Source: a virus (lineage: Duplodnaviria > Caudoviricetes). From it: a DNA stretch of 64,000 nt. Positions 1 through 64,000 of this stretch are shown here, piece by piece; positions within the stretch are counted from its first letter, which is position 1, and each line of letters starts with the position of its first letter. The stretch is from IMG/VR virus record IMGVR_UViG_3300037501_000255; one strand, given 5' to 3'. The translations under genes were made by a program, and so were the position numbers. The notes under the pieces were generated by a model. That model saw only the letters and a list, made by a program, of their open reading frames with translations. It was not told the origin of the DNA and made no database searches.

Positions 1-793
1 TCTTTGATGAACCAGAATTGATATTTCTAAATTGTAATATATGGTCAACTTTCTGCTTAAAAGGCCCTACACCACCTGCGCCGACATTTGCACCGGTATT
101 TGCTTCACCTGAGTTTCCAACGTAATTATCGCGGATAAATTTTATTGTGAATCGTACATCCGTGCATGACACTACCTGTGATAATATCACAGATACCGTT
201 TGTCCAATTGCAAATGTATTGCTTGTGGAGTGGATCTGGGTTTCCTCGGTTGAGGAGACTAGGTTGGGAGCACCCCCAAGTACAATACCGTCAATATACC
301 CATCAAGTCGGCAATTTCCTGTACCGGATTGAGTTGTGATCGATTCTATTATGCCAGCAAATGGCGCATAGGTAATTAAGAAATATTCCTTATTATCAGG
401 GGTTTCTATGTGGGCACTAATAAAGTCCGGATTTTCTCCGGTAGCCGCGCCCCACCGCAAGCCGGTAGCCTGAGTGGAGTCCGCTATGAGTAGATAGCCA
501 TCTGCACCGACTTCTAGCTTGGCTAGGTCTGTGCTGTCACGTGTAAGCAAATCACCTGGATCTGTAAGTAGATAGGCTCCGCCAGCGCCCCCAATTCCAC
601 CCTCGAGCGCATCAAGGCGTGAGCGTACAGTACCATGCGTGCTGCTGGGGTTAATCCCTAGCTCGGTTTCTACCGCGACCACGGCGTTGCGTATCCGATT
701 GACATCATCGGCGCGAACCGGGCTAATCAAATCATAAACAAGTGGGAGCTGGGCATAGCCATCTATCCCCAGCGGGTATATTGTACCAGCCAT
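1..793 (-). CDS. Fiber-like virion structural protein, partial (runs off the left window edge; absent from the ORF track)
   Basis: Manual translation from ATG at 793 is open to base 1: MAGTIYPLGIDGYAQLPLVYDLISPVRADDVNRIRNAVVAVETELGINPSSTHGTVRSRLDALEGG...ANTGANVGAGGVGPFKQKVDHILQFRNINSG. It is Gly/Thr-rich with three DGY motifs, like the neighbouring fiber-like genes. Confidence 0.75.
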   Translation of the reverse strand, partial: MAGTIYPLGIDGYAQLPLVYDLISPVRADDVNRIRNAVVAVETELGINPSSTHGTVRSRLDALEGGIGGAGGAYLLTDPGDLLTRDSTDLAKLEVGADGYLLIADSTQATGLRWGAATGENPDFISAHIETPDNKEYFLITYAPFAGIIESITTQSGTGNCRLDGYIDGIVLGGAPNLVSSTEETQIHSTSNTFAIGQTVSVILSQVVSCTDVRFTIKFIRDNYVGNSGEANTGANVGAGGVGPFKQKVDHILQFRNINSGSSK

Positions 794-829
794 AGAACAC
801 CAGATAGTCTAACTGGTATATGTATTATT

Positions 830-837
830 TATTAGTA
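830..837 (-). promoter_or_regulatory. TACTAATA intergenic motif (candidate late promoter/operator)
   Basis: 1 nt after the stop of 839..1147 and 37 nt upstream of the ATG at 793; recurs in other gaps. Confidence 0.35.
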
Positions 838-838
838 A

Positions 839-1147
839 TCACACATCTGCTGCACCAGTATATTCCGGCAGCGTTTTTAGCCAGTTATATACCTGCGTGT
901 GCATATTTTCATCGACAGTTGGATCATACCCTGTCATGGAGAAGTACCGGCGCTCGATTACAGGAGTGATGCCGTCTTGGCTTTTTATCAAATCTGCAAA
1001 CACTCCAACGCACACATATATGTTTGATGGAGATGTAAATTGGGCCTCTAGAACCTTGTGCACTGCGTCCGGCGCAGTTAGGCCATTTGCAAATGTTGCT
1101 GATAATTGTAATGACATATTTACTCCTGATTTAGTGAGGCCACCCAA
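839..1147 (-). CDS. Small tail-fiber-associated/assembly-like protein
   Basis: The C-terminal QVYNWLKTLPEYTGAADV resembles small phage proteins found beside fiber genes. The likely start is ATG at 1117 (MSLQL). Confidence 0.5.
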   Translation of the reverse strand: MGGLTKSGVNMSLQLSATFANGLTAPDAVHKVLEAQFTSPSNIYVCVGVFADLIKSQDGITPVIERRYFSMTGYDPTVDENMHTQVYNWLKTLPEYTGAADV

Positions 1148-1311
1148 TTATCCACTTCATCTCTAAGGTCTGGGTTAGCTTCATCTAGTCTTGATAGTTG
1201 AAGATTGAAAATTCTCATCTCTCTTCTTTTAAAGGGCGAATCTGGCAGCATAGTTATGTGTTCTATGTTTTTTATTATATCGTATCTTTGCCGTATAAGT
1301 TCCTGGTCCAT
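1120..1311 (-). CDS. Hypothetical protein (63 aa)
   Basis: Co-oriented ORF filling the gap between genes, with a GAGGG RBS-like sequence upstream. Confidence 0.55.
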   Translation of the reverse strand: MDQELIRQRYDIIKNIEHITMLPDSPFKRREMRIFNLQLSRLDEANPDLRDEVDNWVASLNQE

Positions 1312-1320
1312 CGTACCCTC

Positions 1321-3492
1321 TCAGATTATATCCCATCCACTGCCATATGATTGCAGTGTTATCGAAGTATATTGAACTGTAACGTTGTATGTGGCAGCGG
1401 CGTCTATCGTATCGAGCCCGCTGGCTACAATAGAGACGTTATTCGATGATGCGTCGACTTTTTTGATTACATATACTCTGCCTGTGCATGTCGCCGCAGC
1501 TGGCAGGGTAATGGTTTTGGGGCCGGAAGTAGCATCTACTCTAACCGTATGATATGATGCATCGAGAGTTGTATCTGTGCTTATTGTAGCAGTGGCCTTG
1601 GTTATAGATCCTAATACACGTAGTTCATTGGTGGATGCATATCCGTCGATTAATATATTTTGAGATACTGAAATATTTGATTCTAAATGTGTGAAGTCTG
1701 ATCTGAACCATGCTTTTTCGTCTCCATCCACAGTTACGCGCAAACCCGGCACTGGTGTGTTGTCAGCGGTAAGGCGCGTGGCCGTCGCTCCTGCAAAAGA
1801 TAGCCATGTATTGGCAGCTATGCTGGTTGCACCGCCACCCCAGGTCTGTACAATTTGCCCATCAGCCATCATGGTGATGCCCCAGGTGGGCTCATCTAAA
1901 GCTAAGAAGTTGCCATTGACACCCCATGTGCCAGAATAATTTCCTATACCCGGCACTCCCGCACTTCCCGGAATATTTCCAAAAATACGAATGTAGCGAT
2001 CTCCATAAGGTTCGGCTGGGTCATGTACTTGTAATTCATTTGGCCTAAACTCTGCCAGAATCCTGCCAGTTGCTGCTGGCGCCGTACCTACCGTGCCTGA
2101 ATCTACAATGGTTAAGGCCGAGCTATCTGAGGCGACCTGATTTTTCGCACCTATGATAGTTGCGTGCCTGAATGACGAACCATATGGAATGCTATCGTCC
2201 TGTCCAAGCATTGCAAAGTTGCCGTCTGCTCTGAAACCAAATCCCGATCCTGTATCTCCGATCATGGAGAGGCTGCCGCCCCATGTGGGCATAGATAGAG
2301 GGGTCGGCACATTTGCTAGTGTAATTGCGCCGGTCATCGGGCTATTTGCACCATCAAGTCTTAGATAGAACCCCGCTAATGAATTGATACCTGTTAGATA
2401 GGAGTTGTCTGGTAGTACTATTCCAGACGAGGTTTTTATGTAACCATCAACATCAAGTCTGGCCGATGGCGTTGATGTAGCCAAGCCTATATATCCATCA
2501 TCTGTAATTGTTATGGCATTACTTGTGCCGGATATTACAAAGTTTCCTGAACTATCTAGTCCTAGTTTCCAGTCTGCGTCTGCACCGACCTCGGCAGCTG
2601 TACCCACAAGGTGTAGTGATGATGGTCCGAAATAACCGTCCTTCCAACGCAATGAAGGTGCTCCTACTGAGCGGGTCAAGTCTGTATTCGGTAACAGATC
2701 TTGATTTATTGATGTTATACCGAGATTTGACAGCGAAGTATTTGCTCCGCCAGAGATACCGAGTATATGCTCAGCAATATCATCAATTGCATCTGCAATT
2801 CTAGTTGTCGACGTAAAGCCGAAATATCCATCAGAAAAGTATCCGTCAGAAGGTTGTCCTAGAAGTAGTGATTCAGATATGATATTTGTCAGAGCGTCTA
2901 GTGCTGTATAACCATCTGCATTTGTTTTATATATAACAACTACGTCGGTTTTGAGATCTGTGCCTGGTAGTGTGTACAATTTGTTTGATACGACACTCTT
3001 CTTTTTATATTCTACAAAATATCCGGCAATCCTACCGCTGCTGCTCATTTGAGCTGTGAGCTTGCCATTTGAATTGACGTACAATTCTGTGTTTGGTAGC
3101 AGGGTATGATTTATCGATGAATCCAGGGCATCTATGCTGATGGTATAAAAACCCTCTGTGCCCCATATAGTAGCTTTACTGCTAACTTGCTCGTATGATA
3201 TGATGCCATATCCGGTTGAGAAGAGCGATGTTTGCTCTGTTGCCACTCCTGATAGACCGCCGCCATTTGCACTGGGATCAGCAAAAAAGAATGGCCCTGC
3301 GTCATCGGAGTTGGCCAGTCTGAATCCGGTTCTATCCGTATCGACATATATATCTGTTGCAGATTTTTCTACCACAGATACTGCTTTCTTATCGAAGACA
3401 ACGACCTCGCCACCTTTAATAAGGCTTAGTTGACTATCATCGAAGTCAAACTGCCCAAGTGGTATGAGTCCGGATTGAAATGGCTTAATCAT
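1321..3492 (-). CDS. Capsid-decoration-like domain fused to a fiber (putative head fiber)
   Basis: The N-terminus (PFQSGLIPLGQFDFDDSQLSLIKGGEVVVF...SKATIWGTEGFY...LYVNSNGKLT) aligns by eye with ORFs 18104..18817 and 25025..25711. The C-terminus is a typical phage fiber end domain (TTLDASYHTVRVDATSGPKTITLPAAATCTGRVYVIKKVD...GWDII). Confidence 0.65.
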   Translation of the reverse strand: MIKPFQSGLIPLGQFDFDDSQLSLIKGGEVVVFDKKAVSVVEKSATDIYVDTDRTGFRLANSDDAGPFFFADPSANGGGLSGVATEQTSLFSTGYGIISYEQVSSKATIWGTEGFYTISIDALDSSINHTLLPNTELYVNSNGKLTAQMSSSGRIAGYFVEYKKKSVVSNKLYTLPGTDLKTDVVVIYKTNADGYTALDALTNIISESLLLGQPSDGYFSDGYFGFTSTTRIADAIDDIAEHILGISGGANTSLSNLGITSINQDLLPNTDLTRSVGAPSLRWKDGYFGPSSLHLVGTAAEVGADADWKLGLDSSGNFVISGTSNAITITDDGYIGLATSTPSARLDVDGYIKTSSGIVLPDNSYLTGINSLAGFYLRLDGANSPMTGAITLANVPTPLSMPTWGGSLSMIGDTGSGFGFRADGNFAMLGQDDSIPYGSSFRHATIIGAKNQVASDSSALTIVDSGTVGTAPAATGRILAEFRPNELQVHDPAEPYGDRYIRIFGNIPGSAGVPGIGNYSGTWGVNGNFLALDEPTWGITMMADGQIVQTWGGGATSIAANTWLSFAGATATRLTADNTPVPGLRVTVDGDEKAWFRSDFTHLESNISVSQNILIDGYASTNELRVLGSITKATATISTDTTLDASYHTVRVDATSGPKTITLPAAATCTGRVYVIKKVDASSNNVSIVASGLDTIDAAATYNVTVQYTSITLQSYGSGWDII

Positions 3493-3495
3493 TGT

Positions 3496-3711
3496 TTATA
3501 TTCCTGGTAATCCTGACTTAAGCTTCCCTATCTTAGCCTCGGCTTCCTGTCGCGCTTTTCTTATTCTTTCTTCTATATCTGCACCAAGATCTTTTGTAGA
3601 TTGTCTTGCTGGCAATGCCTGAGTGGAACCGGAGGCGATGATGCTTGCCAGCTTTGATAATGTAATATTCATTTGCTTAAGTTCATTCAGTATTTGTTCA
3701 TTTATATCCAT
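3496..3711 (-). CDS. Hypothetical coiled-coil protein
   Basis: Tightly packed co-oriented ORF of 71 aa. Confidence 0.6.
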   Translation of the reverse strand: MDINEQILNELKQMNITLSKLASIIASGSTQALPARQSTKDLGADIEERIRKARQEAEAKIGKLKSGLPGI

Positions 3712-3715
3712 ATGA

Positions 3716-4024
3716 CTATCCTCTTATCTCTGCAAGTCCAGATGGTAGAAGTATTATTCCCTCTCTGATTTGATACGGCTCACCTCGTCTGTGCCAGAAT
3801 AGGCGCACTCCGCTACTAGTGAGATATCTGCCCTCGATAATTCTATCTCCGGCGTGCACTTCATTGTGGCATGAGCCGCAGATATGCGCAATATTAGACG
3901 GCAAGTCTGTGCATCGCGGATCTGTCCGCGGAATCATGTGGTGCCGCTCGATAGCCGAGCGGCTATACAGAGCGCACATTTCACAAGTATTCTGACTGTG
4001 TTGCATAATAAATTCGTCGTCCAC
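3716..4024 (-). CDS. Small HNH-family nuclease
   Basis: CxxC...HHMIP...SNIAHICGSCHNEVH matches the HNH motif with Zn-binding cysteines. Confidence 0.75.
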   Translation of the reverse strand: MDDEFIMQHSQNTCEMCALYSRSAIERHHMIPRTDPRCTDLPSNIAHICGSCHNEVHAGDRIIEGRYLTSSGVRLFWHRRGEPYQIREGIILLPSGLAEIRG

Positions 4025-4054
4025 TATTTCAAATTTTTTTGCAGAAAAAGCGAT

Positions 4055-4885
4055 CTATAAGATCACGGGGCCGCCGGGGGAATATACCTTCCCGTGCTTC
4101 TTCAGCCACCCGGATACTGCTTCATATCCCTCACTGATCATATCCAGGACATCAGCCTCGGTCATCCCAAGATTTAAACCACCATGCTTACTTTTAATCA
4201 GGATCACCCTGTGATCTGGCACATCTTCTATACGCTCAGCAGCATTGGCCTCTAGCATAGTATCAATTACTGCACTTGTATAATCAAATGCATTTCTGAT
4301 TGGATCATATTTTCCCTTGACAGATTTAAACCGTATACCTATGACCTGGGCTTCGCTACCGAAATAATCGATCATGAAATTTCCGGCTAGTCCACCATCA
4401 ACATAAGTCTCACCATCCAGTTTAACTGGCACAAAAACCCCTGGTATAGACATACTCGCACGCACAGCTAGAGATACATCCATATCAGGATGCTTATTTG
4501 TGCTGAATACCCGCATTTCTCTACGATCTATATTGCACGTGACTACATGGAGCGGTATCTTTGTATCCTTAAACTTTTTGACAAGATATTTATCCAATGT
4601 CTCCTCGATCTTTTCGCCTTTTATGAATCCCCATTTTGTCATTAGAGCCCAAATTGATGGATCTACCAATTTATTTTTAGCTGGTAAGGTCTTCTTGACC
4701 ATCTCAATTAATTCGCCATTCGGCTTATATCCCGACGCTAGTGCTGCTGCAATAATTGCGCCGCCACTAGTACCCACAACCTCTTCAAATTCAAAACCCG
4801 CCTCAGCAAGCCGTATAACAGCTCCAACATGTGCGGGATATAAGGTACCTGAACCAGACAATACTAGTTTAATTTTTTTTGACAT
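4055..4885 (-). CDS. Patatin-like phospholipase
   Basis: Gly-rich loop LVLSGSGT, nucleophile elbow GTSGG (GxSxG) and catalytic Asp in YVDGG. Confidence 0.9.
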   Translation of the reverse strand: MSKKIKLVLSGSGTLYPAHVGAVIRLAEAGFEFEEVVGTSGGAIIAAALASGYKPNGELIEMVKKTLPAKNKLVDPSIWALMTKWGFIKGEKIEETLDKYLVKKFKDTKIPLHVVTCNIDRREMRVFSTNKHPDMDVSLAVRASMSIPGVFVPVKLDGETYVDGGLAGNFMIDYFGSEAQVIGIRFKSVKGKYDPIRNAFDYTSAVIDTMLEANAAERIEDVPDHRVILIKSKHGGLNLGMTEADVLDMISEGYEAVSGWLKKHGKVYSPGGPVIL

Positions 4886-4902
4886 AAAATCCTCGAAATA
4901 TG

Positions 4903-5061
4903 TTAAGTGCCGGCCTCGCCCGCGCGCTTAGCTTTTTTAATCAATGATTCAACAACGGTCTTAGTAAGGCCTAACTCTTTAACTTTTATCTTTTTAATAG
5001 GTTCAGCGACCGACTCCTGCGCAGTCCCAGATGAACTAATATCAATTAATTTTATTTTCAT
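4903..5061 (-). CDS. Small basic hypothetical protein (52 aa; absent from the ORF track)
   Basis: Manual translation MKIKLIDISSSGTAQESVAEPIKKIKVKELGLTKTVVESLIKKAKRAGEAGT. It has an ATGA overlap with the stop of 5058..5786 and fills the gap before the patatin. Confidence 0.55.
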   Translation of the reverse strand: MKIKLIDISSSGTAQESVAEPIKKIKVKELGLTKTVVESLIKKAKRAGEAGT

Positions 5062-5786
5062 GACACATCCTCATACCATCTATATAGAATACCTATCCTA
5101 ACATCAGATACTCCAACGCTAGTATAAGTTGTTCGCAAGAAAAGCCCACTCGCCACGGGAGCTACTGTAGGCATAATGATGTTATCGTTGTAATCTCCTT
5201 CTGGAACATGGTAACTATCAACATACTTGACTAGTTCAATTGGAGTTCCTACTGGTAAACCGTACAACGTATGCAATCCTAGGATATTATTTTTATCAAC
5301 AACACTAAAGCTCACCTCATCCCCATCAGCCGCACCGCGAATCCAGAATTGGCCACCTTGTATTAGCGATTGATTAGTAATCTCTACATCTAGTATAGTC
5401 GAAGTTCCTGCTGCAGCAGCAAGCCTATATCCTTTAAGACGAGCATGCTCACTGGTAGTTAGAAATGTTGGTGAATATACAGGGTGACCGTACGTAACAC
5501 CATCGCCAGCGCGCGGCTGCACGCTACGATTACACAGCGCCTTGCTATTTGTTTCAAAATCTGAAACCCACGCATCATTATCAACTTGAGCTATACCAAT
5601 ATTTTGTGGAACAGCTCCTCGGTATAACGTTGCGGTATATACAATTGGGCCGTCAAAAGCAAAAATTTCGTAAATATCTGCATATTCATCAAGCTGCATC
5701 AACATGAATTTTGAATTACATATAGACTTAAAGTCTGGCCAGGTTTTAGGTATGCTGACGAAGCCGGAACCAATCATCACTGTCAT
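5058..5786 (-). CDS. Putative virion structural protein
   Basis: Beta-rich 242-aa ORF translationally coupled within the fiber gene cluster. Confidence 0.55.
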   Translation of the reverse strand: MTVMIGSGFVSIPKTWPDFKSICNSKFMLMQLDEYADIYEIFAFDGPIVYTATLYRGAVPQNIGIAQVDNDAWVSDFETNSKALCNRSVQPRAGDGVTYGHPVYSPTFLTTSEHARLKGYRLAAAAGTSTILDVEITNQSLIQGGQFWIRGAADGDEVSFSVVDKNNILGLHTLYGLPVGTPIELVKYVDSYHVPEGDYNDNIIMPTVAPVASGLFLRTTYTSVGVSDVRIGILYRWYEDVS

Positions 5787-6970
5787 AGGCTGCTCTCCGC
5801 AAATTCTATAATATAACTTACTGAACCACTAGTATTATTTGTAACATTCCGCAATGCCATACCCTCGCCCGCTCGGAATGTGAGCGGAGCTACGTCATTT
5901 TTCACCGAGAAGATCTCGCCATTGACAGCGAATGCTAGAGCATTAAACCAGTTGGCATTGGCTAGATTTACTTGATTAATTGAAGCGAAGAACCTGCGTA
6001 TGATATAAGATTCGGTAACAGTCGTATCGTTAGTAAAAGATTGCATAACTGATCCCGCAGAAGAGGTATCAAACTTTCTGATAGGTACGGATGTGCCACC
6101 GCTACGATTAGTTATGAAGGCTATATATTCATCTAGCGTGGCCGACTGATTACCGGCATTTTGCCAATTGAGCACATAAACGTTCTCGACCTCTAGTAAC
6201 TTACCGCTGCCCAATGGATTAAATAGTGTGCCCATATATTTGTTGGCCGCTGGTACAATACGGTCAAACAGTATATAGTAGTGCGGCTTGGTGCTCGACG
6301 TAACGTTAACCTGTAACGGCGGCTGATCGCTAGCCATAGTTACAGGGATAGATAGGGCCGCACTTTTCTGCCCTACGGTGGGGGCAGTAGAGCCAAGCCA
6401 GGCACCAACATTGGAATCCAGCCTACCCCCAACTAATGAGGCAGGAAGTCGAGTTTCAAGCTCGCTCCTTATATCTTTAAGGCGCCCAAGAACAGTATAG
6501 GCCGCAGGAGTAACCTGCACCTCGCCCATACGAGCCTCAAATTCCGCTTCTGTCAATAATGTAGAGAGCGTTGCCTCAGAAGCGCGAGTTGACATTGTAA
6601 CATCTAAATTAGATGGATTTTGAATAGCCGCGCGACCACTAGAGTCAATATCCAGAATATTGCTACCGCTAACCACCTGCGTTTTTTGAGATCCGGCGGT
6701 TAGTGTAATGTCAAGCGCAAGCCCTCCCGTAGCACCAATATTGGCAGCAACAGTTCCAGATATCGGCTGTATAGTTGTTCCGGATGGATCAATTTTCAAA
6801 GTACCATCTGCTGCAACTCTTAGTAGTCGTATGGTGCCAGAATCACTTCCGCCTACCAACACTCCGCTTGCATTGGCAGGAATACTAGAATTGGACTTCA
6901 CTACAGCCGAGTACCCGTCCGCGTTCACGATTTCAACAGACGGCTGATTTAATACGACAACTCCAGACAT
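5783..6970 (-). CDS. Fiber-like virion structural protein
   Basis: Ser/Thr/Gly/Ala-rich, with a DGY motif and a beta-sandwich-like C-terminus; located in the fiber cluster. Confidence 0.6.
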   Translation of the reverse strand: MSGVVVLNQPSVEIVNADGYSAVVKSNSSIPANASGVLVGGSDSGTIRLLRVAADGTLKIDPSGTTIQPISGTVAANIGATGGLALDITLTAGSQKTQVVSGSNILDIDSSGRAAIQNPSNLDVTMSTRASEATLSTLLTEAEFEARMGEVQVTPAAYTVLGRLKDIRSELETRLPASLVGGRLDSNVGAWLGSTAPTVGQKSAALSIPVTMASDQPPLQVNVTSSTKPHYYILFDRIVPAANKYMGTLFNPLGSGKLLEVENVYVLNWQNAGNQSATLDEYIAFITNRSGGTSVPIRKFDTSSAGSVMQSFTNDTTVTESYIIRRFFASINQVNLANANWFNALAFAVNGEIFSVKNDVAPLTFRAGEGMALRNVTNNTSGSVSYIIEFAESSL

Positions 6971-7926
6971 TACGGCGTCTCCACATTACTTATACTTGAT
7001 ACAATATTGCCATTATAGGCATAGGTGCTAGTTAACCTCTGTATTTCTACACCTGCTGCGTCATATTGAATAGCCACTTGCTGATATATTTTATTGCCGA
7101 TATATGTGTACTGGTATTCCCGAATTTTTGTAGTCATTGAGACATTTGTATATGTAGTTATAGATGCAACTTTATTACCATCATATATTATGTTTTCATA
7201 ACTATCCTCTGATATGTTATGCACAAGACTATCAATGTTTTCATGATAAGGTTCTGTAATCCCGCCACTAGTAATTGCAGAATCTAACTCTTCAATTGCC
7301 CCCTGTATATCAGTAGCCGTTACATTCGTCAAGCCAGTAGGGTCGATGCCAATGGTAGAGGCTCCAGTCGGATGGTAGATCGATAAGACGCCCACACCAA
7401 TACTAGATGGTAGCGATTCGACGGTGGTTAATACGGTCTGACTATCCACAGATGCAATCGTATATGTGCCAGCAGCTGCACCGCCAACAATAACAATTAT
7501 ATCTCCAGGATACGCTCGCCACAGCTCAAACTTAGCATTATTACATACAATTGTTTTTGTAAATGATGTTGTAGATGAAACCTGTACCGGAAATACACCA
7601 TCATATATGACAACATCTTTATTTGATGATATTAGTTCAGATGATGTAACATACTGCTCTTGTATCGCAAAAACTGAAAAGTTCTGCTGTAGCAGCATAT
7701 ACGGGTCATAATCATAGCCATCGACAGCGGTTTCGCCATAATCCTGGCTGCCTATTTTTAATGTTAACAGGCCATCACTTATAGCGGTAGTTAGATCGCT
7801 ACTGTTTGCTATTTCATCAGCGCTAAAATCTGTAGCCAGGTCATAATCTACTGCCGGGTGAGCTAGGAATATGCCCAGGTCTTTAACTAACACATCGGAT
7901 GATACTGTGCTAACCAAAAATTGCAT
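6970..7926 (-). CDS. Virion structural protein (N-terminal domain shared with 8018..9316)
   Basis: LVKDLG...FSADEIANSSDLTTAISDGLL matches LISDLG...FTADELKNSYDLYMAITDGYL. The C-terminus is Tyr-rich and YD-repeat-like. Confidence 0.6.
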   Translation of the reverse strand: MQFLVSTVSSDVLVKDLGIFLAHPAVDYDLATDFSADEIANSSDLTTAISDGLLTLKIGSQDYGETAVDGYDYDPYMLLQQNFSVFAIQEQYVTSSELISSNKDVVIYDGVFPVQVSSTTSFTKTIVCNNAKFELWRAYPGDIIVIVGGAAAGTYTIASVDSQTVLTTVESLPSSIGVGVLSIYHPTGASTIGIDPTGLTNVTATDIQGAIEELDSAITSGGITEPYHENIDSLVHNISEDSYENIIYDGNKVASITTYTNVSMTTKIREYQYTYIGNKIYQQVAIQYDAAGVEIQRLTSTYAYNGNIVSSISNVETP

Positions 7927-7929
7927 AAT

Positions 7930-7994
7930 CTTCCCATATTGAAGTAAGCGGGCTCATAAACGGTACAGTGGGAAGTTGTGCCGTTTACGAGCCC
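7930..7994 (-). promoter_or_regulatory. Long intergenic hairpin whose loop is complementary to the downstream RBS (candidate pseudoknot)
   Basis: Stem 7950-7967/7977-7994 is about 17 bp with one mismatch. On the minus strand the loop reads ACUUCCCAC, and CUUCCCA pairs with UGGGAAG at 7930-7936, just before the ATG at 7926. Confidence 0.45.
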
Positions 7995-8017
7995 ACTATC
8001 ATACTGCTAGGCTATAT

Positions 8018-9316
8018 TTATACTCTCCAGGCAATTTCTACAGCTGCCAGAGGCTGCGGCACTGCCGTGCCGTTGCAATAGAGCTGTATTTCATCGCCGG
8101 CACTGATATCTACGTTTGTAGAAGTTGTGCTACTGCCAGCAACTGCCGTAAGTGTTAGTGAGGCAATTGGGGTGACAACACCATTCTTGCGCACTTCCAG
8201 TGTCCACGTATGGGCGCTATCGGTCTGGGCTACCAGGCCAACAATGGTTCCATTACGCATGGCGCGATACCCTGTACTGCTCGACGCCAGACCATCCGGT
8301 CCGCGCAGATAAAGATTCGTAGCATTACCATTACGAGCAGCCCACCACATCTGGCGCTCAACAGAGAGCCACTTGGAACGAGTACCATCGTATACATACA
8401 GTATGCCACCGATAAACGAAGTCTTCCCATCAACGCCTGTCGGTGGAGAGACATCAACTGGGAGTATGATTTCGCCAGTCGTAAAGTCAAACGTACCAGA
8501 AACAACGTTGCGCGCTGCGTTGCCAGATAGCAATGCATATTGAGTATGATCATCATCGAGCATGCCGGTAAGCACGCCGTGGTCGGTGACGGAGCTAGTC
8601 GTATCCGTCAGCTCTACCCAGGATAGGCCGTCGTAGAATACGAGATAACCATCATCACTATCAAATGCAATTTCGCCAGCTGCCGGAGTTGCAAAGTTCG
8701 CTGCTGGATCCGTATCGGACGGCAGACCCAGGCGCCCACCAGAGGCATCGAGAGTACCGTTTAGATCAATGCTGCCAGTTACTGTATTGCGGGCAGCATT
8801 ACCTGATAGCAGCAAATATTGAGTGTGGTCATCATCAAGCAGACCGCTAAGCTGGTCGTGCGAAGTGAGGTCACCACCCTCAGACAATTGAACATATTTT
8901 GACTCATAGCCATCATAAAATACCAGATAGCCATCATCTGTGTCATAGAAGAAGTCACCAGCTAGGGTTGGGACCCATCCGGATTGACGATTTGGGATAG
9001 TAAGGCGACCGTCACGAAGATCGAAATGATTGTTGCCAAAATCCTTAACAAAGGCAACGTCAGAATCAAAAGTGCCGGTTTCCTGAGCAATGCCATCTTG
9101 AGACCATTCCAGATATCCATCTGTAATAGCCATATATAGGTCATATGAATTTTTTAGCTCATCAGCAGTAAACTGGCCGTAACCATCAATTGGTCCCAGA
9201 CCATTGTGTACGCTCAGCACCGTCCATGATGCCCCTGTAAGCACTACATAACCAAGATCTGAAATTAGGAAATCAGGATCAGAGCCACCATTCCCTGTGC
9301 GGACATAAAATGACAT
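8018..9316 (-). CDS. Fiber-like virion protein with internal tandem repeat
   Basis: Two copies of AGxxxxDxDDGYLVFYDG...HxxLxGxLDDDHTQYxLLSGNAARN. The C-terminal domain is shared with 9373..10914 and 10929..12425. Confidence 0.7.
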   Translation of the reverse strand: MSFYVRTGNGGSDPDFLISDLGYVVLTGASWTVLSVHNGLGPIDGYGQFTADELKNSYDLYMAITDGYLEWSQDGIAQETGTFDSDVAFVKDFGNNHFDLRDGRLTIPNRQSGWVPTLAGDFFYDTDDGYLVFYDGYESKYVQLSEGGDLTSHDQLSGLLDDDHTQYLLLSGNAARNTVTGSIDLNGTLDASGGRLGLPSDTDPAANFATPAAGEIAFDSDDGYLVFYDGLSWVELTDTTSSVTDHGVLTGMLDDDHTQYALLSGNAARNVVSGTFDFTTGEIILPVDVSPPTGVDGKTSFIGGILYVYDGTRSKWLSVERQMWWAARNGNATNLYLRGPDGLASSSTGYRAMRNGTIVGLVAQTDSAHTWTLEVRKNGVVTPIASLTLTAVAGSSTTSTNVDISAGDEIQLYCNGTAVPQPLAAVEIAWRV

Positions 9317-9372
9317 TTAAAGCCTCCAAAAATACCCTATCATAAATCAAAGCAATGAATAATAATTAGTAG

Positions 9373-10914
9373 TCAGCCGCGTCGTGCCAAGACAACGCTA
9401 ACTCTAGGATATGATATATTACTTCCATTCATATATAATTGAATAGCTGTCCCTGCAGCCACGTCTACATTAAGAGTATTGGAGAATGCCTGAGTGGCCG
9501 CATTAACGGTAAGCGCAGCTCCGACCAGCGGAACTAGCCCGACGCGCACCTCGCCCGTCCACGTCGCCGCCGCCCGACACGAAAGACTCATGCCAACTAT
9601 AGTAGCATCAAATGGGACTATAAATGGTGCCACAGTTGAAGCTACACCATCATCATGATAGAAATACACATTTGATGCGTTGTGCACGTCACGAGCACCG
9701 CCCGTCATAACTGTACGTGGAGAGAGCCACTTGCCCCGTATGCCATCATAAACATATAATTCATACTCTGGTACTTTAACCCATAATTGTCCAGGATACG
9801 GCGCTGCCGGCGCACTTGCCGCAACAGTAGTTGAATTTACCTGCGCCCACGAGGCTAGCCCCGAACCATCTCCGCGCAAAAAATAGCCATCTACTGCACC
9901 GGTAGGCATCTGAAAAGCTGTAGTTCTGGTTAATCCTATAACATCAACTGCGGCAGTTGGAGAAAGTGTGCCAACGCCTATGCTGGCAGCAGCCAAGATA
10001 TTATCAGCAAATGTCTTTTCTCCAAATACAGTTTCATCCTGATTCTGATTTACATAATTATCATCAGCAAACTCTAAACTAGAATCATTCAAAAACTCGG
10101 GGTCTTCTTGATATCCTGATGGTAATGGCACTCCTGCAGGCAGCTCAATTAAGTAAAATACTCTGCATGATAGCGAAGATTCCGGCGCAGCATTAAGTAT
10201 GACTGTTGTCCCAATCTGAGATGTTACCTTAACTCTATTTGACGGCAAATATTTGGCCGGAATAGACAATGTTGTTGTCGGAGGCGCGGCGCTGTCTGCA
10301 CTTAGCACTATAACAGCAGTATCATTTATAAGATATGATGGATTAAACGCCAGCCCAGTTCCATTTTGAAAATTTGTTAGAGTAAGACTGGTTGAAACTG
10401 GCGCTGAAAAGTCCTGATACTGCCATATTTTTATTGGTGGTTTAACATTGCCGGCAAATAGTAACCAATCTTCCTTAGTAAGATAACCATCCGCAGTCGC
10501 GCTGGCGGGTGGTATGCTTAGCGCTCCGCTATTAATTTGTAGCGGAGGGGTCGCTGATGCTATTGCGGGTGCTATCCAAGAAAACTTATCATCATCTACG
10601 GCCGAAGGTACTGCCCCAGGAAAATAAGCATTGGTAGAATTGATATTTCGTGGACCTACTATTCCATAGTAGAAGCTCGCCAGAACAAGACGACGTATTA
10701 CGAGAGTCTTTTTAATTACGACTTCATTATATAGATCTCCCCATGGCTTTTCTAGGCCTTTGAGAATAAGATCTTCATATAATGTATTAGGATCTACTTC
10801 GTCAAATAGCTCAACTACTTGACCGGGCAGAATCGTAGTAAGGCCAAGCAGACGTACGGCCTTGTTCGAGATATTCTCTATTACTAGACTGGGCCTGTAG
10901 AACGGTACAGTCAA
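9373..10914 (-). CDS. Fiber-like virion protein (paralog of 10929..12425)
   Basis: Shared segments IENISNKAV..., GYLTKEDWLLF, IKIWQY, ETVFGEKTF and GQLWVK..LYVYDG.R..WLS, plus the same C-terminal domain. Confidence 0.7.
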   Translation of the reverse strand: MTVPFYRPSLVIENISNKAVRLLGLTTILPGQVVELFDEVDPNTLYEDLILKGLEKPWGDLYNEVVIKKTLVIRRLVLASFYYGIVGPRNINSTNAYFPGAVPSAVDDDKFSWIAPAIASATPPLQINSGALSIPPASATADGYLTKEDWLLFAGNVKPPIKIWQYQDFSAPVSTSLTLTNFQNGTGLAFNPSYLINDTAVIVLSADSAAPPTTTLSIPAKYLPSNRVKVTSQIGTTVILNAAPESSLSCRVFYLIELPAGVPLPSGYQEDPEFLNDSSLEFADDNYVNQNQDETVFGEKTFADNILAAASIGVGTLSPTAAVDVIGLTRTTAFQMPTGAVDGYFLRGDGSGLASWAQVNSTTVAASAPAAPYPGQLWVKVPEYELYVYDGIRGKWLSPRTVMTGGARDVHNASNVYFYHDDGVASTVAPFIVPFDATIVGMSLSCRAAATWTGEVRVGLVPLVGAALTVNAATQAFSNTLNVDVAAGTAIQLYMNGSNISYPRVSVVLARRG

Positions 10915-10928
10915 CGCTCACCGCCCTG

Positions 10929-12425
10929 TCAGAGGCTCTTTCTAAATATCGCCTCAATTTTTGGTTTATCTATCATGTGACCATTTACAAAAAATTGTAT
11001 TCGATCACCTAGATTGAATTGTACGTTGAGATCTACTCGAAATCCACGTCCATCCTCACCAACCCCAATTGCAGCGCCAGGAACCAGAGAGTTATTTACA
11101 TGAATTTCAGCCGTCCACACAGAGCCGCGCTCGCTTGAGGCGACTAGACCGACCAAAGTGCCCTTGAAAGGCAGTATATCGCTCGTAGAGCCGCCTCCGT
11201 GCGTGAGGTAGGCGTGCGCAAGCAGTTGCGGGGACCATGCACTCATAGAGCGTTCTGCGACGCTTAGCCAGCACGACCGGGTACCATCATAAACATATAG
11301 TTGGAATTCAGGAGATTTTACCCACAGCTGTCCATTATAACAACTGACTGGCGGACCATCAGATACTAGTGGGTTAGGTTGCCAGCTACCATGACCCATT
11401 GCGGAAGATGTTAGGGAGTAGTTGGCCTGCGGGGAATCCTTTAAGACTATAGAGTGCGCCGTTACAGGTCCGCCGACCACTAACTCTCCTACGATTTTCT
11501 GATTGGCTTCAAATGCCACATCAGACTTAAATGTTTTAGCTCCCTTTATGAATTCTGTTTTAGAGCTATTTAGATCAATAAAATCAAAGTATTCTGCGCG
11601 TACTTTACGTACATAGTCAGGAGCGCCACTGTATGAAGCAGGTATTTCAGTACCAGCAGGTAGGGCAACTAAGAAGTATAGCCTACACTCTTCAGTTGGA
11701 GAAGGTGCGCGATCTAGGACAACCTCATCTCCAACATGCTGTATAACAACGATACCGCCATTACCAGAAATACGATTCCACAGGGAACGACCAGGCGCTT
11801 CATTATCAGACTTTCGCACAACCACGGCGCTACCACTAACAATAGATCCTGCATTAAAAGGGATATTAATATCGCTAAATGATGCAATCTTGCATCTTAC
11901 ACCAGGATCTAGCGGAAGATCGCAATATTGCCATATACGAAATCCGGTAGTAATGTTGCTAAACATTAGCCAGTCTTCTTTGCTAAGGTACCCCGATGTA
12001 TGTGCTCCAGCACGCTCCATACGCAGAACATCACCATCACGTACCAGCGGCGGGTCGACATCTACATGCCCTCCGCCACCACTAACCCATTTCAAATCCT
12101 TGCCATCAAAACCCACAACCTTTCCGCGCTCAGGCGCATTCACTGTGCGGATATGGCCACTATCAATCTGAACATTATCTAATGAGGCTAATCTGAAATC
12201 ATGGATAATAATCTTTTTCTGCAACACACTAAAAACATACAGCTCGCCATTTGGTGAGCGCAGCGCATCAATGACCCGAGCCTCACTTAGAGTTGGGATA
12301 GATTTGAATAGATCTGTGCGTGCACCTGGATGTAGTCGGTAGCTGCCAAACAGGATAACATCCTTACTTGACACGTTCTCAACATGAAAAAATACTTCTG
12401 TAAAAGCTACCATGCCACGCTCCAA
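10929..12425 (-). CDS. Fiber-like virion protein (paralog of 9373..10914)
   Basis: Collinear similarity with 9373..10914 across the whole length (VENVSSKDV, GYLSKEDWLMF, FRIWQY, GQLWVKSPEFQLYVYDG). Confidence 0.7.
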   Translation of the reverse strand: MERGMVAFTEVFFHVENVSSKDVILFGSYRLHPGARTDLFKSIPTLSEARVIDALRSPNGELYVFSVLQKKIIIHDFRLASLDNVQIDSGHIRTVNAPERGKVVGFDGKDLKWVSGGGGHVDVDPPLVRDGDVLRMERAGAHTSGYLSKEDWLMFSNITTGFRIWQYCDLPLDPGVRCKIASFSDINIPFNAGSIVSGSAVVVRKSDNEAPGRSLWNRISGNGGIVVIQHVGDEVVLDRAPSPTEECRLYFLVALPAGTEIPASYSGAPDYVRKVRAEYFDFIDLNSSKTEFIKGAKTFKSDVAFEANQKIVGELVVGGPVTAHSIVLKDSPQANYSLTSSAMGHGSWQPNPLVSDGPPVSCYNGQLWVKSPEFQLYVYDGTRSCWLSVAERSMSAWSPQLLAHAYLTHGGGSTSDILPFKGTLVGLVASSERGSVWTAEIHVNNSLVPGAAIGVGEDGRGFRVDLNVQFNLGDRIQFFVNGHMIDKPKIEAIFRKSL

Positions 12426-12462
12426 TGTCCATATATACCACGAGGATATTGGTATGGCAAAA

Positions 12463-12470
12463 TATTAGTA
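12463..12470 (-). promoter_or_regulatory. TACTAATA intergenic motif
   Basis: 4 nt after the stop of 12475..13680 and about 38 nt before the next start. Confidence 0.35.
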
Positions 12471-12474
12471 TTTT

Positions 12475-13680
12475 TCAGGCTATGTCGAGCTCGTAGATCT
12501 TGGACCCGACCCCATACATTCTGTAAACACCTGCCTGTAAAGCAATCTCGCGCTCGCTTTTTTCTCCAGAAGCACGGTATTTGAATCTATGATACCTAGA
12601 TATTCCATCAGTATAGTAATAATCTGGTTTTGTATGGCCAACTTCGGAAAACCCACTAACCACATACACATTGCCAGTACCATAGCGCAAATCAGAATAT
12701 GACAGAATTTTTCTGTACCTTCCTGATAGCTCAGCCTTTACCGCCGCCAGTAGTTTACTAAACCCACCCATAACAGAGTGTCCTCGGAGCACTGCGAATC
12801 TTGCAATCTCAATAGTCTCTAAATACTTCTTGGTAAAAGGCTGTCGCATAGAGATTGCTGCGACGATCTGATCCGCATGCTGCAATCCCAGATAAAGCTG
12901 TCCGGCGGTATGTCCGGATATATGATTATATTTGAAAAATTCTGCTGCCGATTTGGCAGTTAGCGTAACCACATCACACCGCCTCGCCGCAATCTTCACC
13001 AGACCAGGCATGCCGGCCTTTGCAATAATCATAGACTTAATCAGATCTCTATTTGTGAGAAGCTCATCCATAAAAAACACAAGTGCTGTATATCCACCCT
13101 GTGCAGCTCTATAGAAATCTCTTGCTAAGAAACGGTACTGTGAGAAATATGTTGAGTTTGGAATTATGAGGATTATTGTCTGACCATTAGATACGATCCC
13201 GGTATCCTGGTCAAAATCAAAACCTATTTCATTAGCAAATTCGTTAATTATAGGCATATGTGCGGAGTAAAGACCAACCAAGCTTTTTAAAGTGCGGCAA
13301 ATATCTACCAGCTGCACTGCGGCGGCGTCAATGGACCGAATCTCCCTAATCACACGCCGTGCCCGACCAGCACGACTTAGAGAGTATGCCGCTCGACTCC
13401 TTCTGTTAGAATTAATCTCTGACGGATCTATAAATCTCCGCAGCACGCGACTAACAGTCATCTTATTACTAAAGATTATGTCGGGATGCGACGAAATCTG
13501 TTCGACAGTAAGCCCCGACCTATACAGGTCAACGCACATCCGCTCATTCCTCAAATACTCGGAATGATGGTGGACTCGCACATGCTTTGAAATGTACACA
13601 GATTGCTTTCCACAAATACGACACACTACACTCGCCTCCACGTATATCCTCCATGGCTTTTTCTCCGTCCCAGACAACAA
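12475..13680 (-). CDS. Zn-finger/HTH protein with Hef-like putative homing endonuclease C-terminal domain
   Basis: N-terminal CRICG...KHVRVHH (C2H2) and an HTH. The C-terminus FFKYNHISG...EIARFA...GGFSKLL...ILSYSDLRYGTGNVY..GF...HTKPDYYY resembles phage Hef-like proteins (family from recall). The likely start is GTG at 13626, with GGAGG upstream. Confidence 0.6.
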   Translation of the reverse strand: MLSGTEKKPWRIYVEASVVCRICGKQSVYISKHVRVHHHSEYLRNERMCVDLYRSGLTVEQISSHPDIIFSNKMTVSRVLRRFIDPSEINSNRRSRAAYSLSRAGRARRVIREIRSIDAAAVQLVDICRTLKSLVGLYSAHMPIINEFANEIGFDFDQDTGIVSNGQTIILIIPNSTYFSQYRFLARDFYRAAQGGYTALVFFMDELLTNRDLIKSMIIAKAGMPGLVKIAARRCDVVTLTAKSAAEFFKYNHISGHTAGQLYLGLQHADQIVAAISMRQPFTKKYLETIEIARFAVLRGHSVMGGFSKLLAAVKAELSGRYRKILSYSDLRYGTGNVYVVSGFSEVGHTKPDYYYTDGISRYHRFKYRASGEKSEREIALQAGVYRMYGVGSKIYELDIA

Positions 13681-14684
13681 AGAGAAACTTTGTTAGGCAT
13701 AAATCCATCCAATAACGTAGATGCAGTATCAGGGTACTCCTTCTGCTCGCCCGTCTCAATAGACGTTCCAATTACCCGGCCTTTACTACGCTGCGGAGCA
13801 ACAAGTGACTGGCTGAGAGGAGAATCTCCCCACTCCCAAAAACAGCCTTTATGCGTGCGGCGCGTGCCCTCACAGCACGAAATGACATTCCCTACCGAGT
13901 AACCGTCGCCAGAGACGGCAGATACCATTGGATACAGAAATACAGTACCATCCGAACAAGATATTCTGCGGACACACCTCCCGCTGACCTTTCGACGCCT
14001 TGGCGCCTTTTTAGGCACAACGGCACTAGAAATTTCATTATTGAAACTCCATAAATAACCATTATGAGATTTAAGCTGCGACCGACAGCACGCATACACA
14101 CTGCTATATGTGGCTCCCGGCGTGTTACGCACGGCCGCAGAGATGCTGTCAAAAATGCACTGGTTACCACCATCTAAATCACTTCTAATTATACTACAAG
14201 ATATCCTAGTAGTTATAAACTTTGGACTTGTACCATCAGCAAATTGCCACAAGTACCCGCGATGACTTGCCATATGTCCATGGCAGCACGCCGTAATACT
14301 ACCCTCGTTAAACCCTTCTAGGGCCGCTAAGTCACGCGTAGCGAATTCTACAGATTCGCCGGTTTTCATATCGATACGAACAATAGGCCTATTCGGCGGC
14401 GGATTAGGAGCATTAACGTCTTTAGATATATTGTATTCAGGCTGAATAGTATCTATATAGAACTGCTCGAGATCAAAAAGATTGGTTGTATCACACTGCT
14501 CAATAACTTCAAACACAAAAGCACTGGGACCGTATTTTTCCCATGCAGATTGAAGATACCTTGAGTGATGCTTGCCGTTCCGCAAATCGCGCCTGTGGCA
14601 TTGCCACCTAGATTTTATGTTGTTAGACGAGCCTATGTAGCAATGTCCAGATAATACATTGTATATTATATAGATGCCAATCAC
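13626..14684 (-). CDS. Free-standing GIY-YIG homing endonuclease with four NUMOD1-like repeats
   Basis: GIYIIYN...CYIGSS..IKSRW..H...L..GKH..YLQ..W.KYG..AFVFEVIE is the GIY-YIG domain. Four repeats of I..CC.G...SH.GY.W follow. Confidence 0.9.
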   Translation of the reverse strand: MIGIYIIYNVLSGHCYIGSSNNIKSRWQCHRRDLRNGKHHSRYLQSAWEKYGPSAFVFEVIEQCDTTNLFDLEQFYIDTIQPEYNISKDVNAPNPPPNRPIVRIDMKTGESVEFATRDLAALEGFNEGSITACCHGHMASHRGYLWQFADGTSPKFITTRISCSIIRSDLDGGNQCIFDSISAAVRNTPGATYSSVYACCRSQLKSHNGYLWSFNNEISSAVVPKKAPRRRKVSGRCVRRISCSDGTVFLYPMVSAVSGDGYSVGNVISCCEGTRRTHKGCFWEWGDSPLSQSLVAPQRSKGRVIGTSIETGEQKEYPDTASTLLDGFMPNKVSLCCLGRRKSHGGYTWRRV

Positions 14685-14757
14685 AATAATTATTATTGGC
14701 TTGTAACGTTGGATGGACTTTAGATATATAAATCAGCACAATGTTACAAGCAAAATA

Positions 14758-14785
14758 AAACGCGCAGGGCGAAACCTGCGCGTTT
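14758..14785 (-). terminator. Rho-independent terminator after the major capsid gene
   Basis: On the minus strand AAACGCGCAGG-TTTCGC-CCTGCGCGTTT forms an 11-bp stem, followed by TATTTTG. Confidence 0.8.
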
Positions 14786-14816
14786 CACTGCTGCCTTTTG
14801 GCAGCTAATTCAGCTA

Positions 14817-17800
14817 TCAGCCGGATGTGACGCTCTTACGACCAGCGGCAACACCACGCGGGTTAAGCACGCTGACACCGATAATTTCGCTCACAACCCA
14901 TCCCAACATCAGACGTTTTGGTTCATCAGCCGGAAGTGTCTCGATGTCCTGGCGAACTGGCATGACACCAACGAATTCCGGATCAGCGCAGGCGAAGACG
15001 GTACCCGGGGTAACGATCTTGCTCACGATGATATCGGCTCCGAAGATGCGGCCGTAAAGACCGGTCTGGAGAATTTCGCGGTGGGTTACCGGATCCACAT
15101 CGGCAACGCCAGCACCGTTCTGTGAGGACCACATACGGATGTCGTTTAGCTCGAAAATGTTCATGAAGAACTTCGTGGTTACGAGGTCCCAACGATCAAC
15201 CTGTGTAGCGATCTCAACGAGGTCGCGACGGGTTAGACCGCCATCAATAATATCCTGAGCGGTGTTTTCACCACCGAGTGAGGCGTCAGCAGCGAAATCA
15301 AGCGCTGCGAAAACGTTTGCGTCTTCTTGAGCTTGGCAGCTCTGTTAATCTCCAATCGCTTGGAGTGTCGGACTATACCTTCTGCTATTTTGTAGCAGCA
15401 CCATTTGTAGTCTCTGAGGGGACTAGTTTATACAACATACTAGGAACAACAATATTCCTTAACATGTCTGAAAGTTGCACGGAAGATTTCCTATCAAACG
15501 CAATTTCGTAACTAACTTCATTAGCAGTTGTGCGTTTTGAAATCCACGTCTTTAGCCCAAACTTGCGATTCAACATATCTCTTAATGCATTGACCTCATC
15601 TTTTGTAAATGAGTTTGTGTATAAGATATTTCGTTTGCAAGTACCTGTCAGCGAGCCATCATCCTGCAACCATACTGCTAAAGATATGATGTTAAAGTGT
15701 TCATTTATGAAATTCATATCTAAACTCTTTTTACCATTCTTATAAAATGCATGATATAATTGAAAGAATGCTGGGTGACTAACTGTGCTAAATGTGTATG
15801 AGTGATATACTTTATCGCCATTTCGATGTTGAGCTTGTCTTGGATATTTATTTGGATCCGGCAACCAATCCTTTAATGCCTCAAAGAGCCAAAATAAGTA
15901 CTCGCGATGTTTCGCTGACTGCTCAATTATTAATGACGGGTAAGTTTGAGAACCATCTCTAAGTCTAAGGTGACCATCGCCTAGTAAAAGACCAACAATA
16001 AGATTAACCTCTTGCTCGTCTAGTCTGGCTTTCGGATGACGCTCATACTGCTCGATTGCCTTAATCAAATACTTATTTCTAAGTCTGTGAACTTGTCCGA
16101 GTGTTAAGTCGAACTTGTCGGCAATTTCGCTATCTGAAAACTTCTTTACAACATATAGTTCGTGAAGTTTTTCGTAAGAAAGTATATCTTCAACCTTCAT
16201 TTTATCTATCCCCTGCTGATTGTCCCATACTGTTTAGATTTTTACTCGATTTATCGGTACTAAACAGCTTCGAGGATTTCCAGCATAACCTGGTATTTTA
16301 ACGGAGACCCAAGGTCAGTTGATCTCCTGGCGAGCCTTCTGAACGGCACGGTCAATAACATTGAACCGGCGCATCTTGACTTCGCGAATGCGCACAACCG
16401 GGTTCGAAACGATTTCGAATTCCGGAACGTGTACGCGGTCGCCGCGAACTTGTGACTCTGGTGCTGAACCGTTGGCGGAAACAACAACAGCGGCCACGTC
16501 GATATCGCGGTCATAAACAGCTAGCGCTCCGTTTGGTACAAAATGTTACTCTCTTTTCAGAGGGGCTAGTCATTTCTGCCAGCCTCTGCATATCGCTATG
16601 CAGGTCAGACTATATCACCTTCTACTTTGTAGAAGCTTCGCATGTAGTCGTTGAGGAACGGTTCATGATTTTATATTGCATAGATGGTATTACGAAATCT
16701 CTCACTATATCCGATATAATCTGCGTATTTCTTTTATTGAAAGATAGGAAGTAGTACTTCTTTTTATTCCTAGTATATTCACGCACATTACCATTTACAT
16801 TGAAGTTAATTTTGATTGCCTGTAACAATCTCATATTTTCTTTTAGTGTAAATGAATCGGTTTGCAATCTTAAGTTGACACCTTTATTTAAGGAGCCATC
16901 ATCCATAATCCAAACTGCAAGAGCAGGGGGAGTGAGCCACATTTCGATTTCATTAGGAACTATCTTAACAGAGTTCCTATAAAACACATCTCTTAGAACA
17001 TTAAACTCAATATGTGTTATCGTATTGAATTCAGTGTACTCAAATCCGGTCCTGGGGTCAATCCTATTCCGAAGCTCGAGGCTTATTGGAGTAAGTTGTT
17101 CATGTAACCATTTAGATAATTCGTTCTGCTTTTTACAGTGCGATATCATCAACCTGGCTAGGCGACCATGTTTAGCTATATGGCCATCCCCAAGCATTGT
17201 GCCCCAAACCAATTCCTTTTGAAATCTGGTTAATTGCACTTTTTTACGCATTTCAAAATTGCGCTTAGCATGATTTCTATCAATGCCAAGTTTTTTTAAT
17301 TTGCGTAGGACAGAAGATTTGTTTACGTTAAAGTGGTTCGCAATCTTACGACTGGACCAGCGCTGATTAACGTAGAGTTCGATCAACTCATTCTCTGCTA
17401 TCATTTTACCTTTCCTGCTGATTGTCTGCATCGTCAACTGATTTTCACTTACTCTTTTAAGCGATCCCGAGCGCAGTGCCACGAGATATATGTTTGAGTC
17501 AGTACAGTTGAATTCCCAGAGTTTCCAGCATACAGCGAAATTTTCCTGAGGGTTAGCTCAGGCCGCTACCATTAACGGGTCAACAACGAGCGCACGGCGA
17601 GCAACACCTTGATAATCAAGGTTGCGACGGATCGGGAGAGCCATCGCTTGGCCGAGAGCAATCTTGCCTTCAGTCGTCTGAAGAGCGCGCTTAACCATGT
17701 CGTCCTTCTGCTGTTCAGTGTAGGACGGCTTGCCAGCTAGGGACTGGTTCGCGCTCATATGGTTCTGAATAACACTTGCATACTTGGCAAGGTTAGAGAC

Positions 17801-17860
17801 TGCATCTGCAACGGACGTCGCATTCATCTCTCCCTTGTCATTAAAAAGACCTGTAGTCAT
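14817..17860 (-). CDS. Major capsid protein (340 aa after splicing; exons 17575..17860, 16322..16538, 14817..15336)
   Basis: The exons total 286+217+520=1023 nt, in frame. The junctions give ...RRALVVDPL|PNGALAVYDRDIDV... and ...RAVQKARQEI|QAQEDANVFAAL..., ending ...RQDIETLPADEPKRLMLGWVVSEIIGVSVLNPRG, a capsid-like sequence. It lies downstream of the protease/scaffold and decoration genes. Confidence 0.88.
15337..16321 (-). mobile_element. Group I intron 2 in the major capsid gene (985 nt)
   Basis: The 5' exon ends in U (GGAGAU) pairing with IGS GUCUCC, P10 CUUGG pairs with 3' exon CCAAG, and the intron ends in G. Core motifs: P AUGCUGGAAAU, Q AAUCAGCAGG, R CCUCAGAGACUAC, S GAAGGUAUAGUCC. 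P7 is GACUA/UAGUC. Confidence 0.92.
15385..16200 (-). CDS. Intron-encoded LAGLIDADG homing endonuclease with N-terminal HTH
   Basis: Two LAGLIDADG motifs, LIVGLLLGDGHL and LAVWLQDDGS, inside intron 2. Confidence 0.9.
   Translation of the reverse strand: MKVEDILSYEKLHELYVVKKFSDSEIADKFDLTLGQVHRLRNKYLIKAIEQYERHPKARLDEQEVNLIVGLLLGDGHLRLRDGSQTYPSLIIEQSAKHREYLFWLFEALKDWLPDPNKYPRQAQHRNGDKVYHSYTFSTVSHPAFFQLYHAFYKNGKKSLDMNFINEHFNIISLAVWLQDDGSLTGTCKRNILYTNSFTKDEVNALRDMLNRKFGLKTWISKRTTANEVSYEIAFDRKSSVQLSDMLRNIVVPSMLYKLVPSETTNGAATK
16539..17574 (-). mobile_element. Group I intron 1 in the major capsid gene (1036 nt)
   Basis: The 5' exon ends CCGU pairing with IGS GCGG, P10 UGGUA pairs with 3' exon UACCA, and the intron ends in G. 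Core motifs: P AUGCUGGAAAC, Q AAUCAGCAGG, R CCUCAACGACUAC, S GAUAUAGUCU. P3 is UUCGC/GCGAA. Confidence 0.92.
16622..17482 (-). CDS. Intron-encoded LAGLIDADG homing endonuclease with N-terminal HTH
   Basis: Motifs LVWGTMLGDGHI and LAVWIMDDGS. The likely true start is ATG at 17404 (MIAENEL), just after the Q motif. Confidence 0.9.
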   Translation of the reverse strand: MALRSGSLKRVSENQLTMQTISRKGKMIAENELIELYVNQRWSSRKIANHFNVNKSSVLRKLKKLGIDRNHAKRNFEMRKKVQLTRFQKELVWGTMLGDGHIAKHGRLARLMISHCKKQNELSKWLHEQLTPISLELRNRIDPRTGFEYTEFNTITHIEFNVLRDVFYRNSVKIVPNEIEMWLTPPALAVWIMDDGSLNKGVNLRLQTDSFTLKENMRLLQAIKINFNVNGNVREYTRNKKKYYFLSFNKRNTQIISDIVRDFVIPSMQYKIMNRSSTTTCEASTK

Positions 17861-18048
17861 GTAATATCTCCTGTAGATATAGTTTTTACTTACTCTTACT
17901 TAACCTTCCTATACTATCCTGGAGGTTTCTTATTATCACCTGTGCAATCACTGCATGTGGTTTTGAATTATGGCAGTTAGCACTGCCTATAACATTGAGA
18001 TGTGTAAAATTTACATCTCGTAGACTATTTACATTTATGCATAGAAAA

Positions 18049-18080
18049 AATTGTGGAGCGGGTCGCCCCACTCCACAATT
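18049..18080 (-). terminator. Rho-independent terminator after the decoration gene
   Basis: On the minus strand AATTGTGGAGTGGG-GCGA-CCCGCTCCACAATT forms a 14-bp stem with a GNRA loop, running into a T-tract. Confidence 0.85.
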
Positions 18081-18103
18081 AAACCTAACTTATACACTAA
18101 CTA

Positions 18104-18817
18104 TCAGCGCGCGCCGTGACCGGCGTGGAACGCGACAACTACGCGTGGGTAGAGTACCGAAAGGGTAGTCGTACCAACCAGTTTGGCTGGGGTGGTGACG
18201 AGCGAACCACTCGAGGAGAACTCGACGAACGTAGCAACACCAGAGCTGGCAACGAGACCGCTACAATCTGCGTGAGCAAGCTTGGAAGCGCTATTAAAGC
18301 CAAGGGTAGCGCCCGGAAGCAGACCCGCGAATCCGATGCTGGATACGAAGTCTGAGGCCAGCGAGGAAACCGTAACCTCATAGAGCCCAGGCTTATCCCA
18401 GAGGGTTACCTTGCCAGAAGCTGCGGCGCTGTGCGGACCGAGGTTGGTGCCAGTGACCGCAAGGCCGGCTGTGGTGCCAATCGTCTGACCGAACATCGTG
18501 CCGTAACCAGCAAGACCGTCGTCGGCCAGAGCCAGCATACCATTTACGTCTGCAGCGAGCGCGAGGCGAGCGGCAGCGCGGTTAGCAATTGGGCCGGAGG
18601 CGTCATAAAGGTAGCCGTCAAGCGCGTCAGCGGCAGCCTTCTCGGAGGCCGAGAGGGACGTGGAGGCTGACGTGAGTGCCATAACCTCGCCGCCAGTAAC
18701 GGAGGCTAGGTCGGTGTCTAAGCAATCAAACTGACCAAGTGGCATAAGGCCAGGTTGTAATGGAAAAAGAGCCATAATTGAATCCTTTGTAAATTTTGTT
18801 TCGCCCTGCCCAAACAA
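18104..18817 (-). CDS. Putative capsid decoration/cement protein
   Basis: Small Ala/Gly/Ser-rich gene immediately upstream of the MCP, with motif ASGKVTLWDKPGLYEV. The likely start is ATG at 18775 (MALFPLQPG) after an AAGGA RBS. Confidence 0.65.
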   Translation of the reverse strand: MFGQGETKFTKDSIMALFPLQPGLMPLGQFDCLDTDLASVTGGEVMALTSASTSLSASEKAAADALDGYLYDASGPIANRAAARLALAADVNGMLALADDGLAGYGTMFGQTIGTTAGLAVTGTNLGPHSAAASGKVTLWDKPGLYEVTVSSLASDFVSSIGFAGLLPGATLGFNSASKLAHADCSGLVASSGVATFVEFSSSGSLVTTPAKLVGTTTLSVLYPRVVVAFHAGHGAR

Positions 18818-18854
18818 CTTGGGCTAGAAAAACAATTCAAAATCTGTACTTTTG

Positions 18855-18862
18855 TATTAGTA
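18855..18862 (-). promoter_or_regulatory. TACTAATA intergenic motif
   Basis: Located in the gap upstream of the decoration gene. Confidence 0.35.
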
Positions 18863-18875
18863 GTCTACAACATCT

Positions 18876-20321
18876 TCACTGCAGCAGACTTTCGTGAGGC
18901 TGCATTACACGTGCAGATCGAAGCGCTTTAACCTGCTCTTCAGCCAGATCTACAAGATTGAAAATGCGATTTAACTCGGCAGCGCTCACAAGCAGAGCAT
19001 AATTTCCGCCGCTATCCATTTCCACAAATTTCGATATATTAAGGTCCATCGCAGTCTCTGCGGCAGCATCGGGGTCCTGTGCGGCTACGGCCTGCTGTAA
19101 ACGGCCGCGCAGACTGTCAACCATTGCTTTAATACCCTTGTACCAAGCATCATCGATTAATCCGCTAGCAACACCAATAGGCTGATATGCGCGATTAATA
19201 AATAACTGAGCTTGCATAGTCGCGTTTTTGTCAAGAGGCTGGCGTGATGATGTGTCCGCTTCCTCAACCGCATGCTCGGCATCCTGCATCTCCGGGGAAT
19301 CAAATTGATCTGCGTGCTGCCCATCGGATTGCTGGGATAGCCTTGTACCCTGCTCCTGAGCAAATCCCATTAACTTATTATAGCCTTCCATTACATTGGA
19401 CTCATACCACTTAAATGCTGGAAAGAATGCTCCGGCAAGTTTTACATCAATAATCTCATCACGCAATGGCTTGTAATCAGAGAAAGCCTTCTGTAAATCT
19501 TCGGTGGCAGACTGTAATTCCTGCATAGCAGCAGGAGTTTTTTGATTAGCATAAATATCAGATGCAGCTACCCAGCGATTCGTAGAAGCCTGCATGCGCG
19601 AAATAACTTCGCGAAGCTGGTATATGCGTGACTTAAATGCGGCGAAAGCGCTATCATCTTTCCACGAATCTACGTTGCCGGCCAGTTTATCTAGGTCTCG
19701 CGCAAGATTTTCCTGTTGACCTTTAAAACCATACCAGGCAGCTCCTGAAGTGCCTAGGATAGCCCCCAATCCCCACATCACCATGGGAACAGTCCATATC
19801 AAAGCAACCTTGGTGAGATTAGAATTTTTTTTTAAGGCATCTACTATAGAATTGGCCAGGGAGTCAAGTTCCTGTGCAGCAGAACTATCCCCTGTCGCAT
19901 CCAATTCCTGTGCCACAGTCAAAAGATCCTCGGCCAAAGCAGCGTACTTATGACCCACGCTACCAGACGGGTACTTATTGATCATCTCCACTAGCTTCTG
20001 ATGGAGCTCATTCCCATTCTCCACTAGCCCGCCATCCTCCATTGCATCTGCAATGTAAACCGGCTCGGGATGAGCCTCTCCAACCATATCTTTAATTTCT
20101 ACAGAGCGAAGTTTCTCACGTAGAATATCCCGCTCTTTCTTATCTGCAGCTGTAGATACAAAAGCATTTGTTTGCAGCGAAATTTGAGCAACATCTAAAT
20201 CAGGAGTCACATCTGGTAATTCTACAGTGGCGTGCCATAACGGCTCGACGGCAGGTGTCTCAGGTAGCGTACTGAGAATATTCGCATATGTACTCATAAT
20301 TTCATCAAGTTTCGTATTCAT
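18876..20321 (-). CDS. Putative internal head/ejection protein
   Basis: Contains the AHP...GGLVE module, the LLTVAQELDATGDSSAAQELD motif, and a hydrophobic segment directly after TKVA. Confidence 0.5.
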   Translation of the reverse strand: MNTKLDEIMSTYANILSTLPETPAVEPLWHATVELPDVTPDLDVAQISLQTNAFVSTAADKKERDILREKLRSVEIKDMVGEAHPEPVYIADAMEDGGLVENGNELHQKLVEMINKYPSGSVGHKYAALAEDLLTVAQELDATGDSSAAQELDSLANSIVDALKKNSNLTKVALIWTVPMVMWGLGAILGTSGAAWYGFKGQQENLARDLDKLAGNVDSWKDDSAFAAFKSRIYQLREVISRMQASTNRWVAASDIYANQKTPAAMQELQSATEDLQKAFSDYKPLRDEIIDVKLAGAFFPAFKWYESNVMEGYNKLMGFAQEQGTRLSQQSDGQHADQFDSPEMQDAEHAVEEADTSSRQPLDKNATMQAQLFINRAYQPIGVASGLIDDAWYKGIKAMVDSLRGRLQQAVAAQDPDAAAETAMDLNISKFVEMDSGGNYALLVSAAELNRIFNLVDLAEEQVKALRSARVMQPHESLLQ

Positions 20322-20323
20322 AA

Positions 20324-21736
20324 TTAATCACCTAAGATGCTTTTTAACTCAGTATTTATATGCTGACTCATACTACGTGAACGTTTATTAGAAGAGGGGG
20401 TCTTTCCGCGAGCGCGTGGAGAATTGTATTGTGTTGCAGGCGGCGAGGTATACTGAGCACTCGGTGCCGATGGCGCAGTCGCGCGTGATGCGCCGCCACC
20501 CTTCATTGCTTTAAAGCCGGCAAATATTACAGCTGCCAATGCTGCAGCTAAGCCTAGCTTGCCAACTTTACCTTTAAACATGGAGATAAGACCGGCATCA
20601 CCCCCGCGTGCGGCAGCCATAAGGCGAGCCTGTCTCAACTCCTGCTTTTGAAAGTCTGCGCGATGTTTGAGGGTTTGACGATGCTCTGCATTGCGCATAT
20701 CAAGGCGCTTCTTTAATTCTTCACGCTCTGCGCGCGACATATTCTTTTTGGCACGCTCAAGCTCGTCATATGACATCGGGGTGCCTGAGATCGCCGCCAC
20801 CATAAGGCGATGTTGCTCAGGAGTAATCTTACCCATCACCAACTCTCGTTGAAGATCGAATTTTTGCTTCTCTTTCAAATACCTATCTTCAATTTCATAC
20901 TTAGTACGAATCTGATGCTCCATCGATTCGCGATCTCTGAGGAATTTTCCATGCTCCATTTCAGCATGGTGGCGATCCAAGTCTTTCTTCCGCTCATGTG
21001 CAGATGCCGCCTCGGCTTGGTCAATCTCGCGAAGCTTCAGCTGCTGATCGAATGTAAGTCCAGCATATTCGCGCCTACGCAAATGCTTGCGCCGGTCGAA
21101 TTCGTCACGTATCTCCATCTTCGCACGCTCCTGCGCTAGAGGAACTGACTTAGAGGCCGCAGGCGACTCCGTAGGCTTATCCGCAAAAGGCTGCTTTTGC
21201 CTTTGAGTCCATGGAGGTAAAATCTCTCCACCAGGAAGCTCAATGGGCGCTGGTGCCCTAGCCTTTGGTCCGCCAGCAGGTTGGGCAGCTTCAAATTCTA
21301 CCGGTGCAGGAGCTTTTGTTTTGACATTGGTAGTAGGCTGAGCTGCCTCGAAAGTTATTTTACTTTTTGGAGTACCCGCAGGCTGTTTAGCTGGCTCTGC
21401 TGCCAATACCACCCGACCGGACCGCAGAACCTCGGCACGAGCCTCTAGTTCGGGATACATTTCATCTGCCATCTGCCCAGCTAACTCTGACGGGTTTATA
21501 TTCGACAAATCTTTACCAGCCAGCTTCTCATCGAGCATGCGCCCCACATCAGCGAGACCTATGCCCATCATGCCGGCCGCAACATTCAGAATAGCTAGGG
21601 GACCGCTAACAAGCATTAACCCTCGCCCACCCCAGCGTAGGCTGTTTTCGAAAAAGCCCTTCTCATCATCCCATATTAGGTCTTTTATAACCTCGGGAAC
21701 TTCGCCTTGAAAAAAATCAGCCTGCTTTGAGATCAT
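20324..21736 (-). CDS. Putative internal head/ejection protein with two hydrophobic segments
   Basis: N-terminal SKQA motif, two Gly-rich hydrophobic segments, a Pro/Ala linker and a charged coiled coil. Confidence 0.5.
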   Translation of the reverse strand: MISKQADFFQGEVPEVIKDLIWDDEKGFFENSLRWGGRGLMLVSGPLAILNVAAGMMGIGLADVGRMLDEKLAGKDLSNINPSELAGQMADEMYPELEARAEVLRSGRVVLAAEPAKQPAGTPKSKITFEAAQPTTNVKTKAPAPVEFEAAQPAGGPKARAPAPIELPGGEILPPWTQRQKQPFADKPTESPAASKSVPLAQERAKMEIRDEFDRRKHLRRREYAGLTFDQQLKLREIDQAEAASAHERKKDLDRHHAEMEHGKFLRDRESMEHQIRTKYEIEDRYLKEKQKFDLQRELVMGKITPEQHRLMVAAISGTPMSYDELERAKKNMSRAEREELKKRLDMRNAEHRQTLKHRADFQKQELRQARLMAAARGGDAGLISMFKGKVGKLGLAAALAAVIFAGFKAMKGGGASRATAPSAPSAQYTSPPATQYNSPRARGKTPSSNKRSRSMSQHINTELKSILGD

Positions 21737-22656
21737 CTGACTAACCCCATTTTGCGTAATTCTTCGGTAACTACACCTGTCAAAGATGCTTGATTTCGAC
21801 GCAGCTCATGCATATCAATGACGCGTGAATTAATATTCGGAGGAGTTTCCATAAACTTATCAGCACTTGGAAATCTAGTAAATATTACATTGATAATGTG
21901 AGACTTCTGAGCAGCTGAGGCCTTTTGGAATTCAGGAACAAGCGCCCCCAGTGCAGAGGCTAATGTGCCGGGCGCAGCACCACCTGGCGCCGTAGCGCCC
22001 TGGTCACGCAAGCGCCAAGACTCACGCAGGTCCTTATCAGCCTCAGTGATGACATAGAGTATGTTTGCGTTATTTGGATTATTTGGATCTAGTGAAGAGG
22101 AGATGGCCTGCGTGGCTGCTGTTAGCTGCTGCAGTCGCTGGGCTACGGGCAACGACATATCAATCAAGCCATTTTGTTCTAAAATAGCTTGATACATCAT
22201 GTACCCACGACTATATACAAGCGCTAGTGGCAACATACGTTGTTGGCCATTTGGTAATGTAATATTGTAATACGGAGTATCTTTTATAGTTTTAGCGGGC
22301 GCTGTTTCTCGTGGTATGATACGCTGTAGCTGATATACAATTTCAGCCACAGCCTGCGGATTTTGACGTAACCACGATACTTTAGTAGCTAATAACGACT
22401 CTAAGATCCGAGCAATCTGCTGCGACTCCGCATCCTCACGCCCAATTAATTCATTGCGCCAACCCTCCACGGCACTATGAGTATTTTGATCATATACTCC
22501 TGTCATCCCGTCCAGCGCTAATTTTTGCCTATCTCGCAGCATACGTTGGAGTTCAAGAATGGCAGGCTGCTGTTGAATCGTAGATGCGGGCCTATCCCCC
22601 GCTCGCGATCTGCCTCCGCCACCAGGGATCGGCGTGCTTTTACCAAAGCCCATCAC
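21733..22656 (-). CDS. Hypothetical protein with peptidoglycan-binding-like N-terminal motif
   Basis: ILELQRMLR...DGMTGVYDQNTHSAV resembles the PGBD helical motif (LQxxL...G.y...T..AV). Confidence 0.4.
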   Translation of the reverse strand: MMGFGKSTPIPGGGGRSRAGDRPASTIQQQPAILELQRMLRDRQKLALDGMTGVYDQNTHSAVEGWRNELIGREDAESQQIARILESLLATKVSWLRQNPQAVAEIVYQLQRIIPRETAPAKTIKDTPYYNITLPNGQQRMLPLALVYSRGYMMYQAILEQNGLIDMSLPVAQRLQQLTAATQAISSSLDPNNPNNANILYVITEADKDLRESWRLRDQGATAPGGAAPGTLASALGALVPEFQKASAAQKSHIINVIFTRFPSADKFMETPPNINSRVIDMHELRRNQASLTGVVTEELRKMGLVR

Positions 22657-23693
22657 TCACCCCCTGTTACATTTAGCGATACTCCCAATAATCTGGAGTC
22701 GACCTCATTCACTTTAGTTCGGAAAGCATAAAGAATCTGCTTTAATCCGGCAATAACTGGCGCATAGCTAGGGATTTGTGATGCGCGTATACGACCACCG
22801 TCGAGGCGCTCGCGTAGCCCAGGTAAGCGATTGAGATATCCAAGATTTGGTATATCTCTCATAAATTCAGCATGTAGCTTGTTATAATTCTGCGGACTCA
22901 TCTCAGACTTCCACTCTTCAGTGCGAGCATCTAAATCATCGTACTCATCTGCCATAGCTCCGACTTCACGAGCGAATTGCTGGAGTGCCTTGGCTTCTTC
23001 GGGAGTTGCCTGCGGAACTGTCGCGCGCTCGCGACTGGCGCCAGGAGACTCGGTACCACGAGCCCCAAACTGTGCAATACTCTGCAGTTGCTTCCTCAAC
23101 ATTGACGTAGCAACCAAAAGCTTCTTTGCCTCTGTAACCTTATCGCGAGTGATGTAACCCCATAATGAATCTCCGCCGCCCAGGGCCTCTGCTAGATCTG
23201 AGCTGATATCAAAACGTAATAATTTTTGCTCCAGAATGGATGCTTGGGCTGCTGCAGCATCCAATGTATTTGCAGATATTAACTCATCCAGCCTCAACAC
23301 ATCGCCGCGCAGTTCCTCATACAGTTTGCCAGCAGCATGGTTTTCAATATTTTTAGTATCTACCTGAGTGATGATATCTCTCATAATACCTATCAATCTT
23401 AGCACCTCAGAGACATCAGGAGAAGCTGCACCCCCCTGTCCTGCGACAGATATGAGCAGATCTATATCACTTACCGCCGAACGTACGCCTAAGGTATCAA
23501 GATTATTAGCGGCCAATATTAGGCGGCCAACGACAGATGATTTGGTAGCTACATCTAAATGACGTAGATGTGCTTCGTATAAATCTTCCACTAAACCCTC
23601 CCGAGAAGCTTCAGTCACCTGTGTGCCGCCACCAGGATGAGCTAATTGATTCATTTCCTCAGATGTTGGCAGGGGTAGCAAGCCTCTGTGCAT
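22653..23693 (-). CDS. Putative internal head protein (AHP-module family)
   Basis: LAHPGGGTQVTEASREGLVE and LILAANNLDTLGVRSAVSDID. Confidence 0.5.
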   Translation of the reverse strand: MHRGLLPLPTSEEMNQLAHPGGGTQVTEASREGLVEDLYEAHLRHLDVATKSSVVGRLILAANNLDTLGVRSAVSDIDLLISVAGQGGAASPDVSEVLRLIGIMRDIITQVDTKNIENHAAGKLYEELRGDVLRLDELISANTLDAAAAQASILEQKLLRFDISSDLAEALGGGDSLWGYITRDKVTEAKKLLVATSMLRKQLQSIAQFGARGTESPGASRERATVPQATPEEAKALQQFAREVGAMADEYDDLDARTEEWKSEMSPQNYNKLHAEFMRDIPNLGYLNRLPGLRERLDGGRIRASQIPSYAPVIAGLKQILYAFRTKVNEVDSRLLGVSLNVTGGE

Positions 23694-23701
23694 GTATCAC
23701 C

Positions 23702-24706
23702 TCAGAGACTAGGTCCGCGCGGAGGGCCCTTCTGTGGGGTAGTTATACGCGGCCGTTCAACTTGCGGAGTCGGGATTGAGGCTGGTGCGCCCGGCTCATC
23801 GCCACGTCTAGCTACTGGAGATCCTGGTGTAAAAGTAGTTTGTACTGCATTTAATGCAGATGACGCCCGCGCTTCCGCTACGCGCTTCTCAAGATGCGAG
23901 AAAAGTTCGCGCCAAGTCGAATATCCACCGCTTACGCTCCGAGCCATCTCATCCTTCACCTCTTTGGTGATCACGCCCGCCTGCGGAGACGCTGCTAAGG
24001 GTGATAAACCCTCGGCCTCGCGAAGTTGATTAAGTAATGTGATAACGCGGGCATTGTTAGCTTTAAGACGTGCAGCCTTATCGGCCTTCGCCTTCGCTTC
24101 CCGCTCGGCCGCCTTAGCTACGTCATCAAGATAGCCCTGCTCCTGTCCCGGTGCGAGGGGAACGTCTGAAGGAGCTTTCCGCGGAGCAGGCGCCCCCATC
24201 GTCATTCCGTCATACATGCCGTCTACAGGAGTCTGATCCACGTCAGCAGCCAATTTGGCAATTTCAACATCTAACTCGGCAGCGGCAGCGTGCTCACCAC
24301 GCTCATCAAGTAGATTCGCTAGGGAAACTAACTTAGCCATAGCCTGAGCCAGCTTGCCGGTGGGCTTGCCTTCAGCCACATCCCGCATCGCCTTCTGACG
24401 CTCTACAATAGTCTCTACCTTGGCCATATCCTTATCTTTAGGCTTATTATTGTCCAAATCAATGACGGTACCTCCGCCAGGATGGGCTTTACCAACCATC
24501 TCCTCACCAGTCTCGCCACCCAGTCCATATAGGCGATTATCATGGGAAGCTACCGCCACAATGCCATCAAGCTCGTTTTTTGGAGGAGCGCTGATGTCAA
24601 AATCCGGGTATAGATTTTCGGCAGGCTTATCAAGCATACCATCTGCCATGGCCTTAGTATAAAAGGCATCCAAAATTTCACTTTCATCAAATTTGATACG
24701 CTGCAT
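23702..24706 (-). CDS. Putative internal head protein (AHP-module family)
   Basis: VGKAHPGGGTVI...AKVETIVERQK..KPTG and LVSLANLLDERGEHAAAAELD. Confidence 0.5.
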   Translation of the reverse strand: MQRIKFDESEILDAFYTKAMADGMLDKPAENLYPDFDISAPPKNELDGIVAVASHDNRLYGLGGETGEEMVGKAHPGGGTVIDLDNNKPKDKDMAKVETIVERQKAMRDVAEGKPTGKLAQAMAKLVSLANLLDERGEHAAAAELDVEIAKLAADVDQTPVDGMYDGMTMGAPAPRKAPSDVPLAPGQEQGYLDDVAKAAEREAKAKADKAARLKANNARVITLLNQLREAEGLSPLAASPQAGVITKEVKDEMARSVSGGYSTWRELFSHLEKRVAEARASSALNAVQTTFTPGSPVARRGDEPGAPASIPTPQVERPRITTPQKGPPRGPSL

Positions 24707-24714
24707 ATAAGCTC

Positions 24715-25017
24715 CTACTTTAAGATCTGTTTAATGTCATCTATCGCTAATTCAATTTCTAGAGCTGCTCGTGAATTGTCACCAACAAGCTCAGCAATCC
24801 TATTCAGCTCATTAATTATTAGATGACTCGCCCCGGTACGATGCAGCGCATTTAACTCATCATGAGCCTCGGCCAGCAGACGGTCCTCCAGTTCAACATC
24901 CACCGCAAGAGCCTGCTGCGATTCTGAGGGTGGTGGAGTTTGGCTAGCCAAAATCTCTAACATAGTGCGGGCCACTTCGCTATTCTTCCAATTACCATCT
25001 TCGTGATCAAAAATCAT
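24715..25017 (-). CDS. Small hypothetical head-region protein
   Basis: WKNSEV N-terminus and the degenerate helical motif LNRIAELVGDNSRAALEIE. Confidence 0.55.
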   Translation of the reverse strand: MIFDHEDGNWKNSEVARTMLEILASQTPPPSESQQALAVDVELEDRLLAEAHDELNALHRTGASHLIINELNRIAELVGDNSRAALEIELAIDDIKQILK

Positions 25018-25024
25018 ATAGTCC

Positions 25025-25711
25025 TCACAGCCAAATAAATTCTAAAAATGGATTGTGCGCAGTTGGCGGCACAATACACATCCCCACACCCGGCTGCTCG
25101 GGCATAGTTTGTTCTGTAGTTAGTTTTCCGCTAGCACTTACAAATAGCGTAGCATTTACACTATAAGCTGTCATTTCATATTGATCTGTCTGAAAAATTC
25201 CACGAGACCACCATATGGTAATCCTACCAGAGCCCACCGTTGTGTCTTCGCCGGCAATATTGGGCACATAGTATGTGTACTTAACACGCGTTCTTACTGC
25301 GTTTGGTGTCAGAGAGTCATCAGTTGCGAAATTGAGCTCAGTGCCGGCAGGTGCTTTCAGAATGCCATTAATAGGATTTAACTTTAAACCAGGGTAATCT
25401 GCTACAAAAGAACTTGCTATAATATTAGCATTGTATAGCTCTTTTGATGTATCCATAGCATTTACCCACTTATATCCATCAAATAGTGGCACGCATGGTA
25501 TTACAACTAATTCATCATTCACAGGTGCTGAGAAAGCGGTTGTCCTGATATCATCTATTATGCCAAAAGGAGCTCTTCCATCGGATACACCCAGCACATG
25601 ATCATTTCCAATAACCTTGAACTGCGCAATCATGCCAGGTTCGAACGTGGCATTCGGATCAACTGGATAAGAAACTGGTCTGGCATTTCCAGATTGTATA
25701 ACTCTAAGCAT
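25025..25711 (-). CDS. Capsid-decoration-like paralog
   Basis: MLRVIQSG...PFGIIDD...GSGRITIWWSRGIF...LFVSASGKLT aligns with 18104..18817 and with the N-terminus of 1321..3492. Confidence 0.55.
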   Translation of the reverse strand: MLRVIQSGNARPVSYPVDPNATFEPGMIAQFKVIGNDHVLGVSDGRAPFGIIDDIRTTAFSAPVNDELVVIPCVPLFDGYKWVNAMDTSKELYNANIIASSFVADYPGLKLNPINGILKAPAGTELNFATDDSLTPNAVRTRVKYTYYVPNIAGEDTTVGSGRITIWWSRGIFQTDQYEMTAYSVNATLFVSASGKLTTEQTMPEQPGVGMCIVPPTAHNPFLEFIWL

Positions 25712-26045
25712 CTAACATCTCCGAAAGTATAGAGGCGATAGCCCTTCTAATTTGTACATCCCGGCTATTGTAGCCTACAGAGACAAGTTTCATCATCAAC
25801 GACCTCTCCTCCGAGTCGTCAGAATCATCAAGTACAAATTTCAATACTGCGCCACCATCTTCACTCAGAGATAATGTTGCCTGCCCGTTGCCTGTATTCC
25901 AATAATAATTGCGCACAGAGCCTTCGGACTCCCTGCGCACGGCACCTAATGGCGGGTATTTTACAAGGAATGGTTTAACAGCGGCAGGAAAATCCGAGCC
26001 AGATTTACGATAGATTTCATACTTCTGTGAGGGATTGTTGGTCAT
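25704..26045 (-). CDS. Hypothetical protein
   Basis: Co-oriented 113-aa ORF overlapping the next gene by 8 nt. Confidence 0.6.
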   Translation of the reverse strand: MTNNPSQKYEIYRKSGSDFPAAVKPFLVKYPPLGAVRRESEGSVRNYYWNTGNGQATLSLSEDGGAVLKFVLDDSDDSEERSLMMKLVSVGYNSRDVQIRRAIASILSEMLDA

Positions 26046-26147
26046 AGTAGAAAAACGCGATATATCCCATAATCTCTTCGTCGGATAAACCTAAATCTTC
26101 TAACTCAAGAATTTCAAAATATATGCTGTCAAACATAAATAAAGATG

Positions 26148-26180
26148 TGGCGGGGCCTCACTAAAAACGAGGCCCCGCCA
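26148..26180 (-). terminator. Strong hairpin, probable terminator after the protease-scaffold gene
   Basis: Perfect 12-bp inverted repeat TGGCGGGGCCTC/GAGGCCCCGCCA with a 9-nt loop. A T-rich tract follows after a 4-nt gap on the minus strand. Confidence 0.7.
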
Positions 26181-26187
26181 GTTATAT

Positions 26188-29100
26188 TCAGAAGAACAAT
26201 TTAGCTAGATTTTCAACTGATACATCTGCCGTCTGCGGCGCAGCCGGTGTGGCACCAGAACGATCATAGTTCAGCCCAACCACGGGAGCTGCAGTTTTCA
26301 CCTGCTCCTCAGTTTTGCGAGCCTGACCAATCATATTCTTCATGGCATCAAACTGGTCGCCGGGTAGCTTCACCAGGTTAGATGCAAAGCGGTGCAAGTC
26401 CGCGCGTGATTTTGCAATCAAACCACGCTCTTGAGCTTCGAGAGCGAGATTGTATGCACGCATCAACTTCGCCTCCTGCTCCTCGCTTGCTGCTTTGACT
26501 TCGAGCCCTGCCTTGGCCTGCTTGAATTCCTGAGTTAAGCCAGTAGCGAATTCGCGTCCACCATCGACCTGACCCAGGTAATCCTTCCAGTACTTAGCAG
26601 CTACTGCATCAACAGCGCCCTTGGCAACCAACTCGTCTATCTGGGCGGCCTTCACCACGCCAGCGCGAATCATGCGATCCAAGGCTTCAGCCGCCATACG
26701 TACATTGCGCGGTTCGGACTTGGCAACATCCTCGACAGCCTCTTTAACCTCAGCAAGAGTCTCGACCTTATTGAGCTTGTCCGACACCTTAGCATCGACA
26801 GCGACATCTGGGCCTGAACCCTTACGAGCCTCTGAGTAAGTGGACTGCCACTCGCCCGCGATCTTCTTCAGGAGTGATTCCCTCCATGCTTTGCGATCCA
26901 TGAGGCCGTCTTTGGCATGCATATCTTTCTCATGCTCCCTAACTTCCTCATCAGCCTTCTTATCGGCAATCTCGGCAACTTCCTTCTCTTCAGCCTTGTT
27001 GAGCGGCCCAGGCATATCGCCGGCATCTTTTGCCGCCATAGCACCATCTTCCGCATCCCACGCCCTCAGCGCCTCAGCAAGCTCTTCTGCAGCGTCAAGA
27101 CCATCCTCGAGTTCGTCGACGACACTATCTTCCTCTGTGTCGCCATGTCCAAGGAGACTCGGGATTTCAGGCTTGGTAGCCTCCTCCCACTCATCTTCGC
27201 CCTCGGTGAAGGCCTGCGCAACAAGAGCTTCGCGACGCGCTGCGCGAGCGGCTAGGAGAGCAGCTAGAGTTTCCCCAGCCTTCTCTATACCCTTCTCTTC
27301 TTTGTCATCATCCTTCTCTTCTTTGTCATCATCCTTCTCTTCGGACTCATCCTCTTCCCTGTCCTTGCCCTTAGCCTTCTTATCAGACTTGTCCTTCTTA
27401 GACTTCTTATCGTCGTCCCTCTTCTTCTTTTTCTTAGCAGCAAACTTATCTAGAAGATCAGCTGCTGCAGTAGCGACAACAAGCGCATCAGACACCGCCT
27501 CATCAACAACGGTCACCGGAGCAGAAACTGTTGATAGCGCGCCCAGCTCATCGGCAGCCTCAGCAAGCTCGGCCTGTACCTTTAGTAACTGAGTGCGGAA
27601 AGAGGCCGCGACCGGCGCCCCTTCTGCGGCAACATCAACTTGCTTCAGATCTTCGATATTCGCAGCGTTGCGAATTTCCTCAACCGCCGACTCGATAGAA
27701 GCGAGGGCTTCGGCAATCTTGTCCTTGCCAGTATCTCGTGGTGTCGCCGGAGCTTCTGCAGCTGGGGCTTCTGGGGCGGCGGGGGCGGCTGGTGATGCTG
27801 GAAGTTCACCTCCAAGCGTTTCAGCTGCTTTCTCAAGGCCTGCCGAGCGGATGAGTTTCATCACTTCCTTGGCATATGCCTCGGTCTTGAAGAAATCATC
27901 AGCAACAAGATCTTTTCCATCCTGCGAGAGATGTGCCGTATTCTTAACCGGCTCATCTAGTCCCACTTCGTAGGCGGATGATGCACGAACAGTCAGAATT
28001 TCATTGTTACCAGAGAAGAACTTCCAGGCGCTCTGACCCGGGGTTGCGCTCTTGGTGAGTCGCGCACGGATTGAAGCCATGCGCTGGAGGCCGCGCTTGG
28101 TCTGTTCATCACCGGGGAACATGCCGTCAGCGCCACTCTCAACGCTGCCATTCATTTGCTTATCCTTCATACGCATCTTCTCGTGAGGCTCTCCCATAAG
28201 CGGATACTGGGCCTTGCCAGGAGTTGGCTCTTCCGTGCCCTGCCAGTATGCCTTCTTCTCCACGGCACCTTCCTTATCATCAGCCTTCAGGACTTCTTTG
28301 GTACCATCAGCCTTCGTGGCGACCATAACCTTTCTACCGAGGGAGTCGGTCTTTTCCTCGACTGCACCAGGCCTCTTGTCATCGGCAGCCTCTTTCGTCA
28401 GTGCCTTGAGAAGCCGAGCGCGCTTAGCTCGACGCTCTTCAAGGGAGGCGCGTTGCAGCATCTCCTTCTTCTTGGCATCTTCTGCCGGGATATCTTTAGA
28501 TGTATCCAGCTCCTTGCCGGTCATCTGCTTATCTTGAGTGTCGCGAATCTTATCAGCGTCCCCCATCTTTTCGTACGGAAGGGCCTTTGCTGGGTCTTCC
28601 GTGCCCTGGTGATACGCTTGTTTACGCGCCTCTGCGCGCTTACGTAACTCTGCAAAATTCATTGGAATCTCCTTATTCTTCAACATTGCAAATCTATTGT
28701 GCAAAGAATTGTTTTTGGCACCAGCGTCAGAACCATCAGAATAATTTGATGATGTTGCCGATGCCGTTGCTATACCACTATTAGGATCCGGAAGAGTTCG
28801 TGAAACTCCTACGTTCTTGTCTACCATAGAGGTCGGATCTTGCCCGACCTCGCTATTCAAGCTCTCACCGGCCATGTCATGGCCAGTTGCTGCCGCAGAG
28901 CCCATATCGGGCTGAGTGGTCGTACCCGTTGGTCTCACTGCGGAGCTAACATCTATCACAGGAGCTTCTGAAGTCATATACCTTTCAGCCAACAGCTCTG
29001 CAACGGCTTCTTTAACCGATGTAAGTGCAGGATCTTTCATAGACTTCAGCTTTAGTGCAAGCTCCCGTAGCTCGGGATTTTTCATAGACGAAACATGCTG

Positions 29101-30045
29101 CACTACCATAGCATATTTCGGACTTTCATGATTTAGCGTACCCAATAGATCTATGATTTCTGATACGCTAAGATTTTTTCCTGGGACTGATGCGGGCGCA
29201 ACACCCCCTTCATCGCCAGATAAGGCCGCTGCCTTTTGAATGAAGTAATTATTGAAGCTAGCTAACACAGTGCGTACTTTGGCCCGCGGGTCGGCACCTG
29301 TAACAACAAGGCTAAGTTCAATTGGTTTTAGATCCTTATTTATTTCACCATAGTTTGCTTTGGTCTTGACATGGTGACAGTACTCAGCTTCGGTGGTAGC
29401 CACATTTGAGCACTCGGTACAGATCGACCGCCCCACAGCTGTGCCCATCGACACATTGGTCGCATAGCCCGCTTCAACCTTTCGAGCTAGATCTGGATAA
29501 TTTTTTCTATCTAATGCAAATAGCGCGTGGACACGCTTGAATTTAGGATCATAGAAGGTATCTACGATAATACCACGTATTCCATCAACACTATTGCTAA
29601 TATGGTCTTTACACAGCGGCTTTCCAACCCAATCTTTGTGAGATTTAATCAAATCTTCTTCGGGGAAGATGTCGCCATTTTGATTTTTATATAGCTGAAT
29701 ACCGTCTGGGCTAACCCACTTGACTGAGTCTGAGCCACGCGAATCTTTGACTGATTCAAAATGACCCCGCACAGGTTCGCCCCTAGCATTTTTTCTAAAT
29801 TCGCCGCTACCGTCGTCGACAAGATTTGCCTCGGCGGCATGCATCTGAATCGCATGACAATAGAGGAAATCTTCCATCTTAGGAGCGATCTTTGTTCCAA
29901 CCTTAACACGTTCTTGCTCTTCGCGCAAGGAAGAAATGATCTCTTTAAAGCGGCCAACTATTTCCGCCTCCTCGCCAACAGTTTCGGGAGAAACGATATT
30001 AGAAACTTGTAATTGATCGCTGAAGGCAATCTTTTTAATAGCCAT
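26188..30045 (-). CDS. Prohead protease-scaffolding fusion protein (1285 aa)
   Basis: The N-terminal domain NQNGDIF...VGKPLCKDH...GIIVD...VSMG...SICTEC...YCHH...EIN...IELSLVVTGADP is consistent with an HK97/assemblin-fold protease carrying catalytic His/Ser. It is followed by about 1000 aa of Ala/Glu/Lys-rich coiled and low-complexity sequence. It lies between portal and MCP. Confidence 0.78.
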   Translation of the reverse strand: MAIKKIAFSDQLQVSNIVSPETVGEEAEIVGRFKEIISSLREEQERVKVGTKIAPKMEDFLYCHAIQMHAAEANLVDDGSGEFRKNARGEPVRGHFESVKDSRGSDSVKWVSPDGIQLYKNQNGDIFPEEDLIKSHKDWVGKPLCKDHISNSVDGIRGIIVDTFYDPKFKRVHALFALDRKNYPDLARKVEAGYATNVSMGTAVGRSICTECSNVATTEAEYCHHVKTKANYGEINKDLKPIELSLVVTGADPRAKVRTVLASFNNYFIQKAAALSGDEGGVAPASVPGKNLSVSEIIDLLGTLNHESPKYAMVVQHVSSMKNPELRELALKLKSMKDPALTSVKEAVAELLAERYMTSEAPVIDVSSAVRPTGTTTQPDMGSAAATGHDMAGESLNSEVGQDPTSMVDKNVGVSRTLPDPNSGIATASATSSNYSDGSDAGAKNNSLHNRFAMLKNKEIPMNFAELRKRAEARKQAYHQGTEDPAKALPYEKMGDADKIRDTQDKQMTGKELDTSKDIPAEDAKKKEMLQRASLEERRAKRARLLKALTKEAADDKRPGAVEEKTDSLGRKVMVATKADGTKEVLKADDKEGAVEKKAYWQGTEEPTPGKAQYPLMGEPHEKMRMKDKQMNGSVESGADGMFPGDEQTKRGLQRMASIRARLTKSATPGQSAWKFFSGNNEILTVRASSAYEVGLDEPVKNTAHLSQDGKDLVADDFFKTEAYAKEVMKLIRSAGLEKAAETLGGELPASPAAPAAPEAPAAEAPATPRDTGKDKIAEALASIESAVEEIRNAANIEDLKQVDVAAEGAPVAASFRTQLLKVQAELAEAADELGALSTVSAPVTVVDEAVSDALVVATAAADLLDKFAAKKKKKRDDDKKSKKDKSDKKAKGKDREEDESEEKDDDKEEKDDDKEEKGIEKAGETLAALLAARAARREALVAQAFTEGEDEWEEATKPEIPSLLGHGDTEEDSVVDELEDGLDAAEELAEALRAWDAEDGAMAAKDAGDMPGPLNKAEEKEVAEIADKKADEEVREHEKDMHAKDGLMDRKAWRESLLKKIAGEWQSTYSEARKGSGPDVAVDAKVSDKLNKVETLAEVKEAVEDVAKSEPRNVRMAAEALDRMIRAGVVKAAQIDELVAKGAVDAVAAKYWKDYLGQVDGGREFATGLTQEFKQAKAGLEVKAASEEQEAKLMRAYNLALEAQERGLIAKSRADLHRFASNLVKLPGDQFDAMKNMIGQARKTEEQVKTAAPVVGLNYDRSGATPAAPQTADVSVENLAKLFF
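27291..27341 (-). repeat. 21-nt tandem duplication in the scaffold low-complexity region
   Basis: CTTTGTCATCATCCTTCTCTT occurs at 27300-27320 and 27321-27341 plus a partial copy, encoding EEKDDDK x2. Confidence 0.85.
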
Positions 30046-30245
30046 TACTGATCCTTAATCGAACTTCCTTCCTGTTCCTCTGCCTTTTTATTAGCAGGAG
30101 TCTCTTCGGTCTTTGCTGAGTCAACATCTGTACCTGCAGCCTTGGCCTCTTTGGCTTGCTTAACCCAGCCGGGCATATCCTCTTCGAGACCAAGCTCAAC
30201 TACAGAATATTTAATAAATACCATATTACACCAATTACAAATCAA
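30045..30245 (-). CDS. Small hypothetical protein
   Basis: Fills the gap before the protease gene; the real start may be at MPGWVKQA. Confidence 0.4.
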   Translation of the reverse strand: MICNWCNMVFIKYSVVELGLEEDMPGWVKQAKEAKAAGTDVDSAKTEETPANKKAEEQEGSSIKDQ

Positions 30246-30771
30246 CTATCTTTGAACCTATTTTGATCCTACCAAGAATATCACGATCTATTTTTTGAAA
30301 TAACTGAACAGTGATAATTTCATGCAGCGCTGATTTGGCAGCGACAATGTTATTTACATCTTGCGGAGCATCTTGCAGGAAATTGGGTTCAGTTGGTCGG
30401 CGGAACTTCTCAAGTAATTCGCCCGCCGCATCACGCACCTTGCGAATTTCCTCAACATAGGCCTTGCGCATAGATTCAAAGTTGCCATCTGAAATCATCT
30501 TATTCCACTCGCCCAAGGAGGATTCGACCAGAGTTAAGAAGTCATTCATGTCGCCTTGAATTTTCTGCTTATATGCAACAAGTTCTCTACGTAGCTTTCC
30601 AATGTCGGACGGCTCCCTAATCTCGCCAAGTATTGATGCAAATGACTGGAGCGAATCTGTAATTTGATCCAATTTAACGATCACATCCTTAAGAGAGCGG
30701 CGCACGCGCTTTGCCTGCTCCATTTCTCCAGGACTAATCTTAATTGAATATATTGGCACCGCAATTTTCAA
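30235..30771 (-). CDS. Hypothetical helical protein
   Basis: Co-oriented 178-aa ORF with an N-terminal KIA motif. Confidence 0.6.
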   Translation of the reverse strand: MKIAVPIYSIKISPGEMEQAKRVRRSLKDVIVKLDQITDSLQSFASILGEIREPSDIGKLRRELVAYKQKIQGDMNDFLTLVESSLGEWNKMISDGNFESMRKAYVEEIRKVRDAAGELLEKFRRPTEPNFLQDAPQDVNNIVAAKSALHEIITVQLFQKIDRDILGRIKIGSKIVDL

Positions 30772-30820
30772 TACTGACTCCCGTATCCTACTAATAATTG
30801 TTTACTCGTCTATTAATAGA

Positions 30821-31528
30821 TTACCTTTCTGCCAAGCCGACCTGTGCAGCGAATCCCGAAGACGGCAGGTCGGACTGCATTTCATAGATGGGGTCTGCAA
30901 TCTGCATATTCTTATTCTCTGTGGTGTGCAGATAATCTGCCTGGTTATCAGAGCATAACAGTGACACAGTCTCATCATCGCCAAGCGTCTCAAGCTTTCT
31001 CACCACATCCTCTATCGAGAGCCGCGTGCGCTCGGAAAGAAGATCTATCACAGAATGTAGGCGCTCCTCATTCAAACTATAAGCTTCGCACATATTATCT
31101 ATAGCGTGTTTAACTATGAATAATGAGAAGTCATTATTTGAAAATGCTACCGGGGCAGGAACCGGCTTTCCGGTAGGTGCGCGCGGCGGCGCGGCGATGC
31201 CGGTTAATTTTGGTATGCCAGCTCTACCAAACCCGACAATCTTCACGCTGTTAGAATCAACGATTGCTATATATTCTCCGCCGGTACCATCTCGAACCTG
31301 ACCAACTGCATTTGGATCCTTCCTTACCCGAAATAGCTTAGTCTGAGGCTTAGAACGTGCAAAATCATTAGCCATAGCAGTGTTTAAAAGAACATTTCGT
31401 ACCTTAGCAAAATTGGGATTTGCCGCACGAAATTTCTTACGCGCAGTGACGGTGACGTAAATCCTGCGTCCGGTCGCCGCATCAGTAATTCCACTATCCT
31501 CTATGCCGGCATTAGATAATTTAATCAT
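30821..31528 (-). CDS. Hypothetical protein
   Basis: Co-oriented 235-aa ORF coupled to the upstream gene. Confidence 0.6.
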   Translation of the reverse strand: MIKLSNAGIEDSGITDAATGRRIYVTVTARKKFRAANPNFAKVRNVLLNTAMANDFARSKPQTKLFRVRKDPNAVGQVRDGTGGEYIAIVDSNSVKIVGFGRAGIPKLTGIAAPPRAPTGKPVPAPVAFSNNDFSLFIVKHAIDNMCEAYSLNEERLHSVIDLLSERTRLSIEDVVRKLETLGDDETVSLLCSDNQADYLHTTENKNMQIADPIYEMQSDLPSSGFAAQVGLAER

Positions 31529-32040
31529 AACATTCTGTATAGGTGTCCAAGAATAGAGCTGATAACTGTAGGTGGCTGGGACTGCAGCACATTTTTTATT
31601 ATATTCATTGCTGCACCTATTGCAGCAGATGGGTTATTCTTCTTCTTAGATAGCATATATGGGTTTAATTCAGTTAGGTGTTCACGGATATTTTGAATAA
31701 ATTTTGGCCTATTCTGTATTTTTGAACGCTGCATTAGATGGTGAATTAATCTCACCAGAGTTACCGCAGTATCTTTGGGCGGGAGTGGATCTGAGTACCT
31801 TTTATATTCTGCCGCCGCCTTAGAAAGCGGTTCGGCCAGGCCGAACCGACCATCATCTATGTACATTGTATCACACAAGAATTCATTAGCAAGCTCATCA
31901 ATTTCCTCACGATGATCACAGTGGCACTCCTCGCCACCCTTATGCTTCAATGATAAAATGAGCTTTTTGGCAGCAGCCTTGGCAGCAACATCAAACAACT
32001 CATTTATAATATCATCATGCTTGTTACTCAATTTATACAT
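31525..32040 (-). CDS. Hypothetical helical protein
   Basis: Co-oriented 171-aa ORF. Confidence 0.6.
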   Translation of the reverse strand: MYKLSNKHDDIINELFDVAAKAAAKKLILSLKHKGGEECHCDHREEIDELANEFLCDTMYIDDGRFGLAEPLSKAAAEYKRYSDPLPPKDTAVTLVRLIHHLMQRSKIQNRPKFIQNIREHLTELNPYMLSKKKNNPSAAIGAAMNIIKNVLQSQPPTVISSILGHLYRML

Positions 32041-32043
32041 AAA

Positions 32044-35000
32044 TCATTTCCTACTCTTGCTCTGCATAAATTGAGGAACCTTGTCCCCACGCTGACCCTT
32101 TCCGCCGGGTCTAATTGGAGCGGGATGATATTTATGCTTGACAGTTTCAGTGAATGGAGATTCGTGGGCAGCGCCTGGAGTTGCCGGCGTGCCTGGAGTC
32201 TTGCCACGACTCTTCTTTTCTGGAGTTTTTTTGCCCCACAGAATGTGAGGTAGTACATAGCGTAATTTTTTGTATACGCCTTCACCCTCACTCTGCTGGC
32301 GAGCAAATTCAGACACCGTAGGCAATTCGTCGCTGAACTCAACGGCCATTAACTTAGGATAACGGTCTGGGTCGAAAGCCTCGGCCGTCACCAGCGGAGT
32401 TTCCCGAACCTGAGTAAACCGCCTCGCCAGCTCCTTCTCGCGAACTACAGAAGCCTGCTTGTCAGTCAGCTCTTTCAGATATTCACTGACTTTTGAAGGA
32501 TCAAAATATACGCTTGGCTGCTTACCTTGTGCAGCATCTTTAAGTTTTTCAACTATGTTGTCGAATTTTGATAACGATTCATACTGAGATGCCATTATCG
32601 CTCCGAGCAATTCATTGTATTCCTTATCTACAATCGCCTTAATCTGCTTTTCATCTAAGCCCTCTGCAGAGGCCTTAGCGCGCGCCTTTGCTCTAGCAGC
32701 ATCAAGCTGCTTCTTGGCCTTAGCGGCCCGTTCGTAACGCATTAGAGCCACTTCCGCCTCATACTGAGCGCGGAAGAATAGCATATAAGGATCTTTTGCT
32801 CCCAGCATACGTTCCGGGCGTCCGCGTACGCGCCCAACCCCCCTGCCCATATCACGTTCTTCAACAACAGCTTCCAGCGCAGCCACACCCTCTGGTCGGT
32901 CTATTATAGATTCCCGATCTATATCACTCATAGCCTGCTGCAGCATCTCAATGGCTTGCACGTACTCTGGGGTCCTGTGCAGTTCATCCAAATACTGCGC
33001 ACGCAAGCGAAACTGCTCGCGCGCGTCGCTAGTAGCCACCTCAGCCCGCTCAGTAGCCTGCTTGAGATATTCATCATCAAGCATACGAAGGTAATTATCC
33101 AGCTCAGTTTGCTTATACAGAGCAGCTCTGACCCGACTCTCGCGCGAGGTGTCAGAGGCGGGATTTAGCTCCAAGGCCTTCTTGTACGCATATCTCATAG
33201 CACGACTAGCGTTTAACATGCGGGTGGACGGCAGCTGCTTTGATGGATTATTTGGATCTACAAATTCACGACGACGATACATGGCCGCAAGCTCAGCCTT
33301 GTCGGCTGCACGGTACTTCTTAGCCTTCTCGGCCACGCCCCTTTCAACTGCCCCTTCATAGCGCTGACGATGCTCGCGAATCTTCAGCTTATCCTCTTCA
33401 GTAGGCTCGAATACACGAACCCGGCCCCTTTGACGAGTTGATTCGGGCGACGAAGGCGCAGGTTGACTCCGAACAGCACCCAATCTGCGTTCAACATTGG
33501 CCACCTCGCGCTCTATACGTTGGATATCAAATTCCAGGTCCGTAATCGACTTTTGAGCGACCGCAATCTGGTCTTGAATACTCCTCTGTTCTGATGGAGG
33601 CGCAGAAGACAATTCCTTTTGTAATTTATTCAGTTGCTTATCGTCACCGTACTTACGAGCATATAATTTATCCCGCTTCTCCAGCAGACTTTCAAGCATC
33701 TTTTCCAATTCCTCTGCAGACTCAACATATTTTTGCGGATTCTTTAGTAAATCACGTATCTTGCCAATTTCAGAATGCAGCTGCCGGGCACGCTCTCTGA
33801 GGCGAGCTGATCTGCGCTGAACAGTCTCCTGTTCAATTCGATTGCGCGCCAGCCGTTGGCGATTAAATTCAGGATCTACAGCAGTGCCGCTTTCAAATGA
33901 AGCACGCTCCTGTCTGAGTCTAGCCAGCTCCGCATCCGGCTCTGCGAGGCGCTCTTTTATATCGCGCATTTCCTTTGAGTTAACATGAAGGCGATCCAGT
34001 AGCCCCTTCCGTACATCTTGAGGTATTGCACTAGGATCAATTAGGCCCAATTCAATATCACGACGGATTGCCCCGGTAAGAGCCGCCCTGCCCAATGGTT
34101 CAGGAGTTTCCCACCGACGAGAAAGTGCTTTGGCCCTCTCATCATATTGCGGAAATCTCCAAGGTTCAGATTCGACTGGCTCGGAGCCCCAACCGAACTC
34201 TTTTGCTATATCGCGTTCCTCTCGCTGCACTTTTTTAGAAATCTCAGGGGCCCAACCGCGCTCCCTTATAGTTTTTGCAGGCGCAATCTCTTCTGTGCTT
34301 ACAGGATGCGTTTGCTGGATCAGCCTATCAATAGTTGAAGACACATCTGATCTGAATTTTTGAAAAGCTGGCTGCTCGGCTAAGTACTTGCGTTTCGCCC
34401 TAAGACGCTCCGCTATAACAGGGTCCTTCTCTGCACTCTTCTCAAGATTAGAGAGCTCTGCTTGCAGTTTGTTAAATTCAGCCTCTAGCATTGCAGCTAC
34501 CTTGGCATTTGCACTAACCACACTCTCTAGATCTCTAATGATCTTATTATTGCCATCACTCTTGCTATATTTACCTAATATAAGTGATGGACCGAGTATA
34601 TCTGCAGGAATTTGAGCATCCGCTTTGCCTCCAGCGCGCTGTACCAACGCAGAAAGCGCCTGCCCCAGACGACCCATATATTCGAGCATCTCGCCACTCT
34701 GTCTGTGCGCAATATCTCTATTTATTGTTCCAATTTGAGATTTCCATTTAGAAATTTCAACATCTGCTGGAATAATTCCATCCAGACGCTCATAGTCAGT
34801 TTCAGGAGCAACATCTTTGGTTCTCACTTGCAGCTTGCGTTCCAAAGTCTTCTTCTGTCCTCGCAACATACCACCAGTAGCAACGTCCGGCATAATCTTC
34901 TCAAACATAGAGCGTACTAGCGGAGAATTGAAAGATTTCATATTCTCCTTGAGAGTATCGCGCACGCGAATCATTTCCGGATCTTGCGAGCGAGGCTTAG

Positions 35001-36882
35001 GGGCAGAGACGGCACCAAGCTCCCCTTCCAAGTCAGAAATTTGCTCGGGGAGAGCGTATTCGACCAGCTTAGTCAAGGCAGCGACTTCGGGGTGCGTATC
35101 GCCCAGCTCTTTAGCCCTACGCCTCAACTCATCTCTGGCATCGGCAAGCTGCTTTTTATATTCATCTATAGTCTTAAACTTCTCCAGTTTATCAGCAATT
35201 GTTTGCAGGCGCATCTCAACACTTGCAACATTTGAATATGGAGCAATGGCTGCAATCAACGTATCTGGATTTACCGCGCTACTATCATATAGAGATGCTA
35301 TTTCCGTACGAAGCCTGTTCGATTCTGCATCGGCAAGCTCAACCCGTCGCTTTGCATCCCGGTATCGTGCGCTAGCATCCTTCTGCTGAGCCAATTTATC
35401 CTTAGTTTGCGGACCCGCCATCAGAGCATTTAGTTCCACACTGGCCGCTTCAAGATCTTGTTTTGCACTGCGCAACTCCGCGTCGCTGGTGGTTTTCTTA
35501 GCAAGTAGAGGCGCTAATTTTTCCTGATCGGCAGTTGCGCGCAACAGTCCACGCGCCTCCTCTAGCTTGCCACTCAGCTCCTTATATTCCGCAACATAGT
35601 CTTCGCGAATAGCAGCAAGCGTGCGCTCACCGCGAGGCTGAGAGCCCCTCTCCTTGCTAGGACCAGTATTGGGCGAGGGCGGCTTAGCTGTAAGAGACGT
35701 AGATGGGTCGGGTATCTGCAGCAATATGCGATGCTCGCCACCAATTCTATCAGCGGCAGCCTTTATTGCCGACAATATATCTGCAACAACAGGGGCTACT
35801 GCAGCGGTGTAAAATTCTGATTCAACACCCTGATTTGTGAGAGGGCGGATGAAGTCATTTTCAGATGTTAGAAAGTCACTAATCTCGAGTAGTGGTGTCT
35901 GAGCGTCTTCAAATAAACGTTCTAGCGCAAGGCGCCCAAGTAGGTGAGGGGCTTTAATTGAGGCTTGTGCACGCGAAGAGGTCTTTTTGTGCAAAGAATC
36001 CATCGCCGACACTGCCTTCCGAAGCCTCGCAAGAATATCAACTTCCCCACGTACAAATGTTGGAGCATTACTCAATATTTGTTGTAATCGATTTAATCCA
36101 GCTAAAGCACTGCCCAATGAAGCTGAAAGTTCTTCCAAAATTGGCGCGTACTTTGCAACATCCTCACCACTAGGAGCTACAGGAGCTGTTGCAGCCTGCG
36201 GGGCAGGCTCTGCAGCCTCGCTAGGCTGCTCCGCAGGACTAGATGCCGGTGCATCCAAAGATGCTAATTCGGCACGCTTTGCCGCAAGCTCAGCATTCAG
36301 ACGATCCTGCTCACCCTTAAAATGAGCTTCGCGCGCAGGGTCAATGGTTACGCCGGGGCGCGTCAGCTGCTTCCACACGGATTGAATTCGATTAAGCTCA
36401 GCCCGCAAATCGGCAATCTCTTTTTGCAGGGCAATCGAGCGCCGCTGCTTATCAGAGAGATCTGCTGCTTCCCGCTTTAATTCTGGGGTGGGGAAGCGCT
36501 GTTCTAGTACATGCTCTTCAACTTCGGAGGGGGCCTCTGTTGGCTGCATACCTCCGCGAATATGAGTGACTTCGTGGCCCAAAGTCTTTACAAGCTCATT
36601 GATAAGAGCCTGCCGATCTTCTTCTACACCCTGAGTTTTTAATTGATTCTTTATAGCATCAAGTGAAATATATACTATGCCATCGCCTGTAGCCTTGCCT
36701 AGATATGGCGACTTAGGATTTCCGTGCTCCACCACGACTTTTTTAACGCCATCAAAGTATTTAGGATCTGCGCCCTTGAGCTTATTAACAGCCTCACGCA
36801 CGGCGCTCTCTTCGGGCTCTATGATTATATCTATAGATGAAAACCTATGTATAATTTCATTAATTATACTGTTAAATTTCAT
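32044..36882 (-). CDS. Giant coiled-coil protein with N-terminal zincin-like HExxH motif
   Basis: LVKTLGHEVTHIRG occurs near residue 105. The rest is E/K/R/A-rich and helical, with a basic Pro-rich C-terminus. Confidence 0.6.
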   Translation of the reverse strand: MKFNSIINEIIHRFSSIDIIIEPEESAVREAVNKLKGADPKYFDGVKKVVVEHGNPKSPYLGKATGDGIVYISLDAIKNQLKTQGVEEDRQALINELVKTLGHEVTHIRGGMQPTEAPSEVEEHVLEQRFPTPELKREAADLSDKQRRSIALQKEIADLRAELNRIQSVWKQLTRPGVTIDPAREAHFKGEQDRLNAELAAKRAELASLDAPASSPAEQPSEAAEPAPQAATAPVAPSGEDVAKYAPILEELSASLGSALAGLNRLQQILSNAPTFVRGEVDILARLRKAVSAMDSLHKKTSSRAQASIKAPHLLGRLALERLFEDAQTPLLEISDFLTSENDFIRPLTNQGVESEFYTAAVAPVVADILSAIKAAADRIGGEHRILLQIPDPSTSLTAKPPSPNTGPSKERGSQPRGERTLAAIREDYVAEYKELSGKLEEARGLLRATADQEKLAPLLAKKTTSDAELRSAKQDLEAASVELNALMAGPQTKDKLAQQKDASARYRDAKRRVELADAESNRLRTEIASLYDSSAVNPDTLIAAIAPYSNVASVEMRLQTIADKLEKFKTIDEYKKQLADARDELRRRAKELGDTHPEVAALTKLVEYALPEQISDLEGELGAVSAPKPRSQDPEMIRVRDTLKENMKSFNSPLVRSMFEKIMPDVATGGMLRGQKKTLERKLQVRTKDVAPETDYERLDGIIPADVEISKWKSQIGTINRDIAHRQSGEMLEYMGRLGQALSALVQRAGGKADAQIPADILGPSLILGKYSKSDGNNKIIRDLESVVSANAKVAAMLEAEFNKLQAELSNLEKSAEKDPVIAERLRAKRKYLAEQPAFQKFRSDVSSTIDRLIQQTHPVSTEEIAPAKTIRERGWAPEISKKVQREERDIAKEFGWGSEPVESEPWRFPQYDERAKALSRRWETPEPLGRAALTGAIRRDIELGLIDPSAIPQDVRKGLLDRLHVNSKEMRDIKERLAEPDAELARLRQERASFESGTAVDPEFNRQRLARNRIEQETVQRRSARLRERARQLHSEIGKIRDLLKNPQKYVESAEELEKMLESLLEKRDKLYARKYGDDKQLNKLQKELSSAPPSEQRSIQDQIAVAQKSITDLEFDIQRIEREVANVERRLGAVRSQPAPSSPESTRQRGRVRVFEPTEEDKLKIREHRQRYEGAVERGVAEKAKKYRAADKAELAAMYRRREFVDPNNPSKQLPSTRMLNASRAMRYAYKKALELNPASDTSRESRVRAALYKQTELDNYLRMLDDEYLKQATERAEVATSDAREQFRLRAQYLDELHRTPEYVQAIEMLQQAMSDIDRESIIDRPEGVAALEAVVEERDMGRGVGRVRGRPERMLGAKDPYMLFFRAQYEAEVALMRYERAAKAKKQLDAARAKARAKASAEGLDEKQIKAIVDKEYNELLGAIMASQYESLSKFDNIVEKLKDAAQGKQPSVYFDPSKVSEYLKELTDKQASVVREKELARRFTQVRETPLVTAEAFDPDRYPKLMAVEFSDELPTVSEFARQQSEGEGVYKKLRYVLPHILWGKKTPEKKSRGKTPGTPATPGAAHESPFTETVKHKYHPAPIRPGGKGQRGDKVPQFMQSKSRK

Positions 36883-37124
36883 ATATTCTCCAAAATATCA
36901 TCGAACTCATCAGCCATTGAAAACTCGCCGACAGAATCCAGAGCAGAGGCTATAGTACGTAGCGAACTAACCATGTCTGCCTTCTTTTGCGCCTTAAATA
37001 TGTGCTGTACTAATCCCCAATCACGATCAGTGAACCTGGACTGCTTCTTGCCCTTATGCTTGCGTACAACACGCTTGGCTTTTTGCCACCTGCTCTCATC
37101 TTTCTTAGATAATTTTCCAGGCAT
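36879..37124 (-). CDS. Small basic protein carrying the head-region helical motif
   Basis: Basic N-half, then QKKA, then LRTIASALDSVGEFSMADEFD. Confidence 0.65.
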   Translation of the reverse strand: MPGKLSKKDESRWQKAKRVVRKHKGKKQSRFTDRDWGLVQHIFKAQKKADMVSSLRTIASALDSVGEFSMADEFDDILENI

Positions 37125-37125
37125 A

Positions 37126-38427
37126 CTATGCTCCTACTACAATACGATCTTTTAAAAACGGTGTCGGATCTATAGTTTTCGAGTCATACTTCATAATAAA
37201 ATGCAGATGCGGTCCGGTCACTTGTCCGGTTTGACCAGCAAGGCCGATAACCTGCCCCGGTTGAACTATGTCTCCAACAGATACAAGAATCTTGCTTAAA
37301 TGCAAATACATAGTCACCAGCCTATCATCCGGACCATGTGCGACTTTAACCATGTTCCCGCTCGCCTGATTGCCGGCACCGGCAAATATGACACGGCCTT
37401 TAGCAAAGGCCAAGATTTTAGTACCTTCTGCTGCCTCAAGATCCACTCCCTTGTGAAAGTGACCTGGTTTCTTGGTTATTGGATCCACACGTACCCCATA
37501 CGGAGATGTTATGCGTTGCCGCCCCGCTAGCGTTTCACCGGGCTGAAGAGGTCTCGGTCGATCTACTTCACTGGGACCGGGCTTATGAGAGTGCGGCACG
37601 GTCGGGGCCGAACCGCGAAAAATCTTGGCTAATTCTGAGTTTACATACTCAGCCAAATTAAACTCGGCCTTTTTGTACTTTTTAACAAGTGCTGGGGCGA
37701 GATACTGATTCATCAATGTTTTAGACTCATGTCCAACAGACTCTGATACGTTTTCGAGGGCCTTGTCAAAGTCCTTTGTTCGCTTAAGCTCATCACGCAT
37801 CAATCGATTTGCATGAAATCCACGCAGATCTTTAGCTGTAATATCAAAGTCAGCAAGGTATCTATTGACAACCTTGGCGCGAATGCGCTTGCCATCCTCA
37901 TACTCGAAGACAAAATCCTCGTTCGACTTACCCTTTAGAAGGTCTTTGAGTACCTTTGCAACAGCAGCGTCAGTGAATGAGAATTTTTGATCTACTTGCT
38001 TTTTACCTAGAAAACTAAATTTCACGGTATTGCCGCTTATTTTAACATGCTTCTTCTTAAGCGTAGTTGCACCAAATGTACCGAACTCATCCACGGAGTC
38101 GTCATTGCCAACGCGCATGGCGGTAAGGTCCAAAAGCGCTACTACGGCAGCAAGCGCGCGTACCTTCTCGTCATCAGACTTTAAATCTGAACGATATTTC
38201 TTTTGTAATTTTGGCAGACTCTTTTTTAGAGCATTTATATGCTCAACCTTCTTCTTCCATCTCTTCTTGACATGAGCATCATCGTATACCCGAACTTCGC
38301 CGGATTCGGTCTTAATTTTCTTGACGTAATTCTTCTCGTATTTGCGCTTGGCTAAGACATATAGCGATGAGGCGCCATATGCCTCAAGCGTCATTGCTCT
38401 ATTCTGCACTCTCCGGCTCAGTATCAT
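37126..38427 (-). CDS. DNA topoisomerase IB fused to a C-terminal M23 metallopeptidase
   Basis: The Topo IB pentad is intact: R (AMRVGN), K (FLGKK), R (KDLRGFHAN), H and Y (VGHESKTLMNQY). M23 motifs are HKGVD (HxxxD), YLHL and GPHLHF (HxH). Confidence 0.88.
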   Translation of the reverse strand: MILSRRVQNRAMTLEAYGASSLYVLAKRKYEKNYVKKIKTESGEVRVYDDAHVKKRWKKKVEHINALKKSLPKLQKKYRSDLKSDDEKVRALAAVVALLDLTAMRVGNDDSVDEFGTFGATTLKKKHVKISGNTVKFSFLGKKQVDQKFSFTDAAVAKVLKDLLKGKSNEDFVFEYEDGKRIRAKVVNRYLADFDITAKDLRGFHANRLMRDELKRTKDFDKALENVSESVGHESKTLMNQYLAPALVKKYKKAEFNLAEYVNSELAKIFRGSAPTVPHSHKPGPSEVDRPRPLQPGETLAGRQRITSPYGVRVDPITKKPGHFHKGVDLEAAEGTKILAFAKGRVIFAGAGNQASGNMVKVAHGPDDRLVTMYLHLSKILVSVGDIVQPGQVIGLAGQTGQVTGPHLHFIMKYDSKTIDPTPFLKDRIVVGA

Positions 38428-38722
38428 TACTCACCCTAATCGGCATAGCGCCCGCTATTTTGCCCAGCCTAAATAGTAACGAATCTATATCTTTACATGC
38501 TCTGTTATAGTTCAACCTCTCGGCAAGAGATATCTCGGTCGAGCTATATATACGCATTTTATTGATAGTTGCGCGCCAACGTACAAGAAGGGGGATGTGT
38601 TTGGCCGCCTGCTCAGCACTCCCCCTTCTCCCACCACAAATATCCCAAATATAATCTAGCGCACGACCAATGCCGTAATACGTGCTGAAAGATATATTCG
38701 TGACATCATGCGGCAGCTTCAT
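38399..38722 (-). CDS. Hypothetical protein
   Basis: Co-oriented ORF between the portal and Topo IB genes. Confidence 0.5.
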   Translation of the reverse strand: MKLPHDVTNISFSTYYGIGRALDYIWDICGGRRGSAEQAAKHIPLLVRWRATINKMRIYSSTEISLAERLNYNRACKDIDSLLFRLGKIAGAMPIRVSNDTEPESAE

Positions 38723-38725
38723 AAA

Positions 38726-40630
38726 TCACGGTGCTGGGCCGGGAGGCGTTGGCGCTCCCGGCATACCACCAGGCGGCTCCGCTGGTGTTGGTGGAGGCGG
38801 CATACCCATGCCTAAATCGCCGCCAGGCATTAGAGGTGGTAGTCCGCCCAATCCAAGGTCACCACCCGGCATCGGAGGTGGGACGCCCGGCAATCCACCC
38901 GGCATACCGCCTGCAAGACCACCAGCCGCACCCCCGGCTGGTTCAGGAATTGGCTCAGTTGGATTAAGACTCTTTAGCTGAGACAGGCTCATCTTAGATA
39001 GATTATCTTGTTCCTTGGCTATAATAGCGGCTTCAATCATCTCCTGCCTAATATTGGCAATTTCATTCTTGCGGCTCAAACCAAGGCTACGATCTAGCGT
39101 TCTAACAGAAACACGATTCTTTTCCACTAGTGTAGAGAGATGTGCGATATAATTATCGAGATCATATAGTGTCATATGATTCCATTCTACTTTGGGTACA
39201 ATCAAGCGCTTCTCTTGACCAACGATATCATAAAATCCTTGTACCTCAGAAATCGGAGCAAAAACCTTCCTCTCTAGCCAATTAGCTATCATAGTCCTAA
39301 ATCCGTTGTAGCGCTGCCTCATGACATCCAGGGCAACGGATGCTGTAGCATACGACGCGCCCTCCTGTGTAAGCAGGGATTTTGGAACCATAAGGCCTGT
39401 AAAGAGGTTATCCATAATCTGATTGATATCTGCGGCAGTATCCAGTATGTGCCCAGAAGCCCCGACTCGGTCAATCGTCACAGCACCGTGTGTGATGATT
39501 TTGAAATCTCTGTCAAATTGCGCCTGCTCCATAATAGCGCGCCAATTATCCAATTCTTCCTGCCGAGGATAGAATCCCTCAGCGCCATCCGTACCGATCT
39601 TAACAAGAGTGATCGGATTAACCATGCTATCTGCCTGAATATACTTACATTCCCTATACTTATCATATAACATTAGGTCTTTCCAGACACTAACTATAAT
39701 AGAGGTGCCACGAACATCATATGGTGAATTTAACATCTTCAAATGACTGATGTTGAAGTTATCCAGCGGAATCATTTCATTTCTAATCACATGATTGATG
39801 ATTTTCGGATCTATTTGATCACGTATGCGCGCATACTCGGGATCCGCATCTGATACAATCTTTTTCAGTTCCGGGTCGGGTCTTAATAAAATAGTAGTGT
39901 TCTTGGGGGAGGTCGGTGACGCTCTGACTGTGATAAAGTCTGGATTGTGCAAATATAACTGATCCCACGAGCCAGTAGACTCATCAAAGGAAGCGTATAC
40001 AAATGCTTCGCCCAACTTCCAGAACTCCAGCGCCGCCTGCTGAACAACGGTCTCGAGGTCAATTTTATCACACATATCCAAAAAGAATCTCTCTACGCGC
40101 TTATCATCGCACCGTATAGATAGCTTGGATATTGGGTATGTAGCATGCAGATTAATTGCATTTCTCACCAGAGGATTTGTCTCGTAATAAGCTCTATTCC
40201 ACGCATTCATTGTGATACGATCGCGGGGAAGCTGCATGTTTTGAGTGAGGAATAGGGGAGAGAATGGCTCTGGACCCACATGCGTGGAGTTTGACACTCC
40301 GCCTATGCGTCCTCCAGAATTCATATTTGTCGATGCAGTCTTATGAAGACCGGAGGCGAGCGCCAAGTTTGGTCTCGGATGCTCTTCTGCGCGAGCATTT
40401 ACCTCCTGTAGATACTCTCGGCGCTCAAGGCTAAGATGCCCAAGGGCGGCGGCTGACTGAGCCTGCCTGTGTAATGTTGTCCGTGAAACATTTTCTACAG
40501 GCAAACCACGCTGCTGCTGGGCTTGACGATAATACATTTGATCTATAACGCTGGTGCGAGGCTCGGCGTCCCCCCAACGTTTAGCCTGCTCTTCAGCTCT
40601 CTTTATAACACTTGGTTCATGCTTTTTCAT
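38726..40630 (-). CDS. Portal protein
   Basis: YYETNPLVRNAINLH...GEAFVY...LHNPD...HLK...PYDVRGTSII...TGLMVPKSLL is a portal-type sequence directly downstream of terL. It has a Pro/Gly-rich C-tail. Confidence 0.82.
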   Translation of the reverse strand: MKKHEPSVIKRAEEQAKRWGDAEPRTSVIDQMYYRQAQQQRGLPVENVSRTTLHRQAQSAAALGHLSLERREYLQEVNARAEEHPRPNLALASGLHKTASTNMNSGGRIGGVSNSTHVGPEPFSPLFLTQNMQLPRDRITMNAWNRAYYETNPLVRNAINLHATYPISKLSIRCDDKRVERFFLDMCDKIDLETVVQQAALEFWKLGEAFVYASFDESTGSWDQLYLHNPDFITVRASPTSPKNTTILLRPDPELKKIVSDADPEYARIRDQIDPKIINHVIRNEMIPLDNFNISHLKMLNSPYDVRGTSIIVSVWKDLMLYDKYRECKYIQADSMVNPITLVKIGTDGAEGFYPRQEELDNWRAIMEQAQFDRDFKIITHGAVTIDRVGASGHILDTAADINQIMDNLFTGLMVPKSLLTQEGASYATASVALDVMRQRYNGFRTMIANWLERKVFAPISEVQGFYDIVGQEKRLIVPKVEWNHMTLYDLDNYIAHLSTLVEKNRVSVRTLDRSLGLSRKNEIANIRQEMIEAAIIAKEQDNLSKMSLSQLKSLNPTEPIPEPAGGAAGGLAGGMPGGLPGVPPPMPGGDLGLGGLPPLMPGGDLGMGMPPPPTPAEPPGGMPGAPTPPGPAP

Positions 40631-40643
40631 AATTCTTTACACC

Positions 40644-43556
40644 TTATATTCTCGGCAAATATGCCAACATCGGCACTGGCAAACCGGGACCTTTAGCCTT
40701 GACCTCGCTGCCCTTGAAGCCGCTCGTCGCCAAGAACTTGTATGCAATCAGAGCATATATTGTTGCCATGAGCCCGTCGTTTTGGATAGCACCCTTGACA
40801 TATCTGTTATATACATTATCATTCTTCACGATCTTCTTAACTTCCATCGAGGTAAAATGCTGCATCAACCACTCGATCCTATCGTATGACTCGCCATGTA
40901 CAGGGAAGCGGATTTTGCCATTTCTAACCATAGAGAATATCTCTTCTATCATGGCATCCTTATTTAAAACAACTCGTAATTCTTTTGGCTTATATGATAT
41001 AGTGCTATTCAAGGTGCCGCTGTTTATACATCCTAGAAATCGCTCACCAAAGCCCATCGAGCCCTGCATGTGTTGCACTATGTCTTGGCCGTATCCGATA
41101 TCTGCAGCAGCAACCTGAACCTTGAATAGTCGATACATTTCAGATATGATATTGACCTTGTATTCAAAATCATTGCGCTTTAATCTATAAGCATTTTCTA
41201 TTGTAAATATTCCATTTTTGTCCACACTAACAATTACCACGGCTGTATATGACTGCCCGGCATCAACTCTTCCTCCGCCAGAGTCCTCTTCATCCTCATC
41301 GCCAGCACCGACTAGGTCCTTCCCTCCCCAGTCTATGCCCATCACGACGGTTTTGTCTCCGCGATCAATAATAGTTTTTGCTAATCCACGAGTTCCGTCG
41401 CAGCAGTTTGCGCGAATATCATCTAGCGATATCGTCATGCCGCCACCACTATAGAACTCTCCCAATGTTTCATTTTTCCAGGCCTTCTCACTGCGTTCGC
41501 GATTTACAGACGGATCTAGGTCCAAAATGCTCTCTTTAGTAAACCAAGGATGTAGTAAAACACTTACGTGATAGCCCACATACTGCGTCTCGCCAAGCTT
41601 AGTAGGCATCCAGCGCCCACCCTCGATCGCATCAGCCTTTTTCTGCAACGTACCGCATTCGGGGCAGCGAACATCATGCCCGGATACCCAAATCTTCTTC
41701 CAGGAGTCGCTACCCATAGTGTATAGGAAAAAATAATGGGAGCAGCCAGTACACCGTAGCTGATAAAATCTCTGATCAGATTTTTGCCATAGGTTATAGA
41801 AGTGGGATCCTGTTCCTTTCGGCGTTCCAAAATATACCTGTATACCTTTGGTGGGCCTGCCATACTGTGCAGATGTTAAGATGGGACCCGCCGTCTCGAT
41901 AGCATCCTTTGACATATCCTGGCAATTGTGTGCAATCGGGCCACCGACATTTTTGCTGGTCCGGCTTGGGCAAAGTATGAAGTTATGGTTATCAGCTACG
42001 CCAATATCGTAAACGGCGTCTTCGCCAGCATCATACTGTAATTTGTCAACACATGTGAAAGCGTGCGAAGGACTACTGTTTGACCATGCATACCTATCTG
42101 CCGCCCAGCTGCGATAAAAAGATAGCTTATATTCCATATTATGATGCACATATGGCTGTATTATCTCACAAAGTTTTGAATAATTGGATGAATCCAGATA
42201 TAATGAAAAGTATGAGTAGTACTTTCTATATTCCGCGTTAATTCCAAACCTGGACAGCATCGCAACTAATCGAACCTGCGTATCCTCATCAAATGAGCAC
42301 GTTGAGATGCACGCACATCCCTTATTTACGAAGCCATCATCCATAAACCAGACAGCAAGAGCGCGAGCGTCAGCAGCATCCAACATCCACTGCGGACACG
42401 TACTCTTTGTGCGAGGAATGTATCCTGGTAATACAAAGCACTTTGATGAAAAACGTACTGCTGGCTTCTGAACATAACCATTTTTCTCAATATATGCAAC
42501 GCTACTATTAAACATCGACGCTTTCCATTCTGCGTATTCGCGCTGCTGTATGCCATGTGTTACAGAAAGGCGAAAGCGCCCACTCTTGGGACTCGAGATA
42601 TGGCCATCTCCGAGGAATGAACCAATTGCTATCTGCAGCTGGTCAGAATTCAAAGCGCGCACGCAGAGGTCTGTCCCAGGCGAAGTCATCAGGGCATCAC
42701 CGATACACAGGGACGATGCATCTACCCAGCCACGCTGAGTTAAAAATCTATGATTCGGCGTGCATTTGATCTCTCGATTTCCACAAGTAATTTGCATTAA
42801 TTTTCGGATTCCGCGATTCCAGGCACCATTAATTTGCTTGAACTCAAAAGTACAAGTTGACTCATTATAGCTCTTTACAAGCGGAAGCGGCTCACCGTTC
42901 GCCCACATATCATACAGCTTGCCTATTTTCTCTTTGCCAGAATCAGTCTCTATGTTCTGATCGTAGGGGAAACACTCGTCAAAGAAAATAGCGTCCTGCG
43001 AGAGACCGCGGATTCGGTCGCCATCCGCTCCGGTACCCTCTATACGAAGCTTATTGTATCCCTTAAATGTCTTTTCAGCTATAGCATCCTCCGTTCCTGC
43101 GACTTTAATAGCATTTGCGTCATTTTTTAACATTCTGCTATTTATATAGCCATTCTGCGAGCCTGCTACCATAGGGCCCAATTTATCTTTGGCGTACTTC
43201 GACATTAATCCTAGTGTTGGAAATACATGCAGAACCCTCATCGGAGGTTTGTCTGGTCCAGTGCCAAAGAGCCCTGAGGCTGTGAAGTACAATGATAATA
43301 CAGCCGCAAGAACAGTGGCGCCTATTTGGCGCCCCTTCAAAATCACCATCGGTTTAGCGGTCTTATTAGCCGCCTGAGCTGCCACTTCGCGATACAGGTC
43401 GGCCATAAACTTCCAACCAGTGCCACTCATGCGGAATGGTTTTCCGTCTACAGTCAGATGATTTTCTGCAAATGAAACAGGATCAAGAAGAGATATCTCA
43501 TTCTTGATCTGATTGAAAAGTTTTAGCGTTACTTCTTTGTTGGCTACTACCGTCAT
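40644..43556 (-). CDS. terL: Large terminase subunit with LAGLIDADG intein (620 aa after splicing)
   Basis: KGRQIGAT (Walker A), AIFFDE (Walker B), FGTP coupling motif and nuclease motif VMGIDWG. Confidence 0.92.
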   Translation of the reverse strand: MTVVANKEVTLKLFNQIKNEISLLDPVSFAENHLTVDGKPFRMSGTGWKFMADLYREVAAQAANKTAKPMVILKGRQIGATVLAAVLSLYFTASGLFGTGPDKPPMRVLHVFPTLGLMSKYAKDKLGPMVAGSQNGYINSRMLKNDANAIKVAGTEDAIAEKTFKGYNKLRIEGTGADGDRIRGLSQDAIFFDECFPYDQNIETDSGKEKIGKLYDMWANGEPLPLVKSYNESTCTFEFKQINGAWNRGIRKLMQITCGNREIKCTPNHRFLTQRGWVDASSLCIGDALMTSPGTDLCVRALNSDQLQIAIGSFLGDGHISSPKSGRFRLSVTHGIQQREYAEWKASMFNSSVAYIEKNGYVQKPAVRFSSKCFVLPGYIPRTKSTCPQWMLDAADARALAVWFMDDGFVNKGCACISTCSFDEDTQVRLVAMLSRFGINAEYRKYYSYFSLYLDSSNYSKLCEIIQPYVHHNMEYKLSFYRSWAADRYAWSNSSPSHAFTCVDKLQYDAGEDAVYDIGVADNHNFILCPSRTSKNVGGPIAHNCQDMSKDAIETAGPILTSAQYGRPTKGIQVYFGTPKGTGSHFYNLWQKSDQRFYQLRCTGCSHYFFLYTMGSDSWKKIWVSGHDVRCPECGTLQKKADAIEGGRWMPTKLGETQYVGYHVSVLLHPWFTKESILDLDPSVNRERSEKAWKNETLGEFYSGGGMTISLDDIRANCCDGTRGLAKTIIDRGDKTVVMGIDWGGKDLVGAGDEDEEDSGGGRVDAGQSYTAVVIVSVDKNGIFTIENAYRLKRNDFEYKVNIISEMYRLFKVQVAAADIGYGQDIVQHMQGSMGFGERFLGCINSGTLNSTISYKPKELRVVLNKDAMIEEIFSMVRNGKIRFPVHGESYDRIEWLMQHFTSMEVKKIVKNDNVYNRYVKGAIQNDGLMATIYALIAYKFLATSGFKGSEVKAKGPGLPVPMLAYLPRI
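41925..42974 (-). mobile_element. Intein (350 aa) inserted after the terminase Walker B Glu
   Basis: Begins CFPYDQNI and has block B CTPNH, LAGLIDADG motifs IAIGSFLGDG and LAVWFMDDG, block F VYDIGVADNHNF, and ends AHN followed by +1 Cys (DE|CQDM). Confidence 0.95.
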
Positions 43557-43564
43557 ATATTCTC

Positions 43565-44206
43565 CTAGCGAGACGTGACGCCAGGAGAACCGCCCATACC
43601 AATATTTGCACGCTCACCTTGCCCAGTCATCTGCTGATCAGCAGCGGGCATAGTTACGGCGCCGCCTGACGGCAAAGCTGTCATCGGATCGTCTTTCGGA
43701 TATTGTTCAACGATATGCCGCAGCACATCGCGCACTTTCTCTCGCCCAAATGTCTCAATGATTTTCATACCATCTGGCTGGGACTTAAACTCCTCAATCA
43801 TGGTTTCAACGGAGGATAGACCGTGGTCCCTCTCGAGAAAATACTTCTTGCTGAATTCTTCTAACCTGGCAACGAGGCTGCTCTCATCCGGCACGCTCCC
43901 ATCATAAGAGGTATACTTTGCTTTACGGCTCAGCACAATCGGCTCGTCCTTGGCCCGCTTGCGCAGTACTCCATCTAGTCCGACGCGAGAGTGCAGCTCG
44001 GAAACCATACTTTCTACAGTATGCTTCCTGCCAGTAGTCTTGTTGATAGTTGGATCTTCTACTGCCATGATAGATAGGAAGTTATCAAAAACCTCGGACT
44101 TATCAGAGTCGCGCAGTTTTTGAAAATATTCCTGACGTGTAGCAGCAGCAGCAAAATGTTCTAGTACTTTAACTGCTTTAAGAAGATCATCGCTCATTAT
44201 ATTCAC
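43565..44206 (-). CDS. Hypothetical protein
   Basis: Co-oriented 213-aa ORF just upstream of terL. Confidence 0.65.
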   Translation of the reverse strand: MNIMSDDLLKAVKVLEHFAAAATRQEYFQKLRDSDKSEVFDNFLSIMAVEDPTINKTTGRKHTVESMVSELHSRVGLDGVLRKRAKDEPIVLSRKAKYTSYDGSVPDESSLVARLEEFSKKYFLERDHGLSSVETMIEEFKSQPDGMKIIETFGREKVRDVLRHIVEQYPKDDPMTALPSGGAVTMPAADQQMTGQGERANIGMGGSPGVTSR

Positions 44207-45151
44207 CTATGCATGATAAGTAGTTCCGAAATCGACCCCATCCGAGGATGTGGGATCCTGGTCTTCCCCTAGCCGCCCAAGATCTTTAAACATTGGGAAT
44301 CCCTTCTGTAATAGCAGTTCCTGAATGCTCAACTCTTCGCGCGGCGTAAAGCGATACTTATCCTTAAGACTGGCATATACCTTTTCAATGTCGCGCCCGG
44401 CAGATACATGTGAATTTAACAGTAATCTAGTTATAGCATGCAGGAATGGATCTTCGAATAAGAAAATCTTTGCGCTCCCGGCCTCTTTGACTAGCTGGTC
44501 GCTCGTCTGCTCGCCCAAGGCGAAAATCTGTACCTGCTCATCTGTCGGTTCAGCCAGCGTAACAGGGAGGAGTTCCTCTCCTTCACCGTCATCTACAGCA
44601 ATGTAGTATTTAATATCCAAGCCATCATTGATCCTAGCGACGACCTGATTGCCGACCTTGACCGACGACTTCTTCTTCATCTTTTTCTTAGATGATAACT
44701 TATCATACGCATCTTCTAGTTTGGATACGAATTCCATAATTGTATCGCGTATCTTCTCTGCTTCCTCCTCGTCGATGACATTATCATCATCGCTCTGGAT
44801 GGCGCGTGAAATTTCACGATCAAGGCGCTTTAGGTAGGCAATTGCACGCTCGCAGCCAACAGTTGTCTGCCCAGTGTGGCGAGGGATGGTATCGAGGCGC
44901 TTGCGAACGTAGTCGAGAAATTTGCTGTGATCGCCGTCGTTAACCCAGTCCCGCTCGCGCGAATTCTCAACAACCTCACTTGCCTCCTCCTCGTCTGGGA
45001 TTACGACTACCACATCAGCGCCAGGAACGATATCTTCCAGCACTTCAACGGCCTCATCCAAAAGACCATCAGGTTCAAAAATTTCAAAAGTGTCATTATC
45101 TAATGCTGGCATATTATTGTCCTCCGCGCTTCTTTTCCAAAAGTGTTTCAA
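44207..45151 (-). CDS. Hypothetical acidic protein
   Basis: 314-aa ORF containing KRSA and VKEA motifs. Confidence 0.65.
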   Translation of the reverse strand: MKHFWKRSAEDNNMPALDNDTFEIFEPDGLLDEAVEVLEDIVPGADVVVVIPDEEEASEVVENSRERDWVNDGDHSKFLDYVRKRLDTIPRHTGQTTVGCERAIAYLKRLDREISRAIQSDDDNVIDEEEAEKIRDTIMEFVSKLEDAYDKLSSKKKMKKKSSVKVGNQVVARINDGLDIKYYIAVDDGEGEELLPVTLAEPTDEQVQIFALGEQTSDQLVKEAGSAKIFLFEDPFLHAITRLLLNSHVSAGRDIEKVYASLKDKYRFTPREELSIQELLLQKGFPMFKDLGRLGEDQDPTSSDGVDFGTTYHA

Positions 45152-45650
45152 ATAACTCAGTATCCATAGCTGCCTCTTTGATAATCTCTACATCCGATTC
45201 TTCTATGCTGGCATACATAGTTAATATGCTTGTAAATAGCTGCTGTGCTTCCATATTTTCCCAATATGAATTAAGAGGATATGCAACAAGGCCAGAAACA
45301 CCGCCGCCAGCATTGTTTGCTAATCCATTGAAAACACGCGGGTAATATGGACTAGCTCGCATAGGAGAGTCCCGCAATCCTTCACCGCCGTCTCTGAAAT
45401 CGCAATGCACAATAGGGGCTCCATCAACAATTTTATCAGCATACGGGCAGCGCTCTCCCGTTTTATGATGAAGGTATACCTTTTTATTAGCATTGGCAAA
45501 GTGCTCCCGATTCTCTTTGTCTACGTATTCTAGTGGAGCCATGCGATTAACACTATCACCTGCATTAAGGCAAGCATCGGATATTGGTAGCCCAAACGGG
45601 CATTCGCTATGCCCACTCTGCCGTATTACAGCCAATTTACGAAGAGTCAT
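45114..45650 (-). CDS. Hypothetical Cys-containing protein
   Basis: Contains CPFG..C, CPY and HCDF; possible metal binding. Confidence 0.55.
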   Translation of the reverse strand: MTLRKLAVIRQSGHSECPFGLPISDACLNAGDSVNRMAPLEYVDKENREHFANANKKVYLHHKTGERCPYADKIVDGAPIVHCDFRDGGEGLRDSPMRASPYYPRVFNGLANNAGGGVSGLVAYPLNSYWENMEAQQLFTSILTMYASIEESDVEIIKEAAMDTELFETLLEKKRGGQ

Positions 45651-46129
45651 TTACCCTCCCCGTTTCCGCAGGCGACTTCTCGGATATATTTTATAAAATC
45701 AACTACCGCAGGCTCCGGCTTGCCGTCTAGAAGCTTAGTCCAATATTCAACATTGGATTTAGATCCGCAGTACGAATCTATGGGCGCAACATAGTTGGCG
45801 CTTTTCCTCTTCTTTTTCTTGCGTTCGACACCCCTCTTCTTGCGAATAAAATCTACGATCGTCCGTATCTTGCCGCTTCGATAATCATCCAAAACCTTAG
45901 GCCATAGCTCTCCGTAGTCATAATTTTTTCTTAATGGCTGAGGAACTTTAGATACGGCAGTATACATTAGAGTTTGTGACGCCATATTGGCGACAATCTC
46001 ATGCTCGGGGCGAGTGCTTAATTCAAGCACCTCATTACCTAGAGCGCACACCTCTGGTAGGTCCAGTGTCTGACCCATGCTGCGCAGAAGTGTCGCGAAT
46101 TTGATTAAAGATGGAACTAAGGTGTTCAT
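45647..46129 (-). CDS. Hypothetical protein
   Basis: Coupled to both neighbours by 4-nt overlaps. Confidence 0.6.
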   Translation of the reverse strand: MNTLVPSLIKFATLLRSMGQTLDLPEVCALGNEVLELSTRPEHEIVANMASQTLMYTAVSKVPQPLRKNYDYGELWPKVLDDYRSGKIRTIVDFIRKKRGVERKKKKRKSANYVAPIDSYCGSKSNVEYWTKLLDGKPEPAVVDFIKYIREVACGNGEGK

Positions 46130-46878
46130 ATGATATCGACAAGGCGCCGCTCACGAATGAGCTGCTCAGTCATCTCCTTTGTTAGTTTGATTCTTTGCAA
46201 AACACCAAATTCAATTAGATCATTCAAGATATTTGGATCATATTTTATTGCAGCTGAAAGCTTATCAGAGGCGTACTTTGGCTTAATCTTCTCTATTAGT
46301 TGCAAATTTGAGCGTATTGCCTGCTTAAGCTCTTCATCAATAGCCATACCGTACTTAGCTGCATAGTAAAATGCTCTAATAATGCGATTTGGCGAGGCTG
46401 TCATTGCAATTACAGGATCTACAGGGCAACGTATAATGCGATGCTCAATATCATACTTACCCATAGACGTAATATCTAATATTTTTGAAAAATCTAGCGG
46501 CACCAATAAGGTATTAATGGTAAAGTCGCGAGAGTACGTTTCTCTCACCATATTGGTAGCTACAGTCAGCCCCCTAGCAATGAGTAGCTGATCTATGTTA
46601 TCATAAATTTGATTTGTAGAGAAATCTATCGAGAATCGCCCGTGTCGTATTTTCTTATGGCCATCAGCTAACACAGTAGGCGTCGTACCAAGCCGCGCAC
46701 CTACTAAATCAGCTAGATTTGAAATGCTGCTTTCACCATTTGTAAGGTCTATATCGTTCAGTCCATCGAGCAGCCCCATAAATATATCACGCGGAATGCC
46801 GCCAACGAGATATGGCACACGGATGCCATTACTCTCAGCAGTCTCAGTGATTATGTTCAAAATCTCTTTTAGATCCAT
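46126..46878 (-). CDS. Class II (CCA-adding/poly(A) polymerase family) nucleotidyltransferase, head domain only
   Basis: YLVGGIPRD...DIDLT (motif A), SRDFTIN (motif B) and PNRIIRA (divergent motif D). Confidence 0.85.
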   Translation of the reverse strand: MDLKEILNIITETAESNGIRVPYLVGGIPRDIFMGLLDGLNDIDLTNGESSISNLADLVGARLGTTPTVLADGHKKIRHGRFSIDFSTNQIYDNIDQLLIARGLTVATNMVRETYSRDFTINTLLVPLDFSKILDITSMGKYDIEHRIIRCPVDPVIAMTASPNRIIRAFYYAAKYGMAIDEELKQAIRSNLQLIEKIKPKYASDKLSAAIKYDPNILNDLIEFGVLQRIKLTKEMTEQLIRERRLVDII

Positions 46879-46885
46879 TATCTAC

Positions 46886-48454
46886 TCACTCAATGCCAGG
46901 TATATATTTGAGGTTCACAGGCTCATCCTCAAACCCCTCGTCCTCTTGTTGGGAAGGGACTGCTTTTGGCTGCTTCGGCTCAGGTTTCGCCGGAGACTTG
47001 GGTGCCGACTTGCCACTAATGCCCGAGGCCATCTCGCGGACTTCGTCACCCAATTGTTTCTGTTCAGTTGAGACGGGAGCGACCTCTGGCGGGGCTTCGG
47101 AGACAATATCCGGCTGTGTCTGCAGTCCGCCTCGAAGTTTTGGCAGGAGATCCTCAACCTTATTACTGGCATATCCAAATGCATCAATAAGCTTTGACTG
47201 CGCTTCCTGAATTTCAGGAAAGAAGCTGGCCATGCGTAATTTGTGCAACATAAGATCTATCTCTGCCAACGAGCGTACCAGATCGCGATTTTTCAAAACA
47301 GCACTTATATCGGTTAAACGCTTAATTGCCTCATCGAGAGCCACTTCGCGCTGTTCTGGTGGTACGGCCCCAAACTCGCGCTCAACAACCTTGATGGTCC
47401 CAACCTCAGGTATTGGAGGTTCGTCGGCCGCTATGGCAAACAGCTCAGCAGCCCCATCAGAGAAATTGAGCTTTTCAAGTATATTGGCTGTTTTGATGAT
47501 CGAGTCTTTCATAGAGCTAGCTAGACGTAATTTCCTGATACGCTTCCGCAACTCTGAAAGTGCTTCCTCAACAGCGTCAATTTGTTCCTGTTTAATGACT
47601 TTTCTATATTTTTCTAACAGCTTATCTATTGCAAAAACACGGCTCATTAGCTTATTGCGAGCAGTTTCAAAGTCAACCACGTACTGATCATCATATCCCC
47701 TATCAAGAGCAGGAAGCGACATCTCCGGCTCGGGCTGTGGTTCGGGGCGACTGAGTAGCTTGGGAATATAGTAGTATTGCCCATCTGATGCTATCTTATT
47801 TTTCATGGAAACCTCTCTGCGCAAAACACGCTCGCGTGCTCGAATCTGCTCATTAACATCATATTTTGAAAACTCATTTTTCATATGATAGTTAGCCCAC
47901 AATAGGAATTTATATTTCTCAGGCACAGATAGCGATGCGGCTACGCGTTCTAAGGCTGCATCTAACCGAAATCCGGTGCGGACCATATTTTGTATCTGCA
48001 CAAATAATGCCGCCCACTTGCCAATGTCATATGCCGCCTCGGGGGCGACTGGTCGACCACTGTTAGGATGAGCGGATTTCTGCAAGGAGTCGTGCCCATC
48101 AGCCCAATTCCTGGCAGCATTCTTGAAAGATTGTAGGCTTGTTAAATTGAGATCATCTCGATTATCGAAAAGGAACTTCTTAAAATCTGCGCGCTCCTCT
48201 TTTGACAGTGACGTTCCAAGCAAATCCTTGAGCAAATCATCTGCAAATAGATCGATGTAGAAAAAGATTGCAAAATCCTTATCGTTTGAGACGCCGGCCT
48301 CGGTAGCTTCACGATAGTGATCTATGGCACCCTGCCACAGCTCCTCGGTAATGCCAGACTTGACCATGGCTGCAAGTTTTTCAGCGGCGTACTCATTTAT
48401 TAGCCCATATGTGAGCGCCAATTCGATTTCGCTATCAAAATCAACGTCCGCCAC
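46886..48454 (-). CDS. Hypothetical head-region protein
   Basis: 522-aa helical ORF with QKSA and NKIA motifs and the degenerate helical motif IIKTANILEKLNFSDGAAEL. Confidence 0.65.
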   Translation of the reverse strand: MADVDFDSEIELALTYGLINEYAAEKLAAMVKSGITEELWQGAIDHYREATEAGVSNDKDFAIFFYIDLFADDLLKDLLGTSLSKEERADFKKFLFDNRDDLNLTSLQSFKNAARNWADGHDSLQKSAHPNSGRPVAPEAAYDIGKWAALFVQIQNMVRTGFRLDAALERVAASLSVPEKYKFLLWANYHMKNEFSKYDVNEQIRARERVLRREVSMKNKIASDGQYYYIPKLLSRPEPQPEPEMSLPALDRGYDDQYVVDFETARNKLMSRVFAIDKLLEKYRKVIKQEQIDAVEEALSELRKRIRKLRLASSMKDSIIKTANILEKLNFSDGAAELFAIAADEPPIPEVGTIKVVEREFGAVPPEQREVALDEAIKRLTDISAVLKNRDLVRSLAEIDLMLHKLRMASFFPEIQEAQSKLIDAFGYASNKVEDLLPKLRGGLQTQPDIVSEAPPEVAPVSTEQKQLGDEVREMASGISGKSAPKSPAKPEPKQPKAVPSQQEDEGFEDEPVNLKYIPGIE

Positions 48455-49154
48455 TAATCACCGCCTCGCCAAGCATATGTCCGGTTACACTACCACCGTA
48501 CTCTAATGTTTTCATATTCCTATTTAGATTGTCCATAAACTTTATGGCCAAATCAGGAGAGGTTTCCTCCAACGATTTTCGTACAGAATCTCGAATTACA
48601 CTTATCTGATCATTCATAATGTTGATATTTATATTATGTTCAACAGACTCGGAGTAGCCCTCAACGTACTTCTTATAGCTCTCCAGTAGTTTAATCAACT
48701 GATCTATGTAGCCTTGAAATACTCGCTCTTCGCGTGAGTTTGGAAATTCATAGTTAGAAAGAAGATTGTAGAAGTGCTCTATACGAGCCTCGAGTAGAGA
48801 GAATGCCTTCAGAATTTCCTTCTGAACATCGAGCTTCCCATCGACAATTGCATTTATTTTCTTCTGATAAGCCGATGAGCCTGCGACGTTTTCGCGCCCC
48901 TCATTAAGGCGTTGTGCTGCAAGAGCCTCGGTGGCCGCCGCGCGCACATCACGCGCAATTTGCCCATCAAGATCAAGATAGTTTTTTTTGAAATTCTGTA
49001 TTGTAGAAAAGCTAACACGCAGGTGCGCATTCTCTGTACCAGGGTATTTAAGCCGCAAAAACTCGGCCACGTCGCGTACGGGAGTACCATTTACCAATTG
49101 AGATATGATCTCTTCTTTGTCCGGATGTTGTAGTAATTTATTCTGGGGGCTCAT
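48441..49154 (-). CDS. HTH plus coiled-coil protein, possible small terminase subunit
   Basis: HPDKEEIISQLVNGTPVRDVAEFL...VSFSTIQNFKK is an N-terminal HTH followed by coiled helices, the architecture typical of TerS. Confidence 0.4.
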   Translation of the reverse strand: MSPQNKLLQHPDKEEIISQLVNGTPVRDVAEFLRLKYPGTENAHLRVSFSTIQNFKKNYLDLDGQIARDVRAAATEALAAQRLNEGRENVAGSSAYQKKINAIVDGKLDVQKEILKAFSLLEARIEHFYNLLSNYEFPNSREERVFQGYIDQLIKLLESYKKYVEGYSESVEHNININIMNDQISVIRDSVRKSLEETSPDLAIKFMDNLNRNMKTLEYGGSVTGHMLGEAVISGGR

Positions 49155-49163
49155 ATTTGCTCC

Positions 49164-49206
49164 AAAAAATAAGAGGGGCGCTGCCTATATGTACAGCCCG
49201 CCCCTC
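49164..49206 (-). terminator. Rho-independent terminator
   Basis: GAGGGGCG/CGCCCCTC stem (49173-49180/49199-49206) followed by TTATTTTTT on the minus strand. Confidence 0.7.
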
Positions 49207-49224
49207 ATAAACATCGAAGATGTC

Positions 49225-50496
49225 TCACTTTCTCCTAGACAATGCTCCGGCACCCTCGAAAATGCGTGAAGGCGGCGCATACTGGGAGAAGGTAGGCGTC
49301 TGGTGCTTAATACTGCCGCCTGCACGCGGAGTGCCGCTAGCATCAGTGAAGCCATGCTGAAAATCGTACACTTTATTGGTGACGACATCCTGGTATACAC
49401 CATCTGATATGCGCTTCATCATCACGCCGGGCATATCAGGCGAGTAGCGAGTCTGAGACACTGCGGTGCCCTGATGAGTTTGTAGATGATGATTCTCGCG
49501 ATTCTCTTCCACTTCACGCTTGGTCTTTTCATGCATTGTTTCTTCATTATGTGCTTTGAAATCGTACAAATCTTTGCGCGTCACATTTAGTGATGGGTAC
49601 TGATCTGCTGCGGCGACAATAACCCGCTCTACGATATCAGCAGCCTCTGTATAGCCTTCAGCATCTAACTTGTCGGCTACCTTCACCATATCAGATAGCA
49701 ACTCTGCGCGACTGCCTAGACCCATCCAACGCTTGAGTTTTTCATCCCAGGTCTCAGCATGTGTGCCGGAAGCCCGCGGCGGCTCAGCGCGAGTTCCCTT
49801 GGGAGCATATTTGCTAGGTGGCTGTGGAGGATTTTGCATAAGCTCACCTACACCTTCAGGAGAAAGAACTTTAACGGTCGGCTGTTTGCGTGTTAAATCG
49901 GGGCCAGCCGGGGCTGGAGCTGGTAGTGCCGGCGGTACAAGACCCCCTGCAACGTCACCCTGCATTAGTGCCTCAGTAGCCGATGTATCTTCAACCACTT
50001 CTTGTGGTTTGTTAGCAAGAGGAGGAATTCCTTCGACTGGAGCAGGGATTTCGCGTCCATAGGACTGTTGCCGACGCTCGCGCTCGGCTTCCTCGACAAT
50101 GTCTGCCCATGATTGCTCTGCAGCAGCAGGTGCTGCTTCACCAGGCATTTCTACAGGAGTAGTTTCTCCGGGAGGTTCAGCTGGGATAAGCGGATTCTCG
50201 CCGCGCCCGCGCTGCTTTTCAAGCCCTGCAAGCTGACGTGTTAATTGAGCGTGGCCATCCTTAAGCTGTAGAAGGCGCCATTTTAGACCGCGCGGAATCT
50301 TCCCACTGTCCAGAGTTGCATCCAAAAAATCCTTTAGTTTCGCATTAAATTCCGCAACTTCTTCGGGCGTCATTACTGTGACGCGACGTGCTGCATGAGC
50401 CTGCAGGACGCCCTCAAGCGCAGCAGCGGCCTGTTTGGCCGCAGGACTCTCAACATTATTCAAAATGCTCGCAGTCTTAGATAAAAAATCAAGCAT
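49225..50496 (-). CDS. Hypothetical head-region protein
   Basis: SKTA at the N-terminus, MVKVADKLDAEGYTEAADIVE motif, and Pro/Ala-rich middle. Confidence 0.65.
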   Translation of the reverse strand: MLDFLSKTASILNNVESPAAKQAAAALEGVLQAHAARRVTVMTPEEVAEFNAKLKDFLDATLDSGKIPRGLKWRLLQLKDGHAQLTRQLAGLEKQRGRGENPLIPAEPPGETTPVEMPGEAAPAAAEQSWADIVEEAERERRQQSYGREIPAPVEGIPPLANKPQEVVEDTSATEALMQGDVAGGLVPPALPAPAPAGPDLTRKQPTVKVLSPEGVGELMQNPPQPPSKYAPKGTRAEPPRASGTHAETWDEKLKRWMGLGSRAELLSDMVKVADKLDAEGYTEAADIVERVIVAAADQYPSLNVTRKDLYDFKAHNEETMHEKTKREVEENRENHHLQTHQGTAVSQTRYSPDMPGVMMKRISDGVYQDVVTNKVYDFQHGFTDASGTPRAGGSIKHQTPTFSQYAPPSRIFEGAGALSRRK

Positions 50497-50504
50497 CAGC
50501 CACC

Positions 50505-52049
50505 TCAGTCTTCTGGAATAAGATACATGAGTGTGCTGCTCATTTTTATTCGATCCTCAACATTCTTTGCTCGCTCACCCGCCTCAGCAATCATTTGCTC
50601 AATTGGAGTTACAGAGCTGGTGTTAGAACCAGCAGCATTACTAAGTATATCTGATAAATCGGTAAATGCTGCGCGGTGGAATTCTGGTCCGTATTGCTCC
50701 GCTATGACAGCCATAGCATCTTCGGCTTCAACAAAATTTCCATATGCAGCATTCTTGATAACGTAAGCGTACAAATCTCTGTAGGCCCAACCTGATTTAT
50801 TAGAAAATGCAGCATTGAACACGCCACTGTCTGCAGCAGATGCAAATCTATTTAGAGATTGCGTATCGAATGATTCTACTGTAGTGCCGGAAGTAAATAC
50901 ACTTGGCATTAATACTTGGCCGCTGACAATCTCTACAGGAACCTGAATCGTCTTTTTACCGCCCGAACCAATGAGAGAGGTCGAGATTACCATTCCACTA
51001 TCAAACTCTGAATCAACAGCAAGGCGCTCGATGCGCAACCCTGCTGCACGAATATTGTCAGCCACCACGGTTTTGGCTGTCACTACGACATTCTTGTCGT
51101 ACGAGAGGCCTGCCTCGACCAGGGCATCCCTCAGCTCCGGGGTTACCATGCCAGTCAATGAATCCGGAAGTTCGGTAAAAGTCACCTCGTCGGCTGCGCT
51201 CAAGCCCTCAGAGACAGTCTGATATAATGACGGAGAGGCTAGCGCAATCTCGTCGCCGCTCGCAGTTTTTACCGAAAGCTCTTTACGTTCGGCATTTGCA
51301 ACCGCAGCCAGGCCGGCAAGCAATTTCTGTGGGGACGCTAGACGCACAGTTCCGTTTTGAAGGTCCCCAGCATAAGCTAGCAGGTTATCCTTAGTCATCT
51401 CGACAAATCCCTTATCAGAAGCAAATACGCTCGGCATAAGAGCCGAGCCTTGCTTTATTTCTACTGGAACGTACGTAGTAAATCTTCCAATCGGGCTATC
51501 TGCCTGGACTGAAAACATCAGGAAGCCATCTGTCCTCCCAATAACTTCCACTGCTGGGCTACCAAAACCCATAGAAGCAAAGTGGATCTTCAAACTATCA
51601 CGCCCAGCTGTTACAGTACGATCTCCCGCTACTTCGGTATTGCCCCATAATGAAGCAAATTCTCCGACGAGATTGTCATCAGCGAGTTTGAGGACATCAT
51701 CGGAATCTCTGCGACTGGCAGTGAAATCGGTGTTGTAGTGAGCAACCGCCTCTGGCGCAGCGGTAATCAGTAGGTCTCCCAGTAATTCACGGAACGCCGT
51801 CTTATTACCTAAAGCACACACATCATCATATAATGATTGAAACTGCTTCTGGGTAATGGTTGCTAAACTACCCTCTTTCTCTATGCGGCGGCGCAACGCC
51901 ACTTGGGCTGTACGAATTGCGGCGTCATGCGGCAACACTGTAGCAGCGTCATCCAGGCGCCCCAAAACTGTCGATATAAAGTATTCTTTACCAGTCAATA
52001 CATGATTTGCCAGACTGAGCAATTGTGCCAGATCTACTGTTTGAGACAT
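50505..52049 (-). CDS. Hypothetical protein with an internal domain duplication
   Basis: YVPVEIKQGSALMPSVF and QVPVEIVSGQVLMPSVF occur about 180 aa apart. Confidence 0.65.
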   Translation of the reverse strand: MSQTVDLAQLLSLANHVLTGKEYFISTVLGRLDDAATVLPHDAAIRTAQVALRRRIEKEGSLATITQKQFQSLYDDVCALGNKTAFRELLGDLLITAAPEAVAHYNTDFTASRRDSDDVLKLADDNLVGEFASLWGNTEVAGDRTVTAGRDSLKIHFASMGFGSPAVEVIGRTDGFLMFSVQADSPIGRFTTYVPVEIKQGSALMPSVFASDKGFVEMTKDNLLAYAGDLQNGTVRLASPQKLLAGLAAVANAERKELSVKTASGDEIALASPSLYQTVSEGLSAADEVTFTELPDSLTGMVTPELRDALVEAGLSYDKNVVVTAKTVVADNIRAAGLRIERLAVDSEFDSGMVISTSLIGSGGKKTIQVPVEIVSGQVLMPSVFTSGTTVESFDTQSLNRFASAADSGVFNAAFSNKSGWAYRDLYAYVIKNAAYGNFVEAEDAMAVIAEQYGPEFHRAAFTDLSDILSNAAGSNTSSVTPIEQMIAEAGERAKNVEDRIKMSSTLMYLIPED

Positions 52050-52050
52050 A

Positions 52051-52551
52051 TTATTCCTCGCTATTTGTCTTTAGCTCTGAGACAACCTCTGTCATATGCA
52101 GCGGTAGCCCCTTAAGCACTTGCCGTACGAACTCAGGTTCGGCGGTCTTTGCTTGTAAAAATGCGGCAAACTGCTCAGCCTCATCTGGTACAAACTTAAA
52201 CTCTTCAGATGCAAAGCGCTTGAGCGGAAAACCCTTAAAACTGAGGGTTATATTCTTGCGATCTCGATCGCAAATAGCGGTCCAGTCGGACGAGGCCGTT
52301 GTTTTGATTTCTGCGGGTTGCTCGTTTTCGGAGGTTTTCACAGGCATATTTTCATACATCGCATAAAGATATTTGTTGCCATCTTCTCCGTCGCGGAGCT
52401 CCCAAAGCTGCTCGGAACCATCCAGAGGCTTGTATACGTCCCAAGCTACTTTACGGAAGCCGCTCCGCACTTCTTCCCAAGCAAGGCGCTGAGTGTCACG
52501 TTTCGGCTCAACAACATCAGCAAGGCGAGCCCAATCAAAATCAGCAGACAT
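52051..52551 (-). CDS. Hypothetical protein
   Basis: GGAGG RBS; co-oriented 166-aa ORF. Confidence 0.65.
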   Translation of the reverse strand: MSADFDWARLADVVEPKRDTQRLAWEEVRSGFRKVAWDVYKPLDGSEQLWELRDGEDGNKYLYAMYENMPVKTSENEQPAEIKTTASSDWTAICDRDRKNITLSFKGFPLKRFASEEFKFVPDEAEQFAAFLQAKTAEPEFVRQVLKGLPLHMTEVVSELKTNSEE

Positions 52552-52627
52552 CCGTCCTCCAAATAGAATAAGATCAAATTATGTAGTTGGTTATTGATAG
52601 ATGGGCCGCTGTCATAAATATATACAG

Positions 52628-53248
52628 TCAGCCCTTTCCGTGCTTCAAATATTTGTAAATCTCGTCCATGTCATCGGCAACCTTGGAAATCTTATCTTCC
52701 AACCAGTCATCCATCTTATGACCATCACGAAAATGTTCTGAGACCGTTTTTGCTATAAAAATCGCCTGTTCGAGTATGGCCCTTGTATTTTGATGAGACA
52801 TGTAATCAATATCCTCATGGTCCTCGGTCTTCATCTCACCACAGGCGCAGGCTGCAATTTTTACGAGTCGCGCGGTCCTGCGGGCTGCCAACGATTTGAA
52901 ATCTAAGTTGAACATAAAATCCTCCAGTCCTGTTCGTAGGTCTACAGGCTCCTCATCTGCGCTGTGCGTTTTAGTTTTAGCTGGACCTTCGGATCGCTTC
53001 CGCCTCAAGTCTACAAGGAGTTCGTGTAGGGCACGCCGGTCCCTCTTTAAATCAACATAGCGTCTAAGCAAATCTCCGGCTGCACGAAGAAACTCTTTCT
53101 CTGGAAGCTTAATTCTATGGCGAGTTCCAGGCTCAACCTCAGACGGAATCGTTACGTGGCGCAACTTCTCGATTTCAGAATTTAAAGCCATCATCTCGCT
53201 ATCTGTCTTAGATAACTCCAATTCGACATCTTCTAATGTATTTTTCAT
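52628..53248 (-). CDS. Hypothetical coiled-coil protein
   Basis: AGGAG RBS; VKIA motif before a small C-terminal helical domain. Confidence 0.65.
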   Translation of the reverse strand: MKNTLEDVELELSKTDSEMMALNSEIEKLRHVTIPSEVEPGTRHRIKLPEKEFLRAAGDLLRRYVDLKRDRRALHELLVDLRRKRSEGPAKTKTHSADEEPVDLRTGLEDFMFNLDFKSLAARRTARLVKIAACACGEMKTEDHEDIDYMSHQNTRAILEQAIFIAKTVSEHFRDGHKMDDWLEDKISKVADDMDEIYKYLKHGKG

Positions 53249-53257
53249 ATAAAACTC

Positions 53258-54095
53258 CTAAGTTAAATACTTCCACCCCATGCCACCGTGAGTATGCGCC
53301 TTTCCCTGACAACACAATATCACGCGAGCCTAGCTAAAACCATCCTCAGCAACTTGCTTGGTCCTATCATAAGTCTTGATCAAATCACCGGTCTCCAAAT
53401 TAAACGAGCTTAGGTTTCAAAGCCCGCAGAGCCTCGCGCATTTCCGGCGTATGACCCTTACCACGGCGACCCTCTGAAAGCTTCTTGCGAGTCTCATCAG
53501 AGATTTCCTTAACTACCCGATTTAAATCTTCGCTATTCTCATACTCCCAAGTAAACCCTGATAAGACGGCATCACGCCCTTGCAACAGCGAATTACGGCA
53601 GAATTCTTCCAGCCTAACTTTGCCGCATCACCGATTGTCTCAAAGCGATGACGAATCTCCCCGCTCGCAGGATCTTTCGCCACAACAGGCTTATTATTCC
53701 CTGCTTTAATATTGGCATTTCGTAATAGGGCGCAGGTTTCATCCGTAACTTCACGCGTCAAGCCAGTACATCCTGCGGATATTTTTGCTCTAGATCTTTC
53801 AGTATGCTTACGTCCCTTCATAGGTGCAGCTGGATCAGAATAGATGTTAAAAGATGGATTATCCTGATCAATATAGAATTTCTCCCGCATCAATAAATCG
53901 GCAGTGTCGCATTCCTCAACTATTGAGAAATCAAATGCGACACTGCTATGCTTATCACAAGACCTTTGTAGATACATATTTGCATGTGTTGATTTACGAA
54001 GATTCCACCTATGCCGGCGCTATATCCTGAGATGACCCGATATACGTATCGCCAGTAACGGTATTTGTGATCCGGTAGATTCCAATTTTCTTCAT
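53258..54095 (-). pseudogene. Decayed GIY-YIG/NUMOD3/NUMOD1 homing endonuclease
   Basis: Fragments in different frames: MKKIGIYRITNTVTGDTYIGSSQDI / RHRWNLRKSTHANMYLQ...CCKGVMPSYQG / FTWEYEN...KPKLV / NLETGDLIKTY...GFS*ARVILCCQGKAHTHGGMGWKYLT*. This implies three frameshifts and one in-frame TAG. Confidence 0.85.
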
Positions 54096-54520
54096 ACACT
54101 TCCTGTTTTAATTTCAGTTATACGTTTAATAATAAAGCTGATACGCTCATCCTCATCGCAAATCTTCTTAATCTTCTTTAGTGCTCCGCCATATCTCTTT
54201 CCACCATTCTTATAGTCTAAATTTCCTGATGTGGTCTTGTGGATCGTAGGTTGGCACAGCCCAAGTCGGACGGCGACTTCGGTCTGGGTTAGTCCATGAT
54301 AGTACAGCAAAGTCATTACTTCCCGCTGGCGGTCGGTCAGGCGTGTTTCTATAATCTCTTTGATTCTTGTATTTAGCTCATCTATCAGATCCAGCAACTC
54401 ATCTGTTCTCTGATAATCGCTACTATATAGCCCGTCGGCTTCACAGAAATTGCCCAATAATGACGGCTCTAGACTAACTTCCCTATACTTAAACTGGATA
54501 GGATCGCTTTTTGATGCCAC
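54092..54520 (-). CDS. Sigma-70 region-4-type HTH transcription regulator
   Basis: LTDRQREVMTLLYYHGLTQTEVAVRLGLCQPTIHK. No sigma region 2 is visible, so it is not a full sigma factor. Confidence 0.75.
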   Translation of the reverse strand: MASKSDPIQFKYREVSLEPSLLGNFCEADGLYSSDYQRTDELLDLIDELNTRIKEIIETRLTDRQREVMTLLYYHGLTQTEVAVRLGLCQPTIHKTTSGNLDYKNGGKRYGGALKKIKKICDEDERISFIIKRITEIKTGSV

Positions 54521-54576
54521 ATTCTACTCCAAACCCATTCTGCCATCTGGGTAATAATAAATTACCAATAGATACA

Positions 54577-54616
54577 GAAAAATCCATATATTTCTATGGA
54601 TACATCCTTGCGGATG
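54577..54616 (-). terminator. Tandem hairpins after the primase gene, terminator-like
   Basis: On the minus strand CATCC-GCAA-GGATG is followed by ATCCATA-GAAATA-TATGGAT and then TTTT. Confidence 0.5.
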
Positions 54617-55381
54617 TTATTTGGCGTACTTGTAGTCCAGAAAAGCGTCTATGTCTTTAAATCTGGGCGGAGCGCGTTTCTCAGCTAGCGTGATGCCGGG
54701 CCTCTTTAGTTCCAATGCCCGATTCAGAGCTTTAGTGCCCGCCTCATCATTGTCAAATCCCAGATATATATTCTCTGTATACCGCGCTAATTGCGCCAGG
54801 TGCTCTAATTTAACGAATGCCCCTGCAGTGGCTACAGCCGTATCTATACCATGCTGATGGCATTTAATTACGTCAAGTATGCCCTCAACAATAAGTGCTT
54901 TATTCTTAGCTCGGATGTTTTCTTTGGCAAGATGCATGCCATATAACGTCGTATGCTTGGGGTAGTCGCTATTATCATATTTGTGGATACCCAAGGCTTC
55001 CCTCTCAGCCTCGGTACCTAAAAATCTACCCATAATACCTAATGGGCTACCGTAAGAGTCGTAAATCGGAGACACAAAGCGGTAATGATCTCGGAATTTG
55101 CAAATGCCTTTGCCATCAAAAGGAGATACCCAAGCAATTTTTAGCTGCTTGAGAATCTCTGTGTCAACATTATTGACGATATTCTTTAAATTCTGAGGAA
55201 ATGCGCCAAGGCGAAAACGCCTTATAGTCTCGTCAGTCAACCGCCTCGTACGCGACAGGTATGTATAAACCTCATCATCTGTACTGAGATTGTTGTGACA
55301 TTCATTGATAATGAATTCAAGAGTTGCGGCCCTTTCAGAATCAAGCATTACCGTCCTCGGAGTCGGGCTTAGTGGAGGCAT
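54617..55381 (-). CDS. dnaG: DnaG-type primase catalytic core (TOPRIM) lacking the CHC2 Zn-binding domain
   Basis: YLSRTRRLTDETIRRFRLG, PIYDSYG..LGIMGR, KYDNS, LIVEGILDV, YLGFDNDEAG and FKDIDAF. Confidence 0.82.
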   Translation of the reverse strand: MPPLSPTPRTVMLDSERAATLEFIINECHNNLSTDDEVYTYLSRTRRLTDETIRRFRLGAFPQNLKNIVNNVDTEILKQLKIAWVSPFDGKGICKFRDHYRFVSPIYDSYGSPLGIMGRFLGTEAEREALGIHKYDNSDYPKHTTLYGMHLAKENIRAKNKALIVEGILDVIKCHQHGIDTAVATAGAFVKLEHLAQLARYTENIYLGFDNDEAGTKALNRALELKRPGITLAEKRAPPRFKDIDAFLDYKYAK

Positions 55382-55706
55382 ACTCTCCGCCCATCTCCTT
55401 CATAGCAAGGATGAACGAAGGGTGGACATCCAGCTGTTTATCGCACTTGCGGCACGTCGCGATTGTAACTCCCCCAGATAACGTCTTGAGGAGGGGCTTT
55501 CCGCTGTGCCCGCAAGCTTTGCATTTAATCAAAACGCCGGACTTTGGAGCACGACGTATTTGCCCCATGGACTGTAGGGCCTTTTTTGTTGTTTGTGGGA
55601 TATCTATTGCTTCACCGCACGTATTGCATGTAACCTCATTCGAGGCCGAATCCAATAAATGGTGGTCTTGAGAATAGCATCCCTTATGTGTACATTGAAT
55701 TAACAT
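55341..55706 (-). CDS. Double Zn-ribbon protein
   Basis: Cys pairs CTHKGC, CNTC, CKAC and CRKC. Confidence 0.65.
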   Translation of the reverse strand: MLIQCTHKGCYSQDHHLLDSASNEVTCNTCGEAIDIPQTTKKALQSMGQIRRAPKSGVLIKCKACGHSGKPLLKTLSGGVTIATCRKCDKQLDVHPSFILAMKEMGGEYASTKPDSEDGNA

Positions 55707-55744
55707 TTATCACTCCTAGCTGAGCAGTGGCTCGTAGCTGATAT

Positions 55745-56356
55745 TTACACCACTCTGATGATCTTTCCCTTGGCTCGGTAAAACCCCTTGGCAACCTCAA
55801 TCTTTTCAACTACATATTGAGCCCCCGCCTCACGGAGATGTTTTGGAAAAGACACGTTCCAGCGCGGGTTTAGCCCGCCTGCGGCCCTGGCCATTAGCTT
55901 ATTGCCATCATATATGAATCTAATTAGAACATTCCTATACTTATTCCTCTTCTTAGAGCTCCCTGGGTGCTGCTTGCGCCGCTCTGCGCGACGTTTCTTT
56001 AAGGCAGTATGGGCCTTATACCTCTTCTGCCAAGCCTCTGTCGCCAGTGCATTAAACGCTTCGGCCCATGCCCCCTCCGTAAGCAATACAGTTGCCTTCG
56101 CAACGCCCTTGCCATTCTGCTTGAAGGAGATGACTTGAACATGATGTCGTCCCGACAGGACAACAACATTCAACTCGTGTAGGATTGCTATTTGCATTTT
56201 AACAATTACATCCTCAATATTCTCCTCGCCCATTCCTTTGACGCGGACAGAAAATGGTCGTGGCTTAGCTAGAAATCTGGAAATTTCCTCCCGGTTCACG
56301 CCACGGAGGGCGCGAGACATATTGGGTAAGGAAGATTTGATTATTGAAAATTGCAT
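55745..56356 (-). CDS. Hypothetical basic protein
   Basis: The C-terminal motif NPRWNVSFPKHLREAGAQYVVE...GFYRAKGKI looks like a conserved small domain, recalled from bacterial WGR-associated proteins but unverified. Confidence 0.55.
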   Translation of the reverse strand: MQFSIIKSSLPNMSRALRGVNREEISRFLAKPRPFSVRVKGMGEENIEDVIVKMQIAILHELNVVVLSGRHHVQVISFKQNGKGVAKATVLLTEGAWAEAFNALATEAWQKRYKAHTALKKRRAERRKQHPGSSKKRNKYRNVLIRFIYDGNKLMARAAGGLNPRWNVSFPKHLREAGAQYVVEKIEVAKGFYRAKGKIIRVV

Positions 56357-56364
56357 ATATCACC

Positions 56365-57522
56365 TCAGTCCTTAGCGAAAAAGTTATCAGAACTCTTCGC
56401 CTCGCGCTCTCCTTCATCCGATAGGGTAAGCGAACGACGAATGTGGTTGCTCTTGGCAGCCTTGAGCTTATTCATAAGCTCACGACATACCTCAGGATTC
56501 TCCTCCAAGAAACCGAAGAAGGCCTCCTTGCCTTTAAAGGTCTGACCCCCATATGCCCATGTGACGAGATTCGGGCGCTCAACGACTCCATAAGCTGCCG
56601 CTAGTGTGCCCAACTCCTCACCCTGCTTGACGACGCCTTTGCGGAAATCAAACCAGAATTCTGCCTGATAAAGATTCACTCCGCCGCGACACTTCTCGAC
56701 TGTGGCGATGATCTTGTGACCAATTTTACCATGCGCATCCTCAAGCTTACCATCAGATGCGTTGCTGGGGTGAAGCTTAATGGCAAAATCTATTGAGTGT
56801 CTCCATGTTTTCCCGCCCGGATAAGTAATTCCCTGTGCGCCATAACCCATGGCCTCGCGAGCCTGATTGATGGCAATAAAGGCACAATTTGCACGCTTGA
56901 GCATTGGACGTACTCTGGTAAATGCTCGTTTTAGGAACTTTGGAAGCGCGCCCATCTCCATCTCATTGAAGTTTCGACCCTCTTCAGCTGGTGCTATGAG
57001 AGCAGCAATACTATCTAGTACCACCAACTTAATATCTATTCTGCCTTCAATGGCCATATCCAAAATACCCGGAATCTTCTTTCCAGTAGAGTTGAATTTT
57101 CCACAGAGGCGATTAAAGATCTCAGCGCCCTCATTTTCCTCGATAATCTTCACACGGGTGAGATCAATACCTAGGTTCGCGGCCCATTCACGATCGAAAG
57201 AGCTTTCCGCATCCACCCAGACCACGAAAGAGTTCGGGTACTTTTTTAGTGTTTCGCGAGCCATCAGCATTGCCATGAATGTTTTACCGGAATTCTCAAT
57301 GCCGTGAAACTGTGTTACTCTGCCAAGAGGTAGGCCCCAGTGGTGGGTGGCGTCGCCGAGAGAGACGCAGGGATAGTCGATAACCTCCCAGTCAAAGCGA
57401 TCTTCATCATCCCCATCAAAAAAGGCGTCGCCCCCATGACTTTTATTTATCTCATTCCAGATATCATCAAAGTTTGCTGATGTTGCTGGCGGTGTTTCTT
57501 GTTTTTGTTGTGCTTTTGCCAT
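56365..57522 (-). CDS. recA: RecA/UvsX-family recombinase
   Basis: GRVTQFHGIENSGKT (Walker A), WVDAE, VVLDSIAAL (Walker B), IAINQAR and YPGGKTWRH. Confidence 0.93.
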   Translation of the reverse strand: MAKAQQKQETPPATSANFDDIWNEINKSHGGDAFFDGDDEDRFDWEVIDYPCVSLGDATHHWGLPLGRVTQFHGIENSGKTFMAMLMARETLKKYPNSFVVWVDAESSFDREWAANLGIDLTRVKIIEENEGAEIFNRLCGKFNSTGKKIPGILDMAIEGRIDIKLVVLDSIAALIAPAEEGRNFNEMEMGALPKFLKRAFTRVRPMLKRANCAFIAINQAREAMGYGAQGITYPGGKTWRHSIDFAIKLHPSNASDGKLEDAHGKIGHKIIATVEKCRGGVNLYQAEFWFDFRKGVVKQGEELGTLAAAYGVVERPNLVTWAYGGQTFKGKEAFFGFLEENPEVCRELMNKLKAAKSNHIRRSLTLSDEGEREAKSSDNFFAKD

Positions 57523-57531
57523 TATATGCTC

Positions 57532-58548
57532 CTATAGGATTTTGTCTAACTGTTCTTGCTGTTCTTGCGTTAGTGATTCTGGAAATTCAATATTCATCAT
57601 CACTATATGGCTGCCTGTAGCAGATGCGCCTTTGATGCCCTTATCTTTTAGGGCGAATTTTTGACCCGGCCTTGTGCATGGCGGCACCTTCATAGTCACT
57701 TCGCCATACAATGTCTCGACATTTATATCGCAGCCGAGCAGCGCAGATTTTAAACTAATATTTGCTGTACTAAGTATATTTAGCCCCTCCTGCTGCATGG
57801 AGGGATGTTGCTCCACATGCACGGCTATGAAAAGATCTCCTGCTTTACTGCGGGCTCCTGCGCGACCACCCATTCCAGCCAAACGGAGCGTGGTGCCATT
57901 CTGAATGCCAGCAGGGATGCGGACATCGTACTTTTTGGGCACCTGCATGCGCCCCTTGCCTGCGCATTTCGCGCAGGAGGTAGAGAAGCTATGCCCCCGT
58001 CCGGCGCACTTTGTACACGTAGTATTGAATACAATATTGAGGTTGCCTCTGTTGCCGCGAGACATTACACCTGTGCCTTTGCAATCCGTGCATGTCACCT
58101 TACTCTCTGGCGTTCCACCGCTGCCCCCACAATCGCCGCACGATTCTGGGGCGAGGAACTCAACGTGCTTTACGCCACCAAGGCACGCCTCTTTGAATGG
58201 TAGGGTGATGCTAATATTGTAATTCTCAGGCCTGCCGGCACCACGGCCGAAACCAGAGAACCCCTCTTCACCAAAGATATTTCTAAAGATATCGCTATTG
58301 AAAAGATCATTGATGAAGGACGGGCCTGCCTCGCCAGATTGCGCCTGTGGCGCCTGCATATCTGGATTGGTAATGGCTTGATAGGCGGCAGAGATAGTTT
58401 TAAACTTTTCTTCTGCTTCTTGGTTTCCGGAATTTCTGTCGGGGTGATGCTGGAATGCCAGCGCTCGATACGCTTTCTTCACCTCCTCCTCTGAGGCCCC
58501 CGGTTGAAGACCAAGTGCTGAATAGGCTTCTTGTAGGTTCATTTCCAC
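57532..58548 (-). CDS. dnaJ: DnaJ chaperone (type I)
   Basis: J-domain with HPD, G/F-rich linker, four CxxCxGxG repeats and a C-terminal substrate-binding domain. Confidence 0.95.
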
Positions 58549-59074
58549 TCACCAAACTATATGCTAATGCTACTGCGATTGCATCTGTCTGATCATTATT
58601 CTTCTCAAACGTATATCCGTGAAGAGAGAATAGATCTACTATGAAATCATATGTCAACTTCTTGCTGTCCGACCCGTCACCTCGACGCCCGCGCTTCTTC
58701 TTGGATGGCAGAAGATTGATTCCCGCTCGCCCCCCCAGTATCTTGCGGACCTCCGAGGGCATTATGATAAATGGATCTTTGCGCGTAGTCTCGTAACATA
58801 TTTTGTATGCCACACCATGATACAGGGCTAATACTTTGAAAGTTTTCCTATTTGAACCTTGCCAGCAATCCTCTATCGCTATGATGTCCGGACGATACTT
58901 AGCTATAATTGCTTTGACAGCCACCTCAAAAACGAGCAGCCGTTCGGCGTGAGATTTTTGCTTCAAGCGCAGAGCTTCATTATAGGCAATCTTCCCATCA
59001 CTGTAAACGCACACCCCGGTCGAGGCAGATGATATATCTAATGCTAAGACTGTAGTCATAGCAGATATATACAT
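58400..59074 (-). CDS. ruvC: RuvC-like Holliday junction resolvase
   Basis: [17 protein letters not shown] and DQTDAIAVA give the acidic tetrad. The likely start is MTTVL at 59059; the 3' end overlaps dnaJ by 149 nt. Confidence 0.82.
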
Positions 59075-59084
59075 CCGCTCGTCG

Positions 59085-59876
59085 TCAATTTACCCCATAT
59101 GCAGTTTTTGATACTTCACTAAGCTGCCTATTGAGGATGATATCATCCAACAATATTGGGCCCAATTCAGATACGGGAATTTGATTTTTATCCTCAAATG
59201 CACGACATGCTTCAATTTTAGCTAGAAGGTCTATGGCGTGCGGATGATTTGGGAATCCCTCATATTCTTTTTTTACGGCCCCCGCGTAAGCATCCCAGGA
59301 ACCAAAAATAAATTCTTTACGCTCACCCATATCCTGAGGATTAAAGCCTGTCAGATTTACATCTTCAAACATAGACAGGTCATACATGTCCTTATCAGCC
59401 CTTCGAATACGCTCTGTCAAATATAATTCTAGAGTGGCAAGACATTTAATTAGATATGTCATACCAAGAGTAATTCCTCGAATACTGAGGTTGTCGCCAA
59501 TATAATACGATATATTGAGGCGCACGCGCCCTTCGCTTGCTGGCCTAACACCCGAGCCGGAGCAGCGATACATGAATATCAAATTATCCATGTCAGATAA
59601 GGTTTTTAAACTAAGGATGTCGGCGGAGAACACTACGGTAGCTTCTATACTGTACCCCAACATATGGTGATCCATATTTAGAATTGCCACACGATCTTTG
59701 TCAAACGAGAAGATAATGCTCTTGTCTGCCACATCTGCCGAAATATTTGAATAGCCAAGTGCCTTAAGAAATTTCGTAGCTAGTAGAAATTCCCATTTAG
59801 TTATTAACTTAGAAAATGTGTCGCGTAAAAAGGATAACAATTGACCTCCCAAAAAATAAAGGTACAGGGGGAACAT
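59085..59876 (-). CDS. Hypothetical protein
   Basis: Co-oriented ORF. The likely start is TTG at 59840 after GGGAGG, because the annotated start falls inside a terminator. Confidence 0.6.
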   Translation of the reverse strand: MFPLYLYFLGGQLLSFLRDTFSKLITKWEFLLATKFLKALGYSNISADVADKSIIFSFDKDRVAILNMDHHMLGYSIEATVVFSADILSLKTLSDMDNLIFMYRCSGSGVRPASEGRVRLNISYYIGDNLSIRGITLGMTYLIKCLATLELYLTERIRRADKDMYDLSMFEDVNLTGFNPQDMGERKEFIFGSWDAYAGAVKKEYEGFPNHPHAIDLLAKIEACRAFEDKNQIPVSELGPILLDDIILNRQLSEVSKTAYGVN

Positions 59877-59892
59877 TTGGCCCCCTGTACCT
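59860..59892 (-). terminator. Rho-independent terminator after the SSB gene
   Basis: 12-bp stem AGGTACAGGGGG/CCCCCTGTACCT, followed by TTATTTTTT on the minus strand. Confidence 0.85.
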
Positions 59893-59906
59893 CGGGTATT
59901 AGCTAA

Positions 59907-60581
59907 TCATTGGAAGTCAAAGTCATCATCCTCCGCTATGTTAGCAGCAGCCTTCGAAGCATTCGAATTGCCAGAGCTTTTGAATGTAGCAGAAGAATCT
60001 ACTGCATTTCCTCCGGCTAGACCCAACTTACGCAGAATTTCCTCTACTTTTGAGGGCTGAGCAAATTTCTCTGCACTGACACGCGCGAGGAAATCCTTCA
60101 CCATAAGGCTTTCTTCTTGATTGATTGGGCCCATATTTCTTGGCACAGCAGTTACAATGTAGGTGTTGGAAATGCCGCGACCGCGGTCCTTATCAATCTT
60201 AACATCATACTGGCGTGGGTCACCCCAGTCCTTGTCCTTGCGCAGATTGACAATCTGATTGTAAACCTGCTTGCCGAACTCTACCAACTGAACGCGACCA
60301 CGTTCGCGGTTGATCGCAGCGATGAGGTACTTGGGCTGAGCTTTGTTGCCTTCGGCGCAAAGCGGGCAGTCATTCAGAGAGCAGTTTACCCTGCGTGTGC
60401 GACCTTGCACATCTGTTGCCCAGTGTATTGCGAAGATACAGGGGCCATCCTGCACAATGCGCAAGAGATACTTCCCGTCATCCTTCATATTAAGGAAGTC
60501 ATCCTTATCGAAGGCCGCTCCAGATGAGTCACCGCTCTCTGGAAGCCAAGAGTCTAATTTACCGAATGTTGGTTGTGCCAT
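59907..60581 (-). CDS. gp32-type single-stranded DNA-binding protein
   Basis: F..MKDDGKYLLRI...HW...VNC....CPLCAEG...KYLI...VQLVEFGKQVY..I...DWGDP..YDVKI, with a Zn site and the acidic tail EDDDFDFQ. Confidence 0.8.
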   Translation of the reverse strand: MAQPTFGKLDSWLPESGDSSGAAFDKDDFLNMKDDGKYLLRIVQDGPCIFAIHWATDVQGRTRRVNCSLNDCPLCAEGNKAQPKYLIAAINRERGRVQLVEFGKQVYNQIVNLRKDKDWGDPRQYDVKIDKDRGRGISNTYIVTAVPRNMGPINQEESLMVKDFLARVSAEKFAQPSKVEEILRKLGLAGGNAVDSSATFKSSGNSNASKAAANIAEDDDFDFQ

Positions 60582-60615
60582 GTTGTTTTCTCCTATTACA
60601 ATTTTGCTTAATTGC

Positions 60616-60701
60616 GTTATTGTGTTATTGTGTTATTGTGTTATTGTGTTATTGTGTTATTGTGTTATTGTGTTATTGTGTTATTGTGTTATTGTGTTAT
60701 T
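60616..60701. repeat. 8-bp tandem repeat (GTTATTGT)x10.75, ACAATAAC on the coding strand
   Basis: Ten perfect units plus GTTATT between the UvsY-like gene end and the SSB start, with a degenerate TTAATTGC flank. Confidence 0.95.
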
Positions 60702-61291
60702 TTCTTTCCCCACTCGTCTCTACGGACGGGTAGGACTTTTTCTGGCAAGTCGGTATCTTTCGATACGACATCTTTCATAAGATGATGAGCTTTGAGGAAT
60801 AATTGCTTCTTTTCCTCAATCATCGTCTTAAACATTTTGGCCTCAATACACTTGCCTTGAGCTTCCAAAAAGTCCGAATCTGAGAAGGCGTACTGCTCGC
60901 GATCTTTGGCAGACTTAAACCCGGCCTCAGCGGCGCGAACCATCATAGCCCGGCTAAAAGCCGCCTTCTTGGCAGCCTCGCATCTCAACTCGTAGCTTAC
61001 TGCTAGCGAATATAATTCGCCACACATGGCCATCCCTTTAAGCATCGCTCCTGCCAAATATTCGGCATAAGATGGATCCAAGTCGTGTATATTTTTAGGG
61101 ACTTCCCTGGAGATAGCAAATATGCTGGATATGAGCATATCTCCGCCATCCGGAAGAGTGTGCTCACGCCTAATCGCCATCTCAATTATTTCAGCTCTAG
61201 AATTGAGCCCTGAAACCTCAGTATTGTCGCTATCTGCCATGCCTTCTCCGTTACTGTGCATATGCTGCAAACGTCGTAGGTAGACGCTCAA
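60689..61291 (-). CDS. UvsY-like recombination mediator / coiled-coil protein
   Basis: Helical protein with SAKDREQYAFSDSDFLEAQ...KKQLFLKAHH, located next to SSB and recA. The likely start is ATG at 61240 after GGAGA. Confidence 0.45.
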   Translation of the reverse strand: MSVYLRRLQHMHSNGEGMADSDNTEVSGLNSRAEIIEMAIRREHTLPDGGDMLISSIFAISREVPKNIHDLDPSYAEYLAGAMLKGMAMCGELYSLAVSYELRCEAAKKAAFSRAMMVRAAEAGFKSAKDREQYAFSDSDFLEAQGKCIEAKMFKTMIEEKKQLFLKAHHLMKDVVSKDTDLPEKVLPVRRDEWGKKITQ

Positions 61292-61294
61292 ATA

Positions 61295-61918
61295 TTAACC
61301 GTCAGATCTCCTAAATCTATTGAGATTTGGGCTATCTTTGAGCGCCGCTAACTTTGCCATTCTCTGTGCCGTTAGCGGGTCCGACGCTCCCCCGTCAAGG
61401 TCTACCAGCGAGGTGGGGTCAGGCGGCATTAAACCGGCCATGGCTGCGGCGAACTCCGAAGTCCCGGCGCCGGCCCCCTTGGCGGTCTTAGCGACCGTCA
61501 TATCGCCTTTGGAGAGGCCGAACTCGCGCTCGGCCTCCGCTCGGAGGGCGAAGATCTCTTGGCGTCGCTCCTCTTCTGGCAAGCTCTTAAGGTGAGGGTA
61601 CTCCTCCAACAGCTCGCGCTCAATCTCTTCATCCTGCATTTGGGATCGAGTTTTTGGTTTTACCCTGGCTGATGGCTGAATGGAGGATGCTAACCCCTGC
61701 CCTCTCGGTACAAGGTCATATTTGCCGGCGATTAGAGCAGCTACTTTAACGAGCGTAGCTTCATCAACATCTGCATCCGCCAGCTTTTCCTTGATTGAAG
61801 TAAATTCGGCATTAATTGCTGCGGACATGATCGTCTTGCCGCATGCAGGGCATGAGTTGTCCTGAAGTGCCTTGGTAAAGGACGGCGGTATCGGGGTTTG
61901 ACAGTTATTGCATTTCAT
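61295..61918 (-). CDS. Zn-ribbon protein
   Basis: MKCNNC...CPACG at the N-terminus. Confidence 0.6.
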   Translation of the reverse strand: MKCNNCQTPIPPSFTKALQDNSCPACGKTIMSAAINAEFTSIKEKLADADVDEATLVKVAALIAGKYDLVPRGQGLASSIQPSARVKPKTRSQMQDEEIERELLEEYPHLKSLPEEERRQEIFALRAEAEREFGLSKGDMTVAKTAKGAGAGTSEFAAAMAGLMPPDPTSLVDLDGGASDPLTAQRMAKLAALKDSPNLNRFRRSDG

Positions 61919-64000
61919 TGTTCACCTGATTTTTATAGTAGGCTTCTAAGTTGATTAACACCAGAGTTTTATTGCCAGCATATTCATTGACTTTAAACAT
62001 GCCACGTATAGGCAGGCCCACGCGGAGTATTTTCTTCATTTTCTCATACTGGTCGGCCCATATTGTAACTTCTACACTTTCGCCGCGCAGATTTTCTATG
62101 GTTAATTTACCCATAGTTTTACCCTTATTCTTACCATCTTTTTTGATAAGAATCTCTTTAATAGATGTTACTATTCCTTCAGTTGGAAAGTTTATATTAT
62201 CTACCATAGCCTGCAGCTGAGCGTATGTCTGACCATATCTGCCCTCAATAAAGAATCCGGGATAGAGAGCCTTGATATCTCCAGAAACATATTCTCCCAG
62301 AGTATTCTTTTCTCCCTCCAGCTTTTCGCGCATAGTGAATTCAACGTGAGCTAATTCATGGCTATTTGGTACAAATGCGCTTAGCTGCTCGGGCGTGAGC
62401 TGATATGATTTCTTAATCTTCTTCTCTACCACAACTCTGGTGCGACTCGATTTACCCTCCAGATCTCCGCTATAATCATCAGATAGCTCCTCATTCTGGA
62501 AATCGCCATCATCAGCGATATCCACCTCAACCTCTTCCTCAACCTCTACGACAATCTCTTCTCCGTGCTTTTTAGCATACGCCTGCAGTTCTTTACGAAT
62601 ATCAAGGAAGTTGTCATGGATATATTTCCTTGACAATCCAAGGCTGTCGAATGCTCCAGCTAGGGCAAGGGCTACGATGACCGACTTGTTTACGACATTT
62701 CCTGGTGTACGATGTAGGAAGTCCTGAAATGAAGCATACGGCTGTCCGGCAATAATTGCCTTGAGCGCCCTCTCGCCCACGCCTTTTATCGCACCAAGGC
62801 CGGTAACAATTGTGCCCTTATCCTTCATAGAATAATATTCTTTGGATAAGTTAATGTCACATGACTGTATATTAATCTTAAATAGCTTGGCATCTTTTTT
62901 GAGAGCGTCGATAATCTCGCTGCGCTCACGCTTATTGCCCCTAGTTTGCGTATTTAGATTTGCGCATATAAATGGGCCAGGAGCATGCGCTTTGTAATAC
63001 GCCGTCTGATAGGAGATCATGCTATACATAATTGCGTGGCTAAGATTGAATCCATATCCGGCGAACGGCAGGACGACCTTATTCCATATTTCCTGAGCCT
63101 CGTCCTTTGATAGTTCAGAGAACGCCATGGAGTCTATTATGAATTTCTTCTCCAGTTCCGCAGCAAGATGAGCTCCTTTCTCCTTGAGCTTAGTAAGCTT
63201 ACGCAGACCGTCTGCTTCGGATAGATCCCATCCGGCTACCAACTGTGCAAGCTTGAGAAGATCCTCTTCATAAACCGGAATGCCGTGAGTGTGCTTAAAT
63301 ACCGGTTCCAAACATGGGTGGATATACTTTACTGGACTGCGTCCAAACCTACGATTTATGAATTCAATTCTATCTTGCTTACGGACAGATGGTCGTCCGA
63401 GAGCGCTGATGGCGGCAATGTCCTCAACTGACTTCGGCAGCATAGCCTTGCAGAGCGGCGTCATACTGCCATTTAACTGAAACATCCCGGTAGTATGCCC
63501 CAGATGCATTAGCTTGTAGGCCTTTGCATCGCCATCCTGCAAACTTTCAGGCTCTGGTAGGGTCATGCCGATTGACTTTGCTAGAGATATAGTCTCATCA
63601 ATAACATCCAGGGTATCTAACCCAAGAAAGTCCATCTTGACCAGACCAATCTCCTCGCACTGATCTTTATCATACTGAACAGAGATGGTTCCATCGCTAT
63701 CTCTGCGCAGCGGAGCGCACTCAGGCAGCGGCGTATCGGAAATCACTATGCCGGCAGCATGGGTAGCGAACCCGCGCGGAACGCCGATTAACTCATTAGC
63801 GTACTCTAGTATAACCGGGTACTCCTGCACGAACTTGCGTAACTTCTCCGATGCCTCCATAGCCTTAGCCATAGTGTCGATTTTAATTCGCTTGTCGCCC
63901 TCCATTATTAGGTCTGGAATACTGGCTGTAACGTCGTTTGCAATTTTGAAGGCAGTACTCTTATCTCCTCCAATAACCAATGACCGAGCCACGTCCTTGA
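61905..64000 (-). CDS. dnaE: DNA polymerase III alpha subunit, partial (5' part beyond the window edge)
   Basis: The frame is open to the edge (KDVARSL). Motifs: HAAGIVIS, GLVKMDFLGLDTL, GMFQL, ALGRP, THGIPVYEE, GYGFNLSHA..YS.ISYQTAYYKAH, HhH GLGAIKGVG and a C-terminal OB fold. Confidence 0.95.
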   Translation of the reverse strand, partial: KDVARSLVIGGDKSTAFKIANDVTASIPDLIMEGDKRIKIDTMAKAMEASEKLRKFVQEYPVILEYANELIGVPRGFATHAAGIVISDTPLPECAPLRRDSDGTISVQYDKDQCEEIGLVKMDFLGLDTLDVIDETISLAKSIGMTLPEPESLQDGDAKAYKLMHLGHTTGMFQLNGSMTPLCKAMLPKSVEDIAAISALGRPSVRKQDRIEFINRRFGRSPVKYIHPCLEPVFKHTHGIPVYEEDLLKLAQLVAGWDLSEADGLRKLTKLKEKGAHLAAELEKKFIIDSMAFSELSKDEAQEIWNKVVLPFAGYGFNLSHAIMYSMISYQTAYYKAHAPGPFICANLNTQTRGNKRERSEIIDALKKDAKLFKINIQSCDINLSKEYYSMKDKGTIVTGLGAIKGVGERALKAIIAGQPYASFQDFLHRTPGNVVNKSVIVALALAGAFDSLGLSRKYIHDNFLDIRKELQAYAKKHGEEIVVEVEEEVEVDIADDGDFQNEELSDDYSGDLEGKSSRTRVVVEKKIKKSYQLTPEQLSAFVPNSHELAHVEFTMREKLEGEKNTLGEYVSGDIKALYPGFFIEGRYGQTYAQLQAMVDNINFPTEGIVTSIKEILIKKDGKNKGKTMGKLTIENLRGESVEVTIWADQYEKMKKILRVGLPIRGMFKVNEYAGNKTLVLINLEAYYKNQVNNEMQ

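Follow-up and report, generated by a model that had tools for sequence, protein, structure and literature searches.

The 64,000-nt stretch of DNA analyzed here (the window) is part of a 142-kb record from an uncultured, phage-G-like freshwater jumbo phage. Its minus strand carries a single major capsid protein (MCP) gene composed of three exons and two introns, which is placed among head genes and lies between two terminators. In the direction of transcription, the features are as follows.

18080..18049, minus strand: second terminator-like hairpin and U-run, between the upstream gene and the MCP start
17575..17860, minus strand: MCP exon 1, 286 nt; ATG at 17860 with AGGAG upstream of it; last base U 17575 at the 5′ splice site
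17563..17578, minus strand: intron 1 P1, exon CCGU plus intron UA (17578..17573) paired with the guide UAGCGG (17568..17563); U.G at the splice site
16539..17574, minus strand: group I intron 1, 1036 nt; omega-G at 16539
17416..17530, minus strand: intron 1 P4-P5-P4′ domain
16622..17404, minus strand: intron 1 LAGLIDADG homing endonuclease gene, 260 aa, in L6; ATG at 17404, stop UAG (16624..16622) within P8
16581..16661, minus strand: intron 1 catalytic 3′ core (P6′, J6/7, P7, P3′, P8, J8/7, P7′ and P9)
16322..16538, minus strand: MCP exon 2, 217 nt
15337..16321, minus strand: group I intron 2, 985 nt, without P2; omega-G at 15337
15385..16200, minus strand: intron 2 LAGLIDADG homing endonuclease gene, 271 aa, in L6; stop UAG (15387..15385) within P8
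15345..15424, minus strand: intron 2 catalytic 3′ core, from P6′ to P9
14817..15336, minus strand: MCP exon 3, 520 nt including the stop codon (14819..14817)
14754..14789, minus strand: terminator-like hairpin and U-run directly after the MCP stop

Structure of the interrupted capsid gene

Joined in order, the three exons give 1023 nt, or 340 codons plus a stop. Intron 1 follows codon 95 plus one base, and intron 2 follows codon 167 plus two bases. At the exon 1/exon 2 junction GACCCGT is joined to TACCAAAC, which yields the peptide DPLPNG, and at the exon 2/exon 3 junction CAGGAGAT is joined to CCAAGCT, which yields QEIQAQ. In the exon frame a stop codon occurs 5 codons (intron 1) or 2 codons (intron 2) beyond the 5′ splice site, and the GC content of the introns is 38.7% and 37.9%, respectively, versus 52–55% in the exons.

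The spliced MCP aligns with gp27 of Bacillus phage G at 52% identity over 284 residues (E 4e-102), gap-free across both junctions, each of which falls within a conserved block. The phage G gene is uninterrupted and encodes 282 aa; the MCP of the window has ~47 extra N-terminal residues. An allele containing neither intron (L006), whose protein is 94% identical to the spliced MCP, is colinear with the three exons to the nucleotide and matches both the gp27 structure 6WKK (E 3.2e-86, residues 48–331) and PHROG 2522, major head protein (E 2.6e-74). A second intron-less allele is colinear with the spliced gene at single-base resolution, as is an allele with intron 2 only (L008) at site 1. Phage G gp27 has been assigned to the HK97 family (PMC12484599), and by homology the spliced 340-aa product is an HK97-family capsid protein closely related to the solved structure 6WKK. 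A first-pass annotation had proposed a three-exon MCP gene of 340 codons with a 217-nt middle exon; every one of its coordinates was borne out by the gap-free alignment to gp27 and the colinearity with L006, and the splice sites that it had placed from the U, terminal-G and P1/P10 rules gave the junction strings and junction peptides stated above. It had also made its reading hinge on an HK97-fold match of the joined protein, and this match is present, since the joined protein is closely homologous to 6WKK.

The upstream gene encodes a 237-aa protein without detectable similarity to gp26, the decoration protein of phage G, and megablast of the region against GenBank phages returned no match. 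The large terminase of the same phage contains a true LAGLIDADG intein. The sole sequencing run containing this DNA, which is probably the source sample, is a DNA run; it holds the two-intron form only, with no joint across either intron, and the run search found no RNA run containing this DNA.

Ribozyme anatomy and endonuclease genes

Judged from their sequences, both inserts are group I introns. In each, P3, P4, P6, P7, P8 and P9 are all formed in the pseudoknot order P3-[P4-P6]-P7-P3′-P8-P7′, P4 consists of UGCUGG/UCAGCA with AAA at J4/5, and the minimum-energy fold contains P5 with its extension. The 5′ strand of P3 in intron 1 (17540..17535) lies just upstream of the P4-P5-P4′ domain and that of P6 (17416..17409) just downstream. 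P1 of intron 1 has only 4 exon base pairs, and its P10 pairs the guide GGUA (17570..17567) with UACC, the first bases of exon 2 (16538..16535). In intron 2, P1 pairs GGAGAU (16327..16322) with GUCUCC (16308..16303), again with U.G at the splice site, and P10 pairs the guide CUUGG (16313..16309) with CCAAG (15336..15332). Shifting the boundaries of either intron breaks the U and G rules. The P3 helices of the window introns are UUUCGC/GCGAAG and UACCA/UGGUG, versus UUUGGC/GCCAAA in the family. At the additional P7 pair that spans the bulge, intron 1 has A-U, as do 36 of the 42 relatives, and intron 2 has G-C, as do the other 6. P7.1 and P7.2 are absent from both; extra helices seem to be present at that position in some relatives that lie outside capsid genes and share the P4-P6 motif.

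The two endonuclease ORFs are intact and match LAGLIDADG_2 (Pfam PF03161) over nearly the full profile (E 1e-37 and 2e-36), as well as PHROG 11023. As in the double-motif, monomeric type of LAGLIDADG enzyme, both motifs are present with the acidic residue kept; in intron 1 they read MLGDGH and IMDDGS, in intron 2 LLGDGH and LQDDGS. In both introns the endonuclease frame continues through the catalytic core and ends in P8; in intron 1 the last 13 codons overlap P6′, J6/7, P7, P3′ and P8, and the Shine-Dalgarno sequence of the endonuclease gene, AGGAAAGG, is itself the 5′ strand of P6. Because the ribosome-binding site coincides with a P6 strand and the frame crosses P6′, P7 and P3′ into P8, ribozyme folding and endonuclease translation should exclude each other on one RNA molecule.

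The td, nrdB and sunY introns of phage T4 are likewise group I introns with a looped-out endonuclease ORF and an early in-frame stop after the 5′ splice site, features which the window introns share, and T4 intron endonucleases are expressed from within structured RNA. The T4 introns encode GIY-YIG or HNH enzymes, interrupt nucleotide-metabolism genes and have P7.1/P7.2 helices, whereas the window introns lack those helices and their ORFs extend into P7, P3′ and P8.

Covariation and spread of the intron family

The first-pass annotation had suggested Infernal with group I models as a check; with the Rfam model RF00028, the scores were 27.5 bits for intron 1 (E 4e-4) and 20.2 bits for intron 2 (E 0.058), below the curated gathering threshold of 50. 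Rfam run at gathering thresholds found no match in the entire window, and in E-value mode none in three related loci. The 780–810-nt ORF in L6 disrupts the RF00028 alignment, and the 5′ half of the model is placed inside the ORF. A MAFFT alignment of whole ORF-less introns was poor at the P1 end, P8 and the 3′ tail, so we modelled only the 3′ module. The resulting family model, R1, was built from 42 related 3′ cores, with the window introns and that of L008 left out. It matched intron 1 at 74.3 bits (E 7.7e-16) and intron 2 at 41.7 bits (E 5.2e-8); the pairs of P7, P8 and P9 are standard without exception in intron 1 and with a single exception, in P9, in intron 2. These matches, together with the LAGLIDADG_2 hits, set the inserts well apart from chance and agree with the earlier proposal that both inserts are group I introns with endonuclease genes. 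An uninterrupted 470-aa ORF contains a third, weak match, at 20832–20947 (15 bits, E 0.14), which was attributed to chance.

The helices covary within the family. Over P7, P8 and P9 of the 42-core alignment, 93.1% of cells are paired versus 76.5% in shuffles, with 140 double-sided changes versus 42, and slid registers pair at 31–44%. P3 and P6, the helices that bridge the ORF, also covary among relatives: there are 14 distinct P3 5′ strands, and 92% are paired versus 70% with shuffled partners. In seven ORF-less relatives RNAalifold recovered P3, P4, P5, P6 and P9 unaided, with compensatory changes at 25 of 48 pairs, and among relatives the guide sequence varies with the insertion site.

The introns might be genuine group I elements that splice with the help of a protein, either their own LAGLIDADG product acting as a maturase or a host factor, in which case they would not be self-splicing in the strict sense. 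Some fungal mitochondrial introns do encode LAGLIDADG proteins that also act as maturases, P1 of intron 1 is short, and the overlap of the endonuclease frame with the catalytic core suggests that protein and RNA have co-evolved. Against this, the core helices are all intact in both window introns, and ORF-less relatives of 252–306 nt in the same gene keep the full core, which implies that the ribozyme is maintained without an intron protein; we consider dependence on a helper unlikely.

Close alleles carry 0, 1 or 2 of the introns. In L008, intron 2 is at the same site; its ribozyme parts are nearly invariant, and the protein of its ORF is 80% identical (mean column identity 88%). This presence/absence pattern and the low GC content of the introns indicate that both are presumably mobile. 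A search for relatives with the intron 1 endonuclease alone found none; they were found instead by the ribozyme motif and tblastn, and the closest endonuclease relatives occupy the same insertion site. Many relatives have introns of this family in their capsid gene; about 9 sites are occupied, and a single gene may contain up to 3 or more. The sites lie at codons ~73, 76, 77, 78, 79, 90, 96, 165/168 and 251, positions that are approximate to about one codon, some automatic boundary calls being misplaced where several introns crowd together; one exon measures only 19 nt. Of the sites found, 96 is the most often occupied, with 17 loci or more, and the window's introns are at two recurrent sites. 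Among 90 distinct homologous genes of full length, a regular-expression tally, which is an undercount, gave at least 11 with two or three introns of the family, and double interruption of an MCP gene, earlier described as uncommon, is thus not rare for this capsid gene.

It is very unlikely that the gene is dead or decaying, with introns that no longer splice, and that the phage relies on another capsid gene in an unsequenced part of its genome. The viral record is only ~38% complete, which leaves room for such a gene, but no second MCP copy was found within its 142 kb. The exons are open, with 86–96% identity to the intact protein of L006; both endonuclease ORFs, like the ribozyme cores, are intact, and the gene, flanked by two terminators, keeps its place among the head genes. 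Phage genes split by the insertion of endonuclease genes do exist, and the terminase intein is a precedent in this very phage, yet the idea that the inserts are free-standing endonuclease genes or inteins, with the capsid protein made as fragments or repaired at the protein level, is scarcely credible given that the early exon-frame stops make protein splicing impossible, that no start codon or ribosome site was seen placed for translation from the start of exon 2 or exon 3, and that complete group I cores and guide pairings fix exact RNA junctions in both inserts.

Predicted splicing, known systems and implications

Very probably, then, the capsid gene is split by two related mobile group I introns that are removed by splicing to give the 340-aa MCP. 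One pre-mRNA of about 3.1 kb would lose both introns by group I splicing, in which guanosine would attack after the U.G pair in P1, followed by ligation of the exons after the terminal G with P10 assisting. The presumed target of the endonuclease is the exon junction of intron-less capsid alleles; after cleavage there, repair would copy the intron in (homing).

Single introns in capsid genes have been described. The capsid gene of mycobacteriophage LittleE contains one group I type intron, the splicing of which was demonstrated by RT-PCR and N-terminal sequencing (Pope et al. 2013, PMC3706429), and a capsid-gene intron of lactococcal phage Tuc2009 is cited in the same paper. The window introns resemble that of LittleE in having a LAGLIDADG-related endonuclease gene, in interrupting a tailed-phage major capsid gene, in the 5′ exon U and the intron-end G, and in being absent from close relatives. 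LittleE has one intron with its endonuclease gene on the opposite strand, whereas here, in a jumbo phage, there are two, with sense-strand endonuclease genes in L6 that overlap the core, and splicing is predicted from sequence. Several group I introns in one essential phage gene are also described for orf142 of Staphylococcus phage Twort, with three (Landthaler & Shub 1999, as cited in PMC6669764), and for the jumbo gut ('Jug') phages, to which PMC12880540 attributes many introns and homing endonucleases, including in terL, with splicing backed by metatranscriptomes. The interrupted genes named in passages of PMC6669764 and PMC12880540 are terL, nrdD and DNA polymerase, and the capsid gene is not named in those passages. 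According to the account of the Jug phages, most of their introns lack an ORF and the mean length is about 206 nt, in contrast to the ORF-bearing 1036- and 985-nt introns of the window.

For annotation, the consequence is a correction: the three capsid fragments that gene callers report alongside two endonuclease genes belong to a single capsid gene encoding 340 aa, and the exact junctions given here can be tested in metatranscriptomes. Capsid-based classification of phages from metagenomes will miss or truncate such genes. The locus illustrates cleanly how a late gene, essential and expressed at a very high level, would rely on two ribozymes, with endonuclease frames overlapping both cores. 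The two-intron arrangement recurs in related phages. The wider pattern may prove of greater use than this one locus: across the jumbo phage clade, the capsid gene is a hotspot for one intron family. Tentatively, one LAGLIDADG-bearing group I family may have radiated in the capsid gene of the phage-G-like clade, with endonuclease lineages that track sites, and the two window introns could serve the phage as weapons by cutting the capsid gene of co-infecting intron-less relatives; an intron endonuclease of phage PhiPA3 is reported to act as a weapon against a co-infecting phage (PMC11620839). ORF-less and ORF-bearing introns at many sites of one gene provide a natural series for the study of how introns and their endonucleases change targets.

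Structure and identity of the interrupted capsid gene

ORF listing of this region gives only fragments of the major capsid protein (MCP) gene, interspersed with other open frames:

17860..17558, minus strand: ORF, N-terminal MCP fragment
17482..16622, minus strand: long ORF between the MCP fragments
16497..16315, minus strand: short open frame between the MCP fragments
16200..15385, minus strand: long ORF between the MCP fragments
15164..14817, minus strand: ORF, C-terminal MCP fragment

Joining 17860..17575, 16538..16322 and 15336..14817 yields 1023 nt, or 340 codons plus a stop. This bears out the three-exon gene proposed in the first-pass annotation, including its 217-nt middle exon and the junction peptides DPLPNG and QEIQAQ, which are exactly as described there. 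GC content is 52–55% in the exons versus 38–39% in the two inserts, and the MCP frame reaches a stop 5 codons (intron 1) or 2 codons (intron 2) past the 5′ splice site. The three exons map contiguously, to the base, onto L006, the closest IMG/VR allele, which is uninterrupted and encodes a protein 94% identical to the spliced MCP. A one-base shift of either boundary would violate the requirement for U as the last exon base and G as the last intron base. At the junctions, alleles lacking the introns have different synonymous codons (e.g. CCGC/TTCC versus CCGT/TACC).

A tblastn search with exon 3 retrieved MCPs of jumbo and large phages; gp27 of Bacillus phage G, whose gene is uninterrupted, was the top match. 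The spliced MCP is 52% identical to gp27 over 284 residues (E 4e-102), and the alignment is gapless at both junctions (VVDPLPNGAL/VVDPLPQGAL and RQEIQAQEDA/KADIMAVEDA, spliced MCP/gp27). The L006 protein matches PHROG 2522 "major head protein" and the phage G capsid protein of known structure (PDB 6WKK chain A, E 3e-86). Because gp27 is assigned to the HK97 family (PMC12484599), the joined protein has the HK97-fold match on which the first-pass annotation had made its gene model depend. No second MCP copy was found in the 142-kb virus record containing the window, which is ~38% complete.

Ribozyme anatomy and covariation

The Rfam general group I model, a check proposed at first pass, matched both inserts (27.5 bits, E 4e-4, and 20.2 bits, E 0.058), but below the gathering score of 50, and independent evidence was therefore sought. 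The helices assigned to each insert are as follows.

Helices of the two introns
P1: intron 1, CCGUUA/UAGCGG with U.G at the splice site; intron 2, GGAGAU/GUCUCC
P10: intron 1, GGUA/UACC; intron 2, CUUGG/CCAAG
P2: present in intron 1, lacking in intron 2
P3: intron 1, UUUCGC/GCGAAG; intron 2, UACCA/UGGUG
P4: UGCUGG/UCAGCA in both
P6: intron 1, AGGAAAGG/CCGUUCCU; intron 2, AGGGG/CCCCU
P7: GACUA/UAGUC in both
P8, P9: present in both; P9.1 in intron 1
Terminal G: 16539 in intron 1; 15337 in intron 2

In the minimum free energy fold, P4-P5-P4′ of each intron forms a single long stem. Searching IMG/VR for the P4...P4′ motif returned 65 stretches, and 44 of the 64 newly fetched loci lie within homologues of the window's capsid gene, where several introns are ORF-less and 252–306 nt long. 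When seven ORF-less members were folded with RNAalifold, P3, P4, P5 with its extension, P6 and P9 were recovered unguided, with compensatory changes in 25 of 48 predicted pairs. The 3′ module was aligned across 42 distinct sequences, excluding the window's introns and a near copy in the related locus L008. Pairing in P7/P8/P9 holds in 93.1% of cells versus 76.5% after shuffling, double-sided changes number 140 versus 42, and sliding the register lowers pairing to 31–44%. A covariance model built from these modules finds intron 1 at 16581-16661 (74.3 bits, E 7.7e-16; all modelled pairs standard) and intron 2 at 15345-15424 (41.7 bits, E 5.2e-8; one P9 pair non-standard), with no further matches across the 142-kb record. 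A weak match of this 3′-core model at 20832-20947 on the minus strand (15 bits, E 0.14) is probably due to chance; it falls inside an unbroken 470-aa ORF (20324..21736).

Covariation within the family extends to P3 and P6, the two helices spanning the ORF. Fourteen different P3 5′ strands each occur with their own complement (pairing 92% versus 70%, maximum 80%, with shuffled partners), P6 appears as AGGA/UCCU, AGGG/CCCU, AGGC/GCCU and AGGU/ACCU, and for both helices each window intron has a compensated form of its own. The guides follow the insertion site: at other codons, the P1 and P10 strands of an intron complement the exons that flank it. Based on anatomy, relatives, the independent model, bridging-helix covariation and site-tracking guides, both inserts can be assigned with high confidence to the group I introns, in agreement with the first-pass reading.

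Endonuclease genes and mobility

Each intron carries a LAGLIDADG_2 ORF (E 1e-37 and 2e-36; PHROG 11023) whose product has two LAGLIDADG motifs, the acidic residue kept, and weakly matches helix-turn-helix domains in its N-terminal region; identity between the two proteins is 31%. For the intron 1 ORF we favour the ATG at 17404 over an upstream GTG, since homologues align from residue 1 of that version. Both ORFs are located in loop L6, and the P6 5′ strand is likely to be the ribosome-binding site of each. The frame runs through P6′, J6/7, P7 and P3′ and stops within P8, so that the last dozen codons are catalytic-core sequence; the related locus L012 has the same layout. Ribozyme folding and endonuclease translation would thus compete on one RNA molecule.

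Among close alleles, intron content ranges from neither in L006, through intron 2 alone, identically placed, in L008, to both in the window. The ribozyme parts of the L008 intron are nearly invariant, and its endonuclease shares 80% identity (88% mean column identity across the stretch aligned). For the intron 1 endonuclease, the nearest relatives sit at codon 96, the same site, in L103, L102 and L141; for the intron 2 endonuclease, they sit at codon 168 in L008, L099 and L115. Judged from these sequences, presence/absence, site-matched endonucleases and altered junction codons appear as the pattern typically left by homing.

The source metagenome also holds a 39-kb contig from a different related phage, which aligns with the final 44 nt of exon 2 (16322-16365) and passes straight into sequence resembling exon 3 (EIMAQEDANIF); an allele without the site 2 intron therefore co-occurs in the sample. 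Portions of the intron 1 ribozyme are matched by short contigs of that metagenome. L102 has an ORF (L102:2595-3350, plus strand) that shares 43% identity with the intron 2 endonuclease; it lies upstream of where the capsid gene starts, outside that gene, and is either free-standing or inside an intron of the neighbouring gene.

An insertion hotspot and its surroundings

Introns of this family occupy about nine sites in homologous capsid genes (own codons ~73, 76, 77, 78, 79, 90, 96, 165/168 and 251). Among 90 distinct full-length homologues, a biased sample partly chosen by intron motif, a conservative pattern count found one core in 15, two in 8 and three in 3. L125 (minus strand) has three ORF-less introns within ~30 codons, the neighbouring ones at L125:1532-1801 and L125:1851-2133, separated by exons of ~50 nt and of 19 nt (about 1513-1531, GCGTTGGTTGTTGACCCCT); L098, L138 and L145 look similar. 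The first-pass annotation considered double interruption of an MCP uncommon: the two introns are confirmed, but the two- and three-core genes and L125 make such interruption recurrent in this clade.

Sites 96 (L102, L104, window) and 251 (L105, L116, L122/L101, L140) share the exon sequence GAUCC(C)GU/UAC, and both host a subtype in which P2 comes immediately after a short P1 (UAGCGG), which suggests that an intron may have moved between these look-alike sites within one gene. Site 251 is empty in the window's own capsid gene.

The surroundings contain:

18080..18049 and 14789..14754: terminator-like hairpins bracketing the MCP gene
13626-14684 and 12475-13680, minus strand: free-standing homing endonuclease genes directly downstream
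40644..43556, minus strand: large terminase, 970-aa ORF (GpA_ATPase E 1.8e-10) with a LAGLIDADG intein

The downstream pair comprises a GIY-YIG enzyme carrying NUMOD-like repeats and a 401-aa protein that matches PHROG 3339 'homing endonuclease' (E 1e-38) and, weakly, the Mom family. Counted from the longest possible starts, the two ORF spans share 55 nt. The terminase intein spans approximately residues 210–528 (Intein_splicing E 7.5e-13; LAGLIDADG_2 E 1.3e-16); RNA-level and protein-level LAGLIDADG elements therefore occur together in the head/packaging genes of one phage.

Single capsid-gene introns are known in LittleE, shown by RT-PCR and N-terminal sequencing, and in Tuc2009 (PMC3706429), and intron-rich jumbo phages are described in PMC12880540. 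Here the predicted mechanism, ordinary group I splicing with LAGLIDADG homing, is well supported at the level of sequence and comparison, and the main interest lies in the hotspot seen across the family and in the way the ORF overlaps the ribozyme core.

Follow-up and report, generated by a model that had tools for sequence, protein, structure and literature searches.

A short element, predicted to be a self-contained alpha-hairpin of about 30 residues, recurs on several proteins encoded in the window (the whole 64,000-nt stretch analyzed here, from a virus of the class Caudoviricetes, IMG/VR record IMGVR_UViG_3300037501_000255) and on many unrelated proteins of other phages; it is probably, though far from certainly, a shared protein-docking tag. 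The motif is real, though not exactly as first described, and a folded tag of this size is new to the domain, structure, and literature collections searched. The data establish that the motif family exists, how portable it is, how many copies occur, what fold is predicted for it, and that the databases searched lack it. Docking is the step we infer; that the capsid is the tag's destination is speculative.

Detection of the Motif

To build an independent profile, 133 instances from outside were used, none of them a protein of the window or a close orthologue of one. Over 142 kb of this genome (927 ORFs) it finds five copies at 22–45 bits, compared to 2.3 bits for the next-best ORF, the copy in the 346-aa protein aside (Table 1). 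Leave-one-out profiles of the window's five copies gave 15.0, 12.2, 6.2, 6.0, and 0.5 bits; in 100 shuffled proteomes, the best score had a mean of 2.9 bits and a maximum of 9.4.

The initial annotation, made from the sequence alone, had listed five “clear” and three “degenerate” copies. All eight strings are present in minus-strand ORFs located where it placed them, the positions given being the low end of each ORF rather than that of the motif (aa 133 of 481, 58 of 346, 126 of 334, 55 of 81, and 270 of 423 for the five). Four of the clear copies stand, at 22–38 bits; the fifth, at 22653, is marginal (i-E 0.09), and is accepted mainly on the paralogy of the 346-aa protein with the 334-aa carrier (BLASTP 4.8e-7, aligned over ~276 aa). 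The degenerate copies fail, with one negative score and two ORFs absent from the profile match list. The family itself is real and widespread. No copy had been seen in the replication or fiber modules; these are indeed clear throughout the 142 kb, but a sixth strong copy elsewhere had been missed.

Table 1. Hairpin copies and neighboring features. Bit scores are against the independent profile; positions are in the window unless marked G000.
Feature	Position	Strand	Details
Hairpin, 423-aa carrier (ORF 49225-50496)	49606..49698	-	aa 267-297, LSDMVKVADKLDAEGYTEAADIVERVIVAAA; 37.5 bits
Hairpin, C-terminus of 81-aa carrier (ORF 36879-37124)	36882..36974	-	aa 51-81; 33.4 bits
Hairpin, 334-aa carrier (ORF 23702-24706)	24248..24340	-	aa 123-153; 33.9 bits
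AHPGGG box segment, 334-aa carrier, directly upstream of hairpin	24356..24538	-	aa 57-117
Weaker AHPGGG segments (same box)	23532-23666 (346-aa), 19935-20090 (481-aa)	-	
Weak hairpin, 346-aa carrier (ORF 22653-23693)	23442..23531	-	aa 55-84; 8.2 bits
Hairpin, 481-aa carrier (ORF 18876-20321)	19845..19934	-	aa 130-159; 22.4 bits
Sixth copy, 147-aa ORF	G000 133552-133995	+	44.7 bits; ~82 kb away
522-aa ORF, not a supported carrier	46886..48454	-	-0.2 bits
Unsupported “degenerate” ORFs	24715-25017, 45647-46129	-	absent from independent-profile list
Portal gene (context)	38726..40630	-	phrog_16240, 5.6e-45; 32% identical to Bacillus phage G portal
Large terminase with LAGLIDADG intein	40644..43556	-	phrog_675, 2.7e-54; Pfam LAGLIDADG_2, Intein_splicing
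1285-aa protein, N-terminal part head-maturation-protease-like	26188..30045	-	phrog_2774, phrog_18299 at aa 121-229
Major capsid protein gene, in pieces	14817..17860	-	N part 17558-17860, C part 14817-15164

Carriers in This Phage

The carriers in this genome, that of an uncultured freshwater jumbo phage, include a conserved gene upstream of the terminase, a small basic protein after the portal and TopoIB-M23 genes, three paralogues in the protease-scaffold-capsid interval, and a small protein (147 aa) adjoining a 535-aa gene, a probable Ro60/TROVE. The window was found in a single sequencing run, of DNA from a freshwater metagenome.

In the 423-aa carrier, a Pro/Ala-rich stretch precedes the hairpin, which is followed by a conserved C-terminal zinc-ribbon-like domain common to a family of 32 outside proteins. 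The 81-aa carrier consists of a very basic N-terminal 50 aa (pI 10.9) and the acidic hairpin (pI 4.05); it has four orthologues (64–75% identity), all in the same place between the TopoIB-M23 gene and one of ~1615 aa.

Payloads are in general unrelated, as had been claimed, but the 334-, 346-, and 481-aa carriers form a set of paralogues in which a larger N-terminal domain is common to all. All three, and an outside family, have the AHPGGG segment of ~60 aa (conserved string LYxxxGETGE...AHPGGG...VETIVE); in the 334-aa carrier it is 40–50% identical to ten outside proteins of 423–1266 aa. The 481- and 334-aa carriers also have ~80 aa before the motif in common, and the former has a hydrophobic TM-like stretch after the hairpin, at about aa 171–190 by hydropathy scan. 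Their genes are located between that for the 1285-aa protein, which has homologues in G002, G003, G005, and L082, and the capsid gene, whose pieces match the major head protein of L007 (phrog_2522) at 62% and 71% identity by BLASTP. L007 also encodes a 406-aa homologue of the 481-aa carrier and, as positional counterpart of the 334-aa carrier, an 1147-aa protein (P0018).

Distribution and Genomic Context

Among 1.84 billion proteins, 157 clusters (representative proteins) match at E ≤ 1e-3. Once the motif is masked, 149 matches in an outside sample fall into 83 clusters, and 198 unique IMG/VR carriers into 138 payload clusters, bearing out the suggestion of a portable element. The outside proteins (n = 149) have one copy in 63 cases, two in 82 (55%), and three in 3. 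The tag is N-terminal in 61% of IMG/VR carriers (61–77% in relatives) and C-terminal in 15%. Related jumbo-phage records have 11–21 copies each, including arrays of 6–12 consecutive genes that each begin with the tag and continue with unrelated payloads; in these relatives, the tag is carried mostly by small ORFs that lie among small accessory genes. The payloads are acidic, with a median pI of 5.2. Hairpins are slightly more alike within a contig than between contigs (45 vs. 39%; 0 of 2000 permutations), a difference that recent duplication might by itself explain.

Some carriers belong to the head and packaging module, in line with the initial annotation, and are conserved there. The head module always has two or three (up to five in one record). 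In L005 and at ~24 loci, the “family-1” carrier has a syntenic place upstream of PolyA_pol and TerL; a six-gene tag array adjoins TerL and portal in L055, a seven-gene array adjoins the protease-scaffold gene in L082, and the carriers P0018 and P0098 are encoded 3–6 genes from a capsid gene; some have endolysin-like domains. The further claim that the tag is limited to head regions does not hold: in three related large records (two judged 94–100% complete, one 68%), only 2–3 of 11–15 genome-search matches are in the head module, and the others are ~100 kb away, in small-gene arrays. One of the outside copies belongs to a CCA-adding enzyme whose gene neighbors an RNA-ligase-like one (an RNA-repair context). 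Two carriers belong to a conserved GroEL-linked block found at six loci; the GroEL gene is 4–6 genes from them, with linkage limited to one sub-block. The lineage also encodes DnaJ, IF3, and RecA near a carrier.

Sequence Character and Predicted Fold

The consensus has a first helix, L-[IV]-K-[LIV]-A-[ND]-x-L-D, an x-x-G turn, and a second helix, x-x-x-x-A-D-x-[ILV]-D-x-[ILV]-[ILV]-K-K. Over 407 instances the invariant positions are D (97%), D (94%), N/D (85%), G (94%), and A (97%). The hairpin is acidic, with a mean net charge of about -1.6 and a median pI of 4.9. A cleavage site of KxA type after the tag had been suggested, but in the 407 instances nothing like a conserved cleavage motif comes after the hairpin: conservation ends past K-K-x-A, positions that are themselves conserved in just 32–35%.

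AlphaFold2 predicts a hairpin (helix 4–26, turn, helix 29–45; pLDDT 93–96), in agreement with the helix-turn-helix first proposed, and folds a tandem pair into a compact four-helix unit (pLDDT 93, pTM 0.77). The single hairpin can be superposed on Rop (TM by target 0.65–0.67). For the tandem unit, the best Foldseek rows are TPR proteins (E 0.3–1, TM 0.43–0.54, probability up to 0.95), and VIA-align gives Z ≤ 6.7, on unrelated helical proteins. By these scores (E 0.3–6, Z < 7) the structural matches fall short of significance, and any helical hairpin might give the like.

The hairpin has no match in Pfam, NCBIfam, PHROGs, PDB sequences, GenBank phages, or the literature searched. No curated family is common to more than 2–4 of the 149 carriers, and such matches fall in payloads; Pfam TPR families give nothing at E ≤ 1 for ten hairpin segments, or at E ≤ 1e-3 among the 149 carriers. 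NCBIfam returned noise only for the hairpin, PHROGs nothing for the eight window ORFs first listed, and a profile search of PDB sequences no match. No carrier was found among cultured phages in GenBank or the literature searched.

Possible Roles of the Hairpin

The hairpin is probably a portable protein-protein docking module, used in a single lineage of phages that are uncultured and mostly jumbo. Judging from the models, a lone hairpin would be too small for stability and would pack on a second hairpin or an equivalent helix pair; the partner that a single-copy carrier would then require could be the hairpin of another carrier or a receptor common to them. A specific interface is suggested by the invariant polar positions of the alignment. 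In this phage, at least five or six tagged proteins might be gathered in this way at one shared assembly, for which the prohead interior or scaffold core would be the most concrete candidate; with that destination, the head-module carriers would be internal head proteins.

Docking is favored by the size of the family and the number of unrelated payload clusters, by the tag arrays, the high copy numbers per record, and the frequency of two-copy proteins, and by the confidence of the predicted hairpin and tandem unit. The association of some carriers with head genes (the family-1 synteny, the L055 and L082 arrays, P0018 and P0098) and the slight within-contig likeness of hairpins are also consistent with it. 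Against it, most carriers in the three related large records are encoded well away from the head module, surrounded by small accessory genes; some contexts (the Ro60-adjacent gene, the CCA-adding enzyme, the GroEL-linked block) are non-structural; the tag is not followed by a conserved cleavage motif; and payloads are acidic, whereas the internal proteins of T4 are basic.

Several other readings share part of this evidence. It is possible, but doubtful, that the hairpin is a capsid-targeting address, docking cargo on the scaffold, the protease core, or the shell interior during prohead assembly; tagged proteins would then be packaged and later ejected, and the prohead protease might remove the tag. 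Carriers do occupy classical core and scaffold sites (the protease-scaffold-MCP interval, after the portal, upstream of TerL), tag arrays in relatives directly adjoin TerL and portal or the protease-scaffold gene, and large carriers with endolysin-like domains, which are known in ejection proteins, lie beside MCP genes. The TM-like helix after the tag of the 481-aa carrier and the combination of basic peptide and tag in the 81-aa one would also fit, and there are precedents in the T4 CTS and the head-protein propeptides of SPN3US (PMC5694885). However, once the conserved members are set aside, the head-module share in the related large records is close to the chance expectation; the tags in the window are internal or C-terminal rather than N-terminal; and the acidic payloads, the lack of a conserved cleavage motif in the 407 instances, and the RNA-repair, Ro60-adjacent, and GroEL-linked contexts all tell against it. 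A little less probable again is that the hairpin is the address of an undescribed jumbo-phage cargo-loading system, in which 10–20 unrelated proteins per phage would be docked, packaged, and delivered into the host with the DNA. Besides the head-module carriers, these would be for the most part small accessory proteins whose genes are distant from the head genes, all recognized by a common receptor in the prohead core: a modular arsenal of injected effectors, comparable to the T4 internal proteins except for its folded, exchangeable tag.

Self-association, with hairpins of different carriers pairing or stacking in a Rop-like or TPR-like manner to give homo- or hetero-oligomers, possibly a network, would need neither a dedicated receptor nor a link to the capsid. 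It would account for carriers in all regions of the genome, and is in keeping with the confident packing of tandem copies, the two copies in over half of outside proteins, and the superpositions on Rop and on TPR pairs (TM about 0.5 for the latter). We nevertheless regard it as unlikely: helical hairpins in general could give those structural matches, the invariant acidic positions speak for a specific partner, perhaps a basic one, over hydrophobic self-packing, and it gives no reason for 11–21 unrelated proteins to oligomerize together. Small accessory, possibly early, proteins might instead be sent by the tag to a hypothetical common hub, cellular or phage-encoded, such as a chaperonin or another host machine. 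Small carrier ORFs among accessory genes, the GroEL-linked block, and the nearby DnaJ, IF3, and RecA genes can be cited for this, but the distance of GroEL from the carriers, the restriction of the linkage to one sub-block, and the poor fit of an early host role with carriers inside morphogenesis operons make it quite improbable. Least credible of all is a chance or compositional likeness of Ala- and Leu-rich amphipathic helices with no common origin. The 346-aa copy and the three degenerate ones do not rise above noise, but the four strong copies in the window score 22–38 bits with the independent profile, against at most 2.3 for the other ORFs; shuffled proteomes reach no more than 9.4 bits, and hundreds of outside instances have the same invariant columns; by profile score against background, a chance origin is rejected for these four and for the sixth copy.

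Shared tags on unrelated phage proteins were how the internal, ejected proteins of T4 were first recognized, and have been reused to load foreign proteins into capsids. The tag described here, of which one genome can have as many as 21 copies, occurs in an abundant lineage of jumbo phages, uncultured and from freshwater and other environments. It marks many otherwise unannotatable ORFans as one functional class at once, and offers a handle on the packaging route of jumbo-phage head cargo, or on another hub.

Comparison with Known Systems

The hairpin's small-x2-L-x3-G-x4-A spacing presumably corresponds to TPR positions 8, 11, 15, and 20. Its copies are mostly single or double, though, rather than in solenoid arrays of at least three repeats, its conserved acidic positions are not TPR-like, and Pfam TPR families do not match it.

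The T4 CTS, found on IPI-III and Alt, is a peptide of 10–20 aa with no hairpin, removed by gp21 cleavage at L/I-x-E. As in T4, a short peptide is common to otherwise unrelated proteins, with several tagged genes per genome, some in arrays, and in relatives it is usually N-terminal. The unit here is longer (30 aa), is found in the window at aa 51–297 or at the C-terminus, has neither a conserved cleavage motif after it nor sequence similarity to the CTS, and its packaging is hypothetical.

Paralogous head proteins of SPN3US have long N-terminal propeptides of 100–130 aa (PMC5694885). Similarly, the 334-, 346-, and 481-aa paralogues share an N-terminal ~85–160 aa (AHPGGG box plus hairpin), differ in their C-terminal parts, and are encoded between the protease and capsid genes. 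Homology to these or other phiKZ-like propeptides is not detectable, and the hairpin, unlike them, also occurs alone on many small proteins outside the head module.

Bacterial microcompartments have encapsulation peptides, and encapsulins, whose shells have the HK97 fold of phage capsids, have cargo-loading peptides; these are likewise short terminal tags, sometimes at either end, on unrelated cargo enzymes of one compartment. They are single amphipathic helices or extended peptides, differing from the hairpin in sequence and shape, and a shell partner for the latter is hypothetical.

The C-terminal domain of the P22 scaffolding protein is a basic, coat-binding helix-turn-helix. The hairpin, by contrast, is acidic (mean charge -1.6), is mostly N-terminal, and matches no PDB sequence; it shares the small helix-turn-helix fold, in its case as predicted by AlphaFold2. 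The P22 domain suffices to dock fused cargo inside the procapsid, and by this analogy is the closest working counterpart of the mechanism proposed here.

Copies of the Hairpin and Their Gene Neighborhood

All strings quoted in the initial annotation are present in the sequence, and a profile built from its five clear copies recovers all five when scanned over the genome (the window is a portion of a phage record, here G000, examined over 142 kb). The scan also adds a sixth copy that had not been listed, in a 147-aa ORF; no other score exceeds 2.6 bits. With leave-one-out profiles and 100 shuffled proteomes, three copies are strong, two moderate, and one weak. An independent profile, made from 133 outside instances with the window proteins and their close orthologues excluded, gives the scores listed in the table, the next-best ORF reaching 2.3 bits; three further copies originally described as degenerate score 0 bits or less and do not survive. 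Chance similarity is excluded for the strong copies. Nor are the proteins bearing the hairpin ("carriers") all unrelated, as had been thought: the 334- and 346-aa carriers are weak paralogues, and the 481-aa carrier has the same stretch upstream of its hairpin. The original observation is thus partly confirmed.

Genes and sequence features of the window and related records. Numbered rows follow the order of transcription in the region of the hairpin carriers; positions are in the window unless a record is named, and scores are from the independent profile.
Row	Feature	Position	Score (bits)
1	514-aa ORF		
2	423-aa carrier		37.5
	C-terminal domain of 423-aa carrier, with zinc-ribbon-like motif	49228-49560	
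3	237- and 522-aa ORFs		
4	PolyA_pol-like gene	46126-46878	
5	Four ORFs		
6	Large terminase with LAGLIDADG intein	40644-43556	
7	Portal		
8	107-aa ORF		
9	TopoIB-M23 fusion	37126-38427	
10	81-aa carrier		33.4
11	1612-aa ORF		
12	Four ORFs		
13	1285-aa protein, N-terminal part head-maturation-protease-like		
14	113-, 228-, and 100-aa ORFs		
15	334-aa carrier		33.9
15	346-aa carrier		8.2
16	307- and 470-aa ORFs		
17	481-aa carrier		22.4
18	237-aa ORF	18104-18817	
19	Capsid gene, in pieces	14817-17860	
	Major capsid gene, N part	17558-17860	
	Major capsid gene, C part	14817-15164	
	AHPGGG segments, consensus LYxxxGETGE.....AHPGGG..T....VETIVE	24356-24538, 23532-23666, 19935-20090	
	723-aa protein	1321-3492	
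	Sixth copy, 147-aa ORF	G000 133552-133995	44.7
	CCA-adding enzyme carrier	L009 10001-12229	
	RuvC to IF3 genes, related phage contig	L005 1-4546	

Nearly all genes are encoded on the minus strand. The window is present in one sequencing run only, from a freshwater metagenome; a contig of 367,953 bp also encodes the 81-aa protein. The portal shares 32% identity with its counterpart in Bacillus phage G. The terminase intein includes Pfam Intein_splicing and LAGLIDADG_2 (endonuclease) domains; in related loci TerL is uninterrupted, at 589-620 aa. The major capsid gene is also split, both parts matching an intact 342-aa capsid protein from a related contig. The interruption is a candidate group I intron, with which the arrangement of ORFs is consistent (271- and 286-aa ORFs lie between the pieces). 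The TopoIB-M23 peptidase fusion beside the portal is also kept in a related 125-kb contig, and the 81-aa hairpin protein always follows it (L001, L002). In ~24 related loci, a short PolyA_pol-like nucleotidyltransferase is a constant part of the block that lies upstream of the terminase. A single 211-aa protein of a related contig matches both the 237-aa protein of row 18 and the N-terminus of a 723-aa protein, which suggests a common domain, perhaps of decoration or scaffold type. In another related contig (L005), genes for RuvC, DnaJ, RecA, a primase fragment, a sigma-like protein, and IF3 lie just upstream of the head/packaging block.

Spread and Predicted Fold

The hairpin is a portable, acidic, and (by prediction) folded element, greatly expanded in one uncultured jumbo-phage lineage, where it is joined to well over 100 unrelated payloads (the carrier sequence outside it). 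A nine-copy profile finds 157 proteins at E<=1e-3 among 1.84 billion representative proteins. The consensus of 407 instances is M-[LI]-x-x-L-[IV]-K-[LIV]-A-[ND]-x-L-D-x-x-G-x-x-x-x-A-D-x-[ILV]-D-x-[ILV]-[ILV]-K-K, with the A, L, D, G, A, and D columns 89-100% conserved. A copy lies at or before residue 12 in 81 of 149 outside proteins and is C-terminal in 30; 82 have two copies. When the motif is masked, these 149 fall into 83 unrelated clusters, the largest (n = 32) being the family of the window 423-aa protein, defined by a C-terminal zinc-ribbon-like domain, and the second (n = 10) a family with an AHPGGG box. Scanning IMG/VR with a degenerate DNA pattern turned up 115 loci, against ~4 expected by chance (an information-content estimate), 105 of them with profile-verified carriers; the pattern loci hold 198 unique carriers in 138 payload clusters, with the hairpin N-terminal in 61%. 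Several loci have 6-12 consecutive genes that all open with the hairpin, after which their sequences are unrelated, and five related records have 11-21 copies each.

An AlphaFold2 prediction for the last 169 aa of the 423-aa protein, made with 27 homologues, has a helix-turn-helix (pLDDT 93-96) and then a small beta domain; for two tandem copies taken from an outside family, the prediction is a compact four-helix unit (mean pLDDT 93, pTM 0.77). The early description of a portable helix-turn-helix on differing payloads is therefore borne out, both by the masked clusters and by the predicted hairpin. Structural neighbors are generic: the single hairpin resembles Rop and the tandem unit TPR pairs, in no case significantly. 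EF-hand and dockerin were discarded as readings because of spacing alone, in comparison with their consensus patterns. So small a hairpin should need a packing partner, and the invariant N/D, D, D, and D positions of the alignment argue for a specific interface.

Other Conserved Parts of the Carriers

The zinc-ribbon-like motif of the 423-aa family is RYCPDHxG...YQCPxDG. The window copy reads RYSPDMPG...YQDVVT; it has no cysteines there, so that the metal ligands have apparently been lost. Fold searches with the C-terminal model (PDB, BFVD, AFDB clusters, Atlas) returned only uncharacterized proteins and zinc-ribbon-like entries.

Directly upstream of their hairpins, the 334-, 346-, and 481-aa carriers share a conserved "LY..GETGE.....AHPGGG...VETIVE" segment. 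It is positioned between two hairpin copies in ten outside proteins of 423-1266 aa; in these proteins, encoded beside capsid genes, it is strongly conserved, and it could be a second docking or processing element, specific to the head. Some large outside relatives of these carriers have endolysin-like domains. P0018 (the 1147-aa positional counterpart of the 334-aa carrier in the related locus L007) has no similarity to the 1285-aa protease-scaffold, and the large carriers are thus not homologous to the scaffold.

Position Relative to the Head Genes

The hairpin had been described as a feature of head-region proteins. The carriers of the head module are indeed conserved: the 423-aa family is a fixture of the genes found upstream of the terminase (in L005 and ~24 IMG/VR loci), the position of the 81-aa protein after the TopoIB-M23 gene is maintained, and the AHPGGG-box carriers are located between protease-scaffold and capsid gene. 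An array of six hairpin genes adjoins terminase and portal, and another, of seven, the protease-scaffold. In three related large phage records, however, most copies are outside the head module, which by genome search holds 3 of 11 matches in G005 (372 kb, complete), 2 of 15 in G002 (317 kb, 94% completeness), and 2 of 11 in G003 (233 kb, 68% completeness); a more permissive ORF-level scan gives five carriers in the G005 head region. The other copies are in arrays among small accessory ORFs, ~100 kb off.

At 55 of the 105 IMG/VR loci, none of the window head-module genes has a homologue, and the genes nearby include GroEL, PhoH, endolysins, nucleases, and RNR. The sixth copy adjoins a 535-aa gene, a putative Ro60/TROVE; among outside carriers there is a complete CCA-adding enzyme (PolyA_pol + HD) with two hairpins, next to a 2′,5′ RNA ligase-like gene. 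Six related phage loci (L018, L058, L078, L109, L110, and L121) share a block in which GroEL is followed by four small- to medium-sized ORFs, in some cases by a ~1100-aa ORF, then by two hairpin proteins and a 700-730-aa ORF; PHROG annotation makes no structural calls in this block and leaves all its non-GroEL genes unnamed. By eye, the upstream regions of 32 carrier genes have no promoter-like motif in common, so no inference about timing is drawn. Payloads are more acidic than the adjacent ORFs (median pI 5.2 vs. 6.3), and on this ground their identification as basic, DNA-binding internal proteins was rejected. The T4 internal-protein genes likewise lie away from the head genes, so gene position alone is not decisive.

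Possible Functions

The most economical function for the hairpin is that of a common docking tag, which we consider reasonably probable. Capsid targeting and self-association would both be specific versions of docking; the readings overlap, and each is rated separately here, without the ratings summing to one. Loading into the capsid, as the initial annotation proposed, is attractive for the head-module carriers, by analogy with the T4 CTS and the long propeptides borne by paralogous SPN3US head proteins (PMC5694885), but we regard it as doubtful, because neither a cleavage signature nor the genome-wide position of the carriers supports it. Nor is the accompanying idea of an address combined with cleavage supported: across the 407 instances, conservation stops sharply past the K-K-x-A positions, with no cleavage signature. 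That hairpins associate with one another seems to us rather unlikely, and that they address a chaperone or host hub less likely still. The original interpretation is partly supported, with a common docking tag as the reading we prefer.

No model in Pfam, PHROGs, or NCBIfam covers the hairpin, and PDB sequences searched with the profile yielded nothing beyond a chance match of 12 residues. Megablast with 20 kb of the window had no match among GenBank phages, and when two consensus-like carriers were compared by tblastn with 50,697 phage records, no relevant hit emerged. Nor did the profile pick out a candidate in Bacillus phage G, to which the closest named relative of the portal belongs; an ESM Atlas feature search was without usable match, and motif-core strings retrieve only unrelated words from the literature. 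As a sequence family, then, the hairpin appears in none of the resources searched, while as a tag shared among phage proteins it would join a kind of element that is already known.

Follow-up and report, generated by a model that had tools for sequence, protein, structure and literature searches.

The window, a stretch of 64,000 nucleotides, carries head-assembly genes of an uncultured giant phage on its minus strand, the direction in which all of the features described here are read, and these genes include, in order, those for the terminase, the portal, a protease-scaffold protein and the major capsid protein (MCP); the order is identical in a complete relative, G005. The portal protein (38726..40630) matches PHROG 16240 (E 6e-45) and is 32% identical to phage G gp14. 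The MCP was located by tblastn with phage G gp27, which matches three separate pieces of the window, its first exon being a 100-aa open reading frame at 17558..17860, and it has the HK97 fold by homology to gp27. Alignment shows that MCP residues 1-43 form an N-terminal extension that is absent from the phage G MCP, and this extension is present in all 80 of 80 relatives.

Between the portal and MCP genes lies a gene for a 1285-aa protease-scaffold fusion (26188..30045; PHROG 18299, head maturation protease, E 1e-10), which has over 596 homologues, each about 1250 aa long. Its conservation profile resolves a protease domain (about residues 1-275), a variable linker, two modules of ~75 aa, and a helical, acidic scaffold part. 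The two modules are an internal duplication (E 3e-7) carried by no other protein of the contig, and column frequencies show conserved starts at K475-Q-A-Y478 (28612..28623) and K597-K-A-Y600 (28246..28257), with a family consensus of [RK][RK]-A-Y-[WF]-Q-G-x-x-E-P...Y...DK[ILV]R...DKQM. The fusion has no Pfam family match even at E<=10 (S78 included) and no match among PDB sequences, and no similarity of the protease sequence to S21 is detectable. An AF2 model of residues 1-282 (29200..30045; pLDDT 84.5) predicts a prohead-protease/assemblin fold: the only significant Foldseek matches are to T4 gp21 (5JBL, E 3e-5, prob 1.0), and VIA-align gives Z 12.3 for 5jbl (rmsd 2.6, 148 aa), 5.3 for the VZV protease and 4.2 for the HCMV protease. 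As modelled, the domain would belong to MEROPS clan SH (S21/S77/S78/S80), and it is 32% identical to phage G gp19. His148 (29602..29604, in CKDH) and Ser199 (29449..29451, in VSMG, with a Cys/His cluster after it) are the candidate catalytic residues; their codons were verified, and neither varies among 33 diverse homologues, nor do C209, C212 and C223.

A sequence-only reading of the region had proposed that a Lys-x-Ala motif pervades the head proteins encoded at 18876..53248 and constitutes a protease code. All 19 of the strings it cited are found in the sequence (QKKAD and VKIAA each occur twice), although the MCP example, AKYA before Ser, sits outside this span, in MCP exon 1. K-x-A is somewhat over-represented in the span (101 observed against 84.3-84.4 expected, O/E 1.20, z 1.8-2.1), but it ranks only 26th among 341 X-x-Y pairs, and its pervasiveness is mostly a matter of composition. 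When those with Leu, Ile, Phe or Met two residues before the Lys (P5, numbering the Ala as P1) are set aside, 62 copies are observed against 68.1 expected, at or below expectation; most of the 101 copies, and about eight of the 19 examples, are therefore probably chance occurrences. Eleven of the 19 have L/I/F/M at P5. Orthologues keep K-x-A sites, taken as a class, no more often than control pairs (rank 20-25 of about 96), and Lys retention is 0.41 within K-x-A and 0.44 for other Lys residues (p=0.6). Three of the cited examples stand out clearly as conserved islands between variable flanks (MCP K26/A28, portal K97/A99, and K222/A224 of a 314-aa protein), two are the K-x-A-Y starts of the duplicated scaffold modules, and the remainder are unconserved or have no orthologues for testing.

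What is enriched in the head-assembly proteins of this phage and many relatives is not bare K-x-A but the five-residue motif Leu/Ile/Phe/Met-x-Lys-x-Ala. The 30 proteins of 18876..53248 contain 38 copies of [LIFM]-x-K-x-A against 15.7 expected (O/E 2.43, Poisson p 1e-6), compared with 41 against 32.8 in the remainder of the contig. Two complete relatives (372 and 452 kb) each have a single peak over the head module, with an O/E of 3.2 there and 1.1-1.2 elsewhere; whole-genome maps give 55 copies in the head module of G001 (17.4 expected) and 52 in that of G005 (16.4 expected), with 111 (91.5 expected) and 124 (109 expected) elsewhere in these genomes, respectively. The motif was refined after the three conserved sites had been seen, a circularity that these genomes and a blind count mitigate, although the relatives are evolutionary kin. 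That count covered 82,291 gapped tripeptide patterns in 291 family representatives taken from the head modules of 80 relatives, and ranked LxKxA first (229 against 72.4), IxKxA 8th, FxKxA 12th, and KxAS 16th. Among 614 proteins with no BLAST match to the contig there are 821 copies against 321 expected, using a wider P5 set (I/L/M/F/V).

In position scans, enrichment is 3.2-fold with Leu at P5, 2.8-fold with Phe, 2.5-fold with Ile and 2.1-fold with Met, compared with 1.0 for Val and 0.90 for non-hydrophobic residues; at P3, Lys gives 2.8, and Arg and His 1.4, and at P1, Ala gives 2.8. P4, P2 and P1' exclude Pro; P4 is also depleted of Ala and favours Ser, Thr and Val, and Gln, Ser and Asn are preferred at P1'. 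Other spacings of Leu, Lys and Ala, and the reversed motif, all fall at 1.1-1.3, against 2.8 for the exact spacing, and codon use within the motif matches each genome's background. Numbers within this one phage are small: the terminase has four copies against 1.0 expected, the P1' preference for S/Q/N is not visible (4 vs 2), and a distant 10-kb bin of the contig (100-110 kb) holds ten motifs against 3.5 expected. Terminase orthologues avoid the motif (11 against 23.3 expected). Across the clade, the motif constitutes a head-module-specific signal under selection at the protein level, and it behaves as a short linear motif, with head-module enrichment, positional conservation in variable context, and avoidance in folded cores and non-capsid proteins.

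The motif is nearly invariant at its N-terminal sites in the MCP and portal. The MCP site L24-A-K26-Y-A28, followed by Ser29 (17777..17791), has conservation of 0.96 for Lys, 1.00 for Ala, and 1.00 for a hydrophobic P5 among 80 relatives, in flanks of 0.35, and is the best candidate for a maturation cut, one that would remove a 28-residue propeptide. Of 57 distinct intact MCPs, 56 carry the N-terminal motif, and only one copy in the set lies beyond residue 75. In about half of the MCPs a conserved helix near residue 55 contains a second copy, and cutting there is unlikely. The portal site L95-H-K97-T-A99, before Ser100 (40334..40348), lies some 25 residues ahead of the conserved core, in a variable linker rich in Ser and Gly, and is the strongest i/i+2 conserved island among ten protein families (Lys 1.00 and Ala 0.98 in 40 orthologues, flanks 0.37; Lys 0.90 and Ala 0.87 in n=30). 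Portal cores are depleted of the motif (9 against 18.3 expected), and the pre-core regions of 40 proteins hold 44 copies. A third island, L220-V-K222-E-A224 before Gly (44480..44494), is in the 314-aa protein encoded at 44207-45151 (Lys 0.92, Ala 0.83, P5 0.92, flanks 0.33, n=12).

The protease-scaffold protein has nine copies against 2.7 expected (P=0.002), and its orthologues have 588 against 194 (3-fold), with a median of seven; phage G gp19 has five against 0.55, including two in the C-terminal tail. Two scaffold sites recur at corresponding positions, with a motif within +-5 residues in 74% and 78% of 120 family members, respectively: L663-T-K-S-A667 before Thr (28045..28059), at the end of module 2, for which exact retention of Lys and Ala is 0.72, and L737-E-K-A-A741 before Glu (27823..27837). 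The counterpart of the former at the end of module 1, L549-T-K-E-A553 before Ala (28387..28401), has poor positional retention (0.18/0.24), and L1059-K-K-I-A1063 before Gly (26857..26871), in the C-terminal scaffold part, is weakly retained. I269-Q-K-A-A273 before Ala (29227..29241), at the end of the protease domain and ahead of the variable linker, is a possible release site; it is about 0.3 retained, G005 has a comparable LKKIA at residue 263, and the region is a low-confidence helix in the AF2 model. At the protease N-terminus (MAIKKIA), I3-K-K5-I-A7 (30025..30039) fits the motif and has an invariant K5, but residues 3-8 are a strand in the model, which aligns to gp21 from residue 1, such that this copy probably forms a structural beta-strand within the protease fold and is not a cut site.

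Placement at N-termini, also suggested by the sequence-only reading, holds weakly in this phage (6/37 against 3/120 proteins, p 0.006) and more clearly in the two relatives, where 10/71 head-module proteins (14%) and 24/777 other proteins have the motif within their first 12 residues (p 2e-4). The copies so placed in the span begin at I2, I3, L3, L8 and L5 of the proteins at 20324, 26188, 45114, 45647 and 49225, respectively.

The most likely role of the motif is to mark where the head-maturation protease cuts. We consider it probable, if well short of secure, that an assemblin-fold serine prohead protease reads and cuts an extended [LIFM]-x-K-x-A peptide across the head proteins. The N-terminal domain of the fusion would be this protease, with the fold of T4 gp21, HK97 gp4 and herpesvirus assemblin, and would recognise L/I/F/M at P5, favouring Ser, Thr or Val at P4, Lys at P3, any residue at P2, and Ala at P1, with S/Q/N preferred next. 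The cut is placed after the Ala because assemblin cuts there, and its position is thus drawn by analogy. In the assembled prohead the protease would remove the first 28 residues of the MCP, after L-A-K-Y-A28, and about 99 N-terminal residues of the portal, after L-H-K-T-A99; it would also make several cuts in its own scaffold part, the most conserved being after A667 and A741, and other proteins whose genes adjoin the head genes would lose short N-terminal peptides or internal linkers to it. Placement on an MCP extension, a portal linker, a scaffold and N-termini is typical of protease substrates. A partial search of the literature found no experimental virion N-termini or cleavage data for the clade, phage G included.

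A different explanation, which we regard as unlikely, is that the peptide is bound and not cut, acting as a docking or capsid-targeting epitope through which a prohead component (the scaffold, the inner MCP surface or the portal) recruits proteins. N-terminal placement suits a targeting peptide as well, and of the 472 representative sites, 76 (against 24 expected) run on into x-x-PHI-[DEN], resembling a longer amphipathic, helical-looking tag; four such copies (PHI-x-K-[VL]-A-x-x-PHI-D) are in the window, in the proteins at 18876 (residue 210), 23702 (149), 49225 (270) and 52628 (187). However, the O/E stays at 2.45 after tag-like sites are removed, and the scaffold itself has the most copies, an oddity if the tag's role is docking onto the scaffold. 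A cut site should be avoided in portal cores and in the MCP beyond residue 75, as is observed, whereas a tag need not be; the portal copy is in a Ser/Gly-rich variable linker and not in a helix, and the preferences at P4 and P2, for beta-branched residues and against Ala and Pro, point to an extended strand. In T4 a single peptide serves for both targeting and cutting, and docking is therefore partly compatible with proteolysis; the subset of copies within the longer helical tag suggests binding rather than cutting, and docking may thus be part of the function.

The near-irreplaceable Lys at conserved sites (1.00 in the portal and 0.96 in the MCP, with Arg at 1.4-fold overall) would also suit a sequon for methylation, acylation or an isopeptide cross-link made by an enzyme other than the protease, and HK97-type capsids do use Lys in cross-links. 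This is very improbable, as no candidate modifying enzyme is seen among the head genes, the sites are in N-terminal extensions, linkers and normally discarded scaffold and are nearly absent from the shell-forming MCP body beyond residue 75, and a strict small P1 together with a P1' preference is typical of protease subsites. The least probable account, to which we attach very little weight, is that the motif has no function and reflects the composition and helical periodicity of scaffold-like proteins rich in Lys, Ala and Leu. Bare K-x-A, at 1.2 times expectation and no better conserved than controls, fits this description, and local composition lifts all L/K/A spacings to 1.1-1.3; PHI-x-D-x-L is as enriched as the motif in the window, showing that structural bias can yield similar z-values locally. 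Such bias does not predict the excess at the exact spacing over its neighbours and reverse, the first rank among all patterns in the blind count, the single head-module peak in two complete genomes, near-invariant portal Lys and Ala in a variable, non-helical context, or the rejection of Val at P5 despite its equal hydrophobicity. For the refined motif, lack of function is largely refuted; for most bare K-x-A it holds.

The proposal of a Lys-x-Ala protease code is partly supported by the comparative evidence, as a code based on Lys and Ala, with K-x-A as originally put being too loose. No report of such a five-residue cleavage rule for phages was found in the literature. Tentatively, and with more doubt than conviction, we suggest that a large, mostly uncultured jumbo-phage clade with cultured phage G at its edge uses an undescribed specificity, [L/I/F/M]-x-K-x-A before [S/Q/N], cut after Ala as by assemblin but gated by the P3 Lys, with the peptide doubling as a short N-terminal address label that sorts dozens of otherwise unrelated proteins into the head. 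If so, the virion proteome and cargo of hundreds of metagenomic giant phages would be readable from sequence alone.

Assemblins combine protease and scaffold in one chain that cleaves itself after Ala, and herpesvirus assemblin (MEROPS S21) has R and M sites such as, in PrV, YLQA before T and VQA before S (PMC4498786). The system proposed here resembles them in predicted fold class (VZV Z 5.3, HCMV Z 4.2), in its N-terminal protease and C-terminal scaffold, and in having Ala at the proposed P1 followed by a small polar residue, but differs in needing Lys two residues before the Ala and L/I/F/M four before, with no Val at P5. The assemblin code [VLI]-x-A-S is itself not enriched, at 0.76-1.30 in head modules and 1.00-1.05 elsewhere. 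T4 gp21 (L/I-x-E) and phiKZ gp175/SPN3US gp245 ([S/A/G]-x-E, A-x-E) cut after Glu (PMC5694885, PMC10052503), and in SPN3US and phiKZ the propeptides carry the motif several times and autocleavage occurs at the C-terminus (PMC5694885). T4 gp21 is the closest solved fold to the modelled domain (Z 12.3, Foldseek prob 1.0), and one short motif on many head proteins, on N-terminal propeptides, in several copies and on the protease's own tail, is common to T4, phiKZ, SPN3US and the present phage, although the motif here is basic and small rather than acidic, and five residues long. The suggestion that the code differs from the Glu type is supported, and Glu motifs have no head-module excess: [LI]-x-E is at 1.13-1.21 in head modules and 1.12-1.14 elsewhere, and [SAG]-x-E and A-x-E are at 0.92-1.07 everywhere. 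Otherwise unrelated head-associated proteins that begin with a short peptide ending in the protease motif recall the T4 capsid targeting sequence, to which the sequence here is unrelated, and head packaging of the motif-bearing proteins is putative. As with the HK97 gp4 type (S78, with the scaffold separate or fused), the protease gene lies between portal and MCP and the MCP has the HK97 fold, and we take the layout of DH followed by S-x-G to resemble that of S78. HK97 cuts its own capsid protein after Lys103; here, in contrast, the Lys is conserved and the Ala two residues later is equally so.

The window belongs to a 142-kb contig from an uncultured phage, whose minus strand holds nearly all of the genes. 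A nucleotide search against phages gave no match, and among named relatives Bacillus phage G is the closest, with a portal that is 32% identical and a protease, gp19, that matches the protease domain. Landmarks of the head module, all on the minus strand, are the large terminase (40644-43556), the portal (38726-40630), a topoisomerase IB/M23 peptidase fusion (37126-38427), a 1612-aa protein (32044-36882), a 1285-aa protease-scaffold fusion (26188-30045) and, directly downstream of the latter, a 228-aa protein (25025-25711). The terminase carries a LAGLIDADG intein within its ATPase part (Intein_splicing, residues 210-528; LAGLIDADG_2, residues 308-462). In the fusion encoded between the portal and 1612-aa protein genes, a eukaryotic-type topoisomerase IB catalytic core (residues 57-234) is joined to an M23 peptidase (residues 324-421). 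The pairing is unusual and hints at an enzyme that is packaged or ejected.

The sequence-only reading had proposed that a pervasive K-x-A motif in the head-module proteins of 18876-53248 is the cleavage code of a prohead protease. All 19 of the strings it cited are present, with one of them misplaced, as AKYA|S lies outside this span in exon 1 of the major capsid protein (MCP) gene (17558-17860). The bare motif comes close to showing no enrichment, with 101 occurrences in the 30 proteins of the span where per-protein composition predicts 84 (O/E 1.20, z about 2), a rank of 26 among 341 X-x-Y pairs, and 170 against 157 expected in the remaining contig. Nor is K-x-A as a class retained better than A-x-K, K-A, K-xx-A, E-x-A and similar pairs in tblastn pile-ups of 80 related loci, and lysines within K-x-A are retained at 0.41 versus 0.44 for other lysines. 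Because enrichment is only 1.2-fold and retention equals that of the controls, we dropped bare K-x-A as the unit in favor of the subset with a hydrophobic residue at P5 (counting the lysine as P3 and the alanine as P1).

The pattern hydrophobic-x-K-x-A was chosen post hoc, from a P5 hydrophobic residue common to the portal, the MCP and several protease-scaffold sites, and we therefore tested it in ways independent of that choice. With I, L, M, F or V at P5, it ranks second of 278 hydrophobic-x-a-x-b patterns at 14000-53248 (49 versus 22.2 expected) and 80th of 378 in the rest of the contig (48 versus 42.1), and its reversed and shifted versions are flat in the same contig. Related loci were gathered with an alignment probe, a single-protein probe having reached only two. 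Among 1018 proteins from 80 related head loci the pattern ranks first of 400 (1804 versus 722), and it is again first in the 614 of these without BLAST similarity to the contig (821 versus 321). A blind count of all 82,291 three-residue patterns at 13 spacings, run on 291 sequence clusters with one representative apiece (110,458 aa), places L-x-K-x-A first (229 versus 72.4), I-x-K-x-A eighth, F-x-K-x-A twelfth and K-x-A-S sixteenth, with Val and all non-hydrophobic residues at P5 at or below expectation. The representatives come from greedy clustering with a coverage rule; single-linkage clustering was abandoned, as it merged 525 proteins into one component and the signal was masked by Pro/Gln repeats.

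Scanning each position gave observed/expected ratios at P5 of 3.2 for L, 2.8 for F, 2.5 for I, 2.1 for M and 1.0 for V, and since Val is not enriched (0.98) it was removed from the set, leaving [LIFM]-x-K-x-A. At P3 the ratio is 2.8 for K and only 1.4 for R and H, and at P1 it is 2.8 for A, followed by a preference for Q, S and N at P1'. Pro is excluded at P4, P2 and P1', and at P4 Ala is depleted while S, T and V are favored. Other spacings and the reverse order all give 1.1-1.3, and K-x-A lacking L, I, F or M at P5 gives 0.90. The refined motif occurs 38 times in the 18876-53248 span versus 15.7 expected (p 1e-6) and 41 times in the remaining contig versus 32.8. Two complete relatives each have one motif peak, exactly over the terminase-portal-protease-MCP region, with 55 copies in the head module versus 17.4 expected and 111 elsewhere versus 91.5 in G001 (371,675 bp), and 52 versus 16.4 and 124 versus 109 in G005 (451,956 bp). 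A DNA-level motif as the cause is ruled out by codon diversity: the motif codons match the background of each genome even though the two genomes favor opposite Lys codons, and selection is therefore at the protein level. Related loci are evolutionary kin, so that z-scores overstate independence; the cluster representatives, the proteins lacking detectable homology to the contig and the rest-of-genome contrast do not rest on counts of homologous sites. Taken as a selected signal, the motif is very probably real.

Two further excesses were seen in the contig. One 10-kb bin at about 100000-110000 (in window coordinates, beyond its end), far from the head module, has 10 copies of [LIFM]-x-K-x-A versus 3.5 expected, which could reflect more virion proteins or chance. 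At 14000-53248, hydrophobic-x-D-x-L is equally over-represented (47 versus 18.9), and is not so in the remaining contig; part of this excess belongs to a tag of the form K-[VL]-A-x-x-hydrophobic-D.

A search of ten head-protein families for conserved i/i+2 pairs amid variable flanks gave, as the top island, K97-x-A99 of the portal (K 100%, A 98%, flanks 0.37, in 40 distinct orthologues). It lies as G-[LIMF]-x-K-x-A-[S/A/Q] in a Ser/Gly-rich stretch of variable sequence, some 25 residues upstream of the conserved core (YSPLWL...LPRDR); the 40 portals hold 44 pre-core copies, and their cores are depleted (9 versus 18.3). The MCP has a 43-residue N-terminal extension, absent from the phage G MCP and present in all 80 relatives, in which [IL]-x-K-[YF]-A-[SA] hardly varies; this N-terminal copy is found in 56 of 57 distinct MCPs. 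A second copy, near residue 55 within the conserved N-arm helix, is present in about half of the MCPs and is probably structural because the K varies and P1' is Leu or Ile. Beyond residue 75 these 57 MCPs contain a single copy, although composition predicts 12.9 past residue 45. Terminase orthologues are likewise depleted (11 versus 23.3); numbers in the phage itself are small, its terminase having four copies. Protease-scaffold orthologues are 3-fold enriched with a median of seven copies, and positions equivalent to the P1 residues A667 (L-T-K-S-A) and A741 (L-E-K-A-A) of the 1285-aa protein are common to 74-78% of 120 members. In G001 and G005, 59-71% of head-module proteins have at least one copy versus about 21% elsewhere, and 14% have one within the first 12 residues versus 3% elsewhere (p 2e-4). 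The 228-aa protein has neither a family match nor a motif excess; it occurs in 69 of the 80 related loci, more than any other small protein of the head module, and is a candidate decoration or accessory shell protein. In phage G the 9-44 kb region has 20 copies versus 8.6 expected, gp19 has 5 versus 0.55 with two of these in its C-terminal tail, the portal has M-A-K-Q-A20 ahead of a Gly/Ser/Asn linker, and several small proteins have N-terminal copies.

Residues 1-282 of the protease-scaffold protein have a confidently predicted fold (pLDDT 84.5). Using Foldseek, the only significant matches to this model are three chains of T4 gp21, and a second, independent structure search returned gp21 (Z 12.3), varicella-zoster protease (Z 5.3) and HCMV protease (Z 4.2). 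The domain matches PHROG 18299 (E 1e-10); no Pfam model matches it, and searching PDB sequences yielded nothing above noise. Across 33 diverse homologues the candidate catalytic residues H148 and S199 do not vary, and neither does a Cys cluster that follows the serine. This Cys/His cluster, C209-x2-C212...C223-H-H (residues 209-224; 29374-29421, minus strand), is inserted directly after the candidate catalytic-serine strand, with C209, C212 and C223 invariant across the family, and is a possible zinc ribbon; we know of no such ribbon in T4 gp21 or HK97 gp4. MAIKKIA at the N-terminus was considered as a propeptide, and in the model is more likely a structural strand. The scaffold part contains two copies of a module of about 75 aa (residues 475-600; 28246-28623, minus strand), conserved in 119 homologues, with the consensus [RK][RK]-A-Y-[WF]-Q-G-x-x-E-P...Y...DK[ILV]R...DKQM...L-T-K-x-A, each copy ending in an L-T-K-x-A copy of the motif. 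The module start shares K/R-x-A and usually lacks the P5 hydrophobic residue; as a shared tag the module was rejected, because within the contig only the protease-scaffold protein has it. One possibility is that the scaffold uses the module as a repeated binding unit.

The MCP gene, by homology to the phage G MCP gp27, is in three coding pieces within 14817-17860 (minus strand), at about 17860-17573 (gp27 alignment about 17719-17573), 16539-16321 and 15251-14847; the approximately 23 gp27 residues 126-148, between the second and third pieces, were not located. LAGLIDADG homing-endonuclease ORFs (16622-17482 and 15385-16200) lie between the pieces, and GIY-YIG (13626-14684) and HNH (12475-13680) ORFs directly downstream, all on the minus strand, so that four mobile endonuclease genes share a short stretch with the MCP gene. 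An Rfam group I intron match at 16586-16786 is sub-threshold (27.5 bits, E 5e-4).

The most economical reading, which we consider moderately well supported, takes [LIFM]-x-K-x-A as the signal that the prohead protease would both recognize and cut. Depletion from portal cores, the MCP body beyond residue 75 and the terminase fits the expectation for a cut site, and the absence of Pro together with favored beta-branched residues fits a strand in the protease groove. Placing the scissile bond after Ala is suggested only by analogy, because herpesvirus assemblins, which have the same fold as the protease of the 1285-aa protein and likewise fuse protease to scaffold, cut after Ala, as for PrV assemblin at YLQA|T and VQA|S (PMC4498786); it is conceivable that the bond is instead the one after Lys. 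A further complication is that, of 472 representative sites, 76 (24 expected) extend into a longer tag, x-x-hydrophobic-[D/E/N], including LDKLAGNVD, IAKLAADVD, MVKVADKLD and ISKVADDMD in the window. For this subset the function may be docking in place of cleavage, or the two together. A helical tag is not the whole explanation, as O/E remains 2.45 when the tag-like sites are removed.

If cleavage at the motif is correct, it would account for both the conserved MCP N-terminal extension and the conserved portal N-terminal island, and sequence alone would predict the head and cargo proteins of uncultured giant phages, as well as their mature start positions. With more than 596 protease-scaffold homologues and hundreds of metagenomic contigs of 200-480 kb carrying the code, in a separate and very large clade, it would also mean that specificity within the assemblin-fold family has shifted far, in part toward an Ala at P1 as in herpesviruses. 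Phage G, a cultured phage in which the motif behaves alike, makes a direct test of the code feasible; the literature searched on phage G reports no cleavage data.

Neither known type of code fits these phages. The Glu codes of T4 and the phiKZ group ([LI]-x-E, [SAG]-x-E and A-x-E) and the assemblin code [VLI]-x-A-S show no difference between the head module and the rest in any of the three genomes, and in the literature searched the large-phage prohead-protease codes are only of the Glu type (T4 and the phiKZ group). A prohead-protease cleavage code as such is already known, and what would be new is the predicted specificity. In SPN3US, phiKZ and T4, N-terminal propeptides, multiple motif copies in regions to be cleared and sites in the tail of the protease itself are documented (PMC5694885, PMC10052503), and the placement of the motif in this jumbo-phage clade matches that of these substrates.

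Follow-up and report, generated by a model that had tools for sequence, protein, structure and literature searches.

Why should a bacterial virus carry, in one polypeptide encoded beside its portal gene, an enzyme acting on DNA and an enzyme acting on the cell wall? This question is raised by a gene at 37126-38427 of the 64,000-nucleotide stretch analysed here (the window), which belongs to the viral record IMGVR_UViG_3300037501_000255, a fragment (CheckV completeness 38%) of a huge phage from a freshwater sample. The gene, like all features located below, lies on the minus strand, and it encodes 433 amino acids in one uninterrupted frame that ends with TAG (37126-37128). The initial annotation recognised in it a type IB DNA topoisomerase (TopIB) fused in frame to an M23 peptidase, and the assignment was confirmed by Pfam, Foldseek and the catalytic residues; thus a DNA topoisomerase and a murein peptidase are united in one polypeptide. 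It also declared that no such fusion was known, and indeed no description of this fusion or of its class was found in the searchable literature.

The topoisomerase domain, delimited by Pfam, Foldseek and alignments, covers residues 33-253 (37669-38331), with the Pfam match to Topoisom_I (PF01028) at residues 57-234 (E 6.7e-31). The catalytic pentad Arg-Lys-Arg-His/Asn-Tyr is present in full, and its codons were checked: in HMMER alignments with human Topo I and Deinococcus TopIB, R105 (38113-38115), K142 (38002-38004) and R202 (37822-37824) fall on the catalytic R, K and R motifs, and H233 (37729-37731) and Y242 (37702-37704) are invariant across 24 homologues. The H233-x8-Y242 spacing is that of the poxviral and bacterial TopIB enzymes. 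A protelomerase or integrase was considered for this half and rejected, since Phage_integrase scored 23.6 bits against the Pfam cut-off of 27.1 and the best folds were topoisomerases. The M23 (LytM-type) metallopeptidase domain, defined by Pfam, PDB matches and conserved columns, occupies residues 305-433 (37129-37515), Peptidase_M23 (PF01551) matching residues 324-421 (E 1.2e-29). The conserved H325-x3-D329 (37453-37455 and 37441-37443), H376 (37300-37302) and H407-x-H409 (37207-37209 and 37201-37203) were aligned with the motifs of TagE/Csd and lysostaphin M23 proteins, so that the Zn ligands HxxxD and HxH and the catalytic His are all present. Both catalytic sets are therefore intact, as first noticed, and throughout the clade their residues vary little or not at all, which points to purifying selection; judged by this conservation, a reading in which one of the domains would be inactive was ruled out.

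The AlphaFold model (mean pLDDT 80) consists of two separate globular domains. The topoisomerase catalytic core (residues 60-240) has a pLDDT above 85, and values below 50 are found at residues 254-258 and 270-290. The catalytic domain of the N-terminal half is predicted to have the fold that is common to tyrosine recombinases, and its top Foldseek matches were variola topoisomerase 2h7f (E 2.9e-13, TMt 0.57) and bacterial TopIB 3m4a, with 1a35 also found. The C-terminal half is modelled with the M23 beta-sheet fold and matched LytM 2b13 (TMt 0.85, rmsd 2.0), lysostaphin 4qpb (TMt 0.83) and ShyA. In the model the N-terminal clamp part is reduced to a two-stranded beta-hairpin (residues 34-48) followed by a long helix, hence normal relaxation activity is not certain. 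The domains are preceded by a leader of 32 residues (38332-38427), disordered in the model (pLDDT about 30), which comprises MILSRR and the start of an invariant VLAKRKYEKNY segment; the close subclade retains MILSR[RK], and no variation was seen at K27, K29 and Y34. No wall-binding domain was seen in the sequence of the protein, nor a signal peptide or membrane segment, and the lack of the latter two excludes Sec export of the peptidase to the murein from the producing cell.

That the fusion arose when assembly or gene calling joined two genes can be regarded as effectively refuted. Its one support is that the two parts are called as separate genes in locus L007, the sole split case, where the split consists of a single in-frame TAG and the alignment runs continuously across it; the alternative that the homologues are generally separate genes was rejected on the same ground. 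The fusion is found in about 28 independent protein clusters (90% identity) with both domains, from JGI, ENA, Logan and NCBI assemblies, and relatives from independent metagenomes keep both catalytic sets down to 49% identity. The JGI and Logan assemblies gave an identical ORF: it is spanned with no difference by a 23.7-kb Logan contig, which was assembled separately, though the sample was probably the same. An assembly chimera was ruled out by the occurrence of the same fusion in independent assemblies. The sequence itself was present in one DNA run only, and no RNA runs contained it.

The gene stands in a block of head genes. Upstream lies the large terminase gene TerL (40644-43556; Pfam GpA_ATPase, phrog_675), split by an intein that carries a LAGLIDADG endonuclease (Pfam Intein_splicing and LAGLIDADG_2), and then the portal protein gene (38726-40630; phrog_16240, E 5.6e-45), whose product shares 47-57% identity with its counterparts in L004, L005, L012, L013 and L014. 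The position beside the portal, already remarked in the initial annotation, is true with a single 107-aa ORF in between (38399-38722); this ORF has no family match in Pfam or PHROG, overlaps the start of the fusion gene by 29 nt, and has a small counterpart in the same place in those relatives whose sequence shows this stretch. Directly downstream an 81-aa basic protein is encoded (36879-37124), with the N-terminus MPGKLSKK and QKKA|D inside, whose counterpart is joined to the next large protein in L005 and L007. It is followed in the same module by a 1612-aa coiled-coil protein with no Pfam or PHROG match (32044-36882), and the far border of the head-internal block is formed by a 1285-aa prohead protease-scaffold fusion (26188-30045) with an N-terminal head maturation protease domain (phrog_18299, E 1e-10, residues 127-229), the N-terminal part being 59% identical to the L012 homologue. 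The order is thus TerL, portal, small ORF, fusion gene, further genes and prohead protease-scaffold. The order of TerL, portal, small ORF, fusion gene and protease is shared by L002, L004 and L005, as far as the contigs reach, and the slot of the TopIB-led gene between portal and prohead protease is kept in 7 related loci. PHROGs gave matches for almost none of the structural genes of the record, no sheath was matched in its 142 kb, and a major capsid protein, which was wanted for checking the K-x-A site, was not found among the ORFs examined.

The same slot is occupied by much larger proteins in sister phages, which share 41-59% identity with the window in portal, TerL and protease. In L012, L013 and L014 it holds giant proteins led by the topoisomerase; such relatives have 700-3400 amino acids and begin with the same topoisomerase module, to which are added, according to Pfam, DNA ligase, LigD_N, LigD Prim-Pol, 2H/Acb1-like, PolyA_pol with HD, and ART-PolyVal domains, LigD phosphoesterase and CCA/polyA-polymerase types being among these modules. 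HAD_SAK (Pfam scan) and NUDIX (precomputed Pfam annotation) were also met in relatives with this topoisomerase module. In the window protein the sole partner domain is M23. The topoisomerase is the one constant module of the slot, N-terminal in most relatives looked at, and the window protein is the small member of an apparently undescribed family of topoisomerase-led multi-enzyme proteins. The C-terminal partner is exchangeable: the position of M23 in P0026 is taken in P0031 by VanY, a D-Ala-D-Ala peptidase family, and these two proteins are sisters (support 100/99). This swap hints, indirectly, that the C-terminal module is aimed at peptidoglycan. The fusion of ligase, LigD and 2H modules to the same topoisomerase in the sister phages suggests that relaxation would operate alongside enzymes of end repair and sealing. 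At the distant TopIB loci L009 and L010 the upstream genes are not portal homologues by BLASTP, a distant portal lying four small genes downstream of TopIB in L010; for the solo TopIB relative L011 (a 466-kb contig) no structural context is visible.

The junction and linker between the two domains (residues 254-304, 37516-37668) are flexible and were compared across 30 relatives; a conserved amphipathic helix at about residues 258-270 (37618-37656) is followed by a variable Pro-rich stretch. The sequence KYKKA|EF had been proposed as a maturation site, with the candidate scissile bond between A254 and E255 (37663-37668) of Y251-K252-K253-A254|E255. The proposal held in part: the site sits exactly at the family-wide module junction and Lys-rich motifs ending with A recur in the relatives, whereas the E and F after A254 are not conserved. 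Since the solo enzymes have NFYKHG at the position of KKYKKA, a part of this sequence belongs to the topoisomerase's own C-terminal helix. The junction motif of the window protein (KKA-EFNLAEY) is degenerate. The N-termini and domain boundaries of the relatives looked at show a Lys-rich run ending with A or S and/or an [IL]S[KI]RA-like motif, orthologue N-termini have [KRN]-x-A ending right before conservation starts, and an element of the junction type occurs also at other module boundaries of P0031, P0026 and P0029. In five giant relatives [ILM]SK[RK][AS] was found 21 times in 10,023 amino acids against 0.2 expected from shuffles, and motifs of the [IL]SKRA type are located at N-termini and, with Pfam domains on their flanks, between domains. 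The leader of the window protein is the counterpart of the ISKRAKV leader of the giant relatives; by a relaxed pattern, defined only after the sequences had been viewed, a related leader opens 5 of the 53 minus-strand ORFs of the window, fusion ORF included, all within 20.3-38.4 kb. Cleavage at KYKKA|EF is, from these motifs, plausible. The 1612-aa neighbour was considered as the source of the processing enzyme and rejected, because its zincin motif HExxH recurs in no counterpart except that of the closest relative, the remaining ones having N-termini that do not align.

Proteins of comparable design have been described. The polyvalent proteins of phages and conjugative elements (Iyer, Burroughs, Anand, de Souza, Aravind 2017, PMC5512222), for which packaging, processing and injection by portal-terminase phages were predicted, likewise combine unrelated activities, nucleic-acid enzymes and murein-attacking enzymes, in one polypeptide among late virion genes, and several of their domain types, namely ART-PolyVal, 2H and NUDIX, are common to the relatives of the window protein. 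In contrast, TopIB and M23 are both absent from that text, and the window protein has only two modules; neither a MuF or portal fusion nor a conserved zincin MPTase was found. The very large phages PaBG, phiRSL1, Lu11 and Motura encode a phage-specific topoisomerase I (Iyer et al. 2021, PMC7824862) whose TopIB catalytic domain has the tyrosine-recombinase fold; the window TopIB matched those of PaBG (S5VM74) and Motura in BFVD structures. These enzymes, however, have 540-670 amino acids, another N-terminal extension and no murein hydrolase, are about 30% identical to that of the window, and are usually discussed by authors as enzymes of replication or topology. In the literature on cultured phages the PaBG topoisomerase was not among the 14 identified gel bands of the virion, and the other papers found on this subject concern type II enzymes. 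In Xanthomonas phage PhiXhv-15 the topoisomerase gene is a few genes away from a head-tail connector gene. Capsid-internal proteins with a wall-degrading domain for genome delivery are represented by T7 gp16, a lytic transglycosylase, and by the solved phage M23 proteins named 'Internal protein' (9k2v) and 'Gp16' (9m7n); the homology is confined to M23, and there is no topoisomerase in them. Similarly, phi29 gp13 and certain tape-measure proteins bear M23 in a virion protein for entry, as we propose here, and many PHROG M23 matches are tape-measure or tail proteins. These hydrolases, however, are tail components, and the window gene lies in the portal-protease head block and has no tape-measure features. 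The best structural match of the topoisomerase half is the compact poxvirus TopIB with its R-K-R-H-Y pentad (vaccinia/variola; 2h7f, 3igc). Poxvirus particles carry this enzyme in their core, and it works on the incoming genome in aid of early transcription. The window enzyme differs from it by an identity of about 20%, the DNA-binding domain cut to a hairpin, the fused peptidase and the bacterial-virus origin, and in the window protein packaging is only inferred.

The position in the head module and the architectures of the relatives fit a protein that would be packaged in the capsid and ejected. The explanation that we consider somewhat probable is that the fusion is a polyvalent head protein of two modules that travels in the capsid and is ejected, the M23 module serving to breach the murein and the topoisomerase to work on the DNA as it enters. 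It would be a late product like those of the head genes and would enter the procapsid beside the portal, where the prohead protease would probably trim it or cut it at the Lys-rich K-x-A junction. It would then be ejected together with the genome. The M23 module, as a Zn endopeptidase for the peptide cross-links of murein, would make a local opening in the peptidoglycan through which the ejection apparatus and the DNA could pass, and the TopIB module would enter with the DNA and, via the 3'-phosphotyrosyl intermediate of Tyr242, relieve torsion or supercoils of the incoming genome before phage gene expression. The initial annotation had placed this relaxation in packaging, ejection or early transcription, any of which may apply.

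The packaged reading has to be weighed against an unlikely one, in which the protein is an unpackaged late enzyme, the topoisomerase relieving the torsion of concatemers at the terminase-portal motor of a genome above 300 kb and M23 being an endolysin released at lysis. The gene adjoins TerL and portal, endolysin is the annotation of many phage M23 proteins, and no other SLT, lysozyme or M23 match was obtained in the 142 kb of the record. As no other Pfam-recognisable murein hydrolase was found in this 38%-complete record, the M23 module could be the lysis enzyme. Nevertheless, no export signal or wall-binding domain was seen in the protein, the fusion gene has head genes and not a lysis cassette on its flanks in what the record covers, no holin- or spanin-like genes were found near it, and the ART-PolyVal, 2H and LigD partners of the relatives are effector or repair modules and not lysis enzymes. 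Besides, the fusion would be without obvious benefit if the two activities differed in compartment and time, and the common leader and punctuation motifs indicate a shared, capsid-related fate. It is very improbable, on the other hand, that the M23 module is a peptidase for processing the junctions of head polyproteins rather than a murein hydrolase. Although the relatives are multi-modular with repeated junction motifs and no dedicated conserved zincin is encoded nearby, most of the giant relatives looked at with the same punctuation are without M23, a prohead protease is encoded nearby, the nearest structures are murein hydrolases, and the partner that replaces M23 is itself specific for murein.

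The constancy of the topoisomerase in the slot and its usual N-terminal place have also been read differently, as the mark of a DNA-end pilot that, clamped on the DNA or covalently trapped in a suicide 3'-phosphotyrosyl adduct close to the genome end first out of the capsid, would tether to this leading end the murein-cutting module and, in relatives, the repair modules, and would shield the end from exonucleases. The clamp and the covalent intermediate of poxviral TopIB are well established, and by this analogy, with the gene beside the portal and the catalytic Tyr invariant, such a role can be imagined. We hold it to be quite improbable, since the pentad is complete down to its general-acid Lys, which is what a turnover enzyme should show, and the record is a fragment with the genome ends outside view. 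A broader possibility, tentative but less remote, is that the window protein is the minimal member of an undescribed class, confined to one lineage of huge phages, in which TopIB always leads a portal-adjacent polyprotein punctuated for the protease, with fragments stored in the capsid and injected, and TopIB serving as the DNA-bound pilot that couples the toolkit to the incoming DNA end. This toolkit would include murein peptidases, an NHEJ-like kit of ligase, phosphoesterase and primase-polymerase, 2H and CCA enzymes for RNA repair or anti-signalling, and ADP-ribosyltransferases.

If the two-module protein is packaged and ejected as we propose, the virion topoisomerase of poxviruses would have in it a first counterpart from a bacterial virus, and some huge phages would import enzymes of DNA topology, and in the relatives of DNA and RNA repair, before any gene expression. 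Additionally, the family gives a readable punctuation rule for polyproteins ([IL]SKRA / K-x-A), which could predict the capsid cargo of uncultured phages. Owing to its small size, 433 amino acids with two assayable enzymes and one junction, the window protein is the most practical test case of the class.

The reading frame at 37126-38427 (minus strand) of the window is open without interruption up to a TAG stop, and encodes a single protein of 433 amino acids in which the Pfam scan recognized Topoisom_I (PF01028) at residues 57-234 (E 6.7e-31) and Peptidase_M23 (PF01551) at residues 324-421 (E 1.2e-29); a sub-cut-off Phage_integrase match is due to the fold common to topoisomerases and integrases. 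In HMMER alignments to solved structures, human Topo I and Deinococcus TopIB have their catalytic Arg-Lys-Arg at the positions of R105, K142 and R202. H233 and Y242 were unchanged throughout an alignment of 24 homologues, and their distance of nine residues is that of the poxviral and bacterial enzymes. The M23 motifs (H325-x3-D329, H376, H407-x-H409) are conserved in the same alignment and match those of solved M23 proteins such as TagE/Csd. The AlphaFold model, for which this alignment served as input (mean pLDDT 80), contains two independent globular domains (residues 33-253 and ~300-433) with a short helix (258-270) between them, and has low confidence at residues 1-32, 254-258 and 270-290. 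Foldseek matched the first domain to variola and bacterial TopIB and the second to LytM, lysostaphin and ShyA; no BFVD entry clearly spanning both domains was found by structure search. It is nearly certain that both domains are correctly identified and intact, and the initial annotation, which described an intact TopIB pentad and intact M23 HxxxD and HxH motifs in one frame, is borne out by the reading frame, the alignments and the conservation.

The parent IMG/VR virus record comprises 142 kb (CheckV completeness 38%), and an identical fusion protein is encoded by a 368-kb contig. Searching 5.8 billion proteins returned both Pfam domains together in ~28 clusters at 90% identity, drawn from JGI, ENA, Logan and NCBI assemblies, where the most distant relatives retain 49% identity over the full length; the fusion was absent from all 50,697 phage records searched. 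A Logan contig, probably from the source sample, crosses the frame with zero differences. Only on the 5-kb related contig L007 were the topoisomerase and M23 parts called as two genes, divided by one in-frame TAG across which the alignment to relatives continues. Since the next gene follows in frame at both TAG codons of this contig (2667-2669 and 1090-1092), the sequence suggests read-through or TAG recoding there, not two genuinely separate genes; TAG is an ordinary stop in the window. The doubts raised at the outset, a chimera or homologues that are always separate, found no echo in these independent assemblies, and an artefact is exceedingly improbable.

In an exhaustive profile search over 1.84 billion representatives, the nearest relatives of the topoisomerase module proved to be parts of proteins of 700-3400 amino acids. 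Eleven of these giants, scanned with Pfam, carry among them ATP-dependent DNA ligase, RNA ligase, LigD 3'-phosphoesterase, LigD primase-polymerase, 2H phosphoesterase (which weakly matches Acb1), PolyA_pol/CCA head with HD, and ART-PolyVal domains, and shorter relatives carry ART-PolyVal, 2H and HAD_SAK. In the related contigs L012, L013 and L014 the slot of the fusion, after TerL, portal and a small ORF, is taken by such a topoisomerase-led giant, and the portal, TerL and protease are 41-59% identical to those of the window. In the maximum-likelihood tree of the module, midpoint-rooted between the solo enzymes and all others, an M23/VanY clade (support 94/80) and the giant clade (99/96) are sisters; in the former P0031, with VanY, groups with P0026, with M23 (100/99), so that one murein peptidase has been swapped for another.

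Some members of the family show further rearrangements. The M23 domain of P0025, P0027, P0028 and P0029 (e.g. L005 10001-12235) seems circularly permuted, in that the YxHLS...HLH half precedes the R-x-S-x-F-G...HxGxD...ITH half; every catalytic residue is retained. P0031 (L006 1515-3734) and P0026 have an additional middle domain of ~250-300 amino acids between topoisomerase and peptidase, including GWFGAGFYVALDP in P0031; Pfam returned nothing for it, and judged by eye it might be ART-like.

The junction of the family consists of the last topoisomerase helix (DPALVKKYKK), an optional Lys-rich spacer, A or S, a short run of hydrophobic residues and then the conserved ELxxxIDxILG helix. In multi-module relatives a similar element, usually basic with a final A or S, stands at other module boundaries too, as in P0031 (KKAKKKS|WFEVPMMKLA and KKKRKKA|EFEVPLAKYA), P0026 and P0029. 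In the giant clade it reads [IL]S[KI]RA and is found at most N-termini (e.g. MRQISKRAKV), immediately after the topoisomerase (e.g. KKKKAT-ISCRA) and repeatedly beyond. The pattern [ILM]SK[RK][AS] has 21 matches in the 10,023 residues of five giants versus 0.2 in shuffles (maximum 3), and matches with flanking Pfam domains sit between those domains. Five of the 53 minus-strand ORFs of the window, the fusion (MILSRR) among them and all within 20.3-38.4 kb, start with M-x(0-4)-[ILV]S[KRN][KRQNA], a pattern set post hoc and descriptive only. In orthologue comparisons N-terminal leaders end in [KRN]-x-A right where conservation begins (MRKQA|IPIYSI, KIA|VPIYSI, MKISKA|IQGPQM). Such a pattern would be expected of a polyprotein that is punctuated for a protease and trimmed at its N-termini; it supports, without proving, the candidate site Y251-K-K-A254|E255. 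Of the proposed maturation site KYKKA|EF, the place in a family-wide boundary pattern stands; KKYKKA itself is partly topoisomerase fold, because solo TopIB enzymes read NFYKHG there, and the residues beyond A254 vary among relatives.

A shared opening helix, L-x-x-LANKLDK-x-GLYKEAD-x-LD, starts several otherwise different head-block proteins (L014 11624-14135; L013 22936-24027; L012 20819-21310 and 23017-24165), and a related segment, LRTIASALDSVGEFSMADEFD, closes the 81-aa protein of the window (36879-36962). This helix may serve in docking or in targeting to the capsid.

Every gene around the fusion lies on the minus strand. First comes TerL (40644-43556), interrupted by an intein with its LAGLIDADG endonuclease, and then portal; a 107-aa ORF separates portal from the fusion gene, directly after which stand an 81-aa basic protein and a 1612-aa coiled-coil protein (32044-36882), followed by three small proteins and, ending the block, a 1285-aa protein whose N-terminus matches head-maturation protease. 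The fusion had been placed next to portal, which holds with the one small ORF between them. The same order is seen in L002, L004 and L005, and on this basis the gene belongs to the head-morphogenesis block and not to the replication or lysis genes. A non-packaged late enzyme combining a packaging topoisomerase with an endolysin is an alternative which we regard as unlikely. With moderate confidence we favour a polyvalent head protein, compact and built of two modules, which would enter the procapsid, would probably be cut at the inter-domain junction and would leave the capsid together with the DNA; the M23 module would sever murein cross-links at entry and the topoisomerase module would work on the incoming genome.

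Poxviruses package TopIB in the virion, and solved structures among our matches include internal phage proteins with M23 domains. Because relatives carry ligase and LigD modules, a role in DNA repair, sealing and topology at the very start of infection is suggested; that the topoisomerase instead pilots the DNA end is improbable. The VanY/M23 exchange between sisters points to murein as the target of the C-terminal module, and that M23 processes the polyprotein is very improbable. The earlier interpretation as a packaged and cut polyprotein is thus supported in part: the fusion is real and conserved with intact domains, and we infer its packaging, cleavage and topoisomerase substrate.

The fusion follows the same logic as the polyvalent proteins (Iyer et al. 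2017, PMC5512222), in whose description topoisomerase IB and M23 are not mentioned. A phage-specific topoisomerase I was reported in some jumbo phages, not linked to virion genes or polyvalent proteins (Iyer et al. 2021, PMC7824862). Full-text literature searches gave no description of the fusion, in agreement with the initial remark that no such fusion was known, or of topoisomerase-led polyproteins. The protein would fall within the known category of polyvalent or ejected phage proteins; small and testable, it points to an undescribed larger family.

Several features of the surroundings deserve mention. Pfam identified Intein_splicing and LAGLIDADG_2 in the TerL gene (40644-43556, minus strand), and the segments on either side match TerL of L012 and L013, which has no intein. 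The portal genes of L004 (6564-9704), L005 (6408-9575) and L012 (5345-9586) contain insertions of ~385-780 amino acids at the position of REC|CKY in the window portal; these look like inteins, and L012 has a weak LAGLIDADG match. The N-terminal LGHEVTH (HExxH) of the 1612-aa protein is retained only in its closest relative, L002, and the N-termini of the L004-L007 counterparts fail to align, which makes a conserved zincin function doubtful. Upstream of TerL (46126-46878, minus strand) lies a stand-alone gene for a 250-aa PolyA_pol/CCA-type nucleotidyltransferase with homologues in L002, L004 and L013, and in the giants P0209 and P0211 this domain is joined to the topoisomerase. Two neighbouring homing-endonuclease genes of HNH and GIY-YIG type (PHROGs) lie at 12475-14684 (minus strand) amid otherwise unrecognized genes, and a DNA polymerase gene (61905-63992, minus strand; phrog_405, E 1.7e-122) is truncated by the window end.
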